DNA of 64,000 nucleotides from Candidatus Moraniibacteriota bacterium. Its GTDB lineage: Bacteria > Patescibacteriota > Minisyncoccia > Moranbacterales > UBA1568. This document shows positions 1 to 64,000 of this stretch, piece by piece (the first letter of the stretch is position 1; each line of letters starts with the position of its first letter). The stretch is from contig CP064994.1 of assembly GCA_016699975.1 (NCBI GenBank), forward strand, positions 554,167 to 618,166. The letters run 5' to 3'. Both the position numbers and the translations under genes were made by a program. Under the pieces are notes generated by a model. The model was not told where the DNA came from. It did no database searches and worked only from the letters and a program-made list of their open reading frames with translations.

Positions 1-243
1 AATGGTCGCGAAGGAATCGAAGTCAGTGGGTTCGGCGCGACAGGCTCCATTGTTGTGAAGAAAACGCGAATCGCGGAGAATGATCACTATGGGGTGGCGC
101 GTCTTTCGAAAGCCAAAAATATGCCTGCTTCTCTCTGGAACGGACTCGTTCTTCAAAAAGACATTCTCTTTTCGGGGAATGCGGCCGGAAATATTTCTCC
201 GATCGCTCGAGCATTCTAATTCTCAGTCGATAAGAAAGAAGAT
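1..243 (+). CDS. 3' fragment of an upstream gene (about 80 aa C-terminal end, no start in window; ends ...ISPIARAF*)
   Basis: An open frame runs from the window edge to a TAA at 241-243 and reads ...GIEVSGFGATGSIVVKKTRIAENDHYGVARLSK.... It lies on the same strand directly upstream of the GT4 gene. No family was recognised. Confidence 0.3.
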
Positions 244-441
244 TCTTGAATGAAGGCGTCCCCCTCTTTTTGAACTTCGCCTCTCTTTGTTCTTCGAGAC
301 GATCTTCTCTCAACGGAGGAGGCATCAGGGAAAGTTCTGACAGTATTGGAAACACTGCTCTTTAAAAACAAAAACAAAAATGAACGAAACTTCTACCAAT
401 GAAGTTTCATCCTTTTCTTTTTTTGATGTCGACAAAGAGGT

Positions 442-1623
442 ATGCGCATTGCATTTATCGGACAAAAAGGGATACCAGCGAAGGGAGAAGGTATCGAAAA
501 ATATGTGGAACAAGTCGCGCTTCGTCTCGCTGAGAAGGGGCACGAAGTTTTTGTGTACGCTCGTTCGTACTATACCGACCCGGCACTTTCTGCATGGAAA
601 GGGGTGCACGTTGTTCATCTTCCCACGATTCCCACAAAGCATCTCGACGCGATGACCCATACATTTCTCGCGACGATTCATGCGCTTTTCTCTCGATACG
701 ACATCATTCACTATCAGGCGGTGGGACCGTCTCTTTTTTCTTTTCTGCCTTCATGGCTTCTTCGTCGGACGAAAGTCATTTCTACCTTTCACTGTCGAGA
801 CTATTTTCATAAAAAATGGGGATGGTTTGCGCGATATATCCTTCGTCTCGGGGAACAAGTAGCATGCCGTGTTCCCAAAAAAACGATCGTGGTCTCTCGG
901 GAACTCAGAGAGTATGTGAAGAAAATGTACGGGCGATCTGCCATTTTCATTCCCAATGGCGCGAACGTGTCTTCCGAAAAAGCGATCCCTGAGTCTCTCG
1001 CGGGATTCGGCATCCGGGAAGGGCGCTATATCTTGTCAGTTGGACGGCTTGTGGGACACAAAGGAGTGCATTACCTCATCAAAGCTTTTATGGAACTTGA
1101 GGATACGAACAAAGTTCCGAATAATATGAAGCTTGTTATTGTGGGCGCGAATGCAAATACGCCCGAATACGAATCATACCTTCGGCTCATGGCGAAAGAT
1201 CGAGACAATATTCTCTTTTTGGGAGAGCGCTACGGGAGAGAGTTGGAAGAATTATTTTCACATGCCGCCCTTTTCGTGCAGCCGTCGGAGTCGGAAGGTA
1301 TGTCGATCGTGCTTCTTGAGGCGATGGCTCATGGTCTCCCCGTCATAGCAAGCGATATCCGCGTGAATCGAGAAGTACTTTCCGATGCGGGACTTCTCTT
1401 TCAGAATAAAAATGTTTCCGATCTTCGCGATACCATGGCGTTTCTTCTGAATAGATCTGAGGAGGCGGAGTCGCTCGGTGCTCGGGCCAAAAAACGAATT
1501 GAAGAAGAATACTCGTGGGATGCGGTTGCCGGAAAGACACTGCGCGTCTACGAACGACTCTTTCCTTCCAAACGGCCTTTCTCGCGAACGGTGCGTCGGC
1601 TTTCTTCGGAATCTCTTCCTTAG
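442..1623 (+). CDS. Glycosyltransferase family 4 (GT-B, group 1)
   Basis: 393 aa. N-terminus MRIAFIGQKGIPAKGEGIEKYV...EKGHEVFVY matches the GT4 N-domain. C-domain carries the EX7E motif SESEGMSIVLLEAMAHGLPVIASDI. Confidence 0.85.
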   Translation: MRIAFIGQKGIPAKGEGIEKYVEQVALRLAEKGHEVFVYARSYYTDPALSAWKGVHVVHLPTIPTKHLDAMTHTFLATIHALFSRYDIIHYQAVGPSLFSFLPSWLLRRTKVISTFHCRDYFHKKWGWFARYILRLGEQVACRVPKKTIVVSRELREYVKKMYGRSAIFIPNGANVSSEKAIPESLAGFGIREGRYILSVGRLVGHKGVHYLIKAFMELEDTNKVPNNMKLVIVGANANTPEYESYLRLMAKDRDNILFLGERYGRELEELFSHAALFVQPSESEGMSIVLLEAMAHGLPVIASDIRVNREVLSDAGLLFQNKNVSDLRDTMAFLLNRSEEAESLGARAKKRIEEEYSWDAVAGKTLRVYERLFPSKRPFSRTVRRLSSESLP

Positions 1624-1810
1624 TTTCCCTGTTCTATGCGATTCGATTCACTTTCTTCTCTTGTGAAATCACTGCCACGATTCTTCACGCTTTTTTTTCG
1701 TGCTTTTTTTGTGATCGGGTGGCTTCTTTTTTTCGAATCTTTTCGCAGCTACCGGGCGGAAGCGACCGTCATGATTTCTTTCCAAATCCTCCGCTGTTTC
1801 AGCGGAGCAG

Positions 1811-2968
1811 GTGGCCCAAAATATTTCGGCGCTTCTCGGGTCGAGCGCTTTTTATAATCGATTGATCGCGGAACACGAAAATATCGACGACCCCTGGAAG
1901 GGAGAAGTCGACGTGACTCGGGGAGAATTGTGGTCGAAAATAGTAGAGTCCGAAGTGCTCCCGGAGACGAGCGTGATTCGAATCGCTCTTCTTTCGCCGG
2001 AATCTTCGCAATCAAACGAACTTCTGAACGCGGTCATCGAAACGCTCTATGGTTTTTCTGGTCGTTTTTATGATCGCGATCTCGAAGCGGATCTTCGACT
2101 TGTAGGGGATATTTCGGTTCGTCCGGAACTTTCAAATCCTCTCCTTCTCGTTATTCTGAGCGTGCTTCTTGCGGCTGTACTTTCATTCGCAGTGACGAGT
2201 TTCCTGAAAAAGCCATTCCCATTTTCTTTTCGTGCGACTTCTCCCAGGCCGATTTTTTCGAAACGGCATACGAATATGCTCCAGCCGGTCGGAACGTTTT
2301 CCCCGCTGTCTCTTTTCAAAGAGAAAGCGGAAGTGCAGGTTTCCGAAGAAAGGAGTGCGTCTCCTACTTCTCTCTCGGAGACATCCGCAAATTCTTCTTC
2401 CGAGACGGAATCATCGAAAGAAATACCGTCCTCAGTAACGGCAGAGCCCGCTCCTTCTTTTTCTTCGCCGCCAACACCCGAAAGAGTCTCATCGCTTCCC
2501 GAGATCAAGACCGATTCAATACTCGAAAAGTCCGTAGTGCTCGATGCAACGATCGGGAGAAACACATCAGAACACGAAGAGCCTCATGATATTTGGGAGC
2601 GCCCCCTCGTATCTTCCGGAACCCCTCTTTCTCAAAGAGAGACGCCCTCGAAAGTCGTTTCCGCGCCACCCGCTCTTTCTGCTTCCTTGGGCGCTTCGTT
2701 GCCTCTTGGCACGCTCGAGACGGTTCGGGCCGACGAGTTCTCATGGGAAAAAGTGCTCTTTCCGGAAGAATCTGATTCTTCTCCTGCGTCAGGCTCAGGA
2801 GCCGCTTCGGATAAAGCGGATGAAGCCGAAGGGCAAGGTTCGTCGACGGCAGCATTCACAGAACCAGAAACACAGAAAGATGAGCCGAAGAAAATGGTTC
2901 CAGAAAAACGGGAGCCAACTCCCGAGGAGTTGAAGGCGAGATTGAACGAACTCTTGCGCGGCGAGTGA
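1811..2968 (+). CDS. Hypothetical single-pass membrane protein with a Ser/Pro/Glu-rich disordered C-terminal half
   Basis: GTG start. About 110-aa N-terminal domain, one TM helix (LLLVILSVLLAAVLSFAVTSF), then about 250 aa of low-complexity S/P/E/T sequence. Same strand and tight spacing with the neighbours. Function unknown. Confidence 0.5.
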   Translation: MAQNISALLGSSAFYNRLIAEHENIDDPWKGEVDVTRGELWSKIVESEVLPETSVIRIALLSPESSQSNELLNAVIETLYGFSGRFYDRDLEADLRLVGDISVRPELSNPLLLVILSVLLAAVLSFAVTSFLKKPFPFSFRATSPRPIFSKRHTNMLQPVGTFSPLSLFKEKAEVQVSEERSASPTSLSETSANSSSETESSKEIPSSVTAEPAPSFSSPPTPERVSSLPEIKTDSILEKSVVLDATIGRNTSEHEEPHDIWERPLVSSGTPLSQRETPSKVVSAPPALSASLGASLPLGTLETVRADEFSWEKVLFPEESDSSPASGSGAASDKADEAEGQGSSTAAFTEPETQKDEPKKMVPEKREPTPEELKARLNELLRGE

Positions 2969-2989
2969 GACAATGAAAATTTCTTTCCT

Positions 2990-4387
2990 ATGAAACCATC
3001 TCGTTCTCGAAAATTTTGGATTCTTTTTTGGGGGTGTTCGGCACTTCTTTTGTCGCTGTGGTTTTTGTTTCTCGAAGTGCGAAATGGGAACCTGAAGTGG
3101 TTTGATGCGCCGGTTCGAGCTCTTCCTCTTGCGGAAGAAACGAGAAACGATATGCGGGCACTTCTTTCTGTCGCCGACTTCGTTCTCAAAAAAGACGGTA
3201 TTACGCGAACGTATCTCGTCCTCTTTCAGAATAACTACGAACTTCGGCCAGGAGGGGGATTTATTGGTTCTTTCGGGATCGTGAAAATCCGAAACGGAGA
3301 GTTGCTCGATTTCTCGGTGCATGATACTGGAAATTTCGATGGCAGAATTCCTTCTACCGTAGAGCCTCCGTATCCCATGCGTGAAATGCTCCACGTTGAT
3401 TCGTGGAAACTTCGTGATTCGAATTTTTCTCCGGACTTTCCGACGAATGCGCGCCAAGCCGAAATATTTTACCGAATGGGAAACGGCGAAGAAACTTTCG
3501 ATGGCGTGATCGGTATCACGACCGATGTCTTGGTGTCTTTCTTGTCGGTCACGGGACCCGTCGAAGTCCCGGGATATCCGGGTACCTATGGCGGAGAGAG
3601 TGCCGTGTGGGATCTCGAATATCAAGTAGAAGTCGGATTTTTGGAACAGGGCATCGAACGCGGCGAACGAAAATCCATGATGAATGAACTTGGTTTTCAA
3701 ATTCTCAACGAAGTGAAAACGCTGGATATGTCGGGGCGTTGGAAATTGATCGAAGTGATTCTTCGCGATTTGCACGCGAAGGATATCCAGGTTGCTTTTG
3801 ACGACCCAGGAGTGTCGAACAAAATTCGCGAAGCCGGGTGGGACGGCTCGGTTCTTCATAATTGGAAAGGGGATGCACTCCTTGCGGTTGATGCGAACTT
3901 GGGGGCCTGGAAAAGCGATTACTTTGTGAAACGCTCCTACGAATACGTCCTCGATTTCTCGAAAGAAAAGCCCACAGCCACGTTCTCGGTTACCTATCTT
4001 CATACGGCGGAGAAAAAGGATTGGCGTACCGGGAATTATCAGTCTTTCTTTCGGCTGTATGTGCCGAAGGGGAGCTGGCTCGTTTCGAGTGAAGGGTTTG
4101 TCAGTGAACCGGTTTTTGGGGAAGAAGTGGGCCGTGAGACGTTTGGGGCGCGCGTATTCGTGCCGATGGGATCCGAAAAAACAGTTTCTTATACCTATAC
4201 CTTGCCTTCGTCCATTACTCCCGATTTTTACGAGCTCTTGATCGAGAAACAGCCAGGGGTGCATGACATTCCCATGTCTGTTACGCTTCTTCGAAAAGGC
4301 GGATCAATGCTCAAGAAAGATTTCGTGCTTGACCGAGATGTGACGATGGATGCTCGGGGGGAAGTTCTTCCACGGAGCGGATCCTAG
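2990..4387 (+). CDS. Membrane-anchored protein, DUF4012-like (tentative family assignment)
   Basis: 465 aa. N-terminal TM (FWILFWGCSALLLSLWFLFL) and motif LVLFQNNYELRPGGGFIGSFG, which I recall as characteristic of DUF4012 proteins near cell-wall or GT genes. The opposite-strand 489-aa ORF is treated as a shadow. Confidence 0.55.
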   Translation: MKPSRSRKFWILFWGCSALLLSLWFLFLEVRNGNLKWFDAPVRALPLAEETRNDMRALLSVADFVLKKDGITRTYLVLFQNNYELRPGGGFIGSFGIVKIRNGELLDFSVHDTGNFDGRIPSTVEPPYPMREMLHVDSWKLRDSNFSPDFPTNARQAEIFYRMGNGEETFDGVIGITTDVLVSFLSVTGPVEVPGYPGTYGGESAVWDLEYQVEVGFLEQGIERGERKSMMNELGFQILNEVKTLDMSGRWKLIEVILRDLHAKDIQVAFDDPGVSNKIREAGWDGSVLHNWKGDALLAVDANLGAWKSDYFVKRSYEYVLDFSKEKPTATFSVTYLHTAEKKDWRTGNYQSFFRLYVPKGSWLVSSEGFVSEPVFGEEVGRETFGARVFVPMGSEKTVSYTYTLPSSITPDFYELLIEKQPGVHDIPMSVTLLRKGGSMLKKDFVLDRDVTMDARGEVLPRSGS

Positions 4388-4481
4388 CTCTTTCGCTGCT
4401 GTCACTCAAACGAAAAAAATACCACCATGACTCAGGAGGAGTCATGGTGGTTTCGTTTCTTTGCCTTATTATTTTATTACC

Positions 4482-5549
4482 TTATCTTATTACCTCCGAA
4501 GCCGCTTGTTTTCTTCGAAGCGACTTCCCGTTTCCATTCTTCTTCTTCGTATTCGTATCCAGCGCCTCTTCCGCTGATGCGATGTCCCCCATCATGGGAG
4601 AAAAATCGAATGTCCTCCCCTGTTGATCCTCAACAAAGACAAAGTATGTCATTGAGGGGACAAAATTTTGTGCGGTAGTTCCCGAACTTCCGCTAACTCC
4701 GGCAACCATCTGGAGGAACTTTTTCGCTCCTTCGGGAACGAATGATCCTCCCGGAGATGCCGTGAGACCAAATCCCCCTGACTTTGCTTCAACGGTGTAG
4801 CCTGTTACGCTCTCGAAAGAGACGAGTATATACCGATAGCTGCCGGGGAATCTCTCTTGGGTAATTCTGATTGCATCCGTCATCAGCATGACGGGATTTG
4901 CTGCAGCACCTTGGCCGTCTATCGTGATGAGTCCCGCACACGATACCTGCGAGAGAACTCGTGGGGATCGAACTGAGACAACCGGCATGCCCGACTCTCG
5001 TTCCGCGCGCGCCGGAAATCCTGGGAGAAAGGAAATTCTTGCAGTCGAATGCTCGCTCTCTACCGTTGAGATGCGCGGAGGCCCGTAAAACCGAGGAGTA
5101 CACGCTTCGATATAGGCTTCCATAGCCTTCATATTCGCCATTGCCGGCGGCTGTGGAGGATTGGTAAATATACTGGGGGCGAGGAGTGGCGCCGTTATTC
5201 CGTTTGGTGCGGAAGGCGGAATTTTTGAACCCTCAGGCGCAAAAATAACCGTCGCACTCGGAGCAAAATTTTGTTGTTGGCCGAAGTTTAATTCGGCACT
5301 TGAAGGCCCCGTTGATGTATTTATATTGGTCGTTGGAGCGTTAATCGCAACCGGATTTGCGGAAGCGGAAGCTCCCGAATTTGAACCCGATATTGCATTT
5401 GATCTCGATATTGCTCCGGCGCTTGAATTTGATGATCCGCCACAATTTGTGGCGTCCGAGTCGCAAGCAAAGGACGATGTTGGCGAAAAAATGCAAAGAG
5501 TACCAAAAAGAGCACTAAAGAGAAGAGAAATTCCGAATGACTGCTTCAT
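4482..5549 (-). CDS. Secreted protein with Ser/Gly/Asn/Ala-rich low-complexity region
   Basis: Signal peptide MKQSFGISLLFSALFGTLCIFSPTSSFA, then low-complexity region, then a globular C-terminal domain. Start placed at the internal Met that begins the signal peptide. Confidence 0.5.
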   Translation of the reverse strand: MKQSFGISLLFSALFGTLCIFSPTSSFACDSDATNCGGSSNSSAGAISRSNAISGSNSGASASANPVAINAPTTNINTSTGPSSAELNFGQQQNFAPSATVIFAPEGSKIPPSAPNGITAPLLAPSIFTNPPQPPAMANMKAMEAYIEACTPRFYGPPRISTVESEHSTARISFLPGFPARAERESGMPVVSVRSPRVLSQVSCAGLITIDGQGAAANPVMLMTDAIRITQERFPGSYRYILVSFESVTGYTVEAKSGGFGLTASPGGSFVPEGAKKFLQMVAGVSGSSGTTAQNFVPSMTYFVFVEDQQGRTFDFSPMMGDIASAEEALDTNTKKKNGNGKSLRRKQAASEVIR

Positions 5550-5622
5550 GTTACCTCCAAAATCCAAAAAAGAAGTTCCGGTAAAGGAGATGAGTTTCCT
5601 TTACCGGAATGTTCAGTTTAAA

Positions 5623-5982
5623 TTACCATCGGCGAGGTGAGGAGAATCTCGTTCGCTGGGCTAGTTCCCCACTCGTTTCTTGCCCGGCGCTAACCCGAAA
5701 GCCAGCGAAGCCGCCGCAACGCCCGCAATCGACTTGCGAGCTTCCGCTCGCCAGTGCTTCCCCGCCTAAGCGAAGCCCACCGCGCAGGCCTGCGGAGGAG
5801 GCAAAGCGGCCGCTAGTGTTTGCTCCACCAAAGGCGGTGGCATTGGCGTTGCCGCCGCCCTCGACATACACCTGGGAATACTGGCTGCCTCCGACATATC
5901 CGCTGCCTACGACAACGGATCCCGCTTGAGCGGCGTAGCTCGCCGCCAACAGCAAACAACCAACTGCTATGCTCTTCTTCAT
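5623..5982 (-). CDS. Small secreted Gly-rich protein
   Basis: Signal peptide MKKSIAVGCLLLAASYAAQA followed by a G/S/A-rich sequence. Divergent from the 6500 gene. Confidence 0.4.
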   Translation of the reverse strand: MKKSIAVGCLLLAASYAAQAGSVVVGSGYVGGSQYSQVYVEGGGNANATAFGGANTSGRFASSAGLRGGLRLGGEALASGSSQVDCGRCGGFAGFRVSAGQETSGELAQRTRFSSPRRW

Positions 5983-6193
5983 CGTTTCCTCCTGTGCTTC
6001 GCACAGGTTATTCTTAACGAGAGAGTCCTTCACAATTCTTGTCTCTTTTACTTCCTGACCCGAATTGTAAAGGAGCGAGATGGCAAAGAGATTGTGAAGC
6101 TCATTCTGAGCCCTCTTTGTCGGCCACCCTCCTTGGATATTTTTAGGCTAACAAACAAAAAGAAACTTTGTCAAGAGGAAGCGTTGAAGTTCC

Positions 6194-6209
6194 TCAACAA
6201 ATTTGTTGA
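6194..6209. promoter_or_regulatory. Perfect 16-bp palindrome TCAACAAATTTGTTGA in a divergent intergenic region (candidate operator)
   Basis: Read directly from the sequence. Located between divergently transcribed secreted-protein genes. Confidence 0.25.
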
Positions 6210-6396
6210 CTCATCGTTTTCGAGTGTTGGAAAACAAGATGCTGTATAACAATCTTTTTCTTGTGTCAGAGAGCGGGAACACTTCTCTTGTTATTGGGGA
6301 AGGGAAATTTTCTTGGTATAGAAAGATTTGAAAAAAGAAAACGGGAAATATGGACCACTATCGTCAAGAGAATATTTCAAAATGTCAAGTATTTTG

Positions 6397-6426
6397 TTGA
6401 CACTGATTTTTTGAAAATGGTATTAT
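6397..6426 (+). promoter_or_regulatory. Candidate sigma70-type promoter: TTGACA, 18-nt spacer, extended -10 TGgTATTAT
   Basis: TTGACA at 6397-6402 and TATTAT at 6421-6426 preceded by TGg. About 70 nt upstream of the 6500 start codon. Confidence 0.35.
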
Positions 6427-6499
6427 GCACAAAGTGAGGTGCCCTCTGCAATGTAAGGTCGACGGAGGGCGAAGTATAAATCGCAAATAGAAAAACATC

Positions 6500-6931
6500 A
6501 TGAAAGGAAAGAAAAATATTCTCGCGGTCGCCATGATGGCAGTTGCTCTCGCGAGTGCCGGAGTCCTGAGCTCGGCCGGGGCGGCGAACGCACAGAATGA
6601 TGACCGAGGCAACGAACGGGGTCGCGGTAACGAGTATTCCTCGGAACGTTACAGCCATTGGTATGGATGGGGCCACTACTTTTCTCCGTCATACTACTTT
6701 CCGTCGATTATTCGTGGAAAAGTGGTAAGCATAACGCGAAACCGAGTTGTGGTTCGTGTTGGAGAAGGCCGTCGCGCTCGGATCGTCAGCATTCGTGTGA
6801 CGCGTGATACGAGAATCATCGGCGATCCGTCCCGCGGAGAAGAAGTGCGCGTTATCGCGTACCGAACGCGAAGCGGATATGTCGCGAAGCGTATCAAGGA
6901 AATTACGCCAGGATATGGCAATATGGACTAG
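6500..6931 (+). CDS. Small secreted protein, unknown function
   Basis: Signal peptide MKGKKNILAVAMMAVALASAGVLSSAGAANA. 143 aa. Follows the promoter-like element above. Confidence 0.5.
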   Translation: MKGKKNILAVAMMAVALASAGVLSSAGAANAQNDDRGNERGRGNEYSSERYSHWYGWGHYFSPSYYFPSIIRGKVVSITRNRVVVRVGEGRRARIVSIRVTRDTRIIGDPSRGEEVRVIAYRTRSGYVAKRIKEITPGYGNMD

Positions 6932-7081
6932 CTTCTTGAATGAAGAAGTGTTCATATGTCGACCTGGAAGAGACGAGCATTGTTTCGGAATCTCGAAATG
7001 ACGCTCGTGAACTCCAAAAACTCTCTCATGAAACATGAGAGAGTTTTTGTATCTTTGGGGAGACGCAAATTTTCACTTCTT

Positions 7082-8797
7082 TCATTTTTCTGCTCGAATC
7101 ACGTAGAGCGCGATAGTATCGGTGTCCATCAGCGTTTCGAGGAGTCGAGACGTTCCGAGTGCAATGAAGGGTTTCCATTCATCGGTCTTCAGAAGAACGA
7201 TGTGGGAAACCCCCCGACGGGAAAGTTCGCGGATCCCTGTCTCTCGAATACTCGGAACCTCACTTTGGAGGAGAAGTGCCGTTTCGTCCCACGGACTTTT
7301 TCCGGTTGAAGAAAGTCGGGGGTTTCCGGTATTTTTCGCTGTGAGGACGGGAGCGGTGAAAAAGGGGTTTGCTGGACTCGCAACAAATGCTTCTTCGGAA
7401 AAATGCAGGGTAAGGTAACTTTTCCACGGGAGAGCGAAGAGTATTGTGGCATTCGGGTCTGAATTTACCAGCTCGTTTGCTCTTGCCCATTCTTTCGGAT
7501 AGGGGGTTCCCCTCAGTTGGCCACTCTCTCCCCACAAAAGAGTTCCTGAAAGAAAAAATGGCGGAAGAAAAAGGAAAATGATCGTGAAGACTTTTGTGAT
7601 CACCATTTTCTTGGGGAGTGAAACACGCGCTTCCTTGATCGCGCTTAAAACAACCAAAATCCCGTGGGGAAGGAAAAAAGCATAGGAAAGCGCAATCAAA
7701 GCGAGCAGTTTCGATGTATCGCGAAGTCCCCGGAAAAGAGGGATGTGGGTGAGACACCATTCGGTGATGGGGCGCGTAATGGGGCTCCCGAATCCGATTG
7801 AGAGAAGAAGTGTTGGAAAAAAGAGGAAGACCAGTGCCAAGGCGAGTGGATCGCGTTTCCGAATGCGGGACAGAGCGCCAACAAAACTGAGGAGGACCAG
7901 AGAAAGAACAAGCGGCGTTCGGAAGGGAAGAAGATCTTCCGTTGTAAAGAAATCGTCATTCCAAAATCCCGAGAGTCCGAGTGCCGAGAGAAAAACATTC
8001 CGATCAGGTCGCTCGATCGGAGCGAATGTTTCAAAATCCGAGTTACCAAATTCCGAAAATGGTTGAGTATCGTCAAAAAAACGGAGGAGCCAAAAACCAT
8101 TTCCCAATAAAAATATCGAGCCAAACGCGATCATTGCGGACGCTATCGCTTTTCGGGAGAGGAGGAGAGGCTCCTTCTCGCGAAGTGTTTTGAAAAGAAG
8201 AGAGAAAGAGGCCGTCAGGAAGAGCAGTGGCGTTGCGATATAGGTCATGTGGAGAGAAACGAGCGGGAAGAGCGTGTAAAAGAAGGCGAAGTGAAGAAAT
8301 CGTTTCTTATCGAATTTTTCAAGGAAGTCGAGAAGGGAGAGGAGGAAGAGTGGCAAAAATCCATAGCCCAAAAGAACAATCCAGTGCCCCGCGAGAAAGC
8401 GCTCCTCGACAAACGGATTCATGAGGAAGAAAAGTCCCGCACCCACGGAAAACAAAACAGGGAAATATCGTCTCGCGAGGAGAAAAAAAGACGCACCCGG
8501 AAGGAAGAGTGCGAACCATAAAAAGAATTTTTGCAGGATGTCGTTCGGGATGAAAGTGCCGAGGGCGCGGTGAACAAAGAAGAGGGGAAGTCCCGAGTCG
8601 ATGCCGCTTCGGAATTTGTCCGCCATGGTCATGCCCGGTCCCCACACCATATCGAGGAGAAAAACATATCCTCGAGTAAAAAAGAACGGAGCCGTGACGA
8701 AGAGTGCCACTGCTGCGAAGAACAGAAGAGGAATGACGGTTTCCCGAGAGCGTTTCCCATCATTCACAAGAGGTCGAGAGTGATCGAAGAGTTTCAT
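7082..8797 (-). CDS. Polytopic membrane protein with a C-terminal extracytoplasmic domain (possible GT-C-type glycosyltransferase or polymerase; family unassigned)
   Basis: 571 aa. At least 12 predicted TM helices across the N-terminal about 420 aa. Soluble C-terminal about 150 aa (...GVSHIVLLKTDEWKPFIALG...). Confidence 0.6.
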   Translation of the reverse strand: MKLFDHSRPLVNDGKRSRETVIPLLFFAAVALFVTAPFFFTRGYVFLLDMVWGPGMTMADKFRSGIDSGLPLFFVHRALGTFIPNDILQKFFLWFALFLPGASFFLLARRYFPVLFSVGAGLFFLMNPFVEERFLAGHWIVLLGYGFLPLFLLSLLDFLEKFDKKRFLHFAFFYTLFPLVSLHMTYIATPLLFLTASFSLLFKTLREKEPLLLSRKAIASAMIAFGSIFLLGNGFWLLRFFDDTQPFSEFGNSDFETFAPIERPDRNVFLSALGLSGFWNDDFFTTEDLLPFRTPLVLSLVLLSFVGALSRIRKRDPLALALVFLFFPTLLLSIGFGSPITRPITEWCLTHIPLFRGLRDTSKLLALIALSYAFFLPHGILVVLSAIKEARVSLPKKMVITKVFTIIFLFLPPFFLSGTLLWGESGQLRGTPYPKEWARANELVNSDPNATILFALPWKSYLTLHFSEEAFVASPANPFFTAPVLTAKNTGNPRLSSTGKSPWDETALLLQSEVPSIRETGIRELSRRGVSHIVLLKTDEWKPFIALGTSRLLETLMDTDTIALYVIRAEK

Positions 8798-8976
8798 GAT
8801 GTCGGTGAGGGGGAGTTTGAATAAAAACGAATTGATCCCGTCTTTCGAAAAGTTTCGGGAAGGAGCTTCATTTAAATTTAATATGAGTGCTTCTCTTCAA
8901 CATCCTTTCCCGCGAAAAGTCTCGATCTTTTCTGGCACTCAGAGAGTTCACATCGAGCAAGTCTCTCATGATTCAC

Positions 8977-9471
8977 TCACGCTTCGTGTGGGGACGAGTT
9001 CGAGGATTCGCGAGTATGCGCTCCTTCTTCTTTTGTGTCTCGCACGAAATCGAAGAGTTGTTTGCCGACCCCAATTATCAGAAAAAAGTAAACCCACACC
9101 GCTATCGTCTCTGCCGCATCGCCTGTCCCGATAGTAATGTCGCGATTTTCGAGGAGAGTGAGGAGAGGGATTGCGAGGAGTCCTGCGAGCGCAAAACCGA
9201 TTGAAATACGCGCATCTTTATCGGCGAAAAAAATCCAGGCGGCGAAAACTCCGAGAAGCGTTTCATCGAGACGAAGCTCGGTAAAGAGAGTGAGTGTTGT
9301 AAAGAGAGCAAAAAGAAGAATGGTCCTCGCCCAGGATTTCGGCGAGTTCGGAAAGAGCCTTCGAATGAATGATATGAATCGGTGCATGAAAGTGTGCGAG
9401 AGGGGAGAGAAAGAGGGGAGCGAGAGCTTGGGCTCTTTTGTAGGGTACCGTATTTTTTCGGAACCAGTCAA
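8977..9471 (-). CDS. Putative small 4-TM membrane protein
   Basis: 164-aa ORF with four hydrophobic segments. No family recognised. Weak call. Confidence 0.25.
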   Translation of the reverse strand: MTGSEKIRYPTKEPKLSLPSFSPLSHTFMHRFISFIRRLFPNSPKSWARTILLFALFTTLTLFTELRLDETLLGVFAAWIFFADKDARISIGFALAGLLAIPLLTLLENRDITIGTGDAAETIAVWVYFFLIIGVGKQLFDFVRDTKEEGAHTRESSNSSPHEA

Positions 9472-9567
9472 TTCTCTATGGTATCATACAATAAAACCCT
9501 TTTCTGTCTCGCGATGAGCAAAACGTATTCGCTCCTTTCTTGTTCGCTCCTCCCTCGCTTTTCTCTT

Positions 9568-10245
9568 ATGTATACTCACTTTTCCCAGAAAATTCTTTTC
9601 TTTCTTTTTCCCCTTCTCGCCATCTTGCTTTTCTTTGGGGGATGGCTTTTCTTTCGAGGCCAAAATGAAACAGTTGAAGAAACGAATCAGTCAGATACGA
9701 TTTCAAAAAAAGTGGAAGCGCCGACACCTGATTCATCCCCCTCTTCTTCTCCCGGCTCTCGTCTTTCGGATACAGAAAACGAAGAGAATGGTATGGTGTG
9801 GTATACCATCCCGGAATATGGCATACGATTTTTGGTTGAAAGAGAAGTAGCAGAGAGAATCAATTTTACTCTCAATTCAGAGTCGAAGAAATCCGGCACT
9901 TTCTCCGTAACCGCTTCTCCGGAGAAGTCGAACTCTCCTACGAGTTCGGGTGCCAACATATTTGCTACCCTCCTTGAGGGAACAAAAGAAGATTCGAGAG
10001 TCGACCTTTCATCGTGCGAGGGAAGTGCTTGTTGTCCCGGATACATCGATGATGGGAATGAAACGGAACGTGTTTCAAATGGTGTATTGATTTTCAAAAA
10101 TTCTGAGAAAAGGGTTTGCTATTTCGCAAGCGAGTCTTCGAGAAAGTATAATGAGGCATCTGGCATGACCAAAAAATTCGATCCTGTTACAAAAAAACTT
10201 TTTGCCGGGTATCTGACGAGCGCTCTGGTCGAAGCGATACGGTGA
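9568..10245 (+). CDS. Membrane-anchored protein, paralog A of the 10855 gene (shared N-terminal TM plus GGWLFFRGQNETVEE motif)
   Basis: Start moved to ATG 9568 (MYTHFSQKILFF...) by alignment with paralog B. A 68-nt stretch is about 90% identical to 10912-10979. A later motif WYTIPEYGIRF parallels WSLYEDPEFSFKYP in B. Confidence 0.55.
   Translation: MYTHFSQKILFFLFPLLAILLFFGGWLFFRGQNETVEETNQSDTISKKVEAPTPDSSPSSSPGSRLSDTENEENGMVWYTIPEYGIRFLVEREVAERINFTLNSESKKSGTFSVTASPEKSNSPTSSGANIFATLLEGTKEDSRVDLSSCEGSACCPGYIDDGNETERVSNGVLIFKNSEKRVCYFASESSRKYNEASGMTKKFDPVTKKLFAGYLTSALVEAIR
9631..9698 (+). repeat. Direct repeat copy 1 (about 90% identical to 10912-10979)
   Basis: ttctttgggggatggcttttctttcgaggccaaaatgaaacagttgaagaaacgaatcag versus ttctttggagggtggcttttctttcgaggccaaaatgaaacggttgaagaaatgaatcaa. 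Confidence 0.7.
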
Positions 10246-10370
10246 CACTTTTCATTGCTGGCTCATCTGTAGATACTGCACTCTCCGGAAACAATATGCG
10301 AACTCTTCTGTAGCTGTGTCGAAACGAGGAATATAGATTTGAATTTCGTCTTCCGGTTGACTGAGGAATA
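10246..10370 (+). pseudogene. Remnant of the 3' end of an M23-peptidase gene paralog (homologous to 13796-13925)
   Basis: cacttttcattgctggctcatctgtagatactgcactctccggaaacaatatgcgaactcttctg aligns at about 80% with the 3' end of the 11768-13962 gene (ATLFIAGQSVDTALSGKNTRIL). It is out of frame with the upstream CDS and has a stop after 23 codons. Confidence 0.5.
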
Positions 10371-10662
10371 AAAGAGAATAGTTAACTTTCTTATTGCATG
10401 AGGACAATCAATGATAATTAAGATAAATTAGTCTTCTCACTCGGCGTAAATTTTGTAGGGCAATGAGTGTTTGGTATCCTCTTATGTCCTGCGCTCTTGG
10501 CACAGAAAGGGTTATTTCTTTTCACTCAAAAGTATTCGAAAGGAAAATCTCTCCAATTGAGAAACCAAAAATGGGAAATGGCTTTTCAGTTAGTAAGCCC
10601 GCTAAAATACATATCATATCTCGAAAATGAAAGGGGAAGCGCATAGCTTTCGTATACACTCT

Positions 10663-10697
10663 TGACAAGCAGCTGAAGATGGTTAATAATATTTTTT
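10663..10697 (+). promoter_or_regulatory. Candidate promoter TTGACA-N17-AATAAT in a long AT-rich intergenic region
   Basis: cTTGACAagcagctgaagatggttAATAATat, about 160 nt upstream of the 10855 start. Confidence 0.3.
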
Positions 10698-10854
10698 TCG
10701 AGAATCATGAAAAGTCTGTAGGTGGCTTCCCAATAAAGACTTTTGCATTTTTGAAAGGAGTCTTTTATCCTAAAGAGTACGATTCAGCCCAGCAGACATT
10801 GAGGCATACCGAAAAGCCTTCATAATTATTCTCCCCAAAGTTTCTTTCTCTTCT

Positions 10855-11379
10855 ATGAATATTCTTTCTCAAAAAACATTACTCCTCATTCTTTTTCTTG
10901 CTGCTCTTTCTTTCTTTGGAGGGTGGCTTTTCTTTCGAGGCCAAAATGAAACGGTTGAAGAAATGAATCAATCAGGTATCGAACGATCTTCACCTGTACT
11001 TTCAGAAAATGTTGAAAGGAAAGAAGTGATGTCGGATGAATCAGAAATGATCGACGAAAAGAGGGGAGAAGAGAAGCTCGGAGGTCTCTTTCGGAGAGTG
11101 GATACGATAGGGTGGAGCCTCTATGAAGATCCGGAATTTTCTTTCAAGTATCCTTCTTCGTATAGTATTCGAAAAATCCGTGATGGATTGTTGGTATTCG
11201 GGACAGAGGAAAGAGTTTCAAGTTCCTTTCTTCCTCGAAGTTCCTCAATCGTTGAAAAGGGATTTTCATTATCTATAGAAAGAACCCTCCTCGGAGATGA
11301 CGGTTCCGGAAAATCTGATGTCCTCCTATTGAGAGAGTGGTCTGGGGGATCGCGGAGCATTGGGAGATTCTGTGTTTGA
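10855..11379 (+). CDS. Membrane-anchored protein, paralog B (N-terminal TM plus GGWLFFRGQNETVEE motif)
   Basis: 174 aa: MNILSQKTLLLILFLAALSFFGGWLFFRGQNETVEEMNQS.... Same module order as A, and followed by the M23 peptidase gene. Confidence 0.55.
   Translation: MNILSQKTLLLILFLAALSFFGGWLFFRGQNETVEEMNQSGIERSSPVLSENVERKEVMSDESEMIDEKRGEEKLGGLFRRVDTIGWSLYEDPEFSFKYPSSYSIRKIRDGLLVFGTEERVSSSFLPRSSSIVEKGFSLSIERTLLGDDGSGKSDVLLLREWSGGSRSIGRFCV
10912..10979 (+). repeat. Direct repeat copy 2 (partner of 9631-9698)
   Basis: See copy 1. Confidence 0.7.
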
Positions 11380-11767
11380 AGAAGGAACGTACCACGGAAC
11401 GCCATCATATTTTCTCGCCAAGAGGGCAAGGGGACAATTTTTTCCGCTCCACACAGACAAGAAACATACTCTTTCTTTGACAAAAGAACCCGCTCTTTTT
11501 TTGAAATATCACTTCTGGCGACAGCCAGAGAATTCAATTCGTTTGAATATATACTGAGGGGGGTTGTCAGTACTCTGGAGTGGAAAAAATAGAATAAAAG
11601 AAGAAAATACTCTTGCCTCTCTTTCTGTTTCCTCTCACTTTTTTGAAGGGTAACTTTTCCTTTTATGCATGATTTTGTGCTGAAAGAATGAAGAGCTACC
11701 CAAAAGGAAGTGAGTTTGTGGGTATCACACTAGTTCGTTGACAACTTAACGCTGGGAGTTTGTAGTG

Positions 11768-13962
11768 ATGAAGATTAACAAATCTTTGTTTGTGTTAATA
11801 CTTTCACTTCTAATGATTGGTAAAATTTCTGCATCTGAAGTAAATGGTCAGGCTCGAGAAATTCTCAATAATCTCTTTCCCTAGAACCCGGAAGAACCCC
11901 TTTTGTAGTAAGTTGTGCTTCGGGATGTGGTCTCCATCTTGGAGAAGATCTCTATGCTCTTGATTTTACTGTTAGTGGAGAATGCCAATCGCCTTCCGGA
12001 GAGCATCCAGCTTTCGGAAAGGAAATTCGTTCTACTCAGAAGGGAGAAGTTATTAAGTCCTATAGCGGAGATAGGAGTGGATATGGGAAATACGTCGAAG
12101 TGCGGCATGCTGTTGTATCCATACGTGATAAACCAGGGGTAGAATTTCAGCTAGTGAGTAAGTATGCCCATGCTGAATCTTTGCAAGTCTCTATTGGTGA
12201 TCACATAAGATCTGGACAGGTTATTGGCCTTATGGGAAATACAGGCAACTTTTCTTCGTCGAGCCCCTGTAACCATCCCGGGACGCATCTTCATTTTGTT
12301 CTTTATTGGGATCGTTATGAGAAAGGAGTATTTAAGGAGAGGGTTGGCGAGAAACCTGTTGTCCTTTTTCCATATAATTATAATGATCTTAATAGGGGTT
12401 CATCAAAATTCTATTCAGAGACTTATGATATTGGAAAATCGGAAGAAATTGCCATGATGCAAAACTGCGATGAGATGTATCCAATATGTCGAGATGACAA
12501 TGGAGATGGAATTGTTGATGGAAGTGGAGGTTCTTCTTCGGACACGGACAAGGGTGGAGGAGGTGCAGAGGATGACTCAAATACTGCTCCTGTTTCATCT
12601 CACAATGCCGATATTACTGTCGAAGACCGAGCGTTTCGTCTCAATCCCGATGGAACTAATAACGGCTCTTCTCTGAAAGCAAACTGTCGTACATGTTTGG
12701 AAGAGGTTCTCACAGTTGGTGAAACCATCAAATATGAAGGCGTTGCTTCTGTTGCAAATGCGAACGTGAGCGATTCTCTCCGACCAGAAAAAAAGGACTC
12801 AAAAAAGATAGAATTCGGATTCTTTTTCTCGGTGAAAAACCAGGATGGTACTACCTACAAAGATTGGTGGCGAGGAGCTGAAATCGGGGTTGATATTGAT
12901 CGGCTCAGAAAAGGAAAGAGTCCTGAATTTTCTTTTCTCTACGAAACTCCCAATCTTCCCGGGAAAAAACTGGAGATGTGGATATGTGCCGATACTGATG
13001 ATGAAGTCTTGGAACCCGAAGAAGGTGATAAACGGAATCCTGTAAGGACTTCCAGGGATTGCAGGGGAAATAATCGATCCAAGATGAAAACCTTTACGAG
13101 CAAGGCAAGGGATTTCGACTATGTTCTCGAAAATGCCGGTATGATCAACGAGCAGAGAGGATATCTCTGGCTGGGCGAATCATACCGTCTTTGGTATGAG
13201 GTACATGCTTCCGGCGCAGATATTCCCATCGAACCCGTTTCAATCCTGATTTCTCGAACGGGTCCAGAAGAGGGAAAGAAATCAAACCTTCTCCTTGCGA
13301 GTCGGACGCTGACACGAGCAGAACTTACTACTGGATCTGTTTTCTTGGATCAACTCAGCGAGGTGTTTTCAGCACCTATGATTCCTGGGACATACTGGTT
13401 TCATGTTTGCGTGCACTCGGGGAAGATGCCTGAATCCAATTCTGAAAACAACTGTCGTCGCTTCCGAAAGGAAGTGCGCGATCCGGATGTCTCCATTACA
13501 CACAGTATGATTCGTTGTCCTGTGTTCACTCCTGTTACTTGGGGACCGCCCTGGAGTTCGAATCCCCAGTATGCACCGCCCTTTGATGAAAAAGGAGCTC
13601 TTGTTATTACTCCTTGGTGTCTCGAGTCTTCCCCAGACTATCTGGAGGTGTTTTTCCGAGGTTCGCAAATACTCTGGGTACACAAAGATGTGTACATTTT
13701 GAACATTGGTACGAATACACTTGTTCGATTCACGGCGGATACCTGCACGGTACCGAGGGAAGGTGGGAGTAAAGAATGGTGTCCCGGAACTGCGACACTT
13801 TTCATTGCTGGCCAATCTGTGGATACTGCACTGTCTGGAAAGAACACGCGCATTCTTGCGTGGATGTGTCGGAAGCCGACCGAGCCGAATGGAACGTGGA
13901 CGTGCGGGTGGCGACTTCAGGAAGCCAGCATACGGGCGCGACAAGGAGAAATGGTGCCTTAA
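11768..13962 (+). CDS. Secreted M23 (LytM-type) metallopeptidase with about 450-aa Cys/Trp-rich C-terminal extension; frame broken near 11872-11884 (apparent 1-nt deletion)
   Basis: Frame 2 encodes signal peptide MKINKSLFVLILSLLMIGKISASEV... and ends at TAG 11882. Frame 1 opens after the stop at 11869-11871 and encodes the M23 domain (CGLHLGEDLYALDF = HxxxD; KSYSGDRSGYGKYVEVRH; GLMGNTGNFSSSSPCNHPGTHLHFVLY) with no in-frame start before Met 12100. Adding one C to the CCC run joins the two frames. Confidence 0.65.
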
Positions 13963-14015
13963 AGAAAGGATGAAAAAATAACGACTGGAAAATGACTGAA
14001 TTCATGGTATTTATT

Positions 14016-14047
14016 CCTCCTGCGGGTGACCGTGGGGAGGTTTTTTT
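14016..14047 (+). terminator. Putative intrinsic terminator (CCTCC-N15-GGAGG then T7)
   Basis: cctcctgcgggtgaccgtggggaggttttttt, located 54 nt downstream of the M23 gene stop. Confidence 0.4.
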
Positions 14048-14126
14048 GTATCTCGTATGAGGGAGGAGAGAAGGCGAAAGAGAAGAAGGCGGACAGAAAG
14101 GTGGGAAAGCTATTCCACGAAGAGAA

Positions 14127-14543
14127 TTATTTCCCCAAGAAAAGGAGAAGTGCTGTTTTGTGAATCATCTCGCGATGGTTTTTCCCTCGGTCTCTCTCCA
14201 AAAAAACCGCGAGCTCGTCAAGTGCGACATCACAAGAGCGCATATGGAGCGCGTTCATTTGCGAAAGAATAGAGAAAACAAGGCACGCCGTCCGCTTGTT
14301 GCCATCGGTGAACGGATGATCCTTGATGAGAAAATAGAGATAAGCAAGTGTTTTCTCGGCCGAGGAAGCGTAGAGCTCATGCCCGAAGTAGCAGCTGTTG
14401 ATGCTCTCGACGATCGCCTCGACCCGTTTCTCTATCCGCGGGACGAGAGGAAAGGACACAAGTCCTTCTTTACGAAGCGTCTCGTATACCTGACAGACGT
14501 TTTTCGAGGTGAGCGGTCGAAATGTTTTTCTTTCCTGCGTCAT
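14127..14543 (-). CDS. doc: Doc-family toxin (Fic/Doc fold, type II TA toxin)
   Basis: Motif HPFTDGNKRTA matches the Doc signature HxFx(D/N)(A/G)NKR (P1 Doc: HIFNDANKRTA). About 138 aa from Met MTQERK. An alternative start at 14582 is possible. Confidence 0.7.
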   Translation of the reverse strand: MTQERKTFRPLTSKNVCQVYETLRKEGLVSFPLVPRIEKRVEAIVESINSCYFGHELYASSAEKTLAYLYFLIKDHPFTDGNKRTACLVFSILSQMNALHMRSCDVALDELAVFLERDRGKNHREMIHKTALLLFLGK

Positions 14544-14721
14544 AGTCGCGAAGGGATTCGAGTATGGATTTCTTTTCGGCAAACTGGCGTTCCAAAACCG
14601 AGCGAAACTCGCGATCCGCCTTTTTCATTTCTTCGGAAGAACTTCCAGAAAAAAGTTGTAGGAAATATTTCAGCATATATTCGTTTCTTCGCCGTTTAGT
14701 ATACGGGAAAATGTTCAACAT
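14470..14721 (-). CDS. Candidate cognate antitoxin (unrecognised family), upstream of and overlapping doc
   Basis: 83-aa ORF immediately upstream of doc on the same strand (MLKYF...SSEEMKKADREFRSVLERQFAEKKSILESLRDYD...). Charged and helical-looking, but no Phd/YefM signature. The 74-nt overlap with doc is unusually long, so start or extent is uncertain. Confidence 0.25.
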   Translation of the reverse strand: MLNIFPYTKRRRNEYMLKYFLQLFSGSSSEEMKKADREFRSVLERQFAEKKSILESLRDYDAGKKNISTAHLEKRLSGIRDAS

Positions 14722-14800
14722 GAAAACGTCTCGCGGCGAGGTCGAGGGAAATCGTTAAGCAGAAGGTGGAAAATAAAAGCGGAAAAAAATGGGGAGCGAA

Positions 14801-17800
14801 TCATGAGGAAATTTTTCCCGTTTTGTTTTGGCGCCGGCGCCAAAAAGCATCGAAGAAGAGAAAGAAGATACAACCACCGAACGTGAGCCCACTGATCAGG
14901 AGCCCTACAGAGAACCATCGCTGCGGGAAGAATTCGATTCTCATCTCGATATCATACGAACCGTCCTCGTTTTTTCGGCACGCAACGCTTTCCTCTTGGC
15001 AGAGTATTTCCGGCTCTACAAACCAGCCGTTTAAGAATCCGTTTAATTTGAAGTGCTTTTCTTCGTCAATTTGACGCGGATGAACCCACGGGATCCAATT
15101 TTTGAGCCAACCGTTTACTGCTTCGTCGTTCAAAAACGCTTTCCATTCGGGATGGAAACTTTCGCTCATCGCGAGATAAAACGGCGTCGTCGCTCCCTGC
15201 ATATGAACGAGCTTCTTTGTCGGGTTCACCAAATCAAAAGCAATCTCGCGCGGCTCTCTGAAGTTTGTTTCTGGATCCGACACGAGGTAGTATCGGTCGA
15301 GAATATCGGGAAGCTCTACGAGAGAAAAGTTGTCGTAACGCGTGACGACATTTGTCTTTTCGTCTCTCGAGTACGAATAGAGCGTGAGAGTAGCTGATGT
15401 TGCTCCCTCGGGAACGGAAATCACTTTCGTGAATGTTTGCCAGGGAGACTCTGCCTCCACACCCTCTTTCTCGAGAGAAATCTTTTCGCTTACCGAAGAT
15501 TTCTTGGAGTCATTGAAAGCGATATGAAACCCTGCTTGCCTTCCGTTCGGACTTTGATAATCAAACGAGAAAAGCGCCGAGGTTTTTTCGCGAACGGGAA
15601 TATCTTTTTGGTTTGTGCAGGCGATGTGGCGTGTGGCAGCGAGCTCAAGAAATCGGTTTCCTTCTGAGGCTCTATTCTCGCCCAACGTCATCTCAAGGAC
15701 GGGGTTATCGTCCGTCGCATTGCAATCCCCGACTTTCTCTTTCCACAAACCTTCTTCGAACGAGGGGTTCTTGATTCGATTTGAAAAATCATGTTCGGGA
15801 TCTTCGTATTTCACCGAAATTTGTCCCGCGGCTCTATCGAGGGGAATCCGAACAAAGGAATCTGTGCGCTCCGATGGTGAGAGAAGTAACGTTGAGTCAT
15901 TGCTCTGGACTGCCGACTCCGGAGCTCGAGCATACAGAGAAAGACTTCCTGAAGAATTGTTAATACTTTCTTCAATATCATTGGTGTGAAATCCGATATT
16001 TTTTGGTGATATTTCTTCAAATAAAGGGTAAACTTTTCTTGAAGGGAAGACTCCTTCTGGAGTCAAAGAAAATTCAGGCTGGTTTTCAAAAGAAGCGCTC
16101 AAAAACTTATACTTTGAAAGACTATTTACTTCCAATTGATAGGAAAAAATTTCTTTAAATGTTCGAATTTCTTCTTTGGACTCTCTGTTAATAAAGTTAG
16201 TAGAGTATTTCAGTTCTTCTTTCGAATCAGAATATTTTGAATCAAGGAATGAATATGTTGATTGATAATCTATTTTTGGTGAAAAGAGACCAAATTTTTC
16301 TTCGGATTGGTAAAACTCTTGTTTCTTAAGATACACTCGGTCAATTGATGAAATGCTTAATAAGTCGAAAAAGAGGGGATCTTGTTGATTGAAAAGGGAT
16401 TGAAGAGTGTCTTGAAAAAGTTTGGTTTCTTTATACGAACCTCCCAAACGAAAGGTATTTATGCTGTAGCTGGAATTTTCATAATTTAATTCGTCCTGAT
16501 GATAGGAAGGAATTACGAGCGATCTTCCTGGACGCTGGTTGGCGTTCTCAATAATTTCGTTTATAACAATGCTTTCCTTATATTTTTCGGGAGAGCTTTT
16601 TTGAAAAAGTGAAATATCTCTTCCAAAAAGAGGCCATGCATAGATACAGTTGGCGATGAGAAATGCGGAAACAAGAATGAAAAAATTTTTGGCTGATACA
16701 AGACTTTTAATTAAGGATAATACTATTGCAAGCAACAGAATTGAAAAAATAAGCAAGATGATTTGTACCTTCGCTGGGTTCCTTATTGTATTTGTAAACC
16801 AGCCCATTTCAAAAGCCTTGGTACCAAATTCTTGATTCACAGTAAGAATATGGAGAAATCCAATAATGAGTATTATGACAATGAGAATCCCATAAAACTC
16901 TGTATTAAGATTCTTGGTTTTTGATTCTTTAAAGTTCTTCGTATTCGTATCTTTTTCTTTTTGAAGGAGTAGAAGTATAAGACAGAGAAGGAATATAAAA
17001 GAATAACCAAAGATGTTTTTTGTTGATATTTGATTATATCCAAGAGTTACTTGTCCATTCCCATTATTTCCAGCAAACCGAAGAGTGTTTATAAGCGAAG
17101 TGGACTTGTAGTTGTGAAGATAATCTTGAATCGACGAAGATCCGGGAAGTGATTCCTTTCCGGAAGATGACACTAAGAAAAGCGGGAGGAATAAAAACGA
17201 AAGAAGAACAATTGAAAGAATAGAAAACACCGAGAGTCTTACTGTGTATTTTAATGATAGTCCCAGTATTACCTTTATTCCCACAAATAAAATAAGTGAA
17301 AGAAAGAGAATAAAGATAACCGGAGGAAGAAATGTTACGGTTAAGAATAAAGTCAGTACCCAAAGAACAGTATTTTTTAGGGAAAATTCTTCCTTATAGA
17401 ATATTTTTATTGAGAAATAAAGAAGAAAAAGAAGTGAAGAATAAACCCAAATTGTTTGACCATTTCTAAAGTCACCAAATATTATTGGGTTTGCTATGGA
17501 AAAAAATCCTGAAACAAATGATATGAGGGAGCTTTTATAAAGTTTATAAGTTACATAGTAAGCGGAGTACATCAGAAGAAACAGTGGAAAGATTCGTAAA
17601 AGAAGAAATTCTCCATGATCATCAAGAAAGGGGATTTTTGTTATTCCAAGTGGGATGATATTTGTCAAAGAAGTTCTTATCGAAGTTCCAAAATTCGCAT
17701 AACTCCAGAGGTAGATAGTCTTATCGGTAAGGATTTGGCGTGAGAGCTGATCGGTATGGGCATAGTCTCCCCAGGCAAGTGGTTCTCCCCTTAAGTCTAT

Positions 17801-17968
17801 AAAAAAAACCGAAGTGGTAAAAAGAAATACGAGAAATAATAATACAACAGGCATGAACCCCTTCACTTTTAGGGGTATGTCATTAAAATATTTTTTTATT
17901 TTTTGCGCGTTCTTCTCCATGAAATTTTGAGCTTTTTCAATGCAGTGCAATGCGTGTAAATCTATCAA
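14801..17968 (-). CDS. Giant (1055 aa) polytopic membrane protein: N-terminal about 14-TM domain, large extracytoplasmic beta-rich domain, C-terminal TM anchor (GT-C / AftD-like architecture, tentative)
   Basis: One long ORF. N-terminal half is highly hydrophobic. C-terminal about 450 aa is soluble (…FLNGWFVEPEI…), followed by final TM FSVGLLISGLTFGGCIFFLFF and RRRQNK. GC content shifts from about 48% (C-terminal domain coding) to about 30-38% (TM domain coding). Confidence 0.65.
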   Translation of the reverse strand: MIDLHALHCIEKAQNFMEKNAQKIKKYFNDIPLKVKGFMPVVLLFLVFLFTTSVFFIDLRGEPLAWGDYAHTDQLSRQILTDKTIYLWSYANFGTSIRTSLTNIIPLGITKIPFLDDHGEFLLLRIFPLFLLMYSAYYVTYKLYKSSLISFVSGFFSIANPIIFGDFRNGQTIWVYSSLLFLLYFSIKIFYKEEFSLKNTVLWVLTLFLTVTFLPPVIFILFLSLILFVGIKVILGLSLKYTVRLSVFSILSIVLLSFLFLPLFLVSSSGKESLPGSSSIQDYLHNYKSTSLINTLRFAGNNGNGQVTLGYNQISTKNIFGYSFIFLLCLILLLLQKEKDTNTKNFKESKTKNLNTEFYGILIVIILIIGFLHILTVNQEFGTKAFEMGWFTNTIRNPAKVQIILLIFSILLLAIVLSLIKSLVSAKNFFILVSAFLIANCIYAWPLFGRDISLFQKSSPEKYKESIVINEIIENANQRPGRSLVIPSYHQDELNYENSSYSINTFRLGGSYKETKLFQDTLQSLFNQQDPLFFDLLSISSIDRVYLKKQEFYQSEEKFGLFSPKIDYQSTYSFLDSKYSDSKEELKYSTNFINRESKEEIRTFKEIFSYQLEVNSLSKYKFLSASFENQPEFSLTPEGVFPSRKVYPLFEEISPKNIGFHTNDIEESINNSSGSLSLYARAPESAVQSNDSTLLLSPSERTDSFVRIPLDRAAGQISVKYEDPEHDFSNRIKNPSFEEGLWKEKVGDCNATDDNPVLEMTLGENRASEGNRFLELAATRHIACTNQKDIPVREKTSALFSFDYQSPNGRQAGFHIAFNDSKKSSVSEKISLEKEGVEAESPWQTFTKVISVPEGATSATLTLYSYSRDEKTNVVTRYDNFSLVELPDILDRYYLVSDPETNFREPREIAFDLVNPTKKLVHMQGATTPFYLAMSESFHPEWKAFLNDEAVNGWLKNWIPWVHPRQIDEEKHFKLNGFLNGWFVEPEILCQEESVACRKNEDGSYDIEMRIEFFPQRWFSVGLLISGLTFGGCIFFLFFDAFWRRRQNKTGKISS

Positions 17969-18995
17969 AGATTTTCAAGTATTTTTGTCTCTGACATTTC
18001 ATGTATTGCAATTGATTGTTTGCTGATATTTCTATGAAACTCCGATACTTTATTATCGTAGCTGATTGGGAGAAATGGAATTCCTGCGAAGTGAGCAGAT
18101 ATTTGAACGTGGTACTGCGGGGCTATAACGTATAGATTCGAGGCATGTTTTTTGAGTGCCAGAATAAACGCAATTGGGTTATATTCGAAATCCGATGCTG
18201 TGATATTCCCATGCTCCTGTTCCAGAGCCTTCATTTTTGAGTAGAGTTTTGGAGCGATAGTTTTGGATTCGAAGACGACAAGAGAAAATTTCTTTGAAGT
18301 ATTTTTCCGAACGAAATTGAAAAGAGTGTTGGTATAGGTCCAAAATTTCTTGTTGGTGAAGCGGCGAAATCCTACGAGTGTTATTGGTTCATGGAAACCG
18401 AGATTCTTCGATATTTCTTCCGCTTCTTTTTCGTAGGCATCGGTCGAAACTTCATCGAGCGAGAAACTAATATCTCGGTCGAGCAGCGTGTTTGCCTTAT
18501 TAAACTTCGAGAAATTCTCAAAAGTTTCCGGGTCTCGCGCCAAAATAAGTTTTGCTGATTTTGCCGCGAGGTAGGCCGATATTCTGCCTAAGAAAGAAGT
18601 GGATGTGTAATATCCTATTCCCAAAAGGTAGACGTTTTTCCTGGAGAGCTTTGAGAAAAGAAATAAAAGCGCGCTCAATACGAATATATTTTTATTGAAA
18701 TCGAGTCCCCATATCCCTCCTCCTCCTATGATGATATTTTTGAACCGAAAAACCCTTTGAGGATACCGACTTTTTCTGAAGAGTTGATGATTGAATAGCT
18801 AAAGTCGTGATGATATGTTCCGAAAATCTTTGGATTCGAGTAGTAAATTTTTACATTCTTTACTCCGTGTTTCGAGAACAGAAGTTGCAGTATTTCCAAA
18901 AGGAGTTCATCGCCATAATTTGTTCCTCCATAATAGCCTATGAGGAACGTATTTTCGAGATTTCTCGAAGAAAAGAATTTTGAAAGATGATTCAT
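17965..18995 (-). CDS. Polysaccharide pyruvyl transferase family protein (CsaB/WcaK-like), split into two ORFs (18995-18726 and 18678-17965) by an apparent 1-nt deletion
   Basis: N-terminal piece carries IGYYGGTNYGDELLLEIL, the PF04230 signature GYYGxxNxGDE. C-terminal piece has ...ILARDPETFE... and ...ITLVGFRRF..., consistent with the central and C-terminal motifs. Frames differ by one position. AT-rich (about 30% GC). Confidence 0.55.
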
Positions 18996-19005
18996 GGATA
19001 TTGTC

Positions 19006-19926
19006 TTACCGCCATTTACTCGTGATATATCCTACTCCTCCAAAGCCGAATTCGCAGGTTTTCATGAAAAGCATACCAACACCGACGAGAGGATTCTTGA
19101 AGAGTTTTTTCGGTTGAGCGAAAAAGAGTCGGTAGCGAGAAAGTATACCTGTCTGATGGTCCACGTTGTCGGTTTTGCCCCGGTTCTTTTCGGTGTATTT
19201 CGCGAACTTCTGTGCGTAATAGAACTTTTTCTTCACAGTTTTCCAAAGATTGATTCGCCCTTCATTGTGATAAATAAAGTCATTGATTCTCCCGATTTTT
19301 CCATGCTGTTCAATTCTTTGGGAAAGATCCCAGTCTTCGCCCGATACCATGGATTCGTCGTATCCGCCCACCTTCTCGAAGATATCGCGACGAAAGAATC
19401 GAGCCGCTTCCATCCAGGGAATGCCGACGTAAAAACTTTTTTCGAGTTTTTTGCATTTGGCCCAGAATCCTTCCCCATAGGATTCTTCCGGAACGATAAC
19501 ACCAACGCTCTCCGGATGTGACTCCAGAACGGAGACGCAGGAAGCGAGAATGTTCGGGGCGAGTTTCATGTCGGAGTCAATAATGAAAACGAAGGTTCCG
19601 TGCGATTTCGAAACGCCGAAATTTCTTTGGGTGCAGCGCTCCGGTCCTTTTTGAAAAACCTGGTCGGCGTATTGAAGGGCGATGTCGCGAGTTTTGTCGG
19701 TAGAGAAATTATCGACAACGATGAGCTCGATTTTCCCGGTGAAAATCTGCGATCTCACTGAGGAGAGGCAGGCTTCGAGAAATGGCTCGGAATTTTTGGT
19801 GGGGACAATGACAGAGACGAGCGGGGAGTCTGTCGAAACGCTGGTCTTCTCGTCTTTGGGAGTGAAGGGCGCAGTAGGGGAGGAAGGCGCTTTTTTGGTG
19901 GGATCGAGGTGAGGAAGTGGCGTCAT
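19006..19926 (-). CDS. Glycosyltransferase family 2
   Basis: VSVIVPTKNSEPFLEACLSSV, DSD, GEDWDL: GT2 (GT-A) motifs. Confidence 0.85.
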   Translation of the reverse strand: MTPLPHLDPTKKAPSSPTAPFTPKDEKTSVSTDSPLVSVIVPTKNSEPFLEACLSSVRSQIFTGKIELIVVDNFSTDKTRDIALQYADQVFQKGPERCTQRNFGVSKSHGTFVFIIDSDMKLAPNILASCVSVLESHPESVGVIVPEESYGEGFWAKCKKLEKSFYVGIPWMEAARFFRRDIFEKVGGYDESMVSGEDWDLSQRIEQHGKIGRINDFIYHNEGRINLWKTVKKKFYYAQKFAKYTEKNRGKTDNVDHQTGILSRYRLFFAQPKKLFKNPLVGVGMLFMKTCEFGFGGVGYITSKWR

Positions 19927-20083
19927 AGGAAAAAGGTAAATTCAAAAAAAGAGGCACTCGCATTCTTTCTCCCTGAACAACAGGAATATCGAGGAGTGAG
20001 CTTTGGATACTGGTGTCAAAAGAGAGGAGACGAAAAACTGTGACGAAATGAGCTTTCGGATTTCTGGGATTCTTATCGAATTC

Positions 20084-21187
20084 TTATCGTTTGAGGCGAA
20101 GGAGAAGCGATTCAAATACGTCTGCCGTATGATCGAAGGTAAAAGAGCGGCTGTGTTCGAGTGCGTTTTTTTGGAGCGTTGTGTAGCGATCTTTGTCTTC
20201 GAGCAGGGAGACGAGCTCTTTTGCGAGCGCCTCGGGGCTCGTATCGGTCAAGATTCCGGTTTCCCCGTCTTTCACGGCTTCGGTAAATCCATCGACCCGG
20301 TAGACGACCGAGGGTGTTCCCGAAGCGGCGGCTTCGATCACGACGAGGCCGAACCCTTCTTTTACAGAAGCGCTTGAGAGGATATGCGCGCACCGCAAAA
20401 GCTCTGCCTTTTTTTCTTCCGAGACAAAACCGAAAAATGTGATGTCGGCGTCGTCTTTATTCTCTTGCTCGAGCTTTTTCTTGTATTCGTCTCCGCCTCC
20501 TACGATCCAGAGGGCGAGGTTCGGAATCGTTTTTTTGGCGAGCGCATAGGCGGCGATGAGGTCACTCACCCCTTTCATCTTGGCGACTCGACCCACAAAG
20601 ATAATGGTAGGGCGTGTTTCCTTTTGGGCGTCTTCACTGCGGGCGATCGGCGTCAAGGTAATCGCTTCGGGGATAATGGCGATGTGGCGCGGAGAAATAC
20701 CAACCGATTCGAGATCGCGCTTGGTCGCTTCTGAGACGGTGAGAAATGGTGTTTTGCGGTAGGGAAGGAAGAAAAACTTTTCCAGCGTGTAGCCGATTCT
20801 TCCGATCGGAAAGGGAAACATCCGGAGCCATATTTCGCGCGCCACTTCGTGAATGAAGGCGACTTTCCGTACGCCTCGAGCGTAGAGTGGCGTCATAAAG
20901 GGGATGCCGTGAATCTGATCGACCACGATATCAAAGCGCTCTTTTCGAAGTTTCGTCCACCACAGAAGAAAAACCCACAAATGAACACCGAGCTTTTCAC
21001 CGCCTCTCCGAATGATGCGGTACCCGTCTCTCATTTCTTCGCGCTGTGCGCCTGGGAAGAAGGTGGTGACCAGGGTGAGGCGGTGCCCACGTAAGACGAG
21101 GCGCTTTGCCACTTCTTCTGTGACGACTTCCGCTCCGCCGGAGCGAGGGTTTTTGAGATCACGCCAATTGAGAAAGAGGAGATTCAT
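20084..21187 (-). CDS. Glycosyltransferase family 4
   Basis: GT4 N-domain plus EX7E motif VKEGFGLVVIEAAASGTPSVVYRVDG. Overlaps the upstream GT2 gene by 4 nt (21184-21187), suggesting translational coupling. Confidence 0.85.
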   Translation of the reverse strand: MNLLFLNWRDLKNPRSGGAEVVTEEVAKRLVLRGHRLTLVTTFFPGAQREEMRDGYRIIRRGGEKLGVHLWVFLLWWTKLRKERFDIVVDQIHGIPFMTPLYARGVRKVAFIHEVAREIWLRMFPFPIGRIGYTLEKFFFLPYRKTPFLTVSEATKRDLESVGISPRHIAIIPEAITLTPIARSEDAQKETRPTIIFVGRVAKMKGVSDLIAAYALAKKTIPNLALWIVGGGDEYKKKLEQENKDDADITFFGFVSEEKKAELLRCAHILSSASVKEGFGLVVIEAAASGTPSVVYRVDGFTEAVKDGETGILTDTSPEALAKELVSLLEDKDRYTTLQKNALEHSRSFTFDHTADVFESLLLRLKR

Positions 21188-22119
21188 CGCTTTTTTCGAA
21201 TGATGTAGAGCGGCCGGTTTTGCGTTTCAGTATGGATGTGCGCGATGTAGAAGGCGAGGAGCCCGAGAGAGACGAGCACGACTCCGACCAGAAAGAGAAT
21301 CAGGTTTGCAAGAATCGCGGGGCCCGAGAAGGAGAGTCCCCATACAAAAAGATAGCGGTCGAGCAGCATGACGATACCGAGAATGCTCGAGAGGATGATA
21401 ATCGTAATGCCGATATAGCCCGCGAGACGAAGAGGGAAAAGACTGTGTGCGACCAGGCTTTCGAGTGCGAGGGAGACAAGCTTTTTCATGTCGTAGGAAG
21501 CGGTGCCGTGGAGCCGATTGGGAGCGGTAAAGGGAATAAAGGCGCGGCGAAAACCAAGCCAATCGATAAGGCCACGCGTCATGCGGCTCCGCTCGGTGAG
21601 GGCGTTGAATTCGTCGGCGACACCGCGGTCAATAAGTCGAAAGTCGGTGGCACGCGGCACGATATCCGTTTGCGAGACGGCTCGGATCAGTTTGTAGAAG
21701 AGGCGCGAGCCCATGCGTTTGAGGCGCGTATCGCTCGCGTCGTTTTTGCGTACGCCGATCACCACTTCCGCGCCGTTTCGCCACTTCTCTATGAATTTCG
21801 GAATGAGTTCGGGTGGATGCTGCAAGTCAGCATCCATGGAGAGGATGAGATCGCCTGTTGCGGCGCGGATTCCCGCGGTGGTCGCCGCTTCTTTCCCGAA
21901 ATTTCGGGAAAAATCAAGAACGCGCACTGTTTCCGGATGGGCGTTTTCGAGATGCGTGAGTTGAGTGAGGGAGTCATCGCGACTTCCGTCATTCACGAAG
22001 ATTATTTCAAACGAGAGATCGGGACACGTCTTTGTGAGGACGTCGGAGACTCTTTCGAACAAGACGGGAACATTCTTCGCTTCGTTGTAGACGGGAACGA
22101 CGATGGAAATTCGAGACAT
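21184..22119 (-). CDS. Polyprenyl-phosphate glycosyltransferase, GT2 (DPM1/GtrB/ArnC-like) with C-terminal TM helices
   Basis: MSRISIVVPVYNEAKNV...FVNDGSRDDS...MDADLQHPPE plus 2 C-terminal TM helices. Start placed at Met 22119 (the longer ORF extends to 22257). Confidence 0.85.
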   Translation of the reverse strand: MSRISIVVPVYNEAKNVPVLFERVSDVLTKTCPDLSFEIIFVNDGSRDDSLTQLTHLENAHPETVRVLDFSRNFGKEAATTAGIRAATGDLILSMDADLQHPPELIPKFIEKWRNGAEVVIGVRKNDASDTRLKRMGSRLFYKLIRAVSQTDIVPRATDFRLIDRGVADEFNALTERSRMTRGLIDWLGFRRAFIPFTAPNRLHGTASYDMKKLVSLALESLVAHSLFPLRLAGYIGITIIILSSILGIVMLLDRYLFVWGLSFSGPAILANLILFLVGVVLVSLGLLAFYIAHIHTETQNRPLYIIRKKR

Positions 22120-22253
22120 CAAGAAATCAGTCAGATGGATTAGAGGGCAGCCGTTTCTCTTTCGAGCGGATTGGAGTTTGGAAAAACTCAATACCCGACG
22201 ATTCAGTGTACCGAATTTTTGTCCGAGGGGCAAATATTTTCTTGAAAAAAATG

Positions 22254-23612
22254 TCAATGATTTTTGATATTTCTGTATTTTTCAAAGACGAACACGAGTA
22301 AAAATGAAACAAAGAGAACAACGTTTGCAATGAGTTCGGCCCGAACGATCGAATGAATCGTGGGGTGAGTGGTGAAGAAGCTCGCGATGAAAGCGACGGT
22401 CACAAAGGTGTAAGGAACGAGAAACAGTCGAGAGAGTTTTGCAAGAAAATGGTAGAGAAAAACTGTTGAGAGCGATCCGAAAAACATAGCGAGACCGAAT
22501 TCTGGAAGAAAGGGCGCCGCCAAGAGGTAGCGTGTTCCAAAGAGAATGGTTACGACCGGCACGGAGAAAAATAAAAAGAGGAGGAGGCAGACGGCGCCTG
22601 TTCCGCCCACAATCATGAAGGCGAGCGCGAGGAGTCGGTCAGCTTTCTTTCGTGCGCGTTTGGGCGCGTCCGCACGTTCCGCGGGTGCATCTTCGGGGAG
22701 GGTGGCGGCGGTCATGGGGAGGAGCACGGTGACGATGGCACTCCCGCCATAGGTGATGATCCGTCCCATAACGGCGACGGCACTCAAAATTCCCGCATCC
22801 CCCGCCTCGAGAACGCGTTTTCCGAGAACCACATCAATATTGCCGAAGAGGGCAAGGAGAAGGGTTGCACCAAAGGCGACAGGAAAGTACGGCGGAACAT
22901 TTCGGAAGGTGTTTCGGAGGGCGGCGACTTTCGAAAGGGGCTCCTGGGGATCTTTCGAGCGAAAAGAGAGGAATGATGATGAGGGGAAAAATTTCCGGAG
23001 AGCGGGAACTGAGAGGAGATAACGATGGGCAAGGAGAGTGCTTCCGACGAGCGCCATACTGACTCCCCCTGCTCCGAAACCGATCAGCACAAGCGCGACA
23101 CTCCCGAAAAGTTTCGTGACGGTGGTGATGATGCTTGAAAGTGAGAGTGCGCGAAAGTTTTGGAGTCCCTGCGCGACACTCATCGAAATGGAGATCGCGA
23201 TCGAGGCGGGAACAACGAGTGACAAAAGGAGGAGTGGCGTCGTATGAATTTCAAAGAAACGAGCGGCAAGCGGAGCGAGTGCGGCGAGGAAGGCGGTTGA
23301 CGCGATGCCGAGCGCGAATGAAACGCGACGAGTGAGCCGAACGAGCGATCGTATTTCTTCGTGCTTCCCGGCATTTTGAAGGACGGCGATTCGTTGCGTG
23401 AGGAGGATGCGAAGCGCGGCAAGCGGTGCGGTGAGGAGCATGGAGAGCGTGACGAGGAGCGCCACTTCGCCGTATTCCTCGGGAGAAAGGAGGCGCCCCA
23501 GGACGAGATTGAAGGCGTAGTTCAAAACATTCGTGGTCATGCTCCCTATGAGCACGATCGCACTTCCAGAGAGAAACGGATTCTCTCGAAAAAAAGTGAG
23601 CAGTCGTTTCAT
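22254..23612 (-). CDS. Oligosaccharide flippase (Wzx/MOP superfamily, polysaccharide biosynthesis protein)
   Basis: About 12-14 TM helices. N-terminus ...VLIGSMTTNVLNYAFNLVLGRLLSPEEYGEVAL... is typical of PF01943. Start taken at MKRLLTF (23612). Confidence 0.75.
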   Translation of the reverse strand: MKRLLTFFRENPFLSGSAIVLIGSMTTNVLNYAFNLVLGRLLSPEEYGEVALLVTLSMLLTAPLAALRILLTQRIAVLQNAGKHEEIRSLVRLTRRVSFALGIASTAFLAALAPLAARFFEIHTTPLLLLSLVVPASIAISISMSVAQGLQNFRALSLSSIITTVTKLFGSVALVLIGFGAGGVSMALVGSTLLAHRYLLSVPALRKFFPSSSFLSFRSKDPQEPLSKVAALRNTFRNVPPYFPVAFGATLLLALFGNIDVVLGKRVLEAGDAGILSAVAVMGRIITYGGSAIVTVLLPMTAATLPEDAPAERADAPKRARKKADRLLALAFMIVGGTGAVCLLLFLFFSVPVVTILFGTRYLLAAPFLPEFGLAMFFGSLSTVFLYHFLAKLSRLFLVPYTFVTVAFIASFFTTHPTIHSIVRAELIANVVLFVSFLLVFVFEKYRNIKNH

Positions 23613-23733
23613 GTGAAATAGCATAGCAGAAAGATCGAAGAGGGGAAGTGTCGCTTTCTGCCTTAGCATCTCTTTCTTGCTCCGAAGCGGGGTTTTGCTA
23701 GAATAGGACGGTAGGGGTATTTTTCTCGACCTT

Positions 23734-24684
23734 ATGGAATCTCATGCGATGCGACCGAAATACTCGGTAGTGGTGCCTTTGTATAACGAAGAAGGCAATG
23801 TGAAAGCGCTTCACGAGCGCATCGTTTCGACGCTCCGTGCCTTGGGCGCGCCTTTTGAAATTCTCTTTGTTGACGATGGATCGAAAGACGAAACGGTTGC
23901 TACGTGCCGTACCCTCTCTCCCCTCACGCTTATTTTGCTGCGGAAAAACTTTGGTCAGAGCGCGGCATTTGATGGGGGATTCAAGCAGGCGGCGGGAGAC
24001 ATTATCATCACGATGGACGGTGACCTTCAAAACGATCCTGCGGATATTCCGAATCTCCTGAAGAAACTCGAAGAAGGATATGACGTGGTCGCTGGTTGGC
24101 GCGTGAAGCGCAAAGACTCGCTTGAGAAAATTATTTTTTCGCGTGTCGCGAATATGCTTCGATCGATTCTCATTCACGATGGGATTCATGATTCGGGCTG
24201 TAGTCTCAAGGTGTACCGACGCGAGTGCTTCGAGGACTTCGACCTCTTCGGCGAGATGCACCGTTTTATTCCCGCGCTTCTTGAAATTCGCGGTTTTCGA
24301 GTCGCCGAAATTCCTGTTTCGCACCATCCGCGTGTTCACGGTGTGACAAAATACAACTGGAAGCGCGGCGTAAAAGGATTTGTCGACATGCTCGCCGTGT
24401 GGTTTTGGCGAACGTATTCGCATCGGCCCGTCCACCTCTTCGGCGGCTCCGGCTTTTTCTTGTCCGTCGTGGGATTTGGTATTCTCTCGTGGATGTTCAT
24501 TGAGAAGGTGTTTTTCGGTGCGTCTCTTTCCGAGCGAATCTGGCCGATGATAGGGATCTTCCTCCTCCTTGCGGGAATACAACTTTTCATTTTTGGCCTC
24601 ATGACGGATATGCTCGTTCGCTCTTACTATCGAGGACGCGGTGCGATGAATTACACGATTCGGTCGGTGATCGAGCAAAGGTAA
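23734..24684 (+). CDS. Polyprenyl-phosphate glycosyltransferase, GT2 (GtrB/DPM1-like)
   Basis: YSVVVPLYNEEGNV...FVDDGSKDET...MDGDLQNDP plus C-terminal TM helices. Confidence 0.85.
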   Translation: MESHAMRPKYSVVVPLYNEEGNVKALHERIVSTLRALGAPFEILFVDDGSKDETVATCRTLSPLTLILLRKNFGQSAAFDGGFKQAAGDIIITMDGDLQNDPADIPNLLKKLEEGYDVVAGWRVKRKDSLEKIIFSRVANMLRSILIHDGIHDSGCSLKVYRRECFEDFDLFGEMHRFIPALLEIRGFRVAEIPVSHHPRVHGVTKYNWKRGVKGFVDMLAVWFWRTYSHRPVHLFGGSGFFLSVVGFGILSWMFIEKVFFGASLSERIWPMIGIFLLLAGIQLFIFGLMTDMLVRSYYRGRGAMNYTIRSVIEQR

Positions 24685-24933
24685 CGATTCATTTTTTTGT
24701 TTTTTTCTCTCTCCTTCCTTCTCTCCTTCGGGATTCCTCTTGTGATATTTGCTCCGCCAACTTCTTGTGGCACTCGACTTCGTTTTCGATTCGAGAGGAA
24801 CGAGGTGTGCGAAGAGGAATATTTCGAGAGTCTTTCTCAAAAAATGTGAAGAGATGGAGAGACGTCCTTCATTAAACGATCGGCTGCTCTCGAGAGCGGA
24901 GGAAGGGAGAGAGCTCTCTTGTATCAAAACTCT

Positions 24934-26244
24934 ATGAAACTCACTTTTGTCGGATCGGGATATGTCGGACTCGTCTCCGGCGCTTGTATGGCAGAGATTG
25001 GGCACACGGTTATTTGTGCTGATACGGATCGCAAGAAAATCGAACTCTTGGAGCAGGGGAAAATCCCAATCTACGAGTTTGGGCTCGAAGAACTCGTGAA
25101 GGAAAATGTGTCGCAGGGGAGACTCTCTTTTACTGCCGATATCGATTATGCTCTTCGCGAAGCGGAAGCAGTCTTTCTTGGAGTCGGTACGCCGCCCGAT
25201 CCCGAAACGGGTGAGGCGGACCTTCGGTATGTCTTTGCGGTTGCCGAGACATTTGCGAAAAATCTCGATCGGTATCGCGTGCTCATCAACAAATCAACGG
25301 TGCCCGTGGGGACAGCTGAGCGTATCCGTGACATCGTAAGAAGTATTGCGGGCGACCAGAAAGCATTCGACGTCGTTTCGAATCCGGAATTTCTCCGGGA
25401 GGGAACGGCCGTCAAAGATTTCCTGAATCCGGATCGCGTTGTCGTTGGTACCGACTCGGATCGGGCAAGAGCCGTGCTTGAAAAAATATATCGTCCGGTT
25501 GCCCGTGCGGGCCGCCCGATTCTCTTTACGGACATCCGAAGCGCGGAAATTATCAAGTATGCTTCCAATGCTTTCCTCGCAACGAAAATAGCGTTCATCA
25601 ATGAAGTTGCGAATTTTTGCGCGCTCGCAGGAGGCAATGTGAAAGAAGTGGCGCGCGGCATGGGATTTGATCCTCGTATTGGTTCTCGATTTCTGTCGGC
25701 TGGAGTGGGTTTCGGTGGATCGTGTTTCCCGAAAGATGTCCGAGCCCTCATTCATACGTGCACGCAGTATGGTTTCGATTTTTCGATTCTGAAAGCAGTT
25801 GAAGCTTCGAATGATCATCAGAAATTGCTCCCCCTTGGTATCCTCACAAAAGCGCTCGGTTCGCTTCAGGGAAAGAAGATTGCCGTTTGGGGACTTTCCT
25901 TTAAACCTCGCACCGACGATGTGCGGGAAGCTCCAGCACTTCTTCTTATCGAACACTTGTTGAAGGCGGGCGCCGTCGTCGCGGCATTCGACCCTGTTGC
26001 GACGGAGAATGCGAAAGCGGTGCTTCCGAGCGATGAGCATCTCTTTTTCGCACGTGATTTCATGGAGGCAGTCGATGGTGCGGAAGCACTCGTTGTCGTG
26101 ACAGAGTGGGATGAATTCCGTACCGCGGCTTTCTCTCAACTTGCGCTGCGGATGGCGCGGAAAATCATTGTGGACGGACGGAATATTTTCGAGCGTTCCG
26201 AAGCGGAAGCGGCCGGATTTACGTATTATGGAGTGGGGGTCTAA
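24934..26244 (+). CDS. ugd: UDP-glucose 6-dehydrogenase
   Basis: MKLTFVGSGYVGLVSGACMAEIGH (Rossmann N-terminus). Catalytic GFGGSCFPKDV motif. About 436 aa. Confidence 0.85.
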   Translation: MKLTFVGSGYVGLVSGACMAEIGHTVICADTDRKKIELLEQGKIPIYEFGLEELVKENVSQGRLSFTADIDYALREAEAVFLGVGTPPDPETGEADLRYVFAVAETFAKNLDRYRVLINKSTVPVGTAERIRDIVRSIAGDQKAFDVVSNPEFLREGTAVKDFLNPDRVVVGTDSDRARAVLEKIYRPVARAGRPILFTDIRSAEIIKYASNAFLATKIAFINEVANFCALAGGNVKEVARGMGFDPRIGSRFLSAGVGFGGSCFPKDVRALIHTCTQYGFDFSILKAVEASNDHQKLLPLGILTKALGSLQGKKIAVWGLSFKPRTDDVREAPALLLIEHLLKAGAVVAAFDPVATENAKAVLPSDEHLFFARDFMEAVDGAEALVVVTEWDEFRTAAFSQLALRMARKIIVDGRNIFERSEAEAAGFTYYGVGV

Positions 26245-26410
26245 AGTGTTTCTCTCTTTCTGCTGATTCGGGAGCCACATGAAAGCGCGTCACCTTCTGG
26301 AAGAGCGTGGAGAAGAAAGAGAATACCCGCTTCACTCAAGAGCCCGAAGGCGAGACACAAGAGAATGGGCAAGATGAAAAGCTGAAACTCTCAACTCTCT
26401 TTCAAGAACC

Positions 26411-27582
26411 ATGAAGATTCTTCTTCACAATTATGAATATCCACCGCTTGGCGGGGGAGCAGGGAATGCGACCGAATACCTCTTGAAGGAATTCGCGAAA
26501 TTTTCTGATATAGAGGTGACGGTAGTGACGTCGTCAATCGACGACGTGCACCGTATTGAGTATCCAGCTCCGCACATTCGGATCGAGCGTCTCCCGGTTG
26601 GCAAAAAACCGGCGCGAAAGATCTTCACTTTCAATCGAAGAAAAATTTGGTTGCGTACGCCTGGAAGTCCTGGTTGTTTTCCCGCAAGATTCTCCGCCAG
26701 GAACGATTTGATCTTTTGCACGCATTCTTCTCGGTGCCCTCGGGGTTTGTGGCGCTCCTCCTTCGTCTTGAGTTCGGCGTACCTTTTCTGGTGTCGCTTC
26801 GCGGTTCCGATGTTCCGGGCTACAGCGAGCGCTTCAAAAACATGTACCCGCTTCTTCGCCCGGTGACACGATCTATTTGGCGACATGCTGCGCGTGTTAT
26901 CGCAAACAGTGAGGGCCTTCGCACGCTCGCGCTCCTTACTGATGCTTCTCGCGATATTGCCATTATCCGAAACGGCGTTGATACCGAAGAATTCTTCCCC
27001 GTGCCGCGCGAGTATACGGCTCGTCCCGAAGTTCCGTTTCGCATTCTGGCGATCGCGCGTCTTACGCCGCGAAAGGGTTTGCGAACGCTTCTCGAAGCGA
27101 TGCTCATCCTTCAAAATCGCAAGCAACGAGTTTTTACACTCGATATCGCCGGAGACGGGGACGAGCGCCTCATGCTCGAAACCTTTGTTCGTGAGAAAGG
27201 GCTCTCCGATCGCGTGCGATTTCTCGGGCGCGTGCCACACCGCGATATTGTGCCGCTCTACCATCGCGCACACGTGTATGTGCTCCCCTCCTTAAGCGAA
27301 GGAATGAGCAACAACGTGCTCGAGGCGATTGCCTCCGGGCTCCCCATTATTACGACGGATACGGGTGGCACGCGCGAATTGGTCGAGGAAGGACGAAACG
27401 GATGTGTGATCAGAATGAACGATCCCGAGCACATTGTGGAGAAGATCGTCTTTCTTGCCGAGCATCCCGAGCAGGCCCGGCTTTATGGTATGGAGAGTCG
27501 TCGGCGAGCGCTCGAACTTGGGTGGGTCGAAGTAGCAAAATCATACAGAAAAGCCTACCAAGATATCACCAAAAGCTCATAA
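26411..27582 (+). CDS. Glycosyltransferase family 4, frame broken in a poly-A tract (26604-26609 or 26641-26645; apparent 1-nt deletion)
   Basis: Frame A gives the N-terminus MKILLHNYEYPPLGGGAGNATEYLL.... Frame B from about 26650 gives ...KILRQERFDLLHAF...PFLVSLRGSDV...LPSLSEGMSNNVLEAIASGLPIITTD. Adding one A restores a continuous GT4. Confidence 0.7.
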
Positions 27583-27611
27583 AAATTTTTTGTGAGGATT
27601 GTCTCAATCGT

Positions 27612-28591
27612 ATGCTGCTCGAAACGAAAAAATCCGAAAAAAGAAAGCCCTTGTCTTTTGCTTTCAAGCTCTTGGTATCAGTCGGATTTGTGTCATGGCT
27701 TCTCTTTCGTCTCGACTGGACGGACGTCATGAAGCGGATTTTGGAAGTTGATGGAAACTATCTTCTTCTGTATCTTGCCCTTCTTCTTTTCGGAATGTTT
27801 CTTTCTGCAAAAAAGTGGCGACTCCCTGCTCAGCATAAAGGCTTTGCTCGTCCGCAAGGCGATTTCTTCCAGGCGTATTTGACGGGCGCCTTTATCAATA
27901 ATTTTTCCCTTCCACCATTGGGGGCGATACGTATCGTGCTCTGTGGCTCGGTCGCCGAGACGGAAAACTTTCGCCTGCGATTTCGACGGTGCTTATCGAC
28001 CGATTCACAGGGCTGTGGGCTGCCATGGTGCTCGCTCTCTTTTTTTCGCTCTTTCATTGGGAGCTTGTGCTCGCGCATCCTTTTTGGCTATTTTTAAACG
28101 CGCTTATCGTCGTTTTGCTCATCCTTGATTTTCTACCTCTTCTGCTGCGGAAAATTCCCCGCGCGAAAAAATGGATCTCCCTGTTGCCGGAAAAAATTTT
28201 GCATCTCATTGGCGAACTGGGGAGCTATCCCTTTCGGAAAGTTATGGTGCCGGCACTTTTTCTTTCGCTTGTTTTTAATTTCGTAGGCGTCGGCCTTTCG
28301 AATCTCGTGCTTTTCCGGGCGCTGGGCGGAGGAGTGGAGCTCTTTGAATATTTGAGCGTCATTTTTTTGATTACGATCGTCTCGAGTATTCCAATAAGTA
28401 TAAATAACATCGGTCTCAAAGAATGGGCGTACGCGGTGTTTTTTGGGTATCTTGGAGCCTCGGTCGAGGCAGCGGTCACGGTTGCCTTGGTGAGCCGGAT
28501 CCTCCAGATGTTTGTGAGCTTTGCGTCTCTTCCTTTTTATCTGCGTTCCCGGGATCTTTTAGGACGAGAACAAGAAGGAGGAAGGCGCTGA
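27612..28591 (+). CDS. UPF0104 / lysyl-PG-synthase-TM-region-like flippase-like membrane protein, frame broken at T5 27902-27906
   Basis: Frame A: MLLETKKSEKRKPLSFAFKLLVSVGFVSWLLFRLDW...AFINNF. Frame B continues FFPSTIGGDTYRALWLGRRDGKLSPAISTVLIDRFTGLW..., which I recall as the PF03706 consensus. Adding one T joins them. Confidence 0.6.
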
Positions 28592-28635
28592 TTTTTTTCT
28601 GATTACCGTCCGGTATTTTTTGAGAGCGGCGAAAG

Positions 28636-28669
28636 GCAAAAACACCCGAGACTTTTCGAGTGTTTTTTT
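28636..28669. terminator. Bidirectional intrinsic terminator between convergent genes
   Basis: aaaaaCACCCGAGActtTTCGAGTGttttttt: about 8-bp stem with one mismatch, A-run upstream and T-run downstream. Confidence 0.45.
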
Positions 28670-28713
28670 GTTGCAAAGCTCTGGTGAAGGGGCGAGCGTT
28701 TCCGTTTTTTTCT

Positions 28714-30612
28714 TTATTGCTCTTCTTGAAAGATGCGATCAACGCGTATCACTTTCACAAAGTTAACGCTTCGGTTTCCGAGTATCTCGGTAAATTCGGC
28801 AGGCGCCTTTTCGTATGCGTCTTTAAAATTGATTGGAACAGAAGTGGAGAGCCACATGTTCACGGTTTTTCGCTTGCGACCCGTCGAGAGTACCACATAG
28901 TCGGGAATATTTTCTTTGAATCGCTTCTGATTGAAACTCACTGAGCAGTCTCCGATAAACGCTGCGCATACCGCGCCTTTGTCGGACCACACGCGAATAT
29001 TTCTCGCGTCGGGAAGGGCATTCAAAAATTGTGCGGCTTCGTAACTTCCGTCGCCCATATCTTTGAAATTCAGGATGAAGCGTTTCGGGAGAAGTGAGGA
29101 AGCGGACGCAAGATAGTGGGGCCGAACTGACACAAGATTCGCAGCGAGAATGAGGATCAAAAGCCCGGGCAAGAAGACGCGGGCGAGAAGCAACCGAGTG
29201 GAATGGAATTGCGCGCATCGCTCGCTCAGGAATTCGAGCAGTATCGCCGCTCCGATTCCGGAAAGAATGAATGCGAGGGGAAAAAGGGCGATTTGGTAGC
29301 GAACGGTCGCAATGACATAGTTTGCGGTTGAGCCGAGATAGTAGAGAAGGATGAAGAACGTGAAAGCAAGAACGGGGACCTGATATCGGCCGAAGCGGTG
29401 CTTGAAAAAGAGCAGCGTGCCGAGTGTGCCCAGCAAAAGAAAGAGTGCGATCGGGTGTATGCCGAAGATGAGGCTGTACACATCAGCAAGGAGGCTTCCG
29501 AAATTTTTGAGAAGGGTTGCACTCGCTTCGGAATTCTTCGGAGACATGACAAAGGCTTCGAGGTCGAACCACCGCATTCCAAGCCATGTATTCGCGAGTG
29601 TGAGCAAGATGAGACCGAAAAAAATACCAAGAATTGCTTTTGAGAGAGTGGAGCGAAAGCGCGAAAAGATTCGAAGAACACGTTCCGAAACGACGCCACG
29701 GAGAAGAAAAGCATCGACCAGGAGAAAGAGAATGACGCCCGCAAAAAGTGGCCAGGTGCTTTTGAAGGCCGCCGAGAGGAGGGTGCCTTCGAGAATCATT
29801 TCTGGCTTTACCCAGGTCGCGGGGTAGAGAAGGGTAAAGGTGAGAATCGATACCAAGACGAGAATGAAGAGATCACGGAGGGTATTTTTGAGGAATTGCT
29901 GAGGATCGGGTTTTTTCTCGGCAAAAAGGTATTCGAGAAACGGAAACAGGAGAAAGAAAACGAATAGAATATTCGCCACATATTTGGTAAGGAGGGAGAG
30001 CCCGGTCGAGATGCCCGCGATGATGAGATATTTTCGTGACGATTTTGTACCGGAGGCGAGGCGCGCGAGAATGGCGATCGGAAGAAAAATAAAGAGGAGC
30101 GAGTCCGGATTGATGATGAGTGACATGCCGAGAAGAATCGGGGAAAGGCCGATCAGGATGGTCGAAAAAATCGCGACCGTGGCACCGATTGCGGCTCGTA
30201 TGAGGAGATAGAAAACAGGGAGAGCGAGCAGGGAAAAGAGATAGAGAGGAAGACGAAATGCGATATTGATCGTGTCGAAGGCGGCGAGTTCTTGGGGCGT
30301 TTTCGGTTCTTCCCGGAGCGGCTTGTAGGGCATTGGGTCTATCTTGAGGAGGCCGAAGCCGGAAAGCTCCGCGACGGTAATGCCGGGCTTGTCGTTGATA
30401 TCGGTATTCTTCCATTTTGCACTTCGAACAGCGCGCCAAAAGTCAGGTGTTCGCTCGAATGTCCAGTAGGGTTCATCGACGGCGGAATAGGTGCCAAGTC
30501 GGGGAAGTCCGAAGGCAAGGTTGATAGCGATGACGACAACGAGAATGAAAACATGCGCCGCATTTTTGCTCCGAAGCGCTGCAAGGATTCTCATCGAAAA
30601 GGGGGAGTTCAT
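28714..30612 (-). CDS. ArnT/PMT-like glycosyltransferase (GT39/GT83-type, GT-C fold) membrane protein
   Basis: 632 aa, at least 12 TM helices. N-terminal loop ...YSAVDEPYW...DKPGITVAELSGFGLL... resembles PMT_2/ArnT motifs. Soluble C-terminal about 150 aa. Confidence 0.65.
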   Translation of the reverse strand: MNSPFSMRILAALRSKNAAHVFILVVVIAINLAFGLPRLGTYSAVDEPYWTFERTPDFWRAVRSAKWKNTDINDKPGITVAELSGFGLLKIDPMPYKPLREEPKTPQELAAFDTINIAFRLPLYLFSLLALPVFYLLIRAAIGATVAIFSTILIGLSPILLGMSLIINPDSLLFIFLPIAILARLASGTKSSRKYLIIAGISTGLSLLTKYVANILFVFFLLFPFLEYLFAEKKPDPQQFLKNTLRDLFILVLVSILTFTLLYPATWVKPEMILEGTLLSAAFKSTWPLFAGVILFLLVDAFLLRGVVSERVLRIFSRFRSTLSKAILGIFFGLILLTLANTWLGMRWFDLEAFVMSPKNSEASATLLKNFGSLLADVYSLIFGIHPIALFLLLGTLGTLLFFKHRFGRYQVPVLAFTFFILLYYLGSTANYVIATVRYQIALFPLAFILSGIGAAILLEFLSERCAQFHSTRLLLARVFLPGLLILILAANLVSVRPHYLASASSLLPKRFILNFKDMGDGSYEAAQFLNALPDARNIRVWSDKGAVCAAFIGDCSVSFNQKRFKENIPDYVVLSTGRKRKTVNMWLSTSVPINFKDAYEKAPAEFTEILGNRSVNFVKVIRVDRIFQEEQ

Positions 30613-30756
30613 GCGGATACTCTAGCAAGTTTTCGTCCCTGCGACAATCGGCATCGAGGACCAGGCTCTCTAAAGTTGGCAGTCGGAAAAATTTCTTCTA
30701 TGATGGGTCCATGTGAGTTTTTTGTTGGAAGATGAGCGGGGAATATTTGATGTGAT

Positions 30757-32274
30757 ATGGCGCAATCCGGAAATACCAAAAACAAAGAGGATCGAAAGCG
30801 ACTGCTCTCCTCACGTTCTCTTCGAAAGTTTGTAGGCTCTGGGGATCAACCGGCTCTTGTGGGTATCTTTGCTGTTCTTCTCCTTGGATTTGTTTTTGCA
30901 GTATTTGAGATTTTCACAACGTCGTCGTTTTCCGTCGATCCTCCGGCACTTGCCAAAGAGCGTGAACGCAAGAGGTTCGCAGCCGATGTGACGACTCCGA
31001 TGCCCGAGGTGCCGTTTTCAATGCCGAAAATCGTCGAGCCCTCGTTTCCTGATCGCGACTGTCCCATTACGGAATTTGGTGCGGTTCCGGGCGGAAAAGT
31101 TTTGAATACCGAAAGCATTCGAAAGGCGATTGCATCGTGTGAACAAAAGGGCGGTGGGCGCGTAGTTGTGCCGAAAGGTCTCTGGCTTTCGGGCGCGATT
31201 CATTTAAAAAGCAATATCAATCTCCATGTTGAGGCTGGCGGAAAAATTCTTTTTTCAAATGATCTTTCGGAGTATCTTCCCCCGGTCTTTTCGCGATTCG
31301 AGGGTATTGAGCTCATGAACTATTCGCCGTTTATCTATGCGAGAGATGCAACGAATATTGCGATAACGGGAGACGGAGAGCTCGATGGGAATGGGAAAAT
31401 GTGGCAAGACTGGAACAAAGTTCAAGAGCCTTCGCTTCTTCGGCTTGAGAAGCTCGCCGACCAAGGAGCACCGCTTGCGGAGCGGAACTTCGCTCTTGCT
31501 GAAGATGCGCTGCAGCCGTCCTTTGTGCAGTTTGTGCGTTGTCGGAATATTCTTCTCGAAGATATAAAAATATCGAGGAGTCCGAGTTGGACGATTCACC
31601 CTGTGTATAGTTCCGATATCACGGTTCGTCATGTGGAAGTGTATACCGATGCGAGGAATACCGACGGTATTGCGATCGACTCGTCGCGAAACGTCGTTGT
31701 TCATGACTCAATTTTCCGCGCGGGAGACGATGCGATCGTGATCAAATCAGGAAAAGATAGAGATGGACTTCGGGTTCGAGAGGCATCGGAAAATATTGTT
31801 ATTCATGACGTGACGGTCGAAGATGGTCATGGCGCGATTGCCTTCGGAAGCGAAATGTCCGGCGGCATACGCAATGTCTTCGTCAAAAATCTGACAGCGA
31901 CTCGTGCGGACTTTGGCATTCGGTTCAAAAGTATGCGCGGGAGAGGGGGAGTGATCGAGGATATAACGATTGAGAACATGAAGATGGGACGATCGGTCTA
32001 TGAAGGCATCCAAGTTGATATGGATTACGGAACGCCGCTTCGCCCCGACGACACTTCGCTTTCTCCAATTTTTCGCGATATCACGGTTCGCAATCTTTCT
32101 ATCGATCGTGCGCGTACTGGTTTGAGAATTGTGGGACTCCCTGAAAGTCCGGTTGAAAATCTTATACTCGAGAACATTTCGATACAAGCTGAGAAAGACG
32201 GTGTGGCGCCAATTCATCTCAAAAACGAACAGTTCCGAAATGTGAATATTATCGTTCAGGATAGAAAGAAATGA
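30757..32274 (+). CDS. Glycoside hydrolase family 28 (polygalacturonase-like right-handed beta-helix) with N-terminal membrane anchor
   Basis: ...GAVPGGKVLNTESIRKAIASCEQKGGGRVVVPKGLWLSGAIHLKSNINLH..., NTDGIAIDSSRNVVVHDSIF, AGDDAIVIKSG, HGAIAFGSEMSGGIRNV: GH28 motifs (NTDG, G/QDD, G-HG, RIK-like). Confidence 0.8.
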   Translation: MAQSGNTKNKEDRKRLLSSRSLRKFVGSGDQPALVGIFAVLLLGFVFAVFEIFTTSSFSVDPPALAKERERKRFAADVTTPMPEVPFSMPKIVEPSFPDRDCPITEFGAVPGGKVLNTESIRKAIASCEQKGGGRVVVPKGLWLSGAIHLKSNINLHVEAGGKILFSNDLSEYLPPVFSRFEGIELMNYSPFIYARDATNIAITGDGELDGNGKMWQDWNKVQEPSLLRLEKLADQGAPLAERNFALAEDALQPSFVQFVRCRNILLEDIKISRSPSWTIHPVYSSDITVRHVEVYTDARNTDGIAIDSSRNVVVHDSIFRAGDDAIVIKSGKDRDGLRVREASENIVIHDVTVEDGHGAIAFGSEMSGGIRNVFVKNLTATRADFGIRFKSMRGRGGVIEDITIENMKMGRSVYEGIQVDMDYGTPLRPDDTSLSPIFRDITVRNLSIDRARTGLRIVGLPESPVENLILENISIQAEKDGVAPIHLKNEQFRNVNIIVQDRKK

Positions 32275-32311
32275 GGCAGTGGTTGGCCCTTAGAAAGTTT
32301 TTCCGATTCGG

Positions 32312-34309
32312 ATGAGACCTCTTCTTCGATGTTTCTCTCTCGAAGTTAAAAAATGCTCTTCTTTTTTATTGATGAGCGGGGGCGGGGGAGTCCGAAATCC
32401 GATTTTTCTTACATTGTTTATGGTTTCTTTCGGGAAACGATTTCTCTCTCCCAAGCTTGTGACGATACTTCTTCTCTGTGGTATCGTCGGCTCCGGATTC
32501 TTCCTTCGATTCGTACACTTTGACGAGTGGCTCTACTTTAAACTCGATCAGTCTCGGGATGCGATGCTTCTCTCGAGGGCAGTAGAGGAAGGTCCCCGAT
32601 ATCTGCCGCTTCTTGGTCCACGAGTCGGAGCAGTGACGCTTTCCGAAGGGCTTCTTCGCACCGGTCCTGCCTATTACTATTTGCAGTATCTTTCGGGCAC
32701 TCTTTCGCGCTCTGTCGAGCCACCGGTCTTTGCCTACCCGGATCTTTTTTTCGGCACCGCTTCTCTTGTCATCCTCTTTTTCTTTTCGAGACTTTTTTTT
32801 CGTCGTTCAACCTCGCTTCTTGTTGTCGCGCTTCTCTCTGGCTCATTTCTGGCGATCCAATATTCACGCTTTGCCTGGAATCCAAACCCGCTCCCATTTT
32901 TTTTGATGGTGTCTTTCTTCGGACTCCTTCGTTTTTTGCATGCTCCTTCTGGGTGGAAGCGATACGGATTTCTTCTTATTTTTTTTGTCGGCTTTTCGGG
33001 AGCGGCACAACTTCACTATTTCGGCATGATGAGTCTTCTCGGGATTATTACTCTCTCTTTGGGATGGCACTTTGCTCTGTGGAAACCTGACTCGTGGAGG
33101 CGTATTTTTTCTCGATCGGCTTTCCGCTCGGCACTCCCCGTTTTTGGCATGGGTTTTCTTATTCTCCTTTTCTTCTTTTCGCCCATGATTATAAGCGACG
33201 TCATGCGAGACGGGCAGAATACCAGAAACTTCTTCGAAGCCTTGATCGCAAAGCAAGATGCGAAGCCTCTCACGAACCGTCTTGAAGAAGCATTCTTCGA
33301 GACTCCGCGGTACTTGTGTCTTCTTTCGACGGGATTCTGCCTGAAAGAAGGCGAGCCCGAAAATATCCCCCCTCTTCTTTTGACGCTTCTTCTTTTGGGT
33401 GCGGGAGGAGGAATCGCTTTCCAGAGGCTGAGAGGAATGTCCGAAGGCATTCGCAAGGATTTCTTGCGGCTTCTCCTGGTGTGGATCGTAGTTTTTTGCG
33501 CGCTTTCCATTCCTGTTGCCTTTCAATTGCGACCGAGATTTTTTCTTGTCGTGCTTCCGATCCCGTTTCTCTTCTTTGGTCTTGTATTTGAATTTCTCCG
33601 GGAGCGATGGAACGCCTCTGGCCTTGTCTTCGGCACACTCCTCTTCATTCTTCTTCTTACGATGAATCTCTTCGGTGTCTCAAAATGGTTTCTTGAGCAA
33701 GCGGCTGCGCAGCGAGGCGATGCGCCCGTTTCGCGAACGCTGATTCTCAAAACCAAGGATGGCGTGACACTCGGACAACTGAGGCGTGCGGCGCACTTCA
33801 TGAAAACGCGCCTCCTTCCGGAAGAGCGCCTCTATTTTTATGTGAAGCCGGAGCACATCGCTCCCATAGAATATCTTCTTCGACTTTCTGCGAAACAACA
33901 GCCGGAACTGGTTTTTCGGAATATGCAAAAAGTGCCAACCGATCCCAAGGCGCGATTTTTTGCAATTCTCGCAACGGGTCGTGATCCCGAAGTGTCGCTC
34001 CGCGAGAAATTTGGCCAACCCGTAACGATTCGAGATGCCCAGTCGGTCGGGCAGATAACGGTCTTCGAAATCGATTTCCCACAACGGATGATCGATCCGG
34101 CATTCGAGTGGTTGAACGCGGCCCCGCTCGAATCGAGTGCTCTTTTGCTCGACGAAAAACGAAAGTCAAGCGATCGCGTTTTCTGGGGAGAAGCTGTCTC
34201 CCGCTTCTTGAATCGAAATGAAAAGACCCCGCCCTCTCATGACCCCTCTTTTCCTGAGGGGACGGAAGAAGATTTGTCGAATGAAACTTCCGAAGTGAAT
34301 ACTCCCTGA
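32312..34309 (+). CDS. GT-C-fold membrane protein, ArnT/PMT-like, tandem paralog 1 of 3
   Basis: Shared motifs with paralogs 2 and 3: F..DQ(S/A/I)RDA..., LLGP..GG..R.GP.YYY, RF(A/S)WNPN, QLH(Y/F/T)F. The true start may be an internal Met (32372 or 32420). Confidence 0.6.
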   Translation: MRPLLRCFSLEVKKCSSFLLMSGGGGVRNPIFLTLFMVSFGKRFLSPKLVTILLLCGIVGSGFFLRFVHFDEWLYFKLDQSRDAMLLSRAVEEGPRYLPLLGPRVGAVTLSEGLLRTGPAYYYLQYLSGTLSRSVEPPVFAYPDLFFGTASLVILFFFSRLFFRRSTSLLVVALLSGSFLAIQYSRFAWNPNPLPFFLMVSFFGLLRFLHAPSGWKRYGFLLIFFVGFSGAAQLHYFGMMSLLGIITLSLGWHFALWKPDSWRRIFSRSAFRSALPVFGMGFLILLFFFSPMIISDVMRDGQNTRNFFEALIAKQDAKPLTNRLEEAFFETPRYLCLLSTGFCLKEGEPENIPPLLLTLLLLGAGGGIAFQRLRGMSEGIRKDFLRLLLVWIVVFCALSIPVAFQLRPRFFLVVLPIPFLFFGLVFEFLRERWNASGLVFGTLLFILLLTMNLFGVSKWFLEQAAAQRGDAPVSRTLILKTKDGVTLGQLRRAAHFMKTRLLPEERLYFYVKPEHIAPIEYLLRLSAKQQPELVFRNMQKVPTDPKARFFAILATGRDPEVSLREKFGQPVTIRDAQSVGQITVFEIDFPQRMIDPAFEWLNAAPLESSALLLDEKRKSSDRVFWGEAVSRFLNRNEKTPPSHDPSFPEGTEEDLSNETSEVNTP

Positions 34310-34397
34310 ATCGGACTCGAGACAGAAAGGATGATTCTCTTTGTTTCAAATTTATGACAGGAAGAAGTTTTCAAGTATCTTTCATTGTTTCCATTGA

Positions 34398-36076
34398 ATG
34401 AGATCGCCTATGAACCCACATGAAGAAAATGGTTTGCGATACAAAACGATATTTTTCTGGGGAATATTTTTTGTGATGCTTTTTGGCGCCGTATTTGTGC
34501 GAACGACGCACTACGAAGAATGGATGATTATTAAGTCCGATCAGATTCGCGACGCGATGGTGTCTCTCAAGGTGCTTGAAAACGGATTCGGAGAACTCCC
34601 GCTTTTTGGCCCGAGAGCCGGCGGGACACACTTGCGGCTTGGTCCAATATTCTACTATTTTCAAACTGCTTCAGCTCTGCTTTTCCATTCCGCTTCTCCA
34701 GGAGTGCTTGCGCTTCCCACGCTTCTTTTTTCGCTTCTCTCGATCCCGCTCTTTTTTCTCATGGCGAGAAGGCTCTTTTCCCGGAATCTTTCTTTGATTC
34801 TCACGATCGTGTTTTCGTATGGATTCCTCGCGATTGAGCATGCTCGTTTCTCCTGGAATCCGAATTCCACAACTTTTTTTACCCTTCTCTTTCTCTACTC
34901 GTTTCTGCGGATTCTGGCGGACGATACGCCGAAAAAACTGTGGTGGTATGCAGCGCTCGGTCTTTCTTATGGTGTTGTTTCACAGCTCCACTTCACGGTT
35001 CTTTTGGCACTTCCTTTGTTTATTGCGTTCTTTGCGATTTTTCGACCGAAGCGAGTGTGGCGCGTTTTGTCGTGGAAGGGAGTCGCGATATTTTTGGGCG
35101 TCATTCTCCTTCTCTACACGCCTGTCTTTGTAAGTGAAGTCCTGAGCGGGGGGAAGAATGCGTCGGAAACCTTTGCCGCGGTTGCGGAGAAGGGATCCGA
35201 GAAAACACTGATCGGAAATGTTCGTCGTGTCCTCAAAAATTTCGGCGAATATTTTTTCCGTATCGGTTTCGGATATTTCGGAGGGCCGCGCCCGTTTCAG
35301 TATGCGGGGATCGCGCTCCTGGGGAGCGGTCTCTTTCTCTCTCTCTTCTTATTTCGAAAAGAGAAAGACGAATCTCGTCGGGATGTTTTTTTGGCGATTC
35401 CGATTTTGCTTGCAACGTTTTTCTCCTCTTCCTTCCGATTGCAACGACGGTGGACAAACCGCGATTTTTTCTCCCGCTTCTCTTTGTGCCGACCATTTTT
35501 TTCGGTATGATAACGTGTCTTACATTCTCCGGAAAAATCCGGTTCTTCCCCACGATTCTTGCTGCGCTCTTCCTGGGAGCGAGCCTCGGATCCAATATGT
35601 TCTTTACCTACCAGTGGCTTTCCGAGATCCGTCATTCAACACATCGGTACGTCTCTGCGAAAAAGGATACCGTGGTACTCAAAATGAAAAAGGATGACAT
35701 GTGGTGGTCTTGGGAACAAATTCACGGCGCGGTCGAATATATGATACGAGATTGTCCCAATGAAAATATTCTCGTACAGTACAAAGGGCAGGCGGCCGAC
35801 TTTATGCACACCACGCTCTACGCCTTTCGTCTCGCGGGAGACGATCGTATTCGTCGATCGACCACCTACGAAGGACCAAGTTTTTGCCGCTACGCTCTCA
35901 CCAAGTCGAAGCCGGGTGAAAATCCCGATGACGATCAGTGGGATATCGGCGATCTGCGTATTCTCGCTCTCGAGAAGCGCGGAGGGAGTTTCGATACCAG
36001 TATCTATGGAAAAGGAGAGTCAGAAGAAGAGCCTTCGAAAAACAAATTCGAGTACTGGAAGGACGTTACCCGCTAA
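34398..36076 (+). CDS. GT-C-fold membrane protein, tandem paralog 2, frame broken at T5 35417-35421
   Basis: Frame A runs to ...ILLATFF. Frame B continues LLFLPIATTVDKPRFFLPLLFVPTIFFG, which parallels paralog 1 (...AFQLRPRFFLVVLPIPFLFFG). Adding one T joins them into about 559 aa. Confidence 0.6.
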
Positions 36077-36190
36077 AGCAGCGATCAGAAAGTGAAGCAT
36101 TGTTTGGATTCCAAATTTTTTTCATTCCAAGAAATTTTGACGCGAGCGACACAACACTCATAAGAAAGAAGAGAAGTAAAAGCGGTCTCT

Positions 36191-37810
36191 TTGAACATTT
36201 TTTCTATGCATGATTTTTTTTCGCGCTTTCGAAAGGGAGGCATTCGTTTCGATTCCACTCAAGTGGCGTTCATTGCTATTCTTTTTGTCGGAGCATTTCT
36301 CCGGATGTATGAATTTCACGATTGGCTTCGATTTAATCCCGATCAGGCTCGAGATGCGATCGTTGCCTTCGACATGACCACGGGAAAGATCCCGCTTTTG
36401 GGGCCGGTTGCCGGCGGAACCGAGTTTCGATTGGGGACTGTTACGCACTACTTCTCTTTCCTCTCGGGGACGCTCTTCGGCTTTTCTCCGAGTGCCTTGG
36501 CGTATCCGGATCTTTTCTTCTCCATCCTGTTTCTCCCGCTCCTCTTTTTGCTGGTATCGAGAATGTTTGGGACGCGTATCGCACTTTCGGTGATGCTGCT
36601 CGCTGCTCTCTCGGGCTATATGGTGCGCTATGGTCGTTTCGCGTGGAATCCGAACTCCATGCCGTTTTTTACGACGCTCTTTTTCTTGTCGGCGCACAGC
36701 CTTCTTTTTTCTGAAGGAAGGAAGAAATTGCTGTGGGCTGCGCTCTTTGGGATATCAATAGGCATCGGCGTGCAACTCCATACCTTTCTCTTGGTGCTCC
36801 TGCCGATTCTCGCGCTCTTCGTTTTCGTTTTTCTTTTCTTGCAGAAAAAACTTTCTGTTCTCGTGGCAGTCATTTCTCTTTCATGTGCAATATTTCTCAA
36901 TATCCCGCAAATCATTTCCGAGGTTCAAACGAAAGGGATGAATACGAACGCTTTCTTTAATGGAGTAGGAAACAGAACTGAAAGTACGCGCACAGTGAGT
37001 GAGCGGGTGGGACGAGACGCGCTGTGTCATGTGCGATCGAACGCCTTTATTCTGACGAGTCTTGGCCACAGCGATAACTGTAATCGGTTTATCGCACTCA
37101 TGAAAAGGAAGTTTCCCATGACGCATCCGCTTGATATTGTGCACGCGATTCTCGAGATTGTGTTTACCGTTGGAGGAATATTTCTCCTCGGCTTCTTCGC
37201 ATGGAAGGAAACGCGCCTCGAAAAGCGATTTCTCTTTGTCGGAGTGCTTGTATTCATGGTGGCGCTCTTTCTTCTTATCATCCCCGTTTCCAATGAAATC
37301 GCAATGCGGTATTTCTTAGCGTCCGCATTTGTTCCCTTTGTGCTTCTCGGCGCGTGGGGAAAATTTCTCTTCGAGCGCGGGAGGTGGGGTATTGCGACGT
37401 TTGTTCTTTTTGTCTCACTCCTTCTCTTTTTGAACGCGCTTTTCTTGAAGAAAGAGGCAGCGCTCTTTGCGAGCGGTCGCGTGAGCGACGCAGATATGGC
37501 CATTCTCGGTGAGACGGAGCCGCTTGCCGAGTTTCTCTCGCGGCATACTCCTTCTCAAGGAACCGCGCATCTTATCGGCATGAGGAGCTATCGAAAGCGT
37601 TTTCACAAAGCGCTTGCGTATCCTCTTCACCTCGAGGGGAAGAAGCTTCTTCGCTTCGAAAAAAAGGGAATGCCCGAAAAATCAGGGCCCGTTTTTCTTA
37701 TTCGGAAGAAAACAAAATCGTACGATGCCATGAGTGAAATCGACGGCATGCCAATTCTTGATCGAAAAACGAGCGGGCGCGTGAGTGTTTTCCTTCTGAG
37801 ACGAGAATGA
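36191..37810 (+). CDS. GT-C-fold membrane protein, tandem paralog 3
   Basis: 539 aa with the same motif set (NPDQARDA, LLGPVAGGTEFRLG, RFAWNPNS). Its stop overlaps the SET gene start (ATGA at 37807-37810). Confidence 0.65.
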   Translation: MNIFSMHDFFSRFRKGGIRFDSTQVAFIAILFVGAFLRMYEFHDWLRFNPDQARDAIVAFDMTTGKIPLLGPVAGGTEFRLGTVTHYFSFLSGTLFGFSPSALAYPDLFFSILFLPLLFLLVSRMFGTRIALSVMLLAALSGYMVRYGRFAWNPNSMPFFTTLFFLSAHSLLFSEGRKKLLWAALFGISIGIGVQLHTFLLVLLPILALFVFVFLFLQKKLSVLVAVISLSCAIFLNIPQIISEVQTKGMNTNAFFNGVGNRTESTRTVSERVGRDALCHVRSNAFILTSLGHSDNCNRFIALMKRKFPMTHPLDIVHAILEIVFTVGGIFLLGFFAWKETRLEKRFLFVGVLVFMVALFLLIIPVSNEIAMRYFLASAFVPFVLLGAWGKFLFERGRWGIATFVLFVSLLLFLNALFLKKEAALFASGRVSDADMAILGETEPLAEFLSRHTPSQGTAHLIGMRSYRKRFHKALAYPLHLEGKKLLRFEKKGMPEKSGPVFLIRKKTKSYDAMSEIDGMPILDRKTSGRVSVFLLRRE

Positions 37811-38562
37811 GTCCAATATCTTCACCAATTTCTCCTGTTGAGCGAATCACTCCGGCGCTTTTACGGATACGGCCTTCTCAGAAATTTGGCGGTATTGGCG
37901 TGTTTGCTCTTCGTGATATTCCAAAAGGAACGATTCTCTCTCGTGCTGCCTTTCTTCCGAAAGAGCGTTTTCTTTCGTGGAAAGCGTTTCGAAAATTGGA
38001 TGAGATTACCCAGGAATTTGTGCGAAACTTCTGTGCGCACACAAAGCGGGGCGTCTCTCTGCCAGCCGATCTCAGTACGTTGCCCATCGTGTTTCATATG
38101 AATCACCACTGCCGTGGGAACGTGGGCTCCGATGAAGCGGGAAATTTTCTTGCGATTCGAAAAGTGCGCTGCGGCGAAGAGTTGTGTTTCGATTACGCCC
38201 TCGTTATTTCGGATCCTAAATATCGGTTGATATGTCGTTGTGGTGACCCATTGTGTCGAAAAGTAATAACCGGAAACGATTGGAAGGATCCCAATTTTCT
38301 GGAGAACAATTATCGGTATATGTCTCCTGTGCAACGCGCGCTTGTCGATGCGGCGCTTCACCTTGACTCAGAACCTTCTTCCGAATTCTCCATTTCCGAT
38401 CCTTCTCTTCACAGAAGAGGAGGTCGTTCTGCGCTTGAGGCGAAGAGGAAAGACAAATCGGCTCGGAAAAAGTTTGTTGAATTTTTCGCCTCCAATCGGA
38501 TCCTACGTTGTTTCGGGCGTACTTTTTTGTACGTGAAAGTTACGGGCGTGAATCTTCGTTGA
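37807..38562 (+). CDS. SET-domain protein (putative protein-lysine methyltransferase) with basic C-terminal tail
   Basis: GGIGVFALRDIPKGTIL...FHMNHHCRGNV...CGEELCFDYA...CRCGDPLCRKVI: SET core (G.G.FA, NHxC, ELxxDY) plus post-SET Cys cluster. Translationally coupled to the upstream GT-C paralog. Confidence 0.75.
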   Translation: MSPISSPISPVERITPALLRIRPSQKFGGIGVFALRDIPKGTILSRAAFLPKERFLSWKAFRKLDEITQEFVRNFCAHTKRGVSLPADLSTLPIVFHMNHHCRGNVGSDEAGNFLAIRKVRCGEELCFDYALVISDPKYRLICRCGDPLCRKVITGNDWKDPNFLENNYRYMSPVQRALVDAALHLDSEPSSEFSISDPSLHRRGGRSALEAKRKDKSARKKFVEFFASNRILRCFGRTFLYVKVTGVNLR

Positions 38563-40066
38563 TATCTAAAGAGGGAGCTTTGGTGTTTTCCTTGGAAGAA
38601 CCCTTCTTTCTTCTTAGTAGGGAAGAAAGAAGAGCAATATCTTCTTCGGTAAGGATACGGGCAGAGAAGAGGAGGAGGAGAAAGAAACCTCCGAGCCCTG
38701 CCGCAACAAAGAAGGAGGAGAACGTGTCAAACGAAAACGGAAGCGTTGAAAGAAAGAGGAGAAAGCAAAGCAGCATGAAGACAGACACCTTTTTTGTGTG
38801 GAAGGGCGTCTTGACAAAGCGCTGCATGAGAAAAAATGTCGAAACTGTCACGATGAAGGAGCTTATGGTGACGGCCCAAGCGGACCCCACGATGCCGAAC
38901 CGAGGAATCAAGATCCCATTGAGGGTCGCATTGAGGAGTGTGCCGAGGAGTGCGATTCGAAGCGGAAGGCGCGAGTGCCCGAGGCCGATCAATCCTGAAG
39001 ACAGAGTGTAAAAGACGGTGAGAAGTGAGAGTCCGAAAACGAGGACACGAAAAGTATCGGCCGCTTCGGAATATTGGTTCCCGAAGAAGAGGGTGAGGGC
39101 GGGATGAGCTGCGGCCGAGAGCAGGATAGCAAGGGGCAGAAGAATAATCCCCGAGTATCGAAGGGCCTGCGACATGAGTGCTGATACTTTTTCGGGATTC
39201 CCTTCACTTTTTAGTTTGGCGAGTGCGGGAAGGAGGACGATGGAAAGAGCATAAAAAAGAAAGTATGGGAGACGAGCAAGATTGAGAGCGGCATTATAAA
39301 GACCGGTTTGTCTATCGTCTTCTAGCATCACTTGAACCAGATAGAGATCGATCGAAATGAAAATCTCATAGAAGAGTAAAAAGAGCGTAATGGGCCATGA
39401 GGCGACGAGGAGTGTGCGAAAGGGGAAGGTGAGGGGAGTTTCTTCTTTTCTGTTTGATCGAAATGCCGCAGAAGTTTTCCAGTCAAAAAATAAACCGAGA
39501 AGAAAGGTGAGGAATGGCACTATAATATAGCCTGCGATCGCGCCGGGAAGTTTGAAGGAAATGATGAGGGGAACCGTGATAGCAATACGGAGAATTGAGC
39601 GGGTCATTTTGAGAACGGCTTGTATGTCGAATCGGTGAATGCCGGTAAAGTGATAGAAATAGATAGACGAAGCGGCGAATGCTGGAATAATGAGAGAGGA
39701 AAGACGAAGAAGTGGTTTGAGCGCGGGGTCGCCGAGCATAAGGGCAGTAAATGGCGCAAGGAGAAAGAATACTCCCGTCACAACCGTGATAAGAGCGGCC
39801 TGGAGAAGAGCGGCGGTTTTTTGTATGGCGCGTACGGAAGTAGGACTCCCTTCAAAGTGTTCGCTCAAATATCTCGACATGGCGGTCGGGATGCCGTTTC
39901 CAATCAAGATAATGAGTGTGGTAGTGAGGGTGATAACAAGCCCATATCGGCCGTAGTCGGCAGGGCCGAGCACGCGTCCCGAAACGGCGTGGATCACATA
40001 GCCCGAAACATTGAAGAGGATTTCGGCAACAGTAAGGAGAAAAACGGGTTTTGCGAGTGTTGACAT
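38540..40066 (-). CDS. Oligosaccharide flippase (Wzx/MOP superfamily)
   Basis: 508 aa, about 14 TM helices, N-terminus ...LTVAEILFNVSGYVIHAVSGRVLGPADYGRYGLV.... Converges on the SET gene. Confidence 0.7.
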   Translation of the reverse strand: MSTLAKPVFLLTVAEILFNVSGYVIHAVSGRVLGPADYGRYGLVITLTTTLIILIGNGIPTAMSRYLSEHFEGSPTSVRAIQKTAALLQAALITVVTGVFFLLAPFTALMLGDPALKPLLRLSSLIIPAFAASSIYFYHFTGIHRFDIQAVLKMTRSILRIAITVPLIISFKLPGAIAGYIIVPFLTFLLGLFFDWKTSAAFRSNRKEETPLTFPFRTLLVASWPITLFLLFYEIFISIDLYLVQVMLEDDRQTGLYNAALNLARLPYFLFYALSIVLLPALAKLKSEGNPEKVSALMSQALRYSGIILLPLAILLSAAAHPALTLFFGNQYSEAADTFRVLVFGLSLLTVFYTLSSGLIGLGHSRLPLRIALLGTLLNATLNGILIPRFGIVGSAWAVTISSFIVTVSTFFLMQRFVKTPFHTKKVSVFMLLCFLLFLSTLPFSFDTFSSFFVAAGLGGFFLLLLFSARILTEEDIALLSSLLRRKKGSSKENTKAPSLDINEDSRP

Positions 40067-40125
40067 AAGTGGTGGAGTGTTCTACTTTCCGATCAGGTAT
40101 TTAACAACACACAAAGAGGTGCTTC

Positions 40126-40779
40126 ATGAAGAATGAACCGGGAATCATGTTTCGCCTGGCAGCCAACATACTAATATGGTACAGCCTGTTGGCTTTTCTC
40201 TTCTCAGTCATGTTGTTTTCTTCTGGGAAGATTTACTCTGATTCGGAGCGTATGGTTCGTTTGGCGTCTCCCTTGTTCTTTTCTTCAGTTCTAGTGCTCT
40301 TCGCGGCAGCTCTCCTTGCTGGTCTTTCTTCCGTTATTTTACTCTTTATTGAGCTTCGATCTGGAGACCATAAGAAGAGCGAGTACGAAAGGAAATTCGA
40401 AAGAATCTTTCTGATAGGATTGATGTGTTTTTCGGGGGTATGCTTTTTATTCGCCCTCTGGATCTCTGGGCTCAATCTTTTGCCTGGGGAAGTACTCAAA
40501 AACACACTTTTTGTTTCCGGAGCAATAGTGGTATTTCCTGTCCTGGTAATCTGCTGTCGTGCCTTTGCGGTATGGCTTTGGAAGTATCTGATGAAACGGG
40601 AAAAAGTACGCACATTTCTGCTATTTTTTGTGATAGTACTTCTTTCTCCCATTCTCCTTCCATTTTTCGGATTCTGTATAATTCTCGTCTTTGTGGTAGT
40701 GGTGGTGGCACTTCCGATTTTTGCGCTCACCCCCCCCTCTTTTCGTGGCTTTGCACCAAGACGGATGAATACGCAGTGA
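40126..40779 (+). CDS. Hypothetical multi-TM membrane protein
   Basis: 217 aa with 5-6 hydrophobic helices. No family recognised. Confidence 0.45.
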   Translation: MKNEPGIMFRLAANILIWYSLLAFLFSVMLFSSGKIYSDSERMVRLASPLFFSSVLVLFAAALLAGLSSVILLFIELRSGDHKKSEYERKFERIFLIGLMCFSGVCFLFALWISGLNLLPGEVLKNTLFVSGAIVVFPVLVICCRAFAVWLWKYLMKREKVRTFLLFFVIVLLSPILLPFFGFCIILVFVVVVVALPIFALTPPSFRGFAPRRMNTQ

Positions 40780-40796
40780 AACAAGTTTGAAACAAG

Positions 40797-41423
40797 CTAC
40801 ATAAATTCAAGAATTCCCCGGCTTTTTAAAATGAGGAGAATATCTTGAAAGATACTCTCTTCCGACTTGCTGGCATCAATTTCAACAAGGTGCCAGCTTT
40901 CTTTTTTTTCTTCGAAGAGAGCAAATTTCTTTTTGAGATACTCGATTCCTTGCTCGGGAACGCGGCTCCGCTCCAGTATCTCTTCCGGGTTGATACGGAG
41001 GAAGAAGGCAATATCGGGCTTACGTATGAGGCGCCGAAGTGAATCCTGTTTTTTCCCGGGGGGTGAATCGCCCCGTAAATACTCAATCTGGAGAGCAGTA
41101 TCAATGAGGTAACGATCGGAGAGGAGAATATCGTATTGTTTCCGTAAGGTATTGAAGAGCAGTCGAAATCGAAGCGCGTCGATTGCCAAAAATATTTTTC
41201 GCAACAAGATCGAGAATGAAGAAGCGTGTGTCGAGCCTGGCATTTTTCCCGGCGTGAAAGATTTTTCATTGTTTATGAGGCGAGAGATTCGGTTTGCGAT
41301 CGAGAATTCGACAGCATGAAAGAGCGCGACGCGCTTCCCGCTTTTTTCCAAAGTATTTCGCAGGAGGGCGAGTTGCGTCGACTTTCCCGATCCGTCGAGA
41401 CCCGAAAAAGTGATGAGTTTCAT
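40797..41423 (-). CDS. tmk: Thymidylate kinase
   Basis: MKLITFSGLDGSGKSTQ (P-loop) and LLSDRYLIDT (DRY motif). Confidence 0.85.
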   Translation of the reverse strand: MKLITFSGLDGSGKSTQLALLRNTLEKSGKRVALFHAVEFSIANRISRLINNEKSFTPGKMPGSTHASSFSILLRKIFLAIDALRFRLLFNTLRKQYDILLSDRYLIDTALQIEYLRGDSPPGKKQDSLRRLIRKPDIAFFLRINPEEILERSRVPEQGIEYLKKKFALFEEKKESWHLVEIDASKSEESIFQDILLILKSRGILEFM

Positions 41424-41654
41424 GCGGATATGCTAGCATTTTCAGCGCGGTTTGGGTATATGGTATGCTCTCTGAGGAAGGGGTTACATGGGCCAGGTGT
41501 CGGGTTTTTTGGGAACGATGGAGTCCCATATCCCCCTTTCCTTTGAGGGAGGGTACGCTCTCTTTTCTCAATATGTTCGACATTCTCCGTTGAGAGCGCT
41601 TCGTTCGAAAAAGATTTTTATTGTTACAAAATACGAAACCCTTGTTTTTCGAAT

Positions 41655-43042
41655 ATGACACCACTCTCTCGCGGAATTTTTTTTCTCTTTCTTTTTCTCC
41701 TTCCTCTTCAAACAGTATGGATACTGAGGGAGGTGTCTCTTGATGGGTCCAAGTGGGAATATGGCACGATCGGAATTTTTGGAACGGACGTCGTGCTTCT
41801 CCTTTTCATGGTGACATTCTTGGGAGAGCGCATCTTTTCTTGGAAAAGAAACAATCCACGCTCTTTTTCATTTTCTTTTTTGTTTCGCGGCGTTATTGCG
41901 AAGGGCGCTCTCCTTGATGCGAGGACCCGTATTGTCTTCGGAAGTCTTGTTGCTCTTCTTGTGTGGAGCGCGCTTTCCATACTGTGGGCGGAAGACACGG
42001 TACTTGCCCGATATTTTTTCGTCAAGATGCTTTTTGCGGCGGGAGTATTTTTTGTGGCGCGGTCTCTTCGGTATCAATTCGCTTCATATGGAGCGCTCAT
42101 CCTTTTTGCGGGAGCGGTTCTTGAGAGTATGCTCGGGCTCTGGCAGTTTCTGTTGCAAGATACTATAAGGTCGACGATTTTTGGTATGAGTCATTTTGAG
42201 GTGTGGCGCCCCGGCGTCTCGGTTCTCAAAAACGAAAGCGGTCGGTGGCTTCGAGCGTATGGCTCCTTGCCGCACCCCAATATACTCGGGGGGATTTCTT
42301 GCCTCGACGCTCATTTTGGGCTGTTCTTTTGAGTGGTGCTCGTACCAAAACGCAGAGGATCACGATATTCATTTCCACTTTCTTTGTGGCGCTCGGCGTT
42401 TTGGTCACGTTTTCGCGCTCTGCTTGGTTGGGAGTATTCCTTGGAGTTATTGCCTTATCTTTTGGGGTGTTTCGCTGGGGAGAAAGTGCTCAGAAAAAAC
42501 ACTTCGCTCTGAGCTTTCTCCTCATAATGTGTGCTCTCCTTCCTTTCCTCTTCCTCTTTCGTGAGACGATATTTCCACGATTTGACTCGAAAACGATTGA
42601 ACGGGAAGGGTCTATATCGGAGCGGATTACTTCTTTGTATGACGCGAAGGAGGTGCTGAGCCGAGGAGATATCTTGATGGGAGTCGGAGTCGGAAATTTT
42701 ACGAATGCCGTTCACTCCCTTCATCCAACGCGACCGATATGGAGTGTTCAGCCGGCACACAACGTATTCCTCCTCGTGACGGCGGAAGGGGGGGTGCCTG
42801 GAGTCATTCTCTTTCTCCTCTTCCTGATATCAGCTACAGGCGCCATCCTTTCTGTCGGGAAAACAAAAAACCTTGAGAAGCGTCTTCTTTCTCTCACATT
42901 TTTTTGCGCGTTTGTTGCCCTTCTCCCGAGCTTCTTTTTGGATCACTTTTTATGGACTGCTCATTTTGGGATGCTGCTTCTCTTTTTCTTGCTGGGCGTT
43001 GTTTCAAAGAGTGAGTTTGATAAAGGCAAGGAGGTGTCGTGA
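41655..43042 (+). CDS. O-antigen ligase / Wzy-like polymerase family membrane protein, frame broken in G6 run 42288-42293
   Basis: Second half contains ...LVTFSRSAWLGVFLGVIAL..., a Wzy_C-like TfSRsawL motif. Multi-TM throughout. Adding one G joins the ORFs 41655-42332 and 42203-43042. Confidence 0.55.
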
Positions 43043-43186
43043 AGCGGTTCCCTCCACTTCCTCGGTTCTTGTCTCTGTGTGGGAAAGGGAACTGATAAGG
43101 AAGACGCTAATCGGAATCCGGAAAACACGACTTTCACATGTCTGTCGTGAATTTTCTCTGGTCGAAAAGAGAACGACAGGAAATGT

Positions 43187-44695
43187 TCAATACATAATAA
43201 CGGCAACGGGTTGGAGTCGCGCGACGGGACGAGCGATGTTGTTTTCGCGAACGCTTTCAATCACATCGTCTCCTCGTTTGTAATGAGCGGCGTCTTGCTC
43301 GATGACCTTCGAAGATCGGCCGTTGTAGAGGCGAACCCCGCGCGAGGCGAGTTTTTGGTCAAGCTCTGATTTCGATTGCGGGATACTCGTGTCTGTTTTG
43401 TGTTTGGATTTTCCGGCGCCATGATTGCAGGAGAAGAAGCTCGACTCGTTGTCGTCTGTTCCAACAGCGAGGTAGGCTTGTGTCGACATGGAAATAGGAA
43501 TGAAACAAGGTTCACCCGTCTCGCGAAAAAGCGGATGATCTTTCATGCGTGTCGGCCCGAACGCGCGACTCGTTCCGTTTCGGTGCACCCAGACCTCTTT
43601 GTCGAAATGCCGTTCTTTCGAAACGAGAATATGGGGCATGTCGTAGAGGAGTTCGAATTCTGGATCACGCTTCAGCGTCTCTTTGATGGTGCGAGAGACG
43701 TTGTGAGTGATAACGGCGCGATTCGCATGGGCGAAATTGGAACAGGCATTTCGAGCTGCCATGTAGAGTGAACCTTCTTCGCTCTCCCCGTCGAAGGCAA
43801 TCAGGGAATCTTTTTTCCCGAAACCAGAGGCGCGAATTTTCCGAGCGATTTCACGGACGATTTTTCGGTAGGGGGTGTGCCACAGTGCTCGCCCGATGTT
43901 CATAAGGATCGCGGTCAAGAGGTGCTCGCGTTTTTTGGCAGTGTACATGTACATGGTGTATTGCCCGAGAATTCCCGATCCGCAGTGAATCATGAAAAGG
44001 TAGTCGCCGTTTTTGAGGCCGAATTTTTCGGCAGTTTTCTCATCTTCGATACCCGTTACTTTCATGAGATCAAGAAAGTGATTGCCGGCGGCGCCCAGAA
44101 TGCCGGAACGAAACTGAGCGAAAAAAAGAAAGAGGGGCGGCATGATATCGAACAGTTCCTTTCGGGAAAGTTCGCGATCGAAAAAGTTTCCGCCGTCCAG
44201 CGAGTGTTCCGCCTCGAATCGCGTTTCCGCTTTCAGATACGAAATTAGGGGAGCGATGCCGCCCCGAGCAATATCAACCACTGTCTTGAAGGGGAGGAAT
44301 GTGCCGAAGAATGCTTTTGTGGGAATGCGGGGGACGAGTGCTTCAAAAAGCGTATGAATATCCTCCGCCGAAAAATTGGATTCGTTTAAGTTGGTTTTGA
44401 CGAGACGCATTCCGCAGGCGGGATCCGAGTCGTTCAACTGCGGCAAGATGAAGTGTTCCGAAGCGACGGTGGTGCCAGTTGCATTTTTTCGGCCTGGCTT
44501 CGAATGGACATCTGCCATAGCGGCGATGTGGTGGAAACACTCGGGATTCGAAGCGACCTTTTCGAGTTGTTCGAGTGTGGAATCATTTGGCATGAGTGAT
44601 TCTTGAACATGAAAGACGACTGGCACTTGCATGCGACTCGTTTTCATTTCACGTTTGTAGGGACCTGTCTCCCGAATGGCGAAATCTCTTGACAT
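43187..44695 (-). CDS. rtcB: RNA-splicing ligase RtcB
   Basis: AAMADVHSKPG, IHCGSGILG, VWVHRNGTSRA, SCNHGAGKS: RtcB metal-binding and GMP-histidine motif family. Confidence 0.8.
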   Translation of the reverse strand: MSRDFAIRETGPYKREMKTSRMQVPVVFHVQESLMPNDSTLEQLEKVASNPECFHHIAAMADVHSKPGRKNATGTTVASEHFILPQLNDSDPACGMRLVKTNLNESNFSAEDIHTLFEALVPRIPTKAFFGTFLPFKTVVDIARGGIAPLISYLKAETRFEAEHSLDGGNFFDRELSRKELFDIMPPLFLFFAQFRSGILGAAGNHFLDLMKVTGIEDEKTAEKFGLKNGDYLFMIHCGSGILGQYTMYMYTAKKREHLLTAILMNIGRALWHTPYRKIVREIARKIRASGFGKKDSLIAFDGESEEGSLYMAARNACSNFAHANRAVITHNVSRTIKETLKRDPEFELLYDMPHILVSKERHFDKEVWVHRNGTSRAFGPTRMKDHPLFRETGEPCFIPISMSTQAYLAVGTDDNESSFFSCNHGAGKSKHKTDTSIPQSKSELDQKLASRGVRLYNGRSSKVIEQDAAHYKRGDDVIESVRENNIARPVARLQPVAVIMY

Positions 44696-44788
44696 AAAGT
44701 TGTTTCTTTTCGATAAGTGGAGATGTTCTTTTTGTTTGTTGGATCTTTAAAAATTCTAAACTCTCAAAATGTTGAAAAGGAGAAAATC

Positions 44789-45220
44789 ATGTCTTCGCAT
44801 CAATCTCTTGTACGTTTTGTAATTGGTGAAGGCACAAAGGGCTGCTCTTCCATTGACCTCTTTGCTTCCGGAAAATATCCTGCTCTCATTCTTGTTGGAT
44901 GTTCAGGGGGTTTTCAAAAGGTGTTGGAAGTCCGAGGGCAAGAGAATAATAGGGTGAGACAACATTTCCAGAGTGATATTTTTCCACCGGGGAAATTCTG
45001 GACGATGAGTGTTGTGAAGTCTCAATTTCCTAAGGTTATCTATGAATGTTATCGTTATCGGCCAAAACCAAGAAAGGGTTATCCTGTTATCTTCCAATTG
45101 AGGAAATACCAATTCTCTATCGATAAAAAAACAAGAAGGGTGAGCCCTGCAGAATTAGAGAGCGCAAAGAGGATGATTCCTTCGCTCTTACTTAGGCGAT
45201 TGAGGGCCTTTTCTCTCTAA
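44789..45220 (+). CDS. Hypothetical protein (about 143 aa)
   Basis: Strong SD AAGGAG 8 nt upstream of ATG 44789. No recognisable domain. Confidence 0.45.
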   Translation: MSSHQSLVRFVIGEGTKGCSSIDLFASGKYPALILVGCSGGFQKVLEVRGQENNRVRQHFQSDIFPPGKFWTMSVVKSQFPKVIYECYRYRPKPRKGYPVIFQLRKYQFSIDKKTRRVSPAELESAKRMIPSLLLRRLRAFSL

Positions 45221-45223
45221 CGA

Positions 45224-46360
45224 TTAACGGGCGAGAGTGTACAGCTGGCGATATTTTTCCGCTGTCTCGCTCAAATTGAAGGAGTTCTCGACAAACGCTC
45301 TCGCATGGTTGCTGAGGGCGTTTCTTTTTTCCGGATCATGGCGCAGGCGCTCAATCATATTCCAGAATGCCTCGCCGTCTCCTCGGGGTATCGTAGCGCA
45401 TATTTCTGGGTTTGAAAACTCCGAAAATCGCGGGAGATCGGAGAGGATAACTGGTTTTCCTGAGGCATAGGCTTCGAGGATGACGAGGGGAACGTCAAAT
45501 TTTCCGAAGAGGTCATGGACGGGAAAGGTGACGATATCAGCGACGCGGTACAGGGCAGGCACGTCGGAAACAGTATCGCTCCAACGAATGAAATCGAGAA
45601 TGCCTGCTTCTTCAAATTTCTTTCGAATCGACTCTTTTTTTTCACGATCGGCCTGATTTTTGACACGAAGCGCAAAGAGAAATCGGAATCGTTCGGACGA
45701 AGGATCTCTTCCACGCAGTTTCTCGATGAGCATATCGGCAATCATGTCGGTTGCGCCGAGGCGAGCGTATTCGCCCGCGTAGGAAACAACAAAGTCAGAG
45801 GGAGTAAGCGTGAGCGCCCTGAGCATCACAGCATCTTTGGGTCCCGGAGAGAATCGCTCAAGATCAATGCCGGGCGAAATTGTCTCTACGTTTCGGTACC
45901 CTGCTTCTTCGAGCATTTTTCGGGAGTGTTCGGTGTAGGTAATGAGGCGGGTCGCAAAACACATTCGTTTCCACTCCGGTATACCCCAGCGTTCTTCGCG
46001 TAAGGTGGCAATAGTTTGTATGGTATGCGGGTGGTTTCGGAAGAGCATTTTGAGGAAGGAAGAATTGAGAGGAGTGGGAGTAAAGAGGAAATGGACAACA
46101 TCGAAAGCGTTGCCTTTGTGCGCGAGGAAGGCAATAAGGCGCATTTTTGCAAAAAAATCGAAGTCGCCCGATTGGTAGATGGGATGTGAGACGACGTTTT
46201 CTCCCATTTCGGCGAGCGATTCATGATCGGTAAGGAGGTGAAATTCTATTTCCGGATCACGAATACTTTTTGCGAGGAAATAGGCGAAATTTTTGGATGC
46301 TTCATCCCAAGGGGGGACGAGGGGACGGGTTACCAAAAGGACTCGTTTGGGGGTTGACAT
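45224..46360 (-). CDS. Glycosyltransferase family 4
   Basis: GT-B C-domain ...FPVHDLFGKFDVPLVILEAYASGKPVILSDL... and N-terminus VLLVTRPLVPPWDEASKNFAYFLAK. Confidence 0.75.
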   Translation of the reverse strand: MSTPKRVLLVTRPLVPPWDEASKNFAYFLAKSIRDPEIEFHLLTDHESLAEMGENVVSHPIYQSGDFDFFAKMRLIAFLAHKGNAFDVVHFLFTPTPLNSSFLKMLFRNHPHTIQTIATLREERWGIPEWKRMCFATRLITYTEHSRKMLEEAGYRNVETISPGIDLERFSPGPKDAVMLRALTLTPSDFVVSYAGEYARLGATDMIADMLIEKLRGRDPSSERFRFLFALRVKNQADREKKESIRKKFEEAGILDFIRWSDTVSDVPALYRVADIVTFPVHDLFGKFDVPLVILEAYASGKPVILSDLPRFSEFSNPEICATIPRGDGEAFWNMIERLRHDPEKRNALSNHARAFVENSFNLSETAEKYRQLYTLAR

Positions 46361-46712
46361 AAATAGAATTTTAGAGTAGTGTCTTGAGTTGCTTTCTTAA
46401 CAATCTTTATGTCCTACTCTGTGCTTTTGGTGCAGGGAGGTTTATATCCATAGTGCCAAACATTTTTACATGTTTACATGAGGAGAGAAAAAATGTTGAT
46501 TCGGATAAATTTTATTCGTAGAACCGTAAAAACTGCTCGCCGAGGAGATAAAAAAGAATTTTTTGATACACTTTTTTTCACCTTGAAAATTTCTCTTGAA
46601 TTAAAAGAAATTTTGACGATCCTAAAGAATATTCAAATTTTTCTTTTATTTTGTGGATACGAAATTATTGAGAATTATCATCTTCGCTCAGAAGGGGAAT
46701 GCAGGACGATCG

Positions 46713-47222
46713 TTATTCTTCGTGATAAGGGATCTTAGAGATAAATCTTTTGAAAAGCGGTACGACAAACAATGTTTTGTCAAGCCGCTTTTTTATTTGA
46801 ATCATTCCTTCCTCGCTTTCCCACGGTTCTTTTTCTGTTCGAGTTTTCTTTCTTCCTCTACCGGTATATCTCTTTTCTTTTTGTAAGATCTTTTTTCTCT
46901 TCACTCCCTTCTGTCCACACAACAATGCGGACGGGTTTTTGTCGGGATTCGCTGCAAGAATTGTCTGACCCGCGCCAGAGGCGAGTGTGAATGAAAAGGA
47001 ATCAATAACTTCGTTCTCACGAGACACTGTCGCGAAAAATGTTTTGGCGCTTCCGAAATTCAAAACAGAAAAACTCGCATCTTCGGGTTGCGCCGACACG
47101 AAAGAGAGTGACCACCAGTCGTGCCGTGTGGGATCGGCAAGCATCGTTTCTCGCGCAAGGAGCGTGAGAGATGCGGCAAAGAGGCCGATTGCGAGAAAGA
47201 GAATGAGGCGCGTGTCTTTCAT
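46713..47222 (-). CDS. Secreted hypothetical protein
   Basis: Signal peptide MKDTRLILFLAIGLFAASLTLLA. C-terminal region is basic and low-complexity. Confidence 0.4.
   Translation of the reverse strand: MKDTRLILFLAIGLFAASLTLLARETMLADPTRHDWWSLSFVSAQPEDASFSVLNFGSAKTFFATVSRENEVIDSFSFTLASGAGQTILAANPDKNPSALLCGQKGVKRKKILQKEKRYTGRGRKKTRTEKEPWESEEGMIQIKKRLDKTLFVVPLFKRFISKIPYHEE
46753..46797. terminator. Intrinsic terminator hairpin (AAAAGCGG...CCGCTTTTTTATTT), likely bidirectional
   Basis: aaaagcggtacgacaaacaatgttttgtcaagccgcttttttattt, with nested inner inverted repeat GACAAAC/GTTTTGTC. Lies just beyond the stop of the 46713-47222 gene. Confidence 0.45.
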
Positions 47223-47261
47223 AAGAAAAGAGATTTCGGGAATTGTTTGTGAGAAAATGAA

Positions 47262-49333
47262 TTAGGGAAGCTTCTTTCGGTAAACGGCGATATCGTCGGA
47301 AATGTATGGGAGAGTCATCTCTTTCTCTTTTGCGAATTGCGCGGAATCGTAATGTGGATTCACAATCACCGTGTTGACGCGAGTTGCGGCAAAACAGCTT
47401 TGACCTTTCGGTGTGTTCGGAGCCGAAATCATGAGGAGGGTACACTGTTCGCGCGGAGTCGCTTCGTCGGTGTAGCGGCGAAAATAGCCGCGCGAAAGCG
47501 GGTAGGAGTAATCGCGCATGAAAAAAAACTTCATCCATGAGTCGGCAACGATGTAGTTGTGATCTTTGAGAATCCATTCGTCAGGCCGAATTCGTTCGGC
47601 TGCCCAGCGGGAGACAGCAAATGTTTGTACGGCACTTTTTGCGTTGGGCGCTTGAGTCAAAGAGAAAGCATTGTCGAAAAATCCGCCGACGATTGTTGCG
47701 ACGAGAATTGTCGCGAAACTGATCCGGAGAAGTAGGTCGGTTCCATATTGAGGCAAAGGGGTTTCGGATTTTCTCTTGTGGTTTGCAAAGAGAAAAGAAA
47801 AGCAAGCGATGCGAGCAGTATCATTGGGAAATTGGCGTAGGTGCCGATTCTGTTTGAGGGAATGTCGAGGAAAAGTGCTCCCGGAAAGAGCGACATCACA
47901 AGAAGGCTGAATCCCCATCCGAAGGCAATCGCTCCCGAGAGGGTCTTTCGGGCAAAAGAAAAGAGAATAACGAGAAGGCTTACGAGCGCGAGGCCCATGC
48001 GAGCCCCTCCTACCCCTTGTGTAAACTCTGCAAACCCAAGACCTTCTCGGGTCGCTTTGCTTGGTGTGCCGATTGCCGTGTCGATTGATGCAGGATCAAG
48101 ATACGTGGGGAGAGAAATAAAAAATGAAAACAGAAGAACGAGAATGAGAATGGTGAGGGGGAATGGCGAAAAAGCAAGTCGTATCCAGGAGCGCATTTCC
48201 GAGAAGGCAGAGCGGATGTGAAACACGAGGAAAAAGAAAATCGAGAAGAGGACGATAAAGAGCAGGACGAGTGTCGAAAGGTGATGGGTAAAGGCAAGGG
48301 TCGCCCCGACAAAGATGGAGAGTGTCAGGAGAAGCGGATTTTTTTCACGAAGCGCGCGAAAAAGCGCGAGCAAAAAGAGAGGAATGAAAAAGTTTCCGAA
48401 AAGATTTCCGACGACGCCACCGCTCACATATTTTGCTTCGGGAGAGGAAAGAGCCCAGAGCGGCCCCGCCAAAAGAAAAGCGAGGAGGAACGCGCGCTTT
48501 GAAAGATCGTGATTGTGAAAGAGATCTTCCGAAAATCGAAATGCAAGGAGTGCGATCGCAAGCGGTGTGAGCACATTGATTATGAGAAGAAAGAGAGAAG
48601 GAAAAGCCGAGAGAAGCGGGAGGGTGCTGATTTTCGAAAAAGCGGCGAATGGCAGGTGCTCCCCGATGATGAAATCGTCGATTGCTTCTGGCGCAGTGAG
48701 AGTATTACTGCCGTCCGAAAAATTGATGTTTATCTTTTCGTACCGGGGCAATTTTTCGGTGAGTACGATTTTCTGCGCCCAGAACATGTGGTGGCCGAGA
48801 TCGGTCGAAGTGGGGAGAATCGTATTCCACAAGAATGCTCCCTTCATGGTGAGGGTGAGAAAAAAAATGCCGAGAAAGAGAAGTGACTGTCGGCGAGAAA
48901 GGCCGAGGGAAGATTGGGAGGAAGTGAAAGAGTTGGAAGCATCGGCGTTGAGGGGAGTGGTACTTTCCCCTTCTTTTTTTTCGAGCGATATATTGTGTGA
49001 AGAGGGGGGAGAGAAGGTCTGGTGAAGTTTTTGTGACAGGAGTGAAACAATCGATCTATTTCGCAGAAGGAAGAGGCTTGGAATCGCGATCAAAAAAGCC
49101 GACAGGAAAAAGAGGGCTTCTCGGCTGAGGGGAATGTTGAAAAAATGGAGGAGTATCATGCCGGCGTCCATCATGCCGATGCCGAGCGCGAAGGAAAAGA
49201 GGAGCGACTCAAGCGGGAAGAGAGAAAACCGGTGTTGAGATTTTTTGCGAAGCGAAAGGACGAGCCATCCTGGAAGGAAGAACAAAAAAAGAATCGAGAC
49301 GAAAAAAAAGAGAAGTTGGAGGTCGATCGGCAT
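47262..49333 (-). CDS. Polytopic membrane protein (about 690 aa) with C-terminal extracytoplasmic domain, frame broken near 47785-47800
   Basis: 558-aa multi-TM ORF (...TDLGHHMFWAQ...) ends at 47657. The overlapping 218-aa ORF in another frame carries a further TM (LLLRISFATILVATIVGGFF) plus a soluble domain. An apparent 1-nt deletion in the CTCTTTGC run joins them. Confidence 0.55.
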
Positions 49334-49342
49334 AGAAGCGCG

Positions 49343-50488
49343 CTACGAAAAACGGATGCTCTCCGAACCAATTTCGGTGCCATCTACCGGGGGAGTTTGC
49401 CCGGACGTCCGAAGAAAAGTTTCGTGAATGAGAGTGATGTACCGCTCGGAAATGACTGACCAATCAAAGGAGCGGAGAACGAATGTTCTCGCGCGCTCGC
49501 CACAGGCTTTTCGGAAGGATTCGTCTTCGAGGAGCGGCGTGAGTGCTTCTCTCCAGGCGTTTGGGTCTTCGGGTTCGACGAGGAAACCATTTTCTTGATC
49601 ACTGATCGCATCCTGGAGTCCCTCAAGTCGGGAAGCGACGACGGGGATGGCGCACGACGCCGCCTCTACGACTGAAAGACCGAATCCTTCCATGTCTCCC
49701 GCAACTCTGATATTTGGCTGCACAAAAATATCGGATCGGTTCATAAGGATATCGCGCGCGCGATCGCTTACGTACCCCAGAAGTTTCACGCGCGTGAAAA
49801 GACGAGTCTCGGTAATCGCAGAAGTAATATTGGTTCGATCGGGACCGTCTCCCGCGACGATATAGATGATATTTTCCGGAAGTTTCGGGAGGACGTTTCG
49901 AATAAACCACGCAACTCCCTTGCGTTTGGCGAGTCGACCAGAAGTAAGCAGGATTCGTTTTCCGTGAGTTGATTCGCCGAGAATTCCTTCGAGATCGCGT
50001 GCGGTGTACTCGGGATGATAATGTGCGTTTGTGTCAACACCATTGGGAACAAAGGCGAAGCGAGAGAGGGGAATACTACGCTCAACTCCTGCGCGAATGG
50101 TCTCGTTGCCGACCGCGATAAGTCGATCGAGCTTTGGCAAGAATAGGCGGACCCAGAGTGATCGGTACAAGAACAGAGGATACGTGATATCGAGTCCATG
50201 GACGATACTGATCACTGTTCTTTTGGGGGAACACCATTTTACGCACCATCCGATGATGGCGAGGACACCGTCTCCCAGAAGAACAACGTCGAAGCGGTGC
50301 ATGGTGAAAAGAGTGCGAAGAAGAGCAAAGGGCAGAAAAATCGGCAAGAATTTTTTGCCGAAAGGATTTCCCATCGTTGTCACGCTTGCTTTTTTCCCCA
50401 GCCACTTGGAGAGGGCGGCGTTTTGATTTTCGATTCCGCCAACGACGGGTGGACACGCGCGCGAAAGAAAAAGAATGCGAAGAGGCAT
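49343..50488 (-). CDS. Glycosyltransferase family 4
   Basis: MPLRILFLSRACPPVVGGIENQ... N-domain and EGFGLSVVEAASCAIPVVASRLEGL EX7E motif. Start at Met 50488. Confidence 0.8.
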   Translation of the reverse strand: MPLRILFLSRACPPVVGGIENQNAALSKWLGKKASVTTMGNPFGKKFLPIFLPFALLRTLFTMHRFDVVLLGDGVLAIIGWCVKWCSPKRTVISIVHGLDITYPLFLYRSLWVRLFLPKLDRLIAVGNETIRAGVERSIPLSRFAFVPNGVDTNAHYHPEYTARDLEGILGESTHGKRILLTSGRLAKRKGVAWFIRNVLPKLPENIIYIVAGDGPDRTNITSAITETRLFTRVKLLGYVSDRARDILMNRSDIFVQPNIRVAGDMEGFGLSVVEAASCAIPVVASRLEGLQDAISDQENGFLVEPEDPNAWREALTPLLEDESFRKACGERARTFVLRSFDWSVISERYITLIHETFLRTSGQTPPVDGTEIGSESIRFS

Positions 50489-50629
50489 AAAGAGATGAGG
50501 TGATGAGGTATTGAGAATCAGCGTCTGTATATTGTTCGGAACTTGGCTTCTCCCGGAAACATTCGGCGGAGATTTTTTTTGCTCACAGTTTTCTTTGATC
50601 TTTTCCGAAAGAACATTGTTTCGCCTCAC

Positions 50630-51580
50630 TTACTTGGTGTACCGGCGCTTCTTCAGAAAATACATTTGCTCCTCAAGAAGCCGGCGATTCGACTTCACCA
50701 TGTCGGCGAGGAGTGCAAAGACGACGAATTGAAGTCCGACGACAAAGGCGAGCGCACAGAAGAAGAGGTAGTTGCGGTACGGAGAAATTTTGAAGTCCTG
50801 AAAATAGAATCTGAGAAAGACAAGAAAAAGGAGCGCTGAAAATCCCAATAGAACAAACCCTGGAATCCCGAAGAACTTCATGGGGCGTACATCGCGAACA
50901 GCACGCACGATGATGCGCGAACTTTGGCGAATATACTTCGTAACACTTTTTGTCATTTTGGATTTTCGCTCGGCAAAGTAGGTGACTTCGACCGGCACCC
51001 ACAGGATTCGCAAGCCCTTCCCAATTGCATCAATGATGACTTCTTGTGTGTAGGTAAAGTTTTCAAGGAGACTTAGTCTCATGAGCGATTCTCGGCTATA
51101 GGCGCGGAAACCGCAGGTCAGGTCGTGAATCGGCGTCTTCAAAAATTTCGAAATAAGGTGCGCCGCCAAACGGTTGAGTCTCTCTTTGAGAAGTGGAATA
51201 TTTTTGGCAGCATATTTTCCGAAGCGATCGGCGCTCACGATATCCGCCGTTCCTGAGAGAATGGGTTCGATGAGTTCTGGAATATCTTCGGGATCAAATT
51301 GCCCGTCCGCGTCGATATTTACCATGATGTCGGCGCCAACTTCGAGAGCCGCCTCGACCGACGTGCGAAACGCGCGCCCGAGTCCCAGGTTGTGGGGATG
51401 CGAGAAAACGCGCGAAGCACCGGCCTCTCTCGCAATTTTTCCAGTACCATCTTTCGATCCGTCATCCACGACATGGATCAGGACTTCTTCGATTCCCCGA
51501 AAAAATTTCGGGATTTTTTTAATCGTCTCTCCGATTTTTTCGGCTTCGTTGTAAGCGGGAATATTGATAACGAGTTTCAT
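50630..51580 (-). CDS. Glycosyltransferase family 2 (polyprenyl-phosphate sugar synthase-like) with C-terminal TM helices
   Basis: MKLVINIPAYNEAEKI...VVDDGSKDGT...IDADGQFDPED plus 2 TM helices. Confidence 0.85.
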   Translation of the reverse strand: MKLVINIPAYNEAEKIGETIKKIPKFFRGIEEVLIHVVDDGSKDGTGKIAREAGASRVFSHPHNLGLGRAFRTSVEAALEVGADIMVNIDADGQFDPEDIPELIEPILSGTADIVSADRFGKYAAKNIPLLKERLNRLAAHLISKFLKTPIHDLTCGFRAYSRESLMRLSLLENFTYTQEVIIDAIGKGLRILWVPVEVTYFAERKSKMTKSVTKYIRQSSRIIVRAVRDVRPMKFFGIPGFVLLGFSALLFLVFLRFYFQDFKISPYRNYLFFCALAFVVGLQFVVFALLADMVKSNRRLLEEQMYFLKKRRYTK

Positions 51581-51835
51581 AGAGGCGATATCAAAATTTT
51601 TTCATTAGGAAACTTTTTCATCGGGAGAAGAGGGGCTCACTCTCTCACTCTCTTGTGCGCCTTTGTTTTCTCTCTCTTTCACCACACGAACATTCTTGTG
51701 TGGAAGGCGCTCGGACTTTCTCTTCATGGTACTTGAATATCATACCGGAGTGCGACTTGCGAGAGATGCTTTCCTCAGTTTTGTTCGTCCCTCTTCGGAA
51801 GAGATGACTGCGGGGCGAATAAGTGGGCAAACATC

Positions 51836-52063
51836 CTACTGTTTGATTGTGAGCTTTGAAAATTCGAAACAGCGCGGTGTACATTTTCGGTTCTCAGTAT
51901 TTTTTTGGAATACTTCCTTGCACTCGAGTGCCGCTTTCGTGCAGCGAGCTCGACTTTCTTCGACATAGGTCCAGTCGAGTTTTCGATCGAAAAAATCCAA
52001 GAGAAAATTTGCGACCACAACGGCACCGACGACAAAAATCACGCTTTTGAGGAGGGAAAACAT
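51836..52063 (-). CDS. Possible small (75 aa) single-TM protein
   Basis: MFSLLKSVIFVVGAVVVANFLLDFF... sits on the same strand between the dehydrogenase and GT2 genes in an otherwise 495-nt gap. Weak call. Confidence 0.25.
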   Translation of the reverse strand: MFSLLKSVIFVVGAVVVANFLLDFFDRKLDWTYVEESRARCTKAALECKEVFQKNTENRKCTPRCFEFSKLTIKQ

Positions 52064-52075
52064 ACCAGAGTCGTG

Positions 52076-53374
52076 TTAGCGGCCAATTCCTTTATAGACG
52101 ATACCCGCCTCTTGATACGCCTTTTTGTCGAAAGCATTTTTCCCGTCAATAAAGACGAGGATGCCATGTTTCTTCAAGATTTCGGGAGGCAGTTCCGATA
52201 AGAATTCGCGGTGGTTCGTTGCAAGTATGAGAGCGGTCGACGCCTCGAGGAGCGCTTCGAGCGAGGAAACAGTCGATTGATCCTTGATATGCGGATCGAA
52301 AACGTGAACGGTGGCGCGGTGGCGCTTCAGATGTTTGATGATTTCGAGAGAGGGTGATTCGCGCAGATCGTCGATATTTGCTTTGTACGAAAGGCCGAGT
52401 ACGCCAACCCCCGTTTTATTGAGAGGGAGACCGACTTCGTTCAATGCGTCCTGAAGGAGTTCGACGGTGTATTCTGGCATGCCGTTATTGATTTCTCGGG
52501 CGAGCCGAAGAAATTTATGGTCGAAGCCGGCGCGCTTCGCTCGCTCAATTAAATAGTATGGATCAACGGGAATACAGTGGCCACCCACACCGCAGGAGGG
52601 AAAGTGTGGCATGAAAGAAAATGGTTTGGTTGAAGCGCCGCGGATAACATCTGCCACATCGATATCGAGACAATCGAAAGAGCGAGCGAGTTCGTTGACG
52701 AAAGCGATATTGATGTCGCGAAAGGAATTTTCAACCACTTTCACGGCTTCTGCTTCGCGGATGGATTTCATGGGACGAATTTCTCCGTCGACAATCGATT
52801 CGTAAAAGCGAACGGCACGTGCGAGTCCTTCGGCATCGAAAGCGCCGACCACTCGCGGAATATTGGTGACATTCCAGACGTCGTCTCCGGGATTGATGCG
52901 TTCGGGACAGTGCGCTAGGAAGACGTCATGCCCAATTGTGTGTCCTTCTTTTTCAAAAAGAGGAGCGATTATCTCTTCGGAAACGCCTGGATTGACGGTT
53001 GACTCGAGAACGACGAGCGCGCCCTTTTTGAGATTTTTTGCGACGGTTTGGCTTGCATTTTCGACGGGGGTGAGGTCGGGATTGTGGAGTTCGTCGACGG
53101 GAGTCGGGACACAAATGAGGAGTATGTCCGCTTCTCGAATACGCTCAGGGTTGTTCGTGGCTTCAAATCGGTATTTTGGAAGTTTGGCTTCGAGGTACTG
53201 ATCTTCAATTGGACTCTTTCCATCGTTAATGAGCGCGTTTCGCTCTTCGTTGACGTCGAATCCGATGACGCGGTACCCGCGTTCCCGGGCGCGCACCGCA
53301 AGTGGGAGTCCCACATAGCCGAGTCCCACCACACAAACAGTTTCTTGTTTCGTTCTTTCTTCGTTCGTATTCAT
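52076..53374 (-). CDS. UDP-N-acetyl-D-mannosamine / UDP-GlcNAc 6-dehydrogenase family (WecC/WbpA/TviB-like nucleotide-sugar dehydrogenase)
   Basis: VCVVGLGYVGLPLAV Rossmann N-terminus. ...FPSCGVGGHCIPVDPYYL catalytic-Cys motif of the UDP-sugar dehydrogenase family. Confidence 0.85.
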   Translation of the reverse strand: MNTNEERTKQETVCVVGLGYVGLPLAVRARERGYRVIGFDVNEERNALINDGKSPIEDQYLEAKLPKYRFEATNNPERIREADILLICVPTPVDELHNPDLTPVENASQTVAKNLKKGALVVLESTVNPGVSEEIIAPLFEKEGHTIGHDVFLAHCPERINPGDDVWNVTNIPRVVGAFDAEGLARAVRFYESIVDGEIRPMKSIREAEAVKVVENSFRDINIAFVNELARSFDCLDIDVADVIRGASTKPFSFMPHFPSCGVGGHCIPVDPYYLIERAKRAGFDHKFLRLAREINNGMPEYTVELLQDALNEVGLPLNKTGVGVLGLSYKANIDDLRESPSLEIIKHLKRHRATVHVFDPHIKDQSTVSSLEALLEASTALILATNHREFLSELPPEILKKHGILVFIDGKNAFDKKAYQEAGIVYKGIGR

Positions 53375-53492
53375 AAAGCGTTGCTGCGATGAAACATCGG
53401 TTCTTTTGAGCTTCCCGATTTATTCTGATCGGTGAGTGTCCAGAACCCAGGAGAACGTACCCTCATTGTACGGGGAAGGCCTCAAAAAGTCG

Positions 53493-54602
53493 AGAGAAAC
53501 TAGGTGAATTCAAACCCCGAAGCCCCTTTTCTGGTATACTCCGGCGTTAACTTCCAAAAACGCTATGAATATGCCAAAAGGAACGTCCATAACCTTCTTT
53601 GAACGAGAGCGAATCGAAAGCTTTCTCCGCATGAAGAAAAAGAAAACATGGATCGCGGAGAAACTTGGAAGAGATTACTCCGTCATCAAGCGAGAGATAC
53701 GAAGAAATTCGAGTCCGCACCTTCCCTATGTTGCCATCCGAGCTGAAGCGTATGCGGAAAGACGAAAGAAAAATACCAACAAAAGAAAACTGGAAAAATG
53801 GCAAAACGAGAAACTGAAAAAGTTTGTCGAAAGCGAACTCCTGAAGGGACATTCACCGGAGCAGATAGCCGGCCGGTTGAAAACATCTCCTCCGAAAAAA
53901 TCTTTCCTCGTGTACGGATACCTCGATAAGTTACGAATCCATCTATGATTACATTTACCGCGGAGAAGGAAGGGTCGGCGGATGGTACAAACATCTGCGA
54001 CGAAAACAGAAGCGGAGACGACCAAAGTTCTCTCGAAAACCGCGAAAAGAGACGATTCCGGATAGAATACCCATTCACGAAAGACCCGCGGTCATTACCA
54101 AGCGTACACACTTTGGAGACTGGGAAACCGATTCCGTGATATTCTCAAAACAGAAGTCAGTACTCTCGGTACAGTACGAGCGAAAAATGAAGCTATGCCG
54201 ATTAAAGAAAGTTCCAAACAAAACAGCGGTCGAAAGCGAACGAGCGATACAGGGACATTTCTCTCGGCTTCCGCAGCAATTGAGGAGAAGTATTACGAGA
54301 GATAATGGAACGGAGAATGTTTTGCACGGAGAAACGAAACAAAAACTTTCTCTTCCTTCCTACTTCTGCGATACCTACAAAAGTTGGCAGAAAGGAGGTG
54401 TGGAAAACTTGAATGGATTGTTACGAGAGTATTTTCCGAAGAAATGCCCGTTTGATAAAATTTCCCAAAAAGAAGTTCGGTCAGTTCAGGACAAACTCAA
54501 CAATCGACCGAGGAAAGCGCTTAACTATTTGACGCCGAATGAAGTTTTTGCCAGGGTACTGGAAAAGGGGCATTAAATTCTTGAACTCACCCTATTTTTC
54601 AC
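53493..54602 (+). mobile_element. IS30-family insertion sequence (about 1.1 kb) with imperfect 20-bp terminal inverted repeats
   Basis: IRL gagaaactaggtgaattcaa (53493-53513) versus reverse complement of IRR gaaaaatagggtgagttcaa (54582-54602). Encloses an IS30 transposase. Confidence 0.65.
53565..54576 (+). CDS. IS30-family transposase (DDE), reading frame broken twice (near 53930-53950 and 54125-54140; both apparent 1-nt deletions)
   Basis: N-terminal HTH ...SVIKREIRRNSS..., GHSPEQIAGRL (WSPEQI signature), HFGDWETDSV, DNGTEN, YFCDTYKSWQKGGVENLNGLLREYFPK, LNNRPRKALNYLTPNEVF. Three ORFs lie in frames 0, 2, 1. Confidence 0.7.
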
Positions 54603-54752
54603 GAAGGGACACGGGAAGTGAAAGTAGAGAGTAGGAAAGAAATAGAGATTGCTTTCTTCAGAACGGTTGTGTAGTTTTTTTTCGAAGTGACTGTGTGAGT
54701 GATTGGATCGTGATATACTATTAATAATATCGTTTCTTTAGCATGGTTCGGA

Positions 54753-55139
54753 ATGAGTATGGATAAAAAAAATTGGTGGTTGTTCGGAATTTTCGGAGGA
54801 CTTCTCATTTTTGCTATCTTTTTCACCGCGGTCAAAATGTTTTTGTTGCGAGACTATTGGGTACAAGGAATGTCGCGATGCGATCCGAGTCGAGAACGGT
54901 GTTTTCTTCGTTCGTGCGAGAATGAAGAGTCAATGTGTCCCGAAGGAGTTTCGACGTTCTTTTACAAAATTGTACAGAAAAAAGCATATGCCGTTCGAGC
55001 GTGCCCGAGCGAGGAAAACGACTGCTCTTTACTTCGGTGTGAACCAGATGAAAAGGATTGCTTTGAAACGTTCTGTTCTTCCGATCATCCCGAAGATATT
55101 CCCGAAGGCGAGAGATGTAGTGAGGAAAAACAAGAATGA
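54753..55139 (+). CDS. Small membrane-anchored Cys-rich acidic protein (12 Cys in about 95-aa ectodomain)
   Basis: TM WWLFGIFGGLLIFAIFFTAV, then ...CDPSRERCFLRSCENEESMCPEG...CPSEENDCSLLRCEPDEKDCFETFCSS.... Confidence 0.4.
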   Translation: MSMDKKNWWLFGIFGGLLIFAIFFTAVKMFLLRDYWVQGMSRCDPSRERCFLRSCENEESMCPEGVSTFFYKIVQKKAYAVRACPSEENDCSLLRCEPDEKDCFETFCSSDHPEDIPEGERCSEEKQE

Positions 55140-55184
55140 TGCTTCCTTGGCGTATCGACCACCATACTTTTCCTGAATAATATT

Positions 55185-55820
55185 GTGAATCATCAGGCGT
55201 TCATGGTTGTCATGGGAGGGCTAGCGGGAGTGATTTCATTATTTGCTTACATCCCTTATATTCTTTCGATTCTTCATGGGAAAACAGTTCCAAGCAAAAG
55301 TACTTGGTGGATCCTCAGCGCTTTGGGAGGAGTGACATTCTTATCTTATCGGGATGCTGGAGGATTCAATACCTCATTTTTTCTTCTAGGGGATGTCATT
55401 GGGTCTTCGGTAGTAGCATTTCTCAGTCTTTTTTATGGTAAGAAAAGTATACAGAAACTCGACATTTTCTGTTTTCTTGGAGCCGCAGCTAGTTTTATTC
55501 TCTGGTTTTTTATAAATGAAAATCCTTCCATTGCCTTCTGTTCCGGCTTGTTCGTCGAAGTCATTGCGATGATTCCTACGATAAGGAAGATCGTGGCCAA
55601 TCCTTTTGAAGAAGATATCGGTGGATGGTTTCTCACTTTTCTTGCCTCGGTTGTCAATAGTTATGCCATTGAAGAGTGGAGCTTTGTAGTTTTTTTCTAT
55701 CCATTTTATGAAGTGGGTATAAATGGTCTCGTCGTTTTTCTTATTTCTTCCGGGAGAAAGAAATTGCTTCGCGTAAATATTCCTTTCATTCGTATGGACT
55801 CAAGTGCTCTTGCTAAATGA
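55185..55820 (+). CDS. Hypothetical 6-TM membrane protein
   Basis: 211 aa with six hydrophobic helices. Its stop lies 8 nt before the SET-domain gene ATG. Confidence 0.5.
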   Translation: MNHQAFMVVMGGLAGVISLFAYIPYILSILHGKTVPSKSTWWILSALGGVTFLSYRDAGGFNTSFFLLGDVIGSSVVAFLSLFYGKKSIQKLDIFCFLGAAASFILWFFINENPSIAFCSGLFVEVIAMIPTIRKIVANPFEEDIGGWFLTFLASVVNSYAIEEWSFVVFFYPFYEVGINGLVVFLISSGRKKLLRVNIPFIRMDSSALAK

Positions 55821-55827
55821 AAGACGT

Positions 55828-56328
55828 ATGTGCCTGCAAAAAGACCTGTATGTTTCACGATCAATGATATCTGGACGAGGTCTTTTCTGTCGAGTAAATA
55901 TTCCTCGAGGAAAGCCAATTTTTGTTATGAAAGGAAGAACGGTCTCTTTCAAGGTTTCGACAAAAAAAGACGCGATGCTTTTTCCCTCGAGAGTTGGCAT
56001 CGGTAAAGATACTTGGATGGAACCCGACATGAAATTTGTCAAATTTATTAATCATTCATGCGAACCGACAGCGGGTATTCGGGGACGAGTAACTTTCGTG
56101 GCTTTGTGCGATATACCAGCAGGAGAAGAAATTACTTTTGACTATTCAATATCTGAAGATAGCCAATGGGAAATGCCGTGCTCGTGTGGTGCGAAAAGCT
56201 GTCGAAAAATTATAAAAGGGGTGCAGAATCTTCCTGAAAGTATTTTCAATTCTTATCTTCCTTTTATACCAAAGTACTTTCAGAAAGTGTACAGAAAATC
56301 GAAGTTCTCCTCGCGCACAAAAAAATAG
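55828..56328 (+). CDS. SET-domain protein (second copy; putative protein-lysine methyltransferase)
   Basis: ISGRGLFCRVNIPRGKPIF...FINHSCEPTAG...AGEEITFDYS...CSCGAKSCRKII: SET core plus post-SET Cys cluster. An upstream GTG at 55804 is also possible. Confidence 0.7.
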   Translation: MCLQKDLYVSRSMISGRGLFCRVNIPRGKPIFVMKGRTVSFKVSTKKDAMLFPSRVGIGKDTWMEPDMKFVKFINHSCEPTAGIRGRVTFVALCDIPAGEEITFDYSISEDSQWEMPCSCGAKSCRKIIKGVQNLPESIFNSYLPFIPKYFQKVYRKSKFSSRTKK

Positions 56329-56390
56329 TTTTCATCAGAAAGAAGTGAGGAGAGTTGAATATCTCTATTTGAATTCTCTCTTTACCCTCT

Positions 56391-58073
56391 ATGGACAACA
56401 TTGGAGATCTCTGTCATTGGGACAGTGCAAAATTTTTCCTCTTTTCAGGGAACGTCTTTGATCCTCTTATTTATTATTCCCATTTCGCCCCTCTCATAGT
56501 CTCTCTTTTGATCGGCGGCTTCGTTCTCTATACTAATTGGAAAAGCGTGGAAAATTTGGCGCTTTTTTTTGTCATGATATTCTTTTCTTTCTGGGTTCTC
56601 ATTGATTCCGTGCTCTGGGCTTCTGAAAAGCCTTCGGTAATCATGTTTGTTTGGTCGGTACAGATATTTCTTGACCTCCTTATTTATGCTGCGGCCGCCC
56701 TCTTTACTTTTGTTTTCATAAAAAAAAGAATTTCCTTTTCACTTCTGATGATCCTTTTTCTTTTCTTTATTCCACTTTTTCTTTTTTCTTCATCACATTT
56801 TAATCTTGAATATTTTGATGTCACAAATTGCGACCGGGAAGCATCGGAAGGATTCCTGTGGAATTATGTGTACACCGTTGAAACGTTCCTTATCGTATGG
56901 ATATTTGTATTCGTGCTCTCCGCTTCTTTTAAAGAGACAGATCGGACTATCAAGAGAAAATATTATTTCTTTCTTGCAGGCATCCTTTCTCTCCTCGTAG
57001 CCTTTTCATTTGGAAATATAGTCGGAAACTTTACCGAAAACTGGTCCTATGGTCAATATGGACTTTTCGGAATGCCTGTTTTTTCCGTATTTCTTTCTTA
57101 CTTGGTAGTCCGTTATAGAATCCTCAGCGTTAAGCTTATCGCCACACAAGTTTTGGTAATTGCGCTGGTAATTCTCATCGGTTCCCAGCTCTTCTTCATA
57201 AATACCGGGAAGATACTCTTAATTTTCATCCTGACATCAATAACGTTTATTCTTGCAGTGATATTTGGGATTCTTCTCATTCGCTCTGTCAACAATGAAG
57301 TGCGCAGAAAAGAAGAGTTGCAGCGCCTTACCGATGATCTTGCTGAGGCAAATGCGGAGCTTCGACGACTTGACGAGTCGAAAACAGAGTTCATTTCCAT
57401 CGCTTCGCACCAACTGCGCACCCCCTTGAGTGCCATCAAGGGATTCGTTGCGCTGCTTGCCGATGGTTCATACGGCACGCTTCCGAAGACGGCCGAAGAT
57501 ATTGTGAAAAGAGTATCAATCGCGACCGAGCGACTCATTCGCTTGGTTGAAAATTTGCTCAATATTTCTCGGATGGAGGCGGGTCGCCTCGAGTACCGGT
57601 ACACGGAAGTTGATTTTTCGGATGTTTTGTTTGAACTCAGAGATTCTTTTTCGGTACTTGCTTCGGAAAAGGAAGTAGTGATTTCCTTTGACATTCCCGA
57701 GCGAGGAGTGATGCCGTGCTTTCTTCTTGATCGCGATAAAATGATTGAGGTGATTTCCAATCTTATAGATAACGCGCTCAAGTATACGCCTCATGGTTTT
57801 GTGCGCGTGAGAGCAGAGCTTCTTTACGATGCTGTACGCATTTCCGTAACCGATACCGGGATGGGGTTCTCGCCAGAGATGAAACCGCTCCTCTTCCAAA
57901 AATTCTCGCGCGGCAGGCATGCTGAACGATTTGATACGAATGGAAGCGGCCTCGGCCTCTATGTGGGAAAGAGAATGGTGGAGGCGCAGGGCGGAAAGAT
58001 TTGGGCAACGTCAGAAGGAGAAGGGAAGGGATCTTCGTTCTTCGTAAGTTTCCCGATCAAAAGAGCAGAGTAA
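56391..58073 (+). CDS. Sensor histidine kinase with about 8-TM N-terminal sensor domain (HisKA plus HATPase_c)
   Basis: H-box SHQLRTPLSAIKGF. N-box VISNLIDNALKYT. G-boxes DTGMGF and GSGLGLYVGKRM. A coiled-coil linker precedes HisKA. No response regulator is adjacent in the window. Confidence 0.85.
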   Translation: MDNIGDLCHWDSAKFFLFSGNVFDPLIYYSHFAPLIVSLLIGGFVLYTNWKSVENLALFFVMIFFSFWVLIDSVLWASEKPSVIMFVWSVQIFLDLLIYAAAALFTFVFIKKRISFSLLMILFLFFIPLFLFSSSHFNLEYFDVTNCDREASEGFLWNYVYTVETFLIVWIFVFVLSASFKETDRTIKRKYYFFLAGILSLLVAFSFGNIVGNFTENWSYGQYGLFGMPVFSVFLSYLVVRYRILSVKLIATQVLVIALVILIGSQLFFINTGKILLIFILTSITFILAVIFGILLIRSVNNEVRRKEELQRLTDDLAEANAELRRLDESKTEFISIASHQLRTPLSAIKGFVALLADGSYGTLPKTAEDIVKRVSIATERLIRLVENLLNISRMEAGRLEYRYTEVDFSDVLFELRDSFSVLASEKEVVISFDIPERGVMPCFLLDRDKMIEVISNLIDNALKYTPHGFVRVRAELLYDAVRISVTDTGMGFSPEMKPLLFQKFSRGRHAERFDTNGSGLGLYVGKRMVEAQGGKIWATSEGEGKGSSFFVSFPIKRAE

Positions 58074-58177
58074 AAGTTTGGAATTTTCTTCCACCAAGCC
58101 CCTTCTCTTTCTGAGGCGATTGGGCTCATGGAAACGAAAAACACCTCTCTCTACAAGAGGCATTTCTTCTTTTCTTC

Positions 58178-58253
58178 TGGTGCGCTCGGCAGGAATCGAA
58201 CCTGCGGCCTTCTGGACCGGAACCAGACGCTCTCTCCACTGAGCTACGAGCGC
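58178..58253 (-). tRNA. tRNA-Arg (anticodon CCG), CCA-encoded
   Basis: GCGCTCGTAGCTCAGTGGAGAGAGCGTCTGGTTCCGGTCCAGAAGGCCGCAGGTTCGATTCCTGCCGAGCGCACCA. 7-bp acceptor, D-arm GCTC/GAGC, anticodon stem TCTGG/CCAGA, loop TTCCGGT, T-arm GCAGG TTCGATT CCTGC. Confidence 0.85.
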
Positions 58254-58341
58254 AACTTTTGGGCAGTATACTTTCTTTCGGGGCTATTGTACAATATTTT
58301 ACAAGGGTCAAAGAGCCCTCGCCCCCGTTTCCCGAAGGAAT

Positions 58342-59130
58342 ATGGATGTGAGCATCATCATTGTGAATTACCGGAGCCGCGAGAAGACCCGCGGCTGTCT
58401 TTTGTCGCTTCAGAAAGCGGATTTCTCGAATATTTCTCATGAAATTCTCGTGGTCGACAATAGCGAAACGGCCGATATCGACTCTTCATTTCAGGCAGAA
58501 TTTCCGGAGGTGCAGTTTTTGTATGCTGAGAAAAATCGCGGCATGGGCGCGGGAAACAATCTCGCCGCGACGAAGGCAGAGGGGAAATTTCTCCTTATTT
58601 TAAATCCCGATACCGCAGTACGAAAGACGGCGGTATCGACGCTTTTTTCGCTCCTTCGTGATCGACCCGACATCGGGATCGTTGGGCCGAAGCTTCTCAA
58701 TCCCGATGGGACGCTTCAATATTCGTGTCTTCGGTTTCCGGAATTCTGGACACCTATTTTTCGTCGTACATTCTTAGGGCGATGGGCGCCACGGCATCTC
58801 GCCCGATACTTAATGATTGACTTTGATCACTGCGAGACACGCGATGTTGACTGGATGATGGGCTCGTGCCTTATGATTCGTACTGATTTCTATCGACGCG
58901 CAGGCGGATTCGACGAACGATTTTTCATGTATTTCGAGGATATCGATTTGTGTCGCCGTGCGTGGCGCGAGGGTTTGCGGGTGGTTTATTGCCCGCAGGC
59001 GGAAGTCGTGCATGATCACGGGCGTGGGAGCGCGCGCGATCGATGGTTCATCGCGCCTTTTACGAGTCGTCTGGCGCGCGAACATATACTTTCGTGGCTC
59101 AAATACGGGTGGAAATGGAGATTTCGGTAG
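58342..59130 (+). CDS. Glycosyltransferase family 2 (WbbL/rhamnosyltransferase-like)
   Basis: MDVSIIIVNYRS, VVDNSE, ILNPD, MGSCLMIR, FFMYFEDIDLCRRA. Confidence 0.85.
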   Translation: MDVSIIIVNYRSREKTRGCLLSLQKADFSNISHEILVVDNSETADIDSSFQAEFPEVQFLYAEKNRGMGAGNNLAATKAEGKFLLILNPDTAVRKTAVSTLFSLLRDRPDIGIVGPKLLNPDGTLQYSCLRFPEFWTPIFRRTFLGRWAPRHLARYLMIDFDHCETRDVDWMMGSCLMIRTDFYRRAGGFDERFFMYFEDIDLCRRAWREGLRVVYCPQAEVVHDHGRGSARDRWFIAPFTSRLAREHILSWLKYGWKWRFR

Positions 59131-59209
59131 ACTGGTTTTTCTCGCTTCTTGCGCGCTTTTTCTGAACGCGCTAGGATTTTGAATCACTTTCTCTCATTTT
59201 TTTCTTCTT

Positions 59210-60543
59210 ATGGACAAACAGGAACGAACTCTCATTCATGAGACGCCACAACGAGCGGGGGAGCGCGTTCGACTTCTGGGATGGGTCAATATGCGTCGGG
59301 ATCATGGCAAGATTCTCTTTCTCGATCTTCGTGATCGGACGGGAGTGGTGCAGGTTGTCGTAATTCCGGATCACGAGGAGGCATACGAAGCGGCGCGCGC
59401 GGCAAAGAATGAATGCGTTATCGAGGTTTTCGGTACCGTCAAAGTCCGACCCGGAGGCGCCGCACGCATCGGAATCTTGGGTGGCATTGAAATAGAAGCC
59501 GATTCGATCTCGATCATTTCTTCCCCGAGAATCCGCTTCCGTTTGAAGTAAATGAAGGGAGCTTGGAGGAGCTCCACTTGGAAACACTTCTCAACAATCG
59601 CATATTTTCCCTTCGGAATCGAAATATTCAAGCAATTTTTCGTCTCTACGGAATTCTCCTCGAGTCCTATGCCGAGGCGCTCCGAACGCGCGGCTTTCTC
59701 GAGATCAAAACGCCGAAAATCGTGAGTGCGGCGACGGAGGGAGGTGCGAACTTCTTTAAGATAAAATATTTCGATCGCGACGCTTACCTTGCGCAAAGCC
59801 CGCAATTTTATAAGCAGGCGGGCGCTACCGTTTTTGAACGTGTCTTTGAAATCGGTCCGGTCTTTCGGGCGGAACCGCACTTTACGACACGACACGTAAA
59901 CGAATACATCAGTCTCGATGCCGAAATGGCTTTTATCGAGAACGTGGGTGATGTTATGGACGAACTCGAAGGCATTGTTGCGGACGTTTTCTCAATGCTT
60001 GCGGAAAAGGGGAAGAGCGAACTGGCGCTCTGGGATGTTTCGCTTCCAGCGGCGGTTCCTATTCCGCGCATAAAACTGACTGAAGCTTTGCATATTCTGG
60101 AAAAAGAGTATGGAAAAAAGATGGAAGGCGGTGAGATCGATATTGATCCGGAAGGAGAGCGACTGATTGGAGAATATGTGAAGAAGGTGTTTGACTCAGA
60201 TTTTGTTTTTTTGACCCATTATCCGACTGCTATTCGTCCGTTTTATACGATGCCGGGACCTGATCCGCATTTTACGGAGAGCTTTGACCTCCTCTTTCGT
60301 GGTCTCGAAATGGTGACCGGCGGGCAACGCATTCACGAGTATCGTCGACTTGTCGATTCCATCAAATCACGCGGACTCGTGCCCGATGATTTTTCGAGTT
60401 ACCTCGACGTCTTTCGTTACGGTGCGCCGCCTCATGGTGGATGGGGCGGGGGATCGGAACGCACGATTCAACAACTCCTGGGTCTCCCGACCGTGAAGCA
60501 GGCTGTTCTCTTTCCGCGCGACGTGAAACGCCTCGCGCCGTGA
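59210..60543 (+). CDS. aspS: Aspartyl-tRNA synthetase, archaeal/eukaryal type (class IIb), frame broken at C4 59523-59526
   Basis: N-terminal OB domain ...VRLLGWVNMRRDHGKILFLDLRDRTGVVQVV.... After the break: PENPLPFEVNE..ETLLNNRIFSLRNRNIQAIFRL, motif 2 GPVFRAEPHFTTRHVNEYISLDAEMAF, motif 3 GAPPHGGWGGGSERTIQ. Adding one C restores about 445 aa. Confidence 0.8.
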
Positions 60544-60639
60544 AGGAATGTTTTGACAAAGCATTCTTCTTTTTGGTATGGTTTGGGAGTTCCGATCACT
60601 CATTTCCTTAAAAATACGGAAAATCAAGAGAGGTGTTCC

Positions 60640-61442
60640 ATGACTTCGTTGACATTGGGTACTCAGATTGCTGAAGGAAAGACAAAGCGTGTTCTTTCAA
60701 CTCCAGAGGAAGGACTTGTGCTGTTTTTGCTTTCTTGAAAAATTGCGGAGTTCCGGTTGCGTTTATCGAACAAATTTCGGACCGAAGCTTCTCTGCTCCT
60801 TATTGCGACATGATTCTCCTCGAGGTTGTGGCGCGACGATATGCTGTGGGAAGTTTCCTGGATCGCTTTCCTCACCTAAAACCAAAGAAAGGCGAACCTC
60901 CTTTTCGTTTTGATCGGCCTCTTATAGAGTTCTTTTTGAAAACTACTCAAGGGGTGATACTGAATCGCGAGCGAAAGCGTATCGGAGTGCTTCCAGATGA
61001 TACTCGGGAAGTTACAAGACGAAAGCCAGTCGATGATCCGCTTATTTTTGACCCTCAGGATCTAAATTGGAAACTGTATCATCCAAAGATTCCGACTGGC
61101 GAGAGAGATTCAGATCTGAACTTCTCCGTACGGAGAAGTGATATTTTGCCGGAACACATTACGGCACAGACGATATTTGAGACAACGACAAAAGTCTTTA
61201 TGCTCCTCGAGGAGGCATGGAAGAGGCTTGGATGTCGTCTTGTTGATTTCAAAATTGAATATGGAATCGACACTGAGGGGAATCTTTTAATTGCTGATGT
61301 CATTGATAATGATGCGTGGCGCCTGAGAACACAGAATTGGGAAGAGCTGTCGAAGCAGCGCTTTCGAGACGGTGAAAACATGGAAACAATCGGGGAGCTC
61401 TATCAATATGTAGCGGAGCTTTCGAGAAGACTAAAGCTGTAG
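60640..61442 (+). CDS. purC: SAICAR synthetase-like (PurC family), frame broken at T5 60724-60728; appears to lack about 28 residues of the N-domain relative to E. coli PurC
   Basis: MTSLTLGTQIAEGKTKRVLSTPEEGLVL (GKTK motif), then after the shift ...EVVARRYAVGSF..., ...LVDFKIEYGID..., ...RLRTQNWEELSKQRFRDG... (PurC C-domain motifs). Compared by eye with E. coli PurC, the DTSAGDG...KG..N segment between LVL and the next helix is missing. Confidence 0.6.
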
Positions 61443-61454
61443 TCTTGTCTGCTG

Positions 61455-61485
61455 CCCGCCGGAAGAATATTTCGGCGGGTTTTTC
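61455..61485 (+). terminator. Intrinsic terminator CCCGCCGG-loop-CCGGCGGG then T5
   Basis: tgcccgccggaagaatatttcggcgggttttt, immediately after the purC-like stop. Confidence 0.5.
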
Positions 61486-61554
61486 TTGCTCAGAGAACGC
61501 TTCCTTGATAAGGTGAGGAAGAGGACCGAACGGTTTCGAACTTTTGTCGTGGCT

Positions 61555-62655
61555 ATGGAGGGAAGAAATATACAGGATCGGTATCGACGCTATCGGAAAC
61601 GATTTTCCGATGGTATTTTCGGTCGATTTTCTCAGGATATTGGTATCGATCTCGGAACAGCGAACACTCTGGTTTATGTCCATGGCAAAGGAATTGTCAT
61701 AAACGAGCCGTCGGTTGTTGCGGTGAATCAGAAAACGGGACAAATTCTTGCAATCGGTCGCCATGCCAAACGAATGGTTGGCAAAACGCCGGGGCATATC
61801 GTCGCGACGCGACCTCTGGTTGACGGCGTCGTGAGCGATTTCGATATTACCCAGCAAATGCTCCGCTTTTTTATCAACAAAGTGCATGATTCCGGCTTTT
61901 CGTTCTTACGGAGACCCCGTGTTTTGGTCGGGGTTCCGTCTGGAGTGACCGAAGTGGAACGTCGCGCCGTGATCGAAGCGACCATGAATGCGGGTGCGCG
62001 CGAAGCGTTTTTGATAGACGAGCCGATGGCGGCGGCGATCGGTGCGCGTCTTCCTGTTATTGAAGCCTCGGGAAATATGATTGTTGATATTGGCGGTGGC
62101 ACAACGGAAATAGCAGTAATTTCTTTGGGCGGCGTCGTCGTGTCGCGAAGTCTGCGTATCGCCGGAGATGAAATGAATGAAGACATCGTGCGGTATGCGA
62201 GAGACGCGTTTAATCTTCTCATTGGAGAAAAGACGGCGGAAGAAGTGAAAATCGCGATCGGGAGCGCGTATCCGCTTCGTGAACCGATGACATACCCGAT
62301 TCGCGGGCGCGATTTGGTGAGCGGGCTTCCCAAAGAAATTATCGCAAACGATGAGCAGATTCGAGAAGCACTGTCGCATTCGGTGCGGATTGTTGTGAAT
62401 AACATCAAAACGATTATCGAGGAGACTCCGCCCGAACTCCTCTCCGACATCTTTCAGCGCGGGATTATTTTGGCGGGCGGTGGCAGTCTTATTCGCGGTC
62501 TTGATCGATTGCTCGCGAATCAAACTGGTATTCCGGTTCGCATGATGGAGGATCCGCTCACGGCTGTTGTTCGAGGAACGGGAATTGTTCTCGAAGATAT
62601 GGAGCATCTCCACGAAGTCCTCGTCGAAGACCAGCGGGGCGGAGCGCTCAAATAG
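61555..62655 (+). CDS. mreB: Rod shape-determining protein MreB (actin homolog)
   Basis: DIGIDLGTANTLVYV, GVPSGVTEVERRAV, IDEPMAAAIGA, DIGGGTTEIAVIS, LAGGGSLIRGLD. Start placed at MEGRNIQ (61555); the upstream Met at 61486 is unlikely. Confidence 0.9.
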   Translation: MEGRNIQDRYRRYRKRFSDGIFGRFSQDIGIDLGTANTLVYVHGKGIVINEPSVVAVNQKTGQILAIGRHAKRMVGKTPGHIVATRPLVDGVVSDFDITQQMLRFFINKVHDSGFSFLRRPRVLVGVPSGVTEVERRAVIEATMNAGAREAFLIDEPMAAAIGARLPVIEASGNMIVDIGGGTTEIAVISLGGVVVSRSLRIAGDEMNEDIVRYARDAFNLLIGEKTAEEVKIAIGSAYPLREPMTYPIRGRDLVSGLPKEIIANDEQIREALSHSVRIVVNNIKTIIEETPPELLSDIFQRGIILAGGGSLIRGLDRLLANQTGIPVRMMEDPLTAVVRGTGIVLEDMEHLHEVLVEDQRGGALK

Positions 62656-62664
62656 AAAACACGT

Positions 62665-63480
62665 ATGAAACGGCGGTCATTTTTCAGTTCTCGTGCGGGA
62701 AAGTCGCTTCTTTTTGGCATCGTGGGGGTGACAGTGATTTTTTTCATTCCTTCGATAGTCGTTTCTCCGTTTCGAACTTTTTTTGGGACGGCTGCGCTTC
62801 CATTTCACAACGTTTTGTCTTTTGCTGCTTATCATACTCGTTCGATTGGCTCATTTTTCACATCGGTTGGGAACCTCAAGCAAAATTACGAAAGGGTTTC
62901 CGCTGAAAATCTAGTACTTCGCGGAAAGAATGCGGCCTTGTCCGAAGTAGAGCGAGAGAATGAATTTCTGAGACGGGAACTCGGAGTGCTGCCGCGAGAG
63001 CGATTTCGACTTGCCGCTTCCGAGGTAATCGCGATCGATTCGACATCGTCCGGAACAATGATCGTGAATATCGGAGAAGAGCAAGGGGTGAGAAAAGGCA
63101 TGGCGGTTGTTTCTGGTCCGGGGGTTTTGGTCGGGCGCATTGTCGAAACAACCACACTCTCTTCAAGCGTGCTTCCGCTCTCCAATCCGAAAAGTGTCGT
63201 GAATGCTGTGGAGACAGCAACCGAGGCGAAGGGGGTCGTCCGCGGAGAATATGGAACAGGTCTCTTGTTTGACATGGTGCTTGAATCCGATACCGTGCGG
63301 GAAGGGGACGATGTTGTGAGTTCGGGACTTGGCGGTGACATACCGCGCGGACTTTTCATAGGGAACGTCACGCGTATTGAGCCGTCGAGCGACCGCCTGT
63401 TTCAGAAAGCGACGCTCGCTTCGCCGCTTCGGTATGATCGCCTTCGCTTTGTTTTCGTGGTGCTCGACGAGCGTCGATAA
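62665..63480 (+). CDS. mreC: Rod shape-determining protein MreC
   Basis: N-terminal TM, coiled-coil (ENLVLRGKNAALSEVERENEFLRRELG), C-terminal ...GDDVVSSGLGGDIPRGLFIGNV... matching the MreC GD.VvTSG.gG.fP.G motif. Confidence 0.8.
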   Translation: MKRRSFFSSRAGKSLLFGIVGVTVIFFIPSIVVSPFRTFFGTAALPFHNVLSFAAYHTRSIGSFFTSVGNLKQNYERVSAENLVLRGKNAALSEVERENEFLRRELGVLPRERFRLAASEVIAIDSTSSGTMIVNIGEEQGVRKGMAVVSGPGVLVGRIVETTTLSSSVLPLSNPKSVVNAVETATEAKGVVRGEYGTGLLFDMVLESDTVREGDDVVSSGLGGDIPRGLFIGNVTRIEPSSDRLFQKATLASPLRYDRLRFVFVVLDERR

Positions 63481-63490
63481 ATTTTTTTGC

Positions 63491-64000
63491 ATGAAACCGA
63501 CTCTCTTTCGATTTCTTTTCTTTTTTTTCCTCCTAGTGGCGGAAGTCTCGTTCGTTTCTCCGCTCGTCGCTCCGTTTTCCATCCCCCTCCTTCTTTCTTC
63601 GCTCGTTTCACTTTCGCTCGTTCGAGGATTTTCCTTTGCACTTCCATGGGCTCTGGTGACGGGGATACTTTTTGATCTCACCTTCTCTTCACAGTTGGGC
63701 GTTTCATCTCTCGAGTATATGGGAGCCGTCCTTCTTTTCGGATTCGCTTCGAAGCGTATTGCTTTGGGACAGGGAAGGTGGAAGCTCATTTTTTTTAGCA
63801 TAGCCGTGTGGATACTTTCGATTGTCTTTCGAATGTTCGAAGCGCTTCTTCCCTTTCGCTCGTTTCAGGAGAGTATCTTCTTTTTCGAATCGCTCTCCGC
63901 AGGCGCGTGGGGTTTGTTTGCGGGAAGTGGGATCGTGTCTCTTCTCGTGTTTGTTCTCGTGTTTCTTCTTGTGAGGAGTTTCGAGCGATATCTTTCTCTC
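63491..64000 (+). CDS. mreD: Rod shape-determining protein MreD (5' partial, runs off window end)
   Basis: ATG 63491, 11 nt after the mreC stop. Highly hydrophobic multi-TM product (MKPTLFRFLFFFFLLVAEVSFVSPLVAPFSIPLLL...). Position after mreBC supports MreD. Confidence 0.5.
   Translation, partial: MKPTLFRFLFFFFLLVAEVSFVSPLVAPFSIPLLLSSLVSLSLVRGFSFALPWALVTGILFDLTFSSQLGVSSLEYMGAVLLFGFASKRIALGQGRWKLIFFSIAVWILSIVFRMFEALLPFRSFQESIFFFESLSAGAWGLFAGSGIVSLLVFVLVFLLVRSFERYLSL

Follow-up and report, generated by a model that had tools for sequence, protein, structure and literature searches.

Broken reading frames on homopolymeric runs are familiar from several settings. Consensus sequences built from Oxford Nanopore R9.4.1 reads carry homopolymer indels that fragment ORFs in long-read MAGs, and Watson and Warr reportedly described homopolymer indel errors as a problem in Nanopore assemblies in 2019. 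Slipped-strand phase variation of surface-polysaccharide genes characterizes the contingency loci of Neisseria, Haemophilus, and Campylobacter, whose classic tracts are longer than 5 to 6 nt. Slippage on A runs is also used by IS elements of families other than IS30.

We analyzed a 64,000-nt stretch of CP064994 (CP064994.1:554167-618166; "the window") from a Candidatus Moraniibacteriota bacterium. The original prediction described at least 12 frame breaks in 11 of its genes, all of them apparent single-base deletions in short homopolymers, and held systematic under-calling in the assembly to be their most plausible cause. CP064994 is the MAG Hirt_18-Q3-R61-65_MAXAC.378_cln, a circular sequence of 1,048,819 bp from an uncultured member of the Moranbacterales (Patescibacteria), with an npcov of 10.93 (~11x Oxford Nanopore R9.4.1) and an ilmcov of 5.38 (~5x Illumina) (Supplementary Data 3, PMC8012365). 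Its pipeline ran from CANU through Racon and two rounds of medaka r941_flip213 to a final Racon step with Illumina reads (PMC8012365). The reads are those of the Hirtshals sample (PRJNA629478).

Within the window, 41.8 kb was aligned to independent accurate-read contigs from Logan and ENA at 99.2 to 100% identity. These comparators, which together represent at least four sequencing data sets, are related strains and not the same molecule, and their SNP difference from the window is 0.2 to 0.8%.

One-base indels and homopolymeric runs

The compared 41.8 kb contains 13 one-base indels that are specific to the window, comprising 10 deletions and 3 insertions. All 13 lie in runs of at least 4 bases, a class that accounts for only 10.4% of the compared sequence (P ~1.6e-13), and 12 of them fall within genes whose copies in the comparators are unbroken. 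Together with the breaks in the M23 peptidase and IS30 transposase genes, which are based on homologues, there are 15 events, 11 of which are deletions and 4 insertions. Deletion is thus the majority class and not the only one, and the supposed one-directional bias gives way to an extra base in 4 of the 15 events: the G6 of the O-antigen-ligase-like gene, the A6 of IS30, the C8 at 40730, and the T8 at 50573.

The proportion of runs with an event appears to increase with true run length, from ~2% at 5 nt to ~6% at 6 nt and ~9% at 7 nt, all from small numbers; among ~17 compared runs of 8 nt, none was one base short. The run-length spectrum of the window is normal, and the 7- to 8-nt runs of one comparator contig (L001) are exactly equal to those of the window. 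The predicted link to homopolymers is upheld, but a uniform under-call is not.

At sites covered by multiple comparators, the window was the odd one out in every comparison (4 of 4 for GT4, 3 of 3 for UPF0104, and 2 of 2 each for the O-antigen-ligase-like gene and aspS). Sites 35418, 47793, and 50573 have one DNA comparator each, and the intact GT-C paralog 2 and membrane proteins are also present in further Logan/ENA sequences. The comparison of orthologous loci proposed with the original prediction shows each testable break to be absent from one to four independent assemblies (99.2 to 100% identity), with the exception of the purC-like break, which is common to another assembly. The NCBI MAG was the sole source of truncated fragments, and Logan/ENA the sole source of intact proteins.

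The predicted homopolymers were present at, or within 1 nt of, their assigned positions: those at 27902-27906, 42288-42293, 59523-59526, and 60724-60728 were exact, and the CCC (11879-11881), an A6 (26603-26608), and a T5 (35418-35422) were displaced by 1 nt. A single missing base was borne out against near-identical assemblies for GT4, UPF0104, GT-C paralog 2, the membrane protein, and aspS. All of the listed genes are broken, but the inventory overlooked events at 38467, 40730, and 46935 and an intergenic one at 50573.

Broken genes of the surface-glycan cluster

The GT4 glycosyltransferase gene (26411-27582, plus strand) has an A6 at 26603-26608 where four contigs (L084, L085, L086, and L087) have A7. 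Its Glyco_transf_4 domain crosses the junction, and the exact predicted repaired protein (390 aa) is present in another assembly. The UPF0104/LPG_synthase_TM gene (27612-28591, plus strand) has T5 at 27902-27906 against T6 in L084, L085, and L087; the intact gene encodes 326 aa with a Pfam domain that crosses the junction, and the only NCBI entry is a 174-aa fragment (QQS20508.1). In GT-C (PMT_2/GT39-like) paralog 2 (~34410-36076, plus strand), the run at 35418-35422 is T5 against T6 in L084, and the intact 555-aa protein occurs in three Logan/ENA sequences, with NCBI holding pieces of 366 aa (QQS20512.1) and 189 aa (QQS20513.1). For the pyruvyl transferase gene (17965-18995, minus strand), the predicted deletion is real but lies at 18737-18741, 12 nt outside the predicted range of 18679-18725: the window is one base short, with AAAAA on the coding strand against AAGAAA in a 99.5%-identical contig (L093, Logan SRR15021097). 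The repaired protein matches the Pfam PS_pyruv_trans profile from 1 to 280 of 280 in one stretch spanning the junction.

What had been taken for a single deletion in the O-antigen-ligase-like (Wzy_C) gene (41655-43042, plus strand) consists of three events within 43 nt (42288-42330), on which L088 and L089 agree. The G6 at 42288-42293 is one base too long (G5 in two assemblies), and the T4 runs at 42314-42317 and 42327-42330 are each one base short of T5, giving a net shift of -1. The intact protein (P0003) reads PHPNILGGFLASTLIFGLFFLSGARTK. Three uncompensated indels so close together do not fit gene decay.

Many of the affected genes (GT4, GT-C, Wzy-like, and pyruvyl transferase) build cell-surface polysaccharide, the sites include G/C tracts (G5/G6 and C7/C8), and there is one intergenic T7/T8 difference, as would be expected were these phase-variable contingency loci whose tracts slip often, the assembly having caught "OFF" variants of the population. 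The enrichment for glycan genes is, however, trivial because the window consists mostly of such genes, and breaks also occur in aspS, in IS30, in a gene with a SET domain, and in small hypothetical genes. Moreover, most tracts are only 5 to 6 nt, and every site has the same "ON" length in all independent assemblies from the four or more data sets. Tract length did not vary among these assemblies at multiply covered sites; indels among the short-read assemblies themselves were confined to an intergenic spacer (27581) and the purC-like remnant (61277), places where selection would tolerate real indels. Phase variation is therefore an extremely unlikely account of the set. It is very unlikely indeed that even a minority of the differences are real hypermutable switches of the contingency type, with the Nanopore consensus having caught a real minority variant; the tracts that could be of this kind are the G5/G6 of the Wzy-like gene, the C7/C8 at 40730, and the intergenic T7/T8 at 50573. 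If true, this would place contingency-type switches in a surface-glycan cluster of a Patescibacteria symbiont.

Housekeeping, mobile-element, and small genes

In aspS (59210-60543, plus strand), which encodes a non-discriminating AspRS, the run at 59523-59526 is C4 against C5 in L002 and L090, and the matches to 80 of 80 GTDB relatives switch frame at 59521-59527. The protein is unbroken, at 444 aa, in Logan/ENA and is represented in NCBI by fragments of 113 aa (QQS20537.1) and 326 aa (QQS20538.1). The M23 peptidase gene is broken at a TTTCCC (11876-11881, plus strand), with one base missing, most likely in the CCC. Its upstream ORF starts at 11768 in frame 2 with a signal peptide and ends in ILNNLFP and a stop, the downstream ORF continues in frame 1 to 13962, and tblastn matched frame 1 from 11875. 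This break is backed by two distant homologues (P0277 and P0278, with 60% and 36% identity), which read NNFYLPLEPGG across the junction, the gene having no near-identical comparator.

The IS30 transposase gene (53565-54576, plus strand) was predicted to have two junctions caused by deletion; it has one junction with one extra A, an A6 at 53895-53900 where relatives need A5. A 94%-identical, 336-aa relative (P0156) and the second copy in the MAG (P0157) both read TSPPKNLSSCTDTSISY, as does the window with one A removed; the frame-shifted stretches of that second copy are different ones. The location of the breaks on homopolymers could also suit programmed ribosomal frameshifting or transcriptional slippage, by which real breaks would be decoded to full-length proteins. 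To our knowledge, IS30-family elements do not use frameshifting, and the two-frame arrangement is not conserved, as relatives at 72 to 94% identity are single ORFs of 334 to 338 aa. Programmed decoding is barely conceivable for the set as a whole: frames shift in mixed directions, and it is contradicted by single-frame orthologues at 94 to 100% identity, each protein having a single-frame close relative (the 336-aa IS30 protein and unbroken versions of GT4, AspRS, and Wzy).

The remaining events are in a membrane-protein gene and in the overlooked loci. The membrane-protein gene (47262-49333, minus strand) has T4 on the coding strand at 47793-47796 against T5 in L089; the intact protein (690 aa) is in two Logan sequences, and its pieces are QQS20526.1 (558 aa) and QQS20525.1 (132 aa) in NCBI. 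In the SET-domain gene (37807-38562, plus strand), A5 at 38467-38471 against A6 in L088 puts a 31-residue false tail in place of the last 4 residues, yielding a 251-aa product where 224 aa is correct; three Logan/ENA contigs carry the 224-aa form, and NCBI QQS20515.1 is the only instance of the longer one. The gene at 40126-40779 (plus strand) has an extra C near its 3' end (C8 at 40730-40737 against C7 in L088), and its product is 213 aa on four Logan/ENA contigs and 217 aa only in NCBI QQS20517.1. A small gene on the minus strand, ending at 47222, has A5 on the coding strand at 46936-46940 against A6 in L089; its true product is 121 aa (four Logan contigs), and the window has a false 169-aa ORF (46713-47222) that corresponds to NCBI QQS20524.1. 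Finally, a T8 at 50573-50580, which is T7 in the single comparator L089, lies between the stop of the gene at 50630-51580 and the ATG of the next gene at 50488, and reflects either one surplus T in the window or true polymorphism.

The purC-like remnant and comparison with known systems

The purC-like (SAICAR synthetase) gene (60640-61442, plus strand) is broken at a T5 (60724-60728), and adding one base had been expected to restore a continuous protein. An assembly error is rejected at this site, since an independent MEGAHIT contig has the identical T5 and the same split into 32 aa and 210 aa, and the one-base "repair" leaves ~35 residues missing at the junction. In PDB alignments, query residues 5 to 24 match chain residues 11 to 30, and residues 28 to 101 then match 66 to 134. 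In a third assembly, the run at 61277 is also changed, from G4 to G3 (contigs compared, L090 and L092). This looks like a real decaying gene remnant in this population and the only truly degraded gene of the set, and reannotating every "pseudogene" here as intact would therefore be wrong.

The remnant raises the possibility that the strain truly gained many one-base slippage mutations and that the glycan cluster, aspS, and others are decaying likewise. The comparators are related strains and not the same molecule, and nonsynonymous changes account for a higher, although not significantly higher, share of SNPs in the broken genes (15 of 26) than in the intact genes (14 of 42). Against decay, substitution divergence is the same in broken (0.24%) as in intact (0.25%) genes, and, the ~35 residues missing from the purC-like gene excepted, broken genes have no nonsense or multibase lesions; decay would require exactly one 1-bp homopolymer indel in each of roughly one gene in four, with no stops or larger deletions. 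No AspRS gene other than aspS was seen here, and aspS should be essential. No lesion common to independent assemblies was found for GT4, UPF0104, GT-C paralog 2, the O-antigen-ligase-like gene, the membrane protein, aspS, pyruvyl transferase, the SET-domain gene, or the small ORF. Signs of relaxed selection, in the form of mixed lesions or excess substitutions, were not seen either, the exception being the purC-like gene with its ~35 missing residues. With CP064994 at a depth of only 11x Nanopore and 5x Illumina, general pseudogenization is very unlikely, and the original preference for assembly error holds for 10 of the 11 listed genes and fails for the purC-like one.

Most of the broken genes are, very probably, products of one-base homopolymer errors of a low-coverage Nanopore assembly, the purC-like gene being a separate, real remnant. 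Each difference is inferred to be an error and not a private mutation of this strain. At ~11x Nanopore and ~5x Illumina, the consensus would be left with one-base indels at a rate of ~0.3 per kb, nearly all of them in homopolymers whose true length is 5 to 7 and mostly one base short but sometimes one long, with errors that are residual and scattered. Coding sequence takes up ~90% of the DNA, so that almost any such error would split a gene or add a false tail, and the annotation pipeline would then have deposited the pieces as separate proteins. The result is an assembly artifact, and its use lies mainly in database hygiene.

Like the contingency loci of Neisseria, Haemophilus, and Campylobacter, the window has frame-changing homopolymer length differences in glycosyltransferase and ligase genes; unlike them, its tracts are short, its housekeeping and mobile-element genes are hit just as much, and independent assemblies are invariant. 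With the true pseudogenes of reduced genomes, it shares adjacent ORF fragments matching one family. The purC-like gene fits these pseudogenes in its common lesion, its missing internal segment, and the further frameshift in another strain, whereas the other broken genes have 1-bp homopolymer lesions only, carry no extra substitutions, and are intact elsewhere. The closest likeness is to Nanopore R9.4.1 homopolymer errors, in the one-base homopolymer indels with deletions in the majority, the adjacent ORFs in neighboring frames, a per-run rate that appears to rise with run length (in small numbers), and a Nanopore/CANU/medaka r941 source with thin Illumina polishing. Over-calls make up about a quarter of the events here, with 3/4 of these in runs of 6 to 8, a share that we put down to coverage. 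Nothing essential separates the window from this system, and its residual rate of ~0.3 per kb would simply reflect coverage.

Differences in homopolymer length between the window and independent assemblies

The window is densely coding (about 48% G+C). Three-frame translation showed that each gene listed as split in the original prediction does resume in another frame, and the homopolymers named there are present, at the expected place or no more than 1 nt away. Near-identical comparator contigs, recovered through exact-protein look-ups, came from the Logan assemblies of SRR11674037 and SRR15021097 and from two ENA assemblies, ERZ27239125, with contigs named in MEGAHIT style, and ERZ15185987, with contigs named in SPAdes style. 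Combined, these contigs span 41.8 kb of the window at 99.2 to 100% identity and differ from it by 0.2 to 0.8% single-nucleotide polymorphisms (SNPs).

Compared with these contigs, the window is one base short in the genes for pyruvyl transferase (18737-18741; comparator AAGAAA), GT4 (26603-26608; A6 versus A7 in four of four contigs), UPF0104 (27902-27906; T5 versus T6 in three of three contigs) and GT-C paralog 2 (35418-35422), in a SET-domain gene (37807-38562; run at 38467-38471), twice in the Wzy-like O-antigen ligase gene (41655-43042; runs at 42314-42317 and 42327-42330, two of two contigs), in a small gene (46936-46940), in a membrane protein gene (47262-49333; run at 47793-47796) whose intact form encodes 690 amino acids, and in aspS (59210-60543; run at 59523-59526, C4 versus C5 in two of two contigs). 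It is one base long within the gene at 40126-40779 (40730-40737; C8 versus C7), at a further site in the Wzy-like gene (42288-42293; G6 versus G5 in two of two contigs) and in an intergenic region (50573-50580; T8 versus T7). Every one of the 13 events is in a run of at least 4 bases; such runs make up 10.4% of the compared bases (chance probability, about 1.6e-13), and 12 of the 13 fall in coding sequence.

The total tally is 15 frame-relevant events, affecting 13 genes plus one intergenic event. The prediction of at least 12 breaks in 11 genes, all single-base deletions, was right that the breaks are single-base and linked to homopolymers, but their direction is mixed (11 deletions and 4 insertions), and four events (38467, 40730, 46935 and 50573) had been left out. 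On small counts, the number of events per run climbs with true run length, from about 2% for runs of 5 to 6% for runs of 6 and 9% for runs of 7. Blanket compression of long homopolymers was rejected because the run-length spectrum is normal relative to the corresponding loci of 35 relatives and the 7- to 8-nt runs in comparator contig L001 match the window exactly; scattered residual errors are preferred. Inspection of the junctions by eye for a shared motif, which would have pointed to methylation-linked error, revealed none.

The comparators also vary among themselves. The spacer by the GT4 stop codon has an A5/A4 length difference (27581-27585) that occurs in L084 only, with L085 and L087 matching the window, and is probably a real strain polymorphism. 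Among SRR11674037 contigs, L001 (54564-58182) is 100% identical to the window, and L084 (26307-37581) and L089 (41470-53528) differ from it by 0.3 to 0.4% SNPs; closely related strains may coexist in the sample, or the window may itself carry substitution errors at some of the mismatches. Contig L088 (9182-9522), from the SRR15021097 strain, departs completely from the window from 46380-46403 onwards, just past the GT gene at 45224-46360, and carries another gene there, where L089 stays collinear; this is a strain-level difference in gene content at the edge of the glycan cluster.

Restoration of individual reading frames

After one-base correction, Pfam domains run unbroken over the junctions of GT4 (Glyco_transf_4, profile positions 2-170 of 170), UPF0104 (LPG_synthase_TM, 2-299 of 302) and pyruvyl transferase (PS_pyruv_trans, 1-280 of 280), and the predicted repaired GT4 protein has an exact match in another assembly. 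The pyruvyl transferase gene is one base short, as proposed, but its junction lies 12 nt beyond the range originally assigned (18679-18725), within which no single insertion restores the frame; contig L083 ends 230 nt before this junction. The break in aspS is borne out by relatives in GTDB genomes, whose affiliation puts the organism in Candidatus Moraniibacteriota (Patescibacteria): in 80 of 80, the alignment follows frame 2 as far as 59521-59527 and frame 1 from the very next residue. The genome itself was not returned among the GTDB representatives, the best match having 80% amino acid identity.

Two genes are broken in ways other than those proposed. The O-antigen ligase gene was thought to lack one base in a G6 run, but the DNA shows one insertion followed by two deletions (+1, -1, -1) within 43 nt; extending G6 to G7 yields a product that is absent from the collection and differs over a stretch of 12 residues from the intact comparator protein P0003 (PHPNILGGFLASTLIFGLFFLSGARTK). 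The IS30 transposase gene (53565-54576) contains one extra A (A6 at 53895-53900) instead of two deletions. Both P0156 (94% identical, 336 aa) and P0157, from a second IS30 copy of this genome, read TSPPKNLSSCTDTSISY, equivalent to the window minus one A of A6, whereas the two-deletion repair gives 337 aa with ..PPKKIFSSC.. in place of the ..PPKNLSSC.. of the 336-aa relatives. P0157, which is annotated as an IS30 transposase of 320 aa, is itself out of frame in some stretches when set against the 336-aa consensus, and its look-up returned no match. The short-read contigs L089 and L001 have their ends at 53528 and 54564, which is 37 nt ahead of the IS30 copy and 12 nt short of its end, as expected for a multicopy repeat.

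For the M23 peptidase gene (11768-13962), the proposed deletion is backed by two homologues only, with no near-identical comparator. Both have a signal peptide followed by ..NNFYLPLEPGG.., matching the upstream frame-2 and downstream frame-1 open reading frames (ORFs) of the window, which indicates that one base is missing in TTTCCC.

Elsewhere, the ORF at 1636-2968 (MRFDSL..) begins in frame 1 with an N-terminal transmembrane helix and seems, with one base removed, to resume in frame 2 (1811-2968) with a C-terminal transmembrane helix in a Wzz-like layout; judged from the sequence, an additional frame break is possible near 1782, at TTTCC (1779-1783). Pfam gave no match for this candidate gene, nor for the 1,055-aa minus-strand ORF at 14801-17968, within which G+C content drops to 33% (16001-18000) against about 48% elsewhere in the window; foreign origin of the DNA, or a surface protein of low complexity, may account for this dip. 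Neighboring genes at 9382-10245 and 10855-11379 share a near-identical N-terminal segment (..FFGGWLFFRGQNETVEE..) and have the look of duplicates that arose locally; the second gene was found in the NCBI metagenome-assembled genome (MAG) only. Exact look-ups of 61486-62655 and 28714-30612, from their longest-ORF starts, found no match.

The purC-like gene

The purC-like gene (60640-61442) had also been attributed to assembly error, and here that attribution fails. The run at 60724-60728 shows no indel in the MEGAHIT contig L090, whose gene calls give the same pieces of 32 and 210 aa. When the repaired protein is aligned with solved SAICAR synthetases, residues 5-24 correspond to chain positions 11-30 and residues 28-101 to positions 66-134, so that about 35 residues are missing at the junction; a one-base repair was rejected on both grounds. 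A third assembly (L092) has a further G4-to-G3 change at 61277, and purC adjoins aspS at none of the 80 relatives' loci. The gene looks like a real, decaying remnant, and it is the only one that real pseudogenization fits. It is closer to the SAICAR-synthetase domain of animal bifunctional PAICS/ADE2 (4ja0 and 2h31; E, about 1e-22 to 1e-24) than to bacterial PurC structures (E, about 1e-13), and carries about 40 inserted residues. With one split gene truly degraded and two others needing repairs unlike those proposed, blind one-base repair is unsafe.

Error, mutation and consequences for databases

At sites covered by more than one independent assembly, the assemblies agree with one another and the window alone differs. 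By exact look-ups, intact forms occur only in Logan and ENA (at most four contigs each) and fragments only in the NCBI MAG. Phase variation of homopolymer tracts is not supported, since the independent assemblies share constant tract lengths and the affected genes also include housekeeping and mobile-element ones; programmed frameshifting is contradicted by orthologues at 94 to 100% identity that are single-frame. Substitution divergence is alike in broken (0.24%) and intact (0.25%) genes, and no nonsense or multibase lesions were found in the broken genes. Nonsynonymous changes made up 15 of 26 SNPs in broken genes and 14 of 42 in intact ones, which at such low numbers is not a significant difference. 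Indels among the short-read assemblies are in the spacer (27581) and the purC remnant (61277), places where selection would tolerate real indels; those private to the window are nearly all coding. The three indels within 43 nt of one gene and the differing shifted stretches in the second IS30 copy are consistent with local consensus failure.

CP064994 is MAG Hirt_18-Q3-R61-65_MAXAC.378_cln, one circular contig of 1,048,819 bp (Moranbacterales, UBA1568), with coverage of 5.38x by Illumina and 10.93x by Nanopore (Supplementary Data 3 in Singleton et al. 2021, PMC8012365); Nanopore reads were assembled with CANU and polished with Racon, two rounds of medaka (r941_flip213) and a last Racon round with Illumina reads. 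This low depth counts towards error. From these sequence comparisons, we infer error rather than private mutation at the window-specific indels, and the genes concerned are almost certainly undamaged in the organism itself.

The biological importance is very small, and the practical cost falls on databases. The window's intact ORFs have identical counterparts in QQS20496.1 to QQS20541.1 (locus tags IPL87_02880 onwards), and the NCBI annotation enters pieces as ordinary proteins, not pseudogenes. Thus, aspS is represented in nr by QQS20537.1 (113 aa, "hypothetical") and QQS20538.1 (326 aa, "aspartate--tRNA(Asn) ligase"), the GT39-like gene (34398-36076) by QQS20512.1 and QQS20513.1, the membrane protein by QQS20525.1 and QQS20526.1, and a piece of UPF0104 (27612-28591) by QQS20508.1; QQS20524.1 is a false 169-aa ORF (46713-47222), QQS20515.1 and QQS20517.1 have false C-terminal tails, and the M23 peptidase, truncated to 645 aa, lacks its signal peptide. 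Extrapolated to the 1.05-Mb genome, a rate of about 0.3 per kb would give roughly 300 such errors. Analyses of this and similar low-coverage Nanopore MAGs will be skewed in their counts of genes and pseudogenes, in metabolic reconstruction and in the statistics of protein families. The original observation was partly confirmed; its interpretation was right at its core, with several details wrong and purC misassigned. Apart from purC, the frame breaks belong to a familiar class of artefact and are not a feature of the biology.

Follow-up and report, generated by a model that had tools for sequence, protein, structure and literature searches.

A frame-interrupted M23 hydrolase locus of Candidatus Moraniibacteriota with a CARDB-type tail, a cysteine-rich C-terminal domain and a membrane-anchored neighbour

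Lysostaphin, in which an M23 domain is joined to SH3b, and zoocin A, in which it is joined to a target recognition domain (TRD), both have adjacent immunity genes. The locus described here shares with them a secreted M23 head, a flexible linker and a C-terminal swappable non-catalytic module (PMC9662197); by analogy, the small gene beside it might give the producer protection. The tail is built differently, consisting of CARDB-CARDB-D3 without SH3b, LysM or TRD, and unlike that of the bacteriolysins the linked gene codes for a membrane-anchored protein without a family match rather than a FemABX-like enzyme. Polymorphic toxins (e.g., T6SS amidase effectors with their immunity proteins) resemble the locus in having a fixed scaffold with alternative heads, a small neighbour gene that changes together with the head, swap borders that coincide with domain borders, and tandem copies accompanied by orphan or relic pieces; they differ in that the variable head is N-terminal here rather than C-terminal, the putative immunity gene lies upstream and carries a conserved N-terminal anchor, and export is apparently plain Sec, with no secretion-system genes nearby. 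Phage endolysins also combine M23 or CHAP heads with binding modules through domain shuffling; unlike them, the present family has signal peptides, cellular neighbours and no relatives among the viral contigs and BFVD structures searched.

The locus lies in a 64,000-nt stretch of contig CP064994.1 from a Candidatus Moraniibacteriota bacterium (the window); its features are collected in Table 1. The explanation that best fits the whole, and is considered rather probable, is a modular, Sec-exported hydrolase with a CARDB stalk, D3 and a cognate membrane-anchored partner. The product would be a peptidoglycan hydrolase of this CPR/Patescibacteria lineage with the order signal peptide, M23 head, Gly/Ser/Asp linker, D1, D2 and six-cysteine D3.

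Table 1. Features of the hydrolase locus and its upstream region, in window positions
Feature	Position	Strand	Remarks
Gene A, second partner-type gene	9568..10245	+	same membrane anchor as gene B
Relic, 3' end of a second hydrolase-extension gene	10239..10325	+	in-frame stop inside
Promoter-like site TTGACA-17-AATAAT	10662..10690	+	ahead of gene B; 11/12 matches; consensus match only
Gene B, membrane-anchored partner	10855..11592	+	in-frame TGA 11377-11379; same frame continues to TAG 11590-11592
Hydrolase signal-peptide ORF	11768..11884	+	38 codons + TAG; catalytic domain in other frame
Frameshift zone (TCTCTTTCCCTAG)	11872..11884	+	one base fewer than intact gene
M23 zinc-endopeptidase catalytic domain	11911..12350	+	Pfam PF01551 + motifs
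Post-catalytic region and linker	12351..12606	+	short; two Cys (C199, C206); linker from ~12517
D1	12607..13101	+	CARDB-fold β-sandwich with insertions
D2	13102..13476	+	predicted divergent CARDB; invariant Cys513/Cys528; tail PGTYWFHVCVHSGKMPESNSENNC
D3	13477..13962 (stop codon included)	+	family-specific C-terminal β-sandwich, ~160 aa
Terminator-like hairpin and T-run	14018..14047	+	56 nt after hydrolase stop; consensus match only

M23 peptidases are characterized by an H(x)3D motif, an HxH motif and another His about 30-40 residues before HxH (PMC9662197). All of the zinc-binding motifs are present in the window: HxxxD as HLGED (11935-11949; aa 22-26 of the frame-1 product), HxH as HLH (12286-12294; aa 139-141 of the same product), and the extra catalytic His as His100 in YAHAE (12163-12177). 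In the frame-1 product (696 aa), residues 49-147 match Pfam PF01551 at 54.6 bits (E 1.2e-14; Pfam gathering score 28.7 bits), which bears out the M23 domain with HxxxD and H.H proposed in a preliminary description of this DNA. The linker that follows is Gly/Ser/Asp-rich and flexible, and is the counterpart of the downstream recombination boundary between two related loci, L003 and L006, described below.

The same description had assumed an intact protein of about 730 aa at 11768-13962; this does not hold, as the signal peptide and the M23 domain lie in different frames. The interval is 2195 nt long, which is not a multiple of three, and contains more than one ORF (translation table 11). A signal-peptide-like ORF, MKINKSLFVLILSLLMIGKISASEVNGQAREILNNLFP, runs from the ATG at 11768 to a TAG (11882-11884) and is preceded by a GGGAG Shine-Dalgarno-like motif about 10 nt upstream; its peptide, MKINKSLFVLILSLLMIGKISA/SE, shows the make-up of a signal peptide, with n-, h- and c-regions. 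The M23 frame is offset from it by one base, is open only from 11872 and has its first canonical start at GTG 12100 (no ATG, GTG or TTG occurs earlier), so any product would be without the HxxxD zinc ligands. The NCBI product for the gene, P0001, is 645 aa long and starts 3' of the HxxxD motif; an exact look-up of P0001 returned no record. The intact homologues P0003, P0005 and P0006 begin with an equivalent signal peptide and are one continuous ORF each; restoring one base within 11872-11881 yields 731 aa, the intact homologues having 704-758 aa, and the repaired reading (...NNLFPLEPGRTPF...) is similar to that of P0003 (...NLKMPFLAGELW...). An alternative code or read-through joining 11768 to the M23 frame is excluded, as the frames differ and more stops follow the TAG; a programmed -1 frameshift is unlikely, since the frameshift zone contains no X XXY YYZ slippery heptamer and the homologues are uninterrupted. 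As assembled, the gene gives its M23 domain neither a usable start nor an export signal in frame, maybe through an assembly error.

The alternative to such an error is a decaying pseudogene pair without function, with real lesions at the frameshift, at the TGA of gene B and in the upstream relic; this is a serious possibility, at somewhat below even chances. In its favour, these three independent lesions fall within 4 kb, the M23 frame has no canonical start ahead of 12100, and the frameshift zone has 3-nt runs only rather than the long homopolymers classically prone to error. At least one further gene of the window is split as well, LPG_synthase_TM, whose two parts (27402-28097 and 27989-28591) match positions 2-83 and 114-299 of the model; the window's apparent shifts, four in total, are in the same direction, with one base missing, which is a signature of systematic assembly deletions and argues against decay. 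Also against decay, 696 codons remain open 3' of the shift, with all catalytic residues and the 10 family-invariant Cys kept. The frameshift, the TGA and the relic together indicate that this copy is either mis-assembled or decaying; with the hydrolase gene broken here, its function in the source organism is uncertain. As a practical warning, recurrent one-base frame breaks in the assembly shorten annotated proteins, the 645-aa product without its zinc-binding motif being a case in point.

The C-terminal extension (12607-13959) is about 450 aa long and comprises three β-sandwich domains, D1, D2 (predicted from homology) and D3. It contains 12 Cys and 14 Trp (2.7% and 3.1%, where 14 long ORFs of the window have 0.64% and 1.14%) and is indeed Cys/Trp-rich, as first noted from the peptides WICADTDDEVLEPEE, HVCVHSGKMPESNSENNCRRF and TWTCGWRLQ, all of which are found in the frame-1 translation. 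Ten Cys are invariant among seven aligned homologues, and the two Cys of a CxxC pair (12685-12696, in D1) are either both present or both absent in these seven sequences; the disulfide pattern is in this sense conserved. SH3b, LysM, PG_binding and the zoocin TRD have no match in the extension; searches of the whole protein against Pfam and NCBIfam returned M23-type families only, and Pfam searches with the extension split gave no match at E values up to 10. Sequence searches of the PDB (single sequence; profiles A4, A5 and A7) found only 8q82_A for D3, at E 0.017, which is taken as noise. The view that the entire 450 aa is of unknown fold is nevertheless too broad: of the cell-wall-binding families considered as possible matches, SH3b, LysM and PG-binding are absent, but CARDB accounts for about two thirds of the extension, leaving D3 alone without a named family.

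CARDB (PF07705) has been solved in Pyrococcus PF1109 (PDB 3idu) and occurs in giant multi-CARDB surface proteins; D1 and D2 differ in that each alone falls below any Pfam score, with no direct CARDB match to either domain of the window even at E 10. The D2 alignment (A7) matches an alignment of 13 CARDB repeats from P0011 (A6), a protein in which Pfam counts 17 repeats (E 3e-170), with an hhalign value of 92.3% (E 5.5e-7, 85 columns). The D2 stretch is matched repeatedly by multi-CARDB proteins, and four more distant relatives (P0012, P0049, P0053 and P0089) have a Pfam-significant CARDB domain at the D2 position, followed by D3; on these profile comparisons D2 is assigned as a divergent CARDB domain. 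For D1, the profile comparison gave only 25.8% (E 7e-4), which by sequence makes it no more than a candidate CARDB homologue; it contains the invariant pair Cys372/Cys397 together with an acidic motif, DxxDxxxExxE...N, and is larger than solved CARDB by about 60 residues, with additional disulfides. Structural comparison gave a match to a solved CARDB domain, and the tail is composed of two CARDB-type Ig-like β-sandwiches and one family-specific β-sandwich. D1 and D2 together may form a rigid stalk, probably stabilized by Ca2+. CARDB is not one of the accessory domains that a 2022 review of M23 enzymes (PMC9662197) gives as usual; a literature search for CARDB, CPR and peptidoglycan together found no papers.

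D3 contains six conserved Cys (549, 583, 625, 637, 666 and 678); in an alignment of 12 sequences four are invariant and two are at 90% or more. Its structural model is confident (pLDDT 86.3) and features a generic β-sandwich; the best structural neighbours are weak and include carbohydrate-binding modules (CBM56), no match at E 0.001 or better is found among viral structures (BFVD), and comparison to CARDB repeats by hhalign (0.3%) indicates that the two are unrelated. Searching for homologues with the D3 profile yielded one fragment only, P0154, probably owing to a word-index limit. D3 is an undescribed cysteine-rich domain without a named family. It may be a binding or targeting module, which would direct the head to one particular glycan of the cell wall or cell surface. 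D3 could instead be a sorting or anchoring tag for an export or attachment machinery, comparable to the C-terminal domains of T9SS substrates, with its extreme tail (Q.A...ARQ) as the signal; the domain is C-terminal in all 16 full-length proteins among its 18 carriers (the other two are fragments), it is found on functionally different secreted proteins, PG hydrolases as well as a Golvesin_C+fn3 protein in L005 that it also terminates (hhalign 98.8%), and the extreme tail is conserved in sequence and modelled at low confidence (pLDDT 55-67). No such machinery was found nearby, and none is known; the proteins already have Sec signal peptides, CBM56 is among the structural neighbours, and a relative without D3 exists (P0009), all of which make a tag improbable. 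As a binding module, D3 would offer a small, disulfide-rich handle for wall- or glycan-binding assays, and the CARDB-type stalk, lying outside the usual M23 repertoire, a second one.

The D1-D2-D3 tail is common to P0003, P0005 and P0006 (M23), P0004 (a second M23 type), and P0002, P0007 and P0008 (CHAP); its occurrence behind unrelated M23 and CHAP heads fits a module that serves in targeting or regulation. Subset architectures also occur, namely D1-D3, CARDBx2-D3 and, in P0009, D1-D2x3. The initial proposal of a cell-wall hydrolase with a novel targeting or regulatory domain is thereby retained for a secreted-type M23 enzyme with an independent C-terminal module, though not for novelty of the whole 450 aa. 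The family is very rare and patchy, with seven clusters among 5.8 billion, and its named sources are all Moraniibacteriota; scans of genomes, metagenomes and viruses with A8 added two Moraniibacteriota loci and one duplicate, none of them viral, and searching 2.9 million viral contigs gave no relatives.

Comparison of L003 and L006 displays a mosaic. The left part is 98.6% identical over 692 nt and ends 45 codons into the partner gene; about 1.6 kb without similarity follow, comprising the partner outer domain and the catalytic head, and from the linker onward the right part is again alike (89.9% identity, 1479 nt). As these alignments show, partner outer domain and head have been replaced jointly between conserved flanks, which predicts a specific recognition between enzyme and partner; L003 and L006 also differ further upstream and could therefore be paralogues instead of alleles. 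Alternative enzymatic heads, a conserved scaffold and a neighbour swapped along with the head are all found, in about six types and few independent cassettes; the co-variation of partner type and head type is drawn from these few. The N-terminal part of the Y-type partner accompanies an M23 head in L006 and a CHAP head in L001.

In 11 of 12 loci (the window and 10 of the 11 others), the gene of a membrane-anchored partner with a variable outer domain directly precedes the hydrolase gene in the same orientation; P0026 (L011) is the exception. Among the outer domains of the partners, PsbP_2 is matched only below threshold and NCBIfam returns nothing; a FemABX-like immunity gene has no match in genes A and B or in the partners elsewhere. 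Gene B had been described as a membrane-anchored paralog upstream of the hydrolase: a membrane-anchored gene does adjoin it (10855-11379) and is a conserved neighbour, but it is a paralogue of gene A, with which it shares a 68-nt anchor repeat (9630-9697 and 10911-10978, 91% identical), and not of the hydrolase. The partner may be cognate to the head with which it travels, inhibiting it, regulating it or providing immunity against it, and both genes would form one operon, running from the promoter-like site to the terminator-like hairpin.

Little is known of how the ultra-small CPR/Patescibacteria attach to other cells, feed on them or compete with them; hydrolases secreted against cell walls are an obvious class of candidates for these processes, and the hydrolase may be used against other cells. 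A more specific proposal, put forward tentatively and not as the probable outcome, is that the locus represents an undescribed polymorphic two-gene cassette of Moraniibacteriota, in which a swappable M23 or CHAP head on a CARDB-CARDB-D3 stalk would breach the wall of a host or competitor, the partner with its co-exchanged outer domain would be the immunity protein or inhibitor, and recognition of glycans or cell walls would fall to D3 as a new kind of domain. A housekeeping autolysin, which remodels the cell's own wall in growth and division, is held on the surface by D1-D3 and is positioned or activated by the partner (cf. FtsEX-PcsB/EnvC and other autolysin regulators), would be in keeping with M23 and CHAP enzymes being mostly autolysins (PMC9662197), with the outward-facing domain of an anchored partner and its tight linkage, and with housekeeping genes in the flanks (hrcA/grpE, SHMT, GroEL, relA). 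It is considered rather unlikely, as unrelated catalytic classes (Zn and Cys peptidases) interchange on the same tail beside the same anchor, the locus displays tandem duplication, deletion relics and apparent inactivation, and the family is extremely rare and patchy, all of which would be unusual for an essential enzyme of division. If the partner of the modular hydrolase is an immunity protein, a CPR lineage would have an effector-immunity system that depends on Sec; otherwise the locus still illustrates cleanly how wall hydrolases shuffle their domains.

Traces of a further cassette are preserved upstream of gene B. The outer domain of gene A is 35% identical to that of the L007 partner (E 4e-17), and the relic contains an 86-nt copy (10239-10324) that is 80% identical to 13789-13874; by tblastn, which takes the match on to 10325, it corresponds to extension residues 640-668 with 69% identity (E 3e-6).

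The product of the hydrolase gene is an exported multi-domain M23 hydrolase with a linked, membrane-anchored partner. Its head is assigned to Peptidase M23 on a match to Pfam PF01551 (E 1.2e-14, 54.6 bits, cut-off 28.7) and on the H(x)3D and HxH motifs as defined in PMC9662197, with an additional His in YAHAE 39 residues N-terminal of HxH; the M23 domain of the preliminary description thus has all its defining motifs. Because NCBIfam similarity to characterised M23 enzymes is weak and sub-threshold only, the protein is assigned to the M23 peptidases but to no named subfamily. The span 11768-13962 had been read as a single gene; it is 2195 nt long, not divisible by three, and consists of two frames, one base short. 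The sole ORF listed under table 11 is 12100-13962 (GTG start, 620 aa); from the ATG at 11768 a 38-codon ORF, MKINKSLFVLILSLLMIGKISASEVNGQAREILNNLFP*, runs to TAG 11882-11884 and is shaped like a Sec signal peptide. The M23 domain lies in a different frame, open from 11872, with no ATG, GTG or TTG in that frame ahead of 12100. One added base inside TCTCTTTCCCTAG (11872-11884) would join the two frames, giving a repaired product of 731 aa that reads ...NNLFPLEPGRTPFVVSCASGCGLHLGED...; since the coordinates do not form one ORF, the first reading had silently crossed a frameshift. In the NCBI annotation, on a contig of 1.05 Mb, the product (P0001) has 645 aa and is named 'M23 family metallopeptidase [Candidatus Moraniibacteriota bacterium]'; the HxxxD motif lies ahead of its start and thus outside it.

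Positions of features in the window and, where a locus is named, in other contigs
Feature	Position	Strand	Remark
Gene A	9568-10245	+	partner-type; anchor common with gene B
Gene B	10855-11379	+	upstream of hydrolase gene; N-terminal membrane anchor
H(x)3D motif	11935-11949	+	HLGED
HxH motif	12286-12294	+	HLH
Domain D1	12607-13101		extension
Domain D2	13102-13476		extension
Domain D3	13477-13962		extension
Fic/DOC-family gene	14127-14721 (region)	-	Pfam E 1.7e-9
Small overlapping ORF	14470-14721		upstream of Fic/DOC gene
Membrane protein gene	14801-17968	-	1055 aa, multi-pass; no Pfam match
Low-G+C segment	16001-18000		inside membrane protein gene
Split LPG_synthase_TM gene	27402-28097, 27989-28591	+	overlap zone has T7, G5 and T5 runs
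PMT_2 glycosyltransferase	34398-36076	+	apparent frame break
Wzy_C O-antigen-ligase-like	41655-43042	+	apparent frame break
SET-domain protein	55804-56328	+	Pfam E 2.4e-13
P0009	L005:3323-5158	+	611 aa; also in L013
Golvesin_C and fn3 protein	L005:6732-8987	-	751 aa; D3-like end

The break is judged somewhat more probably an assembly error than a lesion. At least one other window gene is split, into two overlapping ORFs in different frames, which cover positions 2-83 and 114-299 of the LPG_synthase_TM model, and two further same-strand overlapping ORF pairs (34398/35450 and 41655/42203) look alike; all four shifts run in one direction, each one base short, which argues for an assembly that systematically dropped single bases. 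Past the shift in the hydrolase gene, 696 codons are also open, with all catalytic and family-invariant residues kept. A real pseudogene retains a sizeable, if lesser, share of the probability, as the M23 shift zone has nothing beyond 3-nt runs, the defect of gene B is a nonsense codon rather than an indel, and a genuine relic lies next door.

The membrane-anchored gene reported upstream is gene B, on the same strand. An in-frame TGA (11377-11379) interrupts it; beyond this codon the frame stays open to TAG 11590-11592 and encodes a plausible protein C-terminus, ...FEISLLATAREFNSFEYILRGVVSTLEWKK, up to 11592. The anchor piece common to genes A and B is a 68-nt repeat with 91% identity. Directly adjoining the stop codon of gene A is a relic of an extension-gene 3' end (10239-10325): over 86 nt (10239-10324) its DNA has 80% identity with the hydrolase gene end (13789-13874), and the protein match by tblastn, extending to 10325, has 69% identity with residues 640-668 and contains an in-frame stop. 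The relic is what is left of a second cassette that has been deleted; together with gene A it indicates that the genome formerly had two cassettes in tandem. Consensus scans find a promoter-like site ahead of gene B (11/12 consensus matches) and a hairpin with a T-run 3' of the hydrolase gene, both pattern matches only, which suggests that the two genes form one operon.

The final 449 residues of the hydrolase contain 12 Cys (2.7%) and 14 Trp (3.1%), as compared with 0.64% and 1.14% across 14 long ORFs of the window, in agreement with the Cys/Trp-rich extension first described. Against 5.8 billion clusters the extension retrieves only its own protein and P0002, in which this tail accompanies a CHAP domain (37% identity, E 9e-71); a profile of these two sequences retrieved five further relatives with this tail: three M23 proteins of 727-728 aa (P0003, P0005 and P0006), one of another M23 type (P0004, 758 aa) and one that is CHAP-like (P0007, 704 aa). 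Each has a signal peptide and an uninterrupted ORF. Ten extension Cys are invariant in the seven-sequence alignment (372/397; 513/528; 549, 583, 625, 637, 666, 678), and the CxxC pair of D1 is either kept or replaced as a pair; such conservation is what disulfide bonds of an exported protein would be expected to show. When 1.84 billion representatives were scanned exhaustively with phmmer, 184 matched, and these were sorted by local domain HMMs: D1 occurs in 26 proteins, D2-like repeats in 137 (chiefly giant multi-repeat proteins) and D3 in 18. Among the architectures are, with an enzyme, [M23 or CHAP]-D1-D2-D3, [M23 or CHAP]-D1-D3 and [M23 or CHAP]-CARDB-CARDB-D3 and, enzyme-free, D1-D2x3; these comparisons identify the tail as a real, rare and modular unit, reusable as judged from sequence. 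In one Moraniibacteriota MAG, rpsG and fusA are directly followed by P0009, which has D1 and three D2-type repeats and neither an enzyme domain nor D3.

The novel fold proposed for the extension has to be given up for D1 and D2: both have the CARDB fold or lie within that superfamily, though below Pfam detection; CARDB had been named in the preliminary description itself as a match that would speak against novelty. D2 is classed from its sequence as a divergent CARDB domain. The giant phmmer matches are CARDB arrays that repeatedly match the D2 tail, among them P0011 (17 CARDB repeats, Pfam E 3e-170). P0139 is a full-length D2 match and is Pfam-CARDB at E 2e-46. When the D2 alignment is compared by hhalign with 13 P0011 repeats, the result is 92.3% (E 5.5e-7, 85 columns), with the PGxY...C.....E....NNC tail inside the aligned region. 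By sequence methods D1 has no Pfam match and reaches only 26% against CARDB in hhalign; its AF2 model (22 sequences) is confident (pLDDT 91.5, pTM 0.83) and places it among CARDB-fold domains, with insertions and additional disulfides. Since an acidic/Asn cluster, D..D...E..E...N, is invariant in D1, metal binding is suggested, by analogy with the di-metal 3idu structure.

D3 is also modelled confidently (12 sequences, pLDDT 86.3, pTM 0.82, eight strands) and is C-terminal in 16/16 full-length carriers, the remaining two of its 18 matches being fragments. It has no match in Pfam or NCBIfam or among viral structures, no significant profile match in the PDB and no relation to CARDB by hhalign; D3 is without a named relative, and the claim of novelty stands for it as a family and not as a fold, which is generic. 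A D3-like domain (hhalign 98.8%, E 5e-17) ends the L005 Golvesin_C and fn3 protein of another Moraniibacteriota MAG; D3 thus serves secreted proteins of the lineage as a general C-terminal module and is not limited to wall hydrolases. The L005 protein has an extra ...WKCGCRDDSCGNLYWQVQGAG motif. The extreme tail of D3 (window 13915-13959; columns ~168-184 of alignment A4) reads QQAATxAARQ in relatives and LQEASIRARQ here; its sequence is conserved, yet model confidence is low (pLDDT 55-67), and it may serve as a recognition peptide.

Of 11 other loci examined, 10 have a gene of 200-280 aa immediately ahead of the hydrolase gene (L001, L002, L003, L006, L007, L008, L009, L014, L015 and L016); L011 alone has no such partner. 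Most partners have a closely similar anchor, MN.K.LILSIP.ML.V.L.GGW.L.R..., diverged in L014 and L015, and their outer domains fall into unrelated types: type X is the partner of M23 type 1 on three contigs, type Z that of CHAP type 2 in L007 (gene A of the window is Z-like, E 4e-17), and type Y that of M23 type 2 in L006 and of CHAP in L001. The clearest mosaic is that of L003:1054-4895 and L006:1100-4800. A first block of 692 nt, 98.6% identical, starts at the end of a methyltransferase gene and reaches partner codon 45; the middle ~1.6 kb (partner outer domain, spacer and catalytic head) has no detectable similarity; a third block of 1479 nt, 89.9% identical, begins exactly at the Gly/Pro linker before D1. 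Thus head and partner outer domain are exchanged as one block between conserved flanks. Because the loci also differ further upstream, they may be paralogous rather than allelic. The adjoining methyltransferase gene is of the D12 class in both and truncated in L006.

It is proposed that the linker and the two CARDB-type domains would form a stalk, and that D3 may bind a wall or surface ligand and so fix target specificity, by analogy with lysostaphin's SH3b domain and the zoocin A TRD (PMC9662197); the partner would recognise its co-travelling head as an inhibitor, immunity protein or regulator. The target may be the producer's own wall or that of a host or competitor. A possible role in conflict is favoured over a housekeeping role by three suggestive features: heads of unrelated catalytic classes replace one another, cassettes have been duplicated in tandem and have decayed, and the family is rare. 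By function the hydrolase is closest to modular M23/CHAP hydrolases and bacteriolysins, and by genetics its locus is closest to polymorphic effector-immunity cassettes; lysostaphin and zoocin differ in the types of their binding domain and immunity gene. The new elements are the D3 family and the co-swapped partner. CARDB is absent from the accessory domains given as usual in a 2022 M23 review (PMC9662197), and no paper in the library searched connects CARDB with CPR bacteria and peptidoglycan. A phage origin of the hydrolase was rejected, there being no structural match in BFVD and no relatives in 2.9 million viral contigs.

Just downstream, on the opposite strand, lies the Fic/DOC-family gene; the small ORF upstream of it could be its antitoxin, and the hydrolase cassette would therefore adjoin a toxin-antitoxin-like module. 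The low-G+C segment has 33% G+C against ~48-50% window-wide, and the SET-domain protein is encoded in a bacterial window.

Follow-up and report, generated by a model that had tools for sequence, protein, structure and literature searches.

We find that the gene for a membrane-anchored glycoside hydrolase of family GH28 is genetically coupled to genes for membrane glycosyltransferases in Candidatus Moraniibacteriota (CPR/Patescibacteria), and that in some genomes this coupling goes as far as a fusion with one transferase type. The four polytopic proteins encoded around the hydrolase gene, GTC0, GTC1, GTC2 and GTC3, are GT-C-fold membrane glycosyltransferases. The adjacency of the two gene types across the phylum, together with the occasional fusions, suggests that the GT-C and GH28 enzymes jointly build and trim a putative surface glycan. 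As the best explanation, the region is probably part of a cell-envelope glycan locus.

The window, i.e. the whole stretch of DNA that was analyzed, comprises 64,000 nt from an uncultured member of this group (assembly GCA_016699975.1, contig CP064994.1, positions 554,167-618,166). It was compared with L004, an independent short-read assembly, which is 99.76% identical across window positions 26307-41472. The gene set of the original prediction, a GH28 gene followed by three membrane protein genes on the same strand with a divergent fourth gene, was found as given. These genes and their relevant neighbors are listed in window coordinates.

21184-22257 (-): second GT2, PgfS/ArnC type, polyprenyl-phosphate glycosyltransferase-like, 357 aa
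23734-24684 (+): ArnC-like GT2 polyprenyl-phosphate glycosyltransferase, 316 aa, transmembrane helices at the C-terminus
24919-26244 (+): UDP-glucose 6-dehydrogenase, directly downstream of the ArnC-like GT2
27612-28591 (+): LPG_synthase_TM (MprF flippase-domain family) membrane protein, intact with 326 aa in L004
28714-30612 (-): GTC0, GT-C of PMT/PMT_2 type, 632 aa (626 aa as called on L004), divergent from GH28
30757-32274 (+): GH28 glycoside hydrolase, 505 aa
32312-34309 (+): GTC1, longest ORF 665 aa; the L004 gene call from ATG 32372 gives 645 aa
34398-36076 (+): GTC2, 559 aa after repair; split in the window into 34398-35510 and 35450-36076
35418-35422 (+): T5 homopolymer run at which the GTC2 frame breaks; T6 in L004
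36191-37810 (+): GTC3, 539 aa from TTG 36191 or 534 aa from ATG 36206
38540-40066 (-): MOP/Wzx-family flippase-like protein, convergent with the array; Pfam Polysacc_synt, Polysacc_synt_3, MurJ and MatE
50630-51580 (-): third GT2, AglJ / PpgS / dolichyl-phosphate hexose transferase type, 316 aa, at the far end of the locus

The analysis supports the proposed membrane-anchored beta-helix hydrolase. The protein matches Pfam Glyco_hydro_28 with 116.9 bits (cut-off 22.9 bits), and its residues 82-486 align with the exo-galacturonosidases 5olp and 3jur in the PDB at E values of ~6e-86 to 7e-86. The catalytic motifs N301-T-D303, G323-D324-D325, G357-H358-G359 and R389-F-K391 are present, and none of D303, D324, D325 and K391 varies among the 21 related GH28 proteins that were compared. 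All 21 relatives also have an N-terminal hydrophobic anchor, which in the window protein is a signal anchor with a hydrophobic segment at ~residues 34-52, followed by a predicted extracytoplasmic beta-helix. The closest named subfamily is the alpha-D-galacturonidase BT4155 (NCBIfam NF049892), although the score of 346.5 bits is below the 800-bit cut-off. With its catalytic residues intact, GH28 appears to be a competent, exported enzyme.

Next we analyzed the genomic surroundings of GH28 genes. In the non-redundant loci 21 of 21 GH28 genes have a GT-C gene within 400 bp, a number that is biased by the fact that most loci were gathered via a GTC3-type gene; only the seven look-ups seeded with GH28 are free of this bias. 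All seven of these contain a PMT/PMT_2 gene in the same locus, directly adjacent in five cases and 0.35 and 1.6 kb away in the other two (L081 and L084). The proximity persists in unrelated genomic contexts (L081, L083), with at least five different contexts overall, and in L079 the GH28 and GT-C genes overlap by 11 nt. Furthermore, P0474 and P0478, two distinct proteins of 1060 aa that come from independent sources, are fusions of a GT-C to GH28, and no transmembrane segment was found between the two parts in either of them. The GT-C type that is fused in these other genomes is that of GTC0. Our literature searches found no report of a GH28 enzyme paired with or fused to a GT-C transferase.

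These data bear on a simpler view, in which GH28 is a nutritional pectinase that scavenges plant polygalacturonate and its position by the GT-C genes is functionally meaningless. The enzyme shares ~45% identity with ordinary GH28 exo-polygalacturonases of bacteria in other phyla, and pectin-degrading enzymes are its closest matches in both PDB and NCBIfam. In addition, some syntenic loci, L003 among them, have no GH28 gene, which also means that the enzyme is dispensable for GTC1-3. However, the GT-C gene beside or near GH28 in every GH28-seeded look-up, the gene overlap and the two natural fusion proteins all argue against a chance position, and no sugar-uptake or uronate-catabolism genes were seen adjoining GH28 in the window. 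We therefore disfavor the nutritional role and consider it very unlikely.

The transferases themselves were identified by profile and fold comparison. Pfam PMT_2 (PF13231, gathering threshold 26.1 bits), an ArnT/Rgt-type family which corresponds in part to CAZy GT83, scored above the cut-off with GTC0 (41.2 bits), with the N-terminal part of GTC2 (34.5 bits) and with GTC3 (27.5 bits). GTC1 is below the cut-off (18.4 bits), yet it is unambiguously homologous to GTC2 and GTC3. Pfam PMT (PF02366, cut-off 22.7 bits) matched GTC0 with 35.8 bits and GTC1 marginally with 23.4 bits; the same search gave no match to GTC2 and GTC3. A structure model of GTC3 (pLDDT 92.3) found ArnT (5f15) as its best match in Foldseek, with full-length cover, an E value of 6e-8 and a TM-score of 0.52. 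The predicted ArnT/PMT-like GT-C identity is thus upheld for all four proteins by PMT_2 and/or PMT matches, profile homology and fold. An unrelated transporter family was considered and rejected, since MFS transporters reached a TM-score of only ~0.11 versus the 0.52 for ArnT. The fold and profile scores do not separate GT39 from GT83.

The first extracytoplasmic loop carries an acidic motif, which is DE in GTC0 (D46-E47, after the first transmembrane helix) and DQxRD in GTC1-3. Within D-Q-x-R-D, D55 is the same in all of 58 homologs of GTC3 and D51 in at least 90% of them; this loop-1 motif and RFxWNPN are invariant or almost so throughout the set.

GTC1, GTC2 and GTC3 are related to each other over their whole length. 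Pairwise BLASTP gave E values of 6e-36, 2e-25 and 6e-31, profile-profile comparison of the membrane parts gave 1e-86 to 1e-113, and hhalign aligned GTC1 with GTC2 and GTC3 at a probability of 100%. Judged from the sequences, their paralogy is far above chance. The motifs D-Q-x-R-D-A, (L/F)GP..G and RF(A/S)WNPN are common to all three proteins (DQSRDA and RFAWNPN in GTC1); this agrees with the shared N-terminal motifs of the original prediction except for YYY, which occurs in GTC1 only. The C-terminal domains had been described as dissimilar. They are indeed more diverged than the membrane part (23-25% versus 30-31% identity), but profile comparison shows that they are homologous, with probabilities of 98.9%, 97.4% and 88.3% and E values of 1e-17, 1.5e-11 and 3e-6. 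What differs is the tails: in GTC1 the alpha/beta domain is followed by an acidic tail of ~90 additional residues. In GTC3, which has 13 predicted transmembrane helices, the C-terminal domain comprises ~110 aa (residues ~430-539) and was modeled as a small alpha/beta fold. The domains of GTC1-3 are therefore diverged homologs of a small alpha/beta type and not carbohydrate-binding modules (CBMs). No relation to them was detectable for the C-terminal domain of GTC0.

One reading of the original prediction is that the array arose by a recent, lineage-specific tandem duplication, after which the copies gained different CBM-like ectodomains that diversify specificity. Three neighboring paralogs on the same strand, a copy number that ranges from one to seven GTC1/2/3-type genes between loci whose position is conserved across Moraniibacteriota (with a maximum of nine GT-C genes in one locus), and an insertion sequence which in L008 and L010 takes the place of one paralog present in L009 all fit such a view. 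Across the phylum the expansion did take place, but it is not recent. The paralogs in the array are only 27-33% identical, whereas orthologs elsewhere, in the same order GTC1-GTC2-GTC3, are 40-67% identical; for GTC0 the values are 64% (L001) and 47% (L003) and for GTC1 55%, 53% and 44%. Over all loci the median identity is 35% between paralogs of the same locus versus 64% to the best homolog in another genome, and a nearest relative within the same locus was found for just 1 of 229 genes. Hence, with ~30% mutual identity against 40-67% to orthologs, the sequences mark the paralogs as old. Recency and unrelated ectodomains are refuted and the proposal as a whole is highly improbable; what survives in the best explanation is an old diversification in which copies were lost differentially.

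The reading frame of GTC2 requires a comment. The length of about 559 aa that had been given for the second paralog is right once the gene is repaired; the window sequence itself contains two ORFs, which result from a -1 frameshift in the T5 run. L004 has T6 at the same site and the gene is whole at 555 aa. Adding one T to the window sequence yields 559 aa, which align end-to-end with orthologs at 63% and 67% identity. GTC2 is thus split only by the T5-versus-T6 homopolymer difference. It could still be a true pseudogene, or a gene that varies in phase through slippage in the T-run, in the strain of the window: the frame break sits at a homopolymer, and the window and L004, with 30 substitutions over 15 kb, are not the same clone. 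However, all six indels between the two are in homopolymer runs, and most of them split or alter conserved genes (GT4, LPG_synthase_TM with a T-run error at 27902, GTC2 and the end of a SET protein), which is the signature of homopolymer-length sequencing error. The T5/T6 tract is also short for phase switching, and the remainder of GTC2 is without damage. Inactivation or phase variation of GTC2 is therefore unlikely.

The genes around the array provide candidates for the other steps of a glycosylation pathway. By profile, the window encodes three candidate ArnC/DPM1-like lipid-sugar synthases, all of which score below the equivalog cut-offs. The ArnC-like GT2 at 23734-24684 matches Pfam Glycos_transf_2 with 111.6 bits, NCBIfam ArnC with 177.5 bits (residues 7-314 of 316) and PgfS with 144 bits. 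The one at 21184-22257 matches PgfS (222.9 bits) and ArnC (162.9 bits) over its full length, and the third (50630-51580), which is syntenic in L003 and many other loci, matches AglJ (129 bits) and PpgS (105 bits). The ArnC-like gene lies directly upstream of the UDP-glucose 6-dehydrogenase, and the same pair occurs in L027, L065 and L078. The dehydrogenase contains three UDPG_MGDP_dh Pfam domains and scores 527 bits with NCBIfam TuaD and 453.9 bits, above the cut-off, with an NDP-sugar dehydrogenase subfamily model. Across the phylum, in most of 68 loci, the last GT-C gene is followed by a convergent gene for a MOP-family flippase-like protein, and the LPG_synthase_TM protein is a frequent neighbor of GTC0-type genes. 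The scan of the window gave no ORF for a GtrA-type flippase; only the related locus L080 showed a GtrA_DPMS_TM gene.

Together, these results are best accommodated by an extracytoplasmic glycosylation system of several components to which a hydrolase is coupled. We regard this as the probable function of the locus; the sugars that it handles may be uronic acids. The cytoplasmic GT2 enzymes would load sugars onto polyprenyl phosphate, by analogy to the ArnC/ArnT, GtrB/GtrC, CsbB/YfhO and RgtE/RgtA-D systems. The lipid-linked sugar would then be flipped outward by the candidate MOP-family protein, which may serve either the lipid-linked donor or repeat units, or by the LPG_synthase_TM protein. 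In a characterized three-component system, the donor is flipped by a MATE/MOP-type protein (PMC11127046). Synthesis of the underlying polymer would probably fall to Wzx/Wzy, GT4 and GT2 genes within the locus, and GH28 may act beside GTC0 on the same glycan in trimming or remodeling. More speculatively, a uronic acid could be the sugar that is handled, either GalA or GlcA, via UDP-GlcA from the dehydrogenase beside the ArnC-like GT2. An inverting GT-C could convert a beta-linked lipid donor into alpha-linked GalA, the linkage that is cut by GH28 exo-galacturonidases. No UDP-glucuronate 4-epimerase (Pfam Epimerase) occurs among the window ORFs scanned, so that GalA is unsupported within the window; moreover, a futile cycle would result if the hydrolase attacked exactly the linkage that the transferase forms, which counts against the model.

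Alternatively, the GT-C enzymes may be protein O-glycosyltransferases like PMT or PgfM1 that modify Ser/Thr-rich stretches of surface proteins (pili, S-layer or GH28 itself) and not a polysaccharide. To our knowledge bacterial PMTs also have no MIR domain, so the lack of a Pfam MIR match in all four membrane proteins, in which they are unlike PMT, does not exclude bacterial GT39. Homologs are named 'glycosyltransferase family 39 protein' by NCBI, GTC0 resembles PMT in exceeding the Pfam PMT cut-off and in its DE motif, and one GT2 is most similar to PgfS, which partners GT-C enzymes in streptococcal protein O-glycosylation (10.1101/2024.05.05.592596). On the other hand, DQ replaces DE in GTC1-3, solved Pmt sequences were not significant in a profile search (E 0.43), and the best full-length structural match is ArnT, a lipid glycosyltransferase. 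The Wzx, Wzy, GT4 and sugar-dehydrogenase genes that surround the array are typical of polysaccharide loci, and a glycan substrate would agree better with the coupling to a hydrolase of glycans. Protein O-glycosylation is therefore possible but rather doubtful; the two readings are not mutually exclusive.

The proposed glycan-building system resembles several known ones in part. With ArnT and the rhizobial RgtA-D/RgtF (PMT_2, GT83) and their GT2 partners ArnC and RgtE it shares PMT_2 matches above the cut-off, ArnC-like GT2 genes in the locus and the acidic loop-1 motif, at whose position the alignment of the ArnT model begins. Unlike ArnT, the proteins here are only ~13% identical to it, and with 17-19 bits in the ArnT equivalog model (NCBIfam NF009784; 18.6 bits for GTC2, 17.4 bits for GTC3) versus a cut-off of 567 bits, orthology to ArnT was rejected. 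As far as we know, the host group is not expected to make lipid A; with lipid A presumably missing, the acceptor must differ from that of ArnT. Four to nine clustered paralogs coupled to GH28 further set the loci apart, and we know of no such arrangement in Arn or Rgt systems. The ArnT-like enzymes of the Rgt system transfer GalA from bactoprenyl-phosphate-GalA, which would fit the GH28 and UDP-glucose dehydrogenase neighbors here (PMC7663294).

The combination of a GT2 lipid-sugar synthase, a candidate flippase and an extracytoplasmic GT-C, which lie in one locus beside Wzx/Wzy-type polymer genes, is also that of the three-component transmembrane glycosylation systems GtrA/GtrB/GtrC, CsbB/GtcA/YfhO, PgfS/PgfM1 and polyprenyl-phosphoribose synthase/MATE flippase/GT136 (PMC8035078, PMC11127046). 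Unlike in these systems, the parts here include several GT-C paralogs per locus instead of one, lack a GtrA-type flippase in the window and have a glycoside hydrolase as an integral, sometimes fused partner; the small alpha/beta C-terminal domain differs from the CBM of GT136 (PMC11127046).

Tandem GT-C paralogs are likewise found in the mycobacterial embCAB/Aft arabinosyltransferases. These arabinosyltransferases have distinct acceptors and use a polyprenyl-phosphate sugar to assemble a polysaccharide of the wall outside the membrane. Genes of an arabinose pathway were not seen here, and the proteins of 534-665 aa with a ~110-aa non-CBM domain are unlike Emb (~1,100 aa, C-terminal carbohydrate-binding modules). 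Finally, glycoside hydrolases or lyases such as BcsZ, PslG, PelA and AlgL are encoded in exopolysaccharide biosynthesis loci. GH28 is like them a secreted or membrane-anchored enzyme that is encoded with biosynthetic machinery and presumably acts on its product, although they belong to GH8, GH39, GH166 and PL5 and lie beside synthase- or Wzy-dependent polymerases.

The genes and families of the original prediction, a GH28-type hydrolase accompanied by ArnT/PMT-like membrane proteins, were right: the ORFs were confirmed, and Pfam returned Glyco_hydro_28 and PMT_2/PMT matches. The genes of the array are listed below.

Genes of the array
28714-30612, minus strand: GTC0, 632 aa, divergently upstream; Pfam PMT_2 41.2 bits, PMT 35.8 bits
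30757-32274, plus strand: GH28 hydrolase, 505 aa, from ORF listing and translation; Pfam Glyco_hydro_28 116.9 bits
32312-34309, plus strand: GTC1, polytopic membrane protein of 665 aa; Pfam PMT 23.4 bits, marginal against the cut-off of 22.7
34398-35510 plus 35450-36076, plus strand: GTC2, in two overlapping pieces; N-terminal piece PMT_2 34.5 bits
36191-37810, plus strand: GTC3, polytopic membrane protein of 539 aa; Pfam PMT_2 27.5 bits

Mutual BLASTP searches (E values from 6e-36 to 2e-25, identity about 30-36%) identify GTC1, GTC2 and GTC3 as clear paralogs, to which GTC0 is only remotely related. The motifs predicted to be shared by the three proteins are present, except that 'YYY' occurs in GTC1 only. 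Two genes for bacterial SET-domain proteins are found in the window (37807-38562 and 55804-56328). The first begins 4 nt ahead of the GTC3 stop (ATGA overlap), so that co-translation with the array is possible; this gene occurs in the related locus L004 and is absent from more distant syntenic loci. Promoter and terminator sites between 28500 and 40300 were no more numerous than in shuffled sequence, and the single promoter-like site in the divergent GTC0/GH28 spacer (30676-30704) carries no weight.

GTC2 is broken into two pieces, whose overlap lies around a T5 run (35418-35422). Addition of one T restores an uninterrupted 559-aa protein, which aligns end to end with its orthologs at 63% and 67% identity. 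A homolog look-up led to L004, an independent short-read assembly from another sample that is 99.76% identical to positions 26307-41472 of the window. Between the two assemblies there are 30 substitutions and six indels, and each of the six indels (window positions 26603, 27581, 27902, 35418, 38467 and 40730) lies in a homopolymer run. L004 has T6 at the GTC2 run, and its GTC2 is intact with 555 aa. In the window three genes are split by these indels, namely GTC2, a GT4 gene (26411-27582) and that for LPG_synthase_TM (27612-28591), and two further products, the SET protein and that of ORF 40126-40779, have altered C-termini. We conclude from this comparison of assemblies that real genes of the window are interrupted by errors in homopolymer length. 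Such errors are likely throughout the window and must be reckoned with in its annotation. Set against the intact copy in L004, a true frameshift or phase variation as the cause of the two GTC2 pieces retains a small residual probability. A Wzy_C/O-antigen-ligase-type gene at 41655-43042, which L004 does not reach, is likewise split, into ORFs 41655-42332 and 42203-43042; a G6 run lies close by, at about 42290.

Sequence and profile searches of the PDB with GTC3, a 58-sequence profile and GTC0 gave no significant match, and the proteins could be placed by fold comparison only. GTC3 was modelled with AlphaFold2 from 58 homologs, and the model was confident (pLDDT 92.3, pTM 0.91). Its best Foldseek match was ArnT, over the full length (539 versus 541 aa), with an E value of 6e-8 and a TM-score of 0.52 in both directions, whereas MFS transporters reached a TM-score of only about 0.11. 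These values make the GT-C assignment secure and refute the transporter alternative; the fold leaves GT39, GT83 and other CAZy families undivided. Among the positions conserved in the GTC3 family are D51, Q52, R54 and D55 just after TM1, the motif R149-F-x-W-N-P-N155, and Q195-x-H197. Since GTC1 and GTC2 keep all of them, the three paralogs look catalytically competent. GTC0 carries the classical DE pair (D46-E47) at the place equivalent to the D51-D55 motif of GTC3.

Homologs of these proteins are named 'glycosyltransferase family 39 protein' at NCBI and 'ArnT-like' at JGI. The scores against the ArnT equivalog model were 17-19 bits versus a cut-off of 567 bits, and the array proteins match the PMT definition only marginally or partially. 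Nearly all named homologs of GTC3, GTC0 and GH28 come from Candidatus Moraniibacteriota/Moranbacteria and related Parcubacteria (CPR/Patescibacteria). An exhaustive HMMER search of 1.84 billion cluster representatives gave 320 clusters at E ≤1e-30 and 2057 at E ≤1e-3. By these searches the family is modest in size and largely phylum-specific, and the array proteins are most aptly regarded as a branch of PMT_2-type GT-C enzymes that is specific to Moraniibacteriota. Six loci from records titled 'uncultured Bdellovibrionales bacterium' (L012, L013, L016, L019, L036 and L042, from CAZJZN, CAZETL, CAYQPQ, CAZWWQ, CAZIBB and CAZEYB) bear a Moraniibacteriota-type locus with protein identity up to 64%, and these labels are probably wrong.

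The paralogs had been thought to differ in their C-terminal ectodomains, and this idea did not hold for GTC1-3. Profile-profile comparison of these domains, with ortholog groups built from 80 related loci, gave probabilities of 98.9%, 97.4% and 88.3% (E values of 1e-17, 1.5e-11 and 3e-6), which shows that they are homologous to one another. Their identity is 23-25%; that of the membrane part is slightly higher (30-31%). What really differs is the tails, with about 90 additional, partly acidic residues in GTC1. GTC0 has a C-terminal domain with no detectable relation to those of GTC1-3. The possibility that the ectodomains resemble carbohydrate-binding modules was rejected for GTC3, since a separate model of its C-terminal domain (pLDDT 91.2) is a small alpha/beta domain without likeness to a beta-sandwich module.

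Related loci from other genomes were used to examine the age of the array. The order LPG_synthase_TM, then divergent GTC0, GH28, GTC1, GTC2 and GTC3 is found in L001. L003 has the same order without GH28, followed by Wzx, Tmk, RtcB, GT4, DUF6541, GT2 and dehydrogenase genes as in the window. A scan of one genome per species, mapped with the window proteins, gave 221 matching stretches in 68 loci. The conserved locus holds one to seven GTC1/2/3-type genes, often together with one to three of the GTC0 type, before a convergent gene for a MOP-family flippase. Identity is 40-67% between orthologs and 27-33% among the paralogs. The nearest relative lies in the same locus for just one of the 229 GTC1/2/3-type genes that have a paralog in their own locus, and the median identity of these genes is 35% within a locus versus 64% to another genome. 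There is no sign of a recent tandem duplication, and this reading was rejected; the evolutionary side of the original prediction needs revision. From the one case in 229 and the two medians it follows that diversification of the family was early, with later differential retention, loss or shuffling. An example of ongoing loss is seen in assemblies of one species: L008 and L010 have an rve-family transposase (15733-16539) where L009 has a GT-C paralog of 550 aa (15917-17569).

Some arrays contain further genes. A protein of 580-760 aa without a Pfam match is encoded between GTC1-type and GTC3-type genes in L003 (7843-9993), with equivalents in L021, L023, L028, L030, L035, L059 and others, and Metallophos phosphoesterase genes are interleaved in the arrays of L002, L009 and L018. 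Neither is present in the window.

The most informative signal is the coupling between GH28 and the GT-C genes, which lay partly outside the emphasis of the original prediction. GH28 matches PDB entry 5olp and the Thermotoga structure 3jur over residues 82-486 (E about 6e-86 to 7e-86), which marks it as a close relative of characterised exo-acting galacturonidases. The closest NCBIfam model, alpha-D-galacturonidase BT4155, scores 346 bits, below its equivalog cut-off of 800 bits. Across 21 related GH28 proteins of these loci, residues D303, D324, D325 and K391 never vary, H358 is kept in 19 and R389 in 17, and all 21 have an N-terminal hydrophobic segment. A GT-C gene lies within 400 bp of each of the 21 GH28 genes in the non-redundant loci (GTC0 type in 13). 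This count carries a bias, since a GT-C gene was the criterion for choosing the loci. The reverse test is unbiased: each of seven look-ups seeded with GH28 proteins led to a locus that also carries a PMT/PMT_2 gene. This gene was directly adjacent in five, 0.35 kb away in L081 and 1.6 kb away in L084. The surroundings of L081 and L083 differ, one having ribosomal proteins and IMPDH and the other FtsW and RRF; in L083 the divergent PMT-GH28 pair are the sole glycan genes. In L079 the start of GH28 lies within the GT-C gene, with an overlap of 11 nt.

The two functions are also found in a single protein. The GTC0 homologs P0474 and P0478, from independent sources, are each 1060 aa long and about 85% identical to each other by reading of their sequences. 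In both, a GTC0-type GT-C part leads directly into a GH28 domain without a new transmembrane segment, and the catalytic D, DD, H and R-x-K residues of GH28 are retained. The P0474 fusion (L085, 10001-13183) is divergent from seven tandem GT-C genes. Behind the fusion come a further PMT_2 gene and a YdjC-like gene, which brings L085 to nine GT-C genes. The partnership, fusions included, looks obligatory. It offers a functional connection between the two classes of enzyme that is concrete and can be tested.

The genomes of CPR/Patescibacteria are tiny and their biosynthesis is very limited; to our knowledge almost nothing is known of their cell surfaces. Two features of this locus are unusual: GT-C arrays of such size and conservation in very small genomes, and the GH28 partnership. 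Since up to nine GT-C genes are kept at one locus, surface glycan decoration must matter to the lifestyle of the phylum. In the limited library searched we found nothing relevant in published work on CPR, Moranbacteria or Patescibacteria with GT-C, GT39, polygalacturonase or ArnT, and no description of the paralog arrays or of the GH28-GT-C partnership.

The window around the array is a large envelope-glycan region. It encodes GT4 and GT2 glycosyltransferases, two MOP/Wzx-type proteins, the split Wzy_C protein, a DUF6541 membrane protein, a pyruvyl transferase and two sugar-nucleotide dehydrogenases. Full-length matches to polyprenyl-phosphate glycosyltransferases, C-terminal membrane helices included, were obtained for three GT2 proteins:

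21184-22257: GT2, PgfS 222.9 bits, ArnC 162.9 bits
23734-24684: GT2, ArnC 177.5 bits
50630-51580: GT2, AglJ, PpgS and dolichyl-phosphate hexose transferase models

The gene at 23734-24684 is directly upstream of a TuaD-like UDP-glucose 6-dehydrogenase gene (24919-26244), a pairing that recurs in other genomes.

In the rhizobial Rgt enzymes the donor is bactoprenyl-phosphate-GalA (PMC7663294). The array proteins are predicted to function in the manner of ArnT/Rgt, PMT or Gtr-type GT-C enzymes; unlike Emb and GT136 enzymes, they carry no CBM. A GT2 protein would make the polyprenyl-phosphate sugar, a flippase would export it, and a GT-C enzyme would then move the sugar onto the surface glycan. 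Each paralog may serve a different position or acceptor, and GH28 may trim or remodel the same glycan. GH28 is predicted to be specific for alpha-linked GalA, and GT-C chemistry is inverting. These two points, the dehydrogenase neighbour and the Rgt precedent are the grounds for the speculation that the sugar is a uronic acid. Against it stands the result that neither a UDP-glucuronate 4-epimerase nor a GtrA-type flippase was found among the ORFs of the 64-kb window, small ORFs included. The GH28-GT-C pairing also offers a handle for guessing the sugar chemistry, namely uronic acids, of an uncultured group.

Mycobacteria build arabinan directly from polyprenyl-phosphate-linked donors. By analogy, the arrays and GH28 could form an extracytoplasmic assembly line for polymerising and editing an acidic wall polymer, galacturonan-like or teichuronic-acid-like, directly from polyprenyl-phosphate-uronic acid donors, with GTC0-GH28 as a bifunctional unit; we consider this rather unlikely. 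If true, the GTC0-GH28 pair or fusion would be an undescribed bifunctional transferase-hydrolase that fixes chain length or end structure, and the polymer would be a major phylum-specific envelope component of ultra-small bacteria that could mediate host attachment.

The DUF6541-type protein (47657-49333), a polytopic protein of 558 aa with a weak DUF6541 match, keeps its position within the gene order Wzx, Tmk, RtcB, GT4, DUF6541, GT2 of the locus across many Moraniibacteriota and may be another large membrane glycosyltransferase or polymerase. Broken IS30-like transposase remnants occur at 53565-54576, with HTH_38 at 53565-53948 and a weak rve_3 match at 54136-54576. At 14801-17968 (and 16001-18000) the G+C content falls to 33% versus a window average of about 48%. 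This dip is within a 1055-aa ORF without a Pfam match, which adjoins the polysaccharide pyruvyl transferase gene (17965-18678) and may represent a surface gene that was acquired horizontally or evolves fast.
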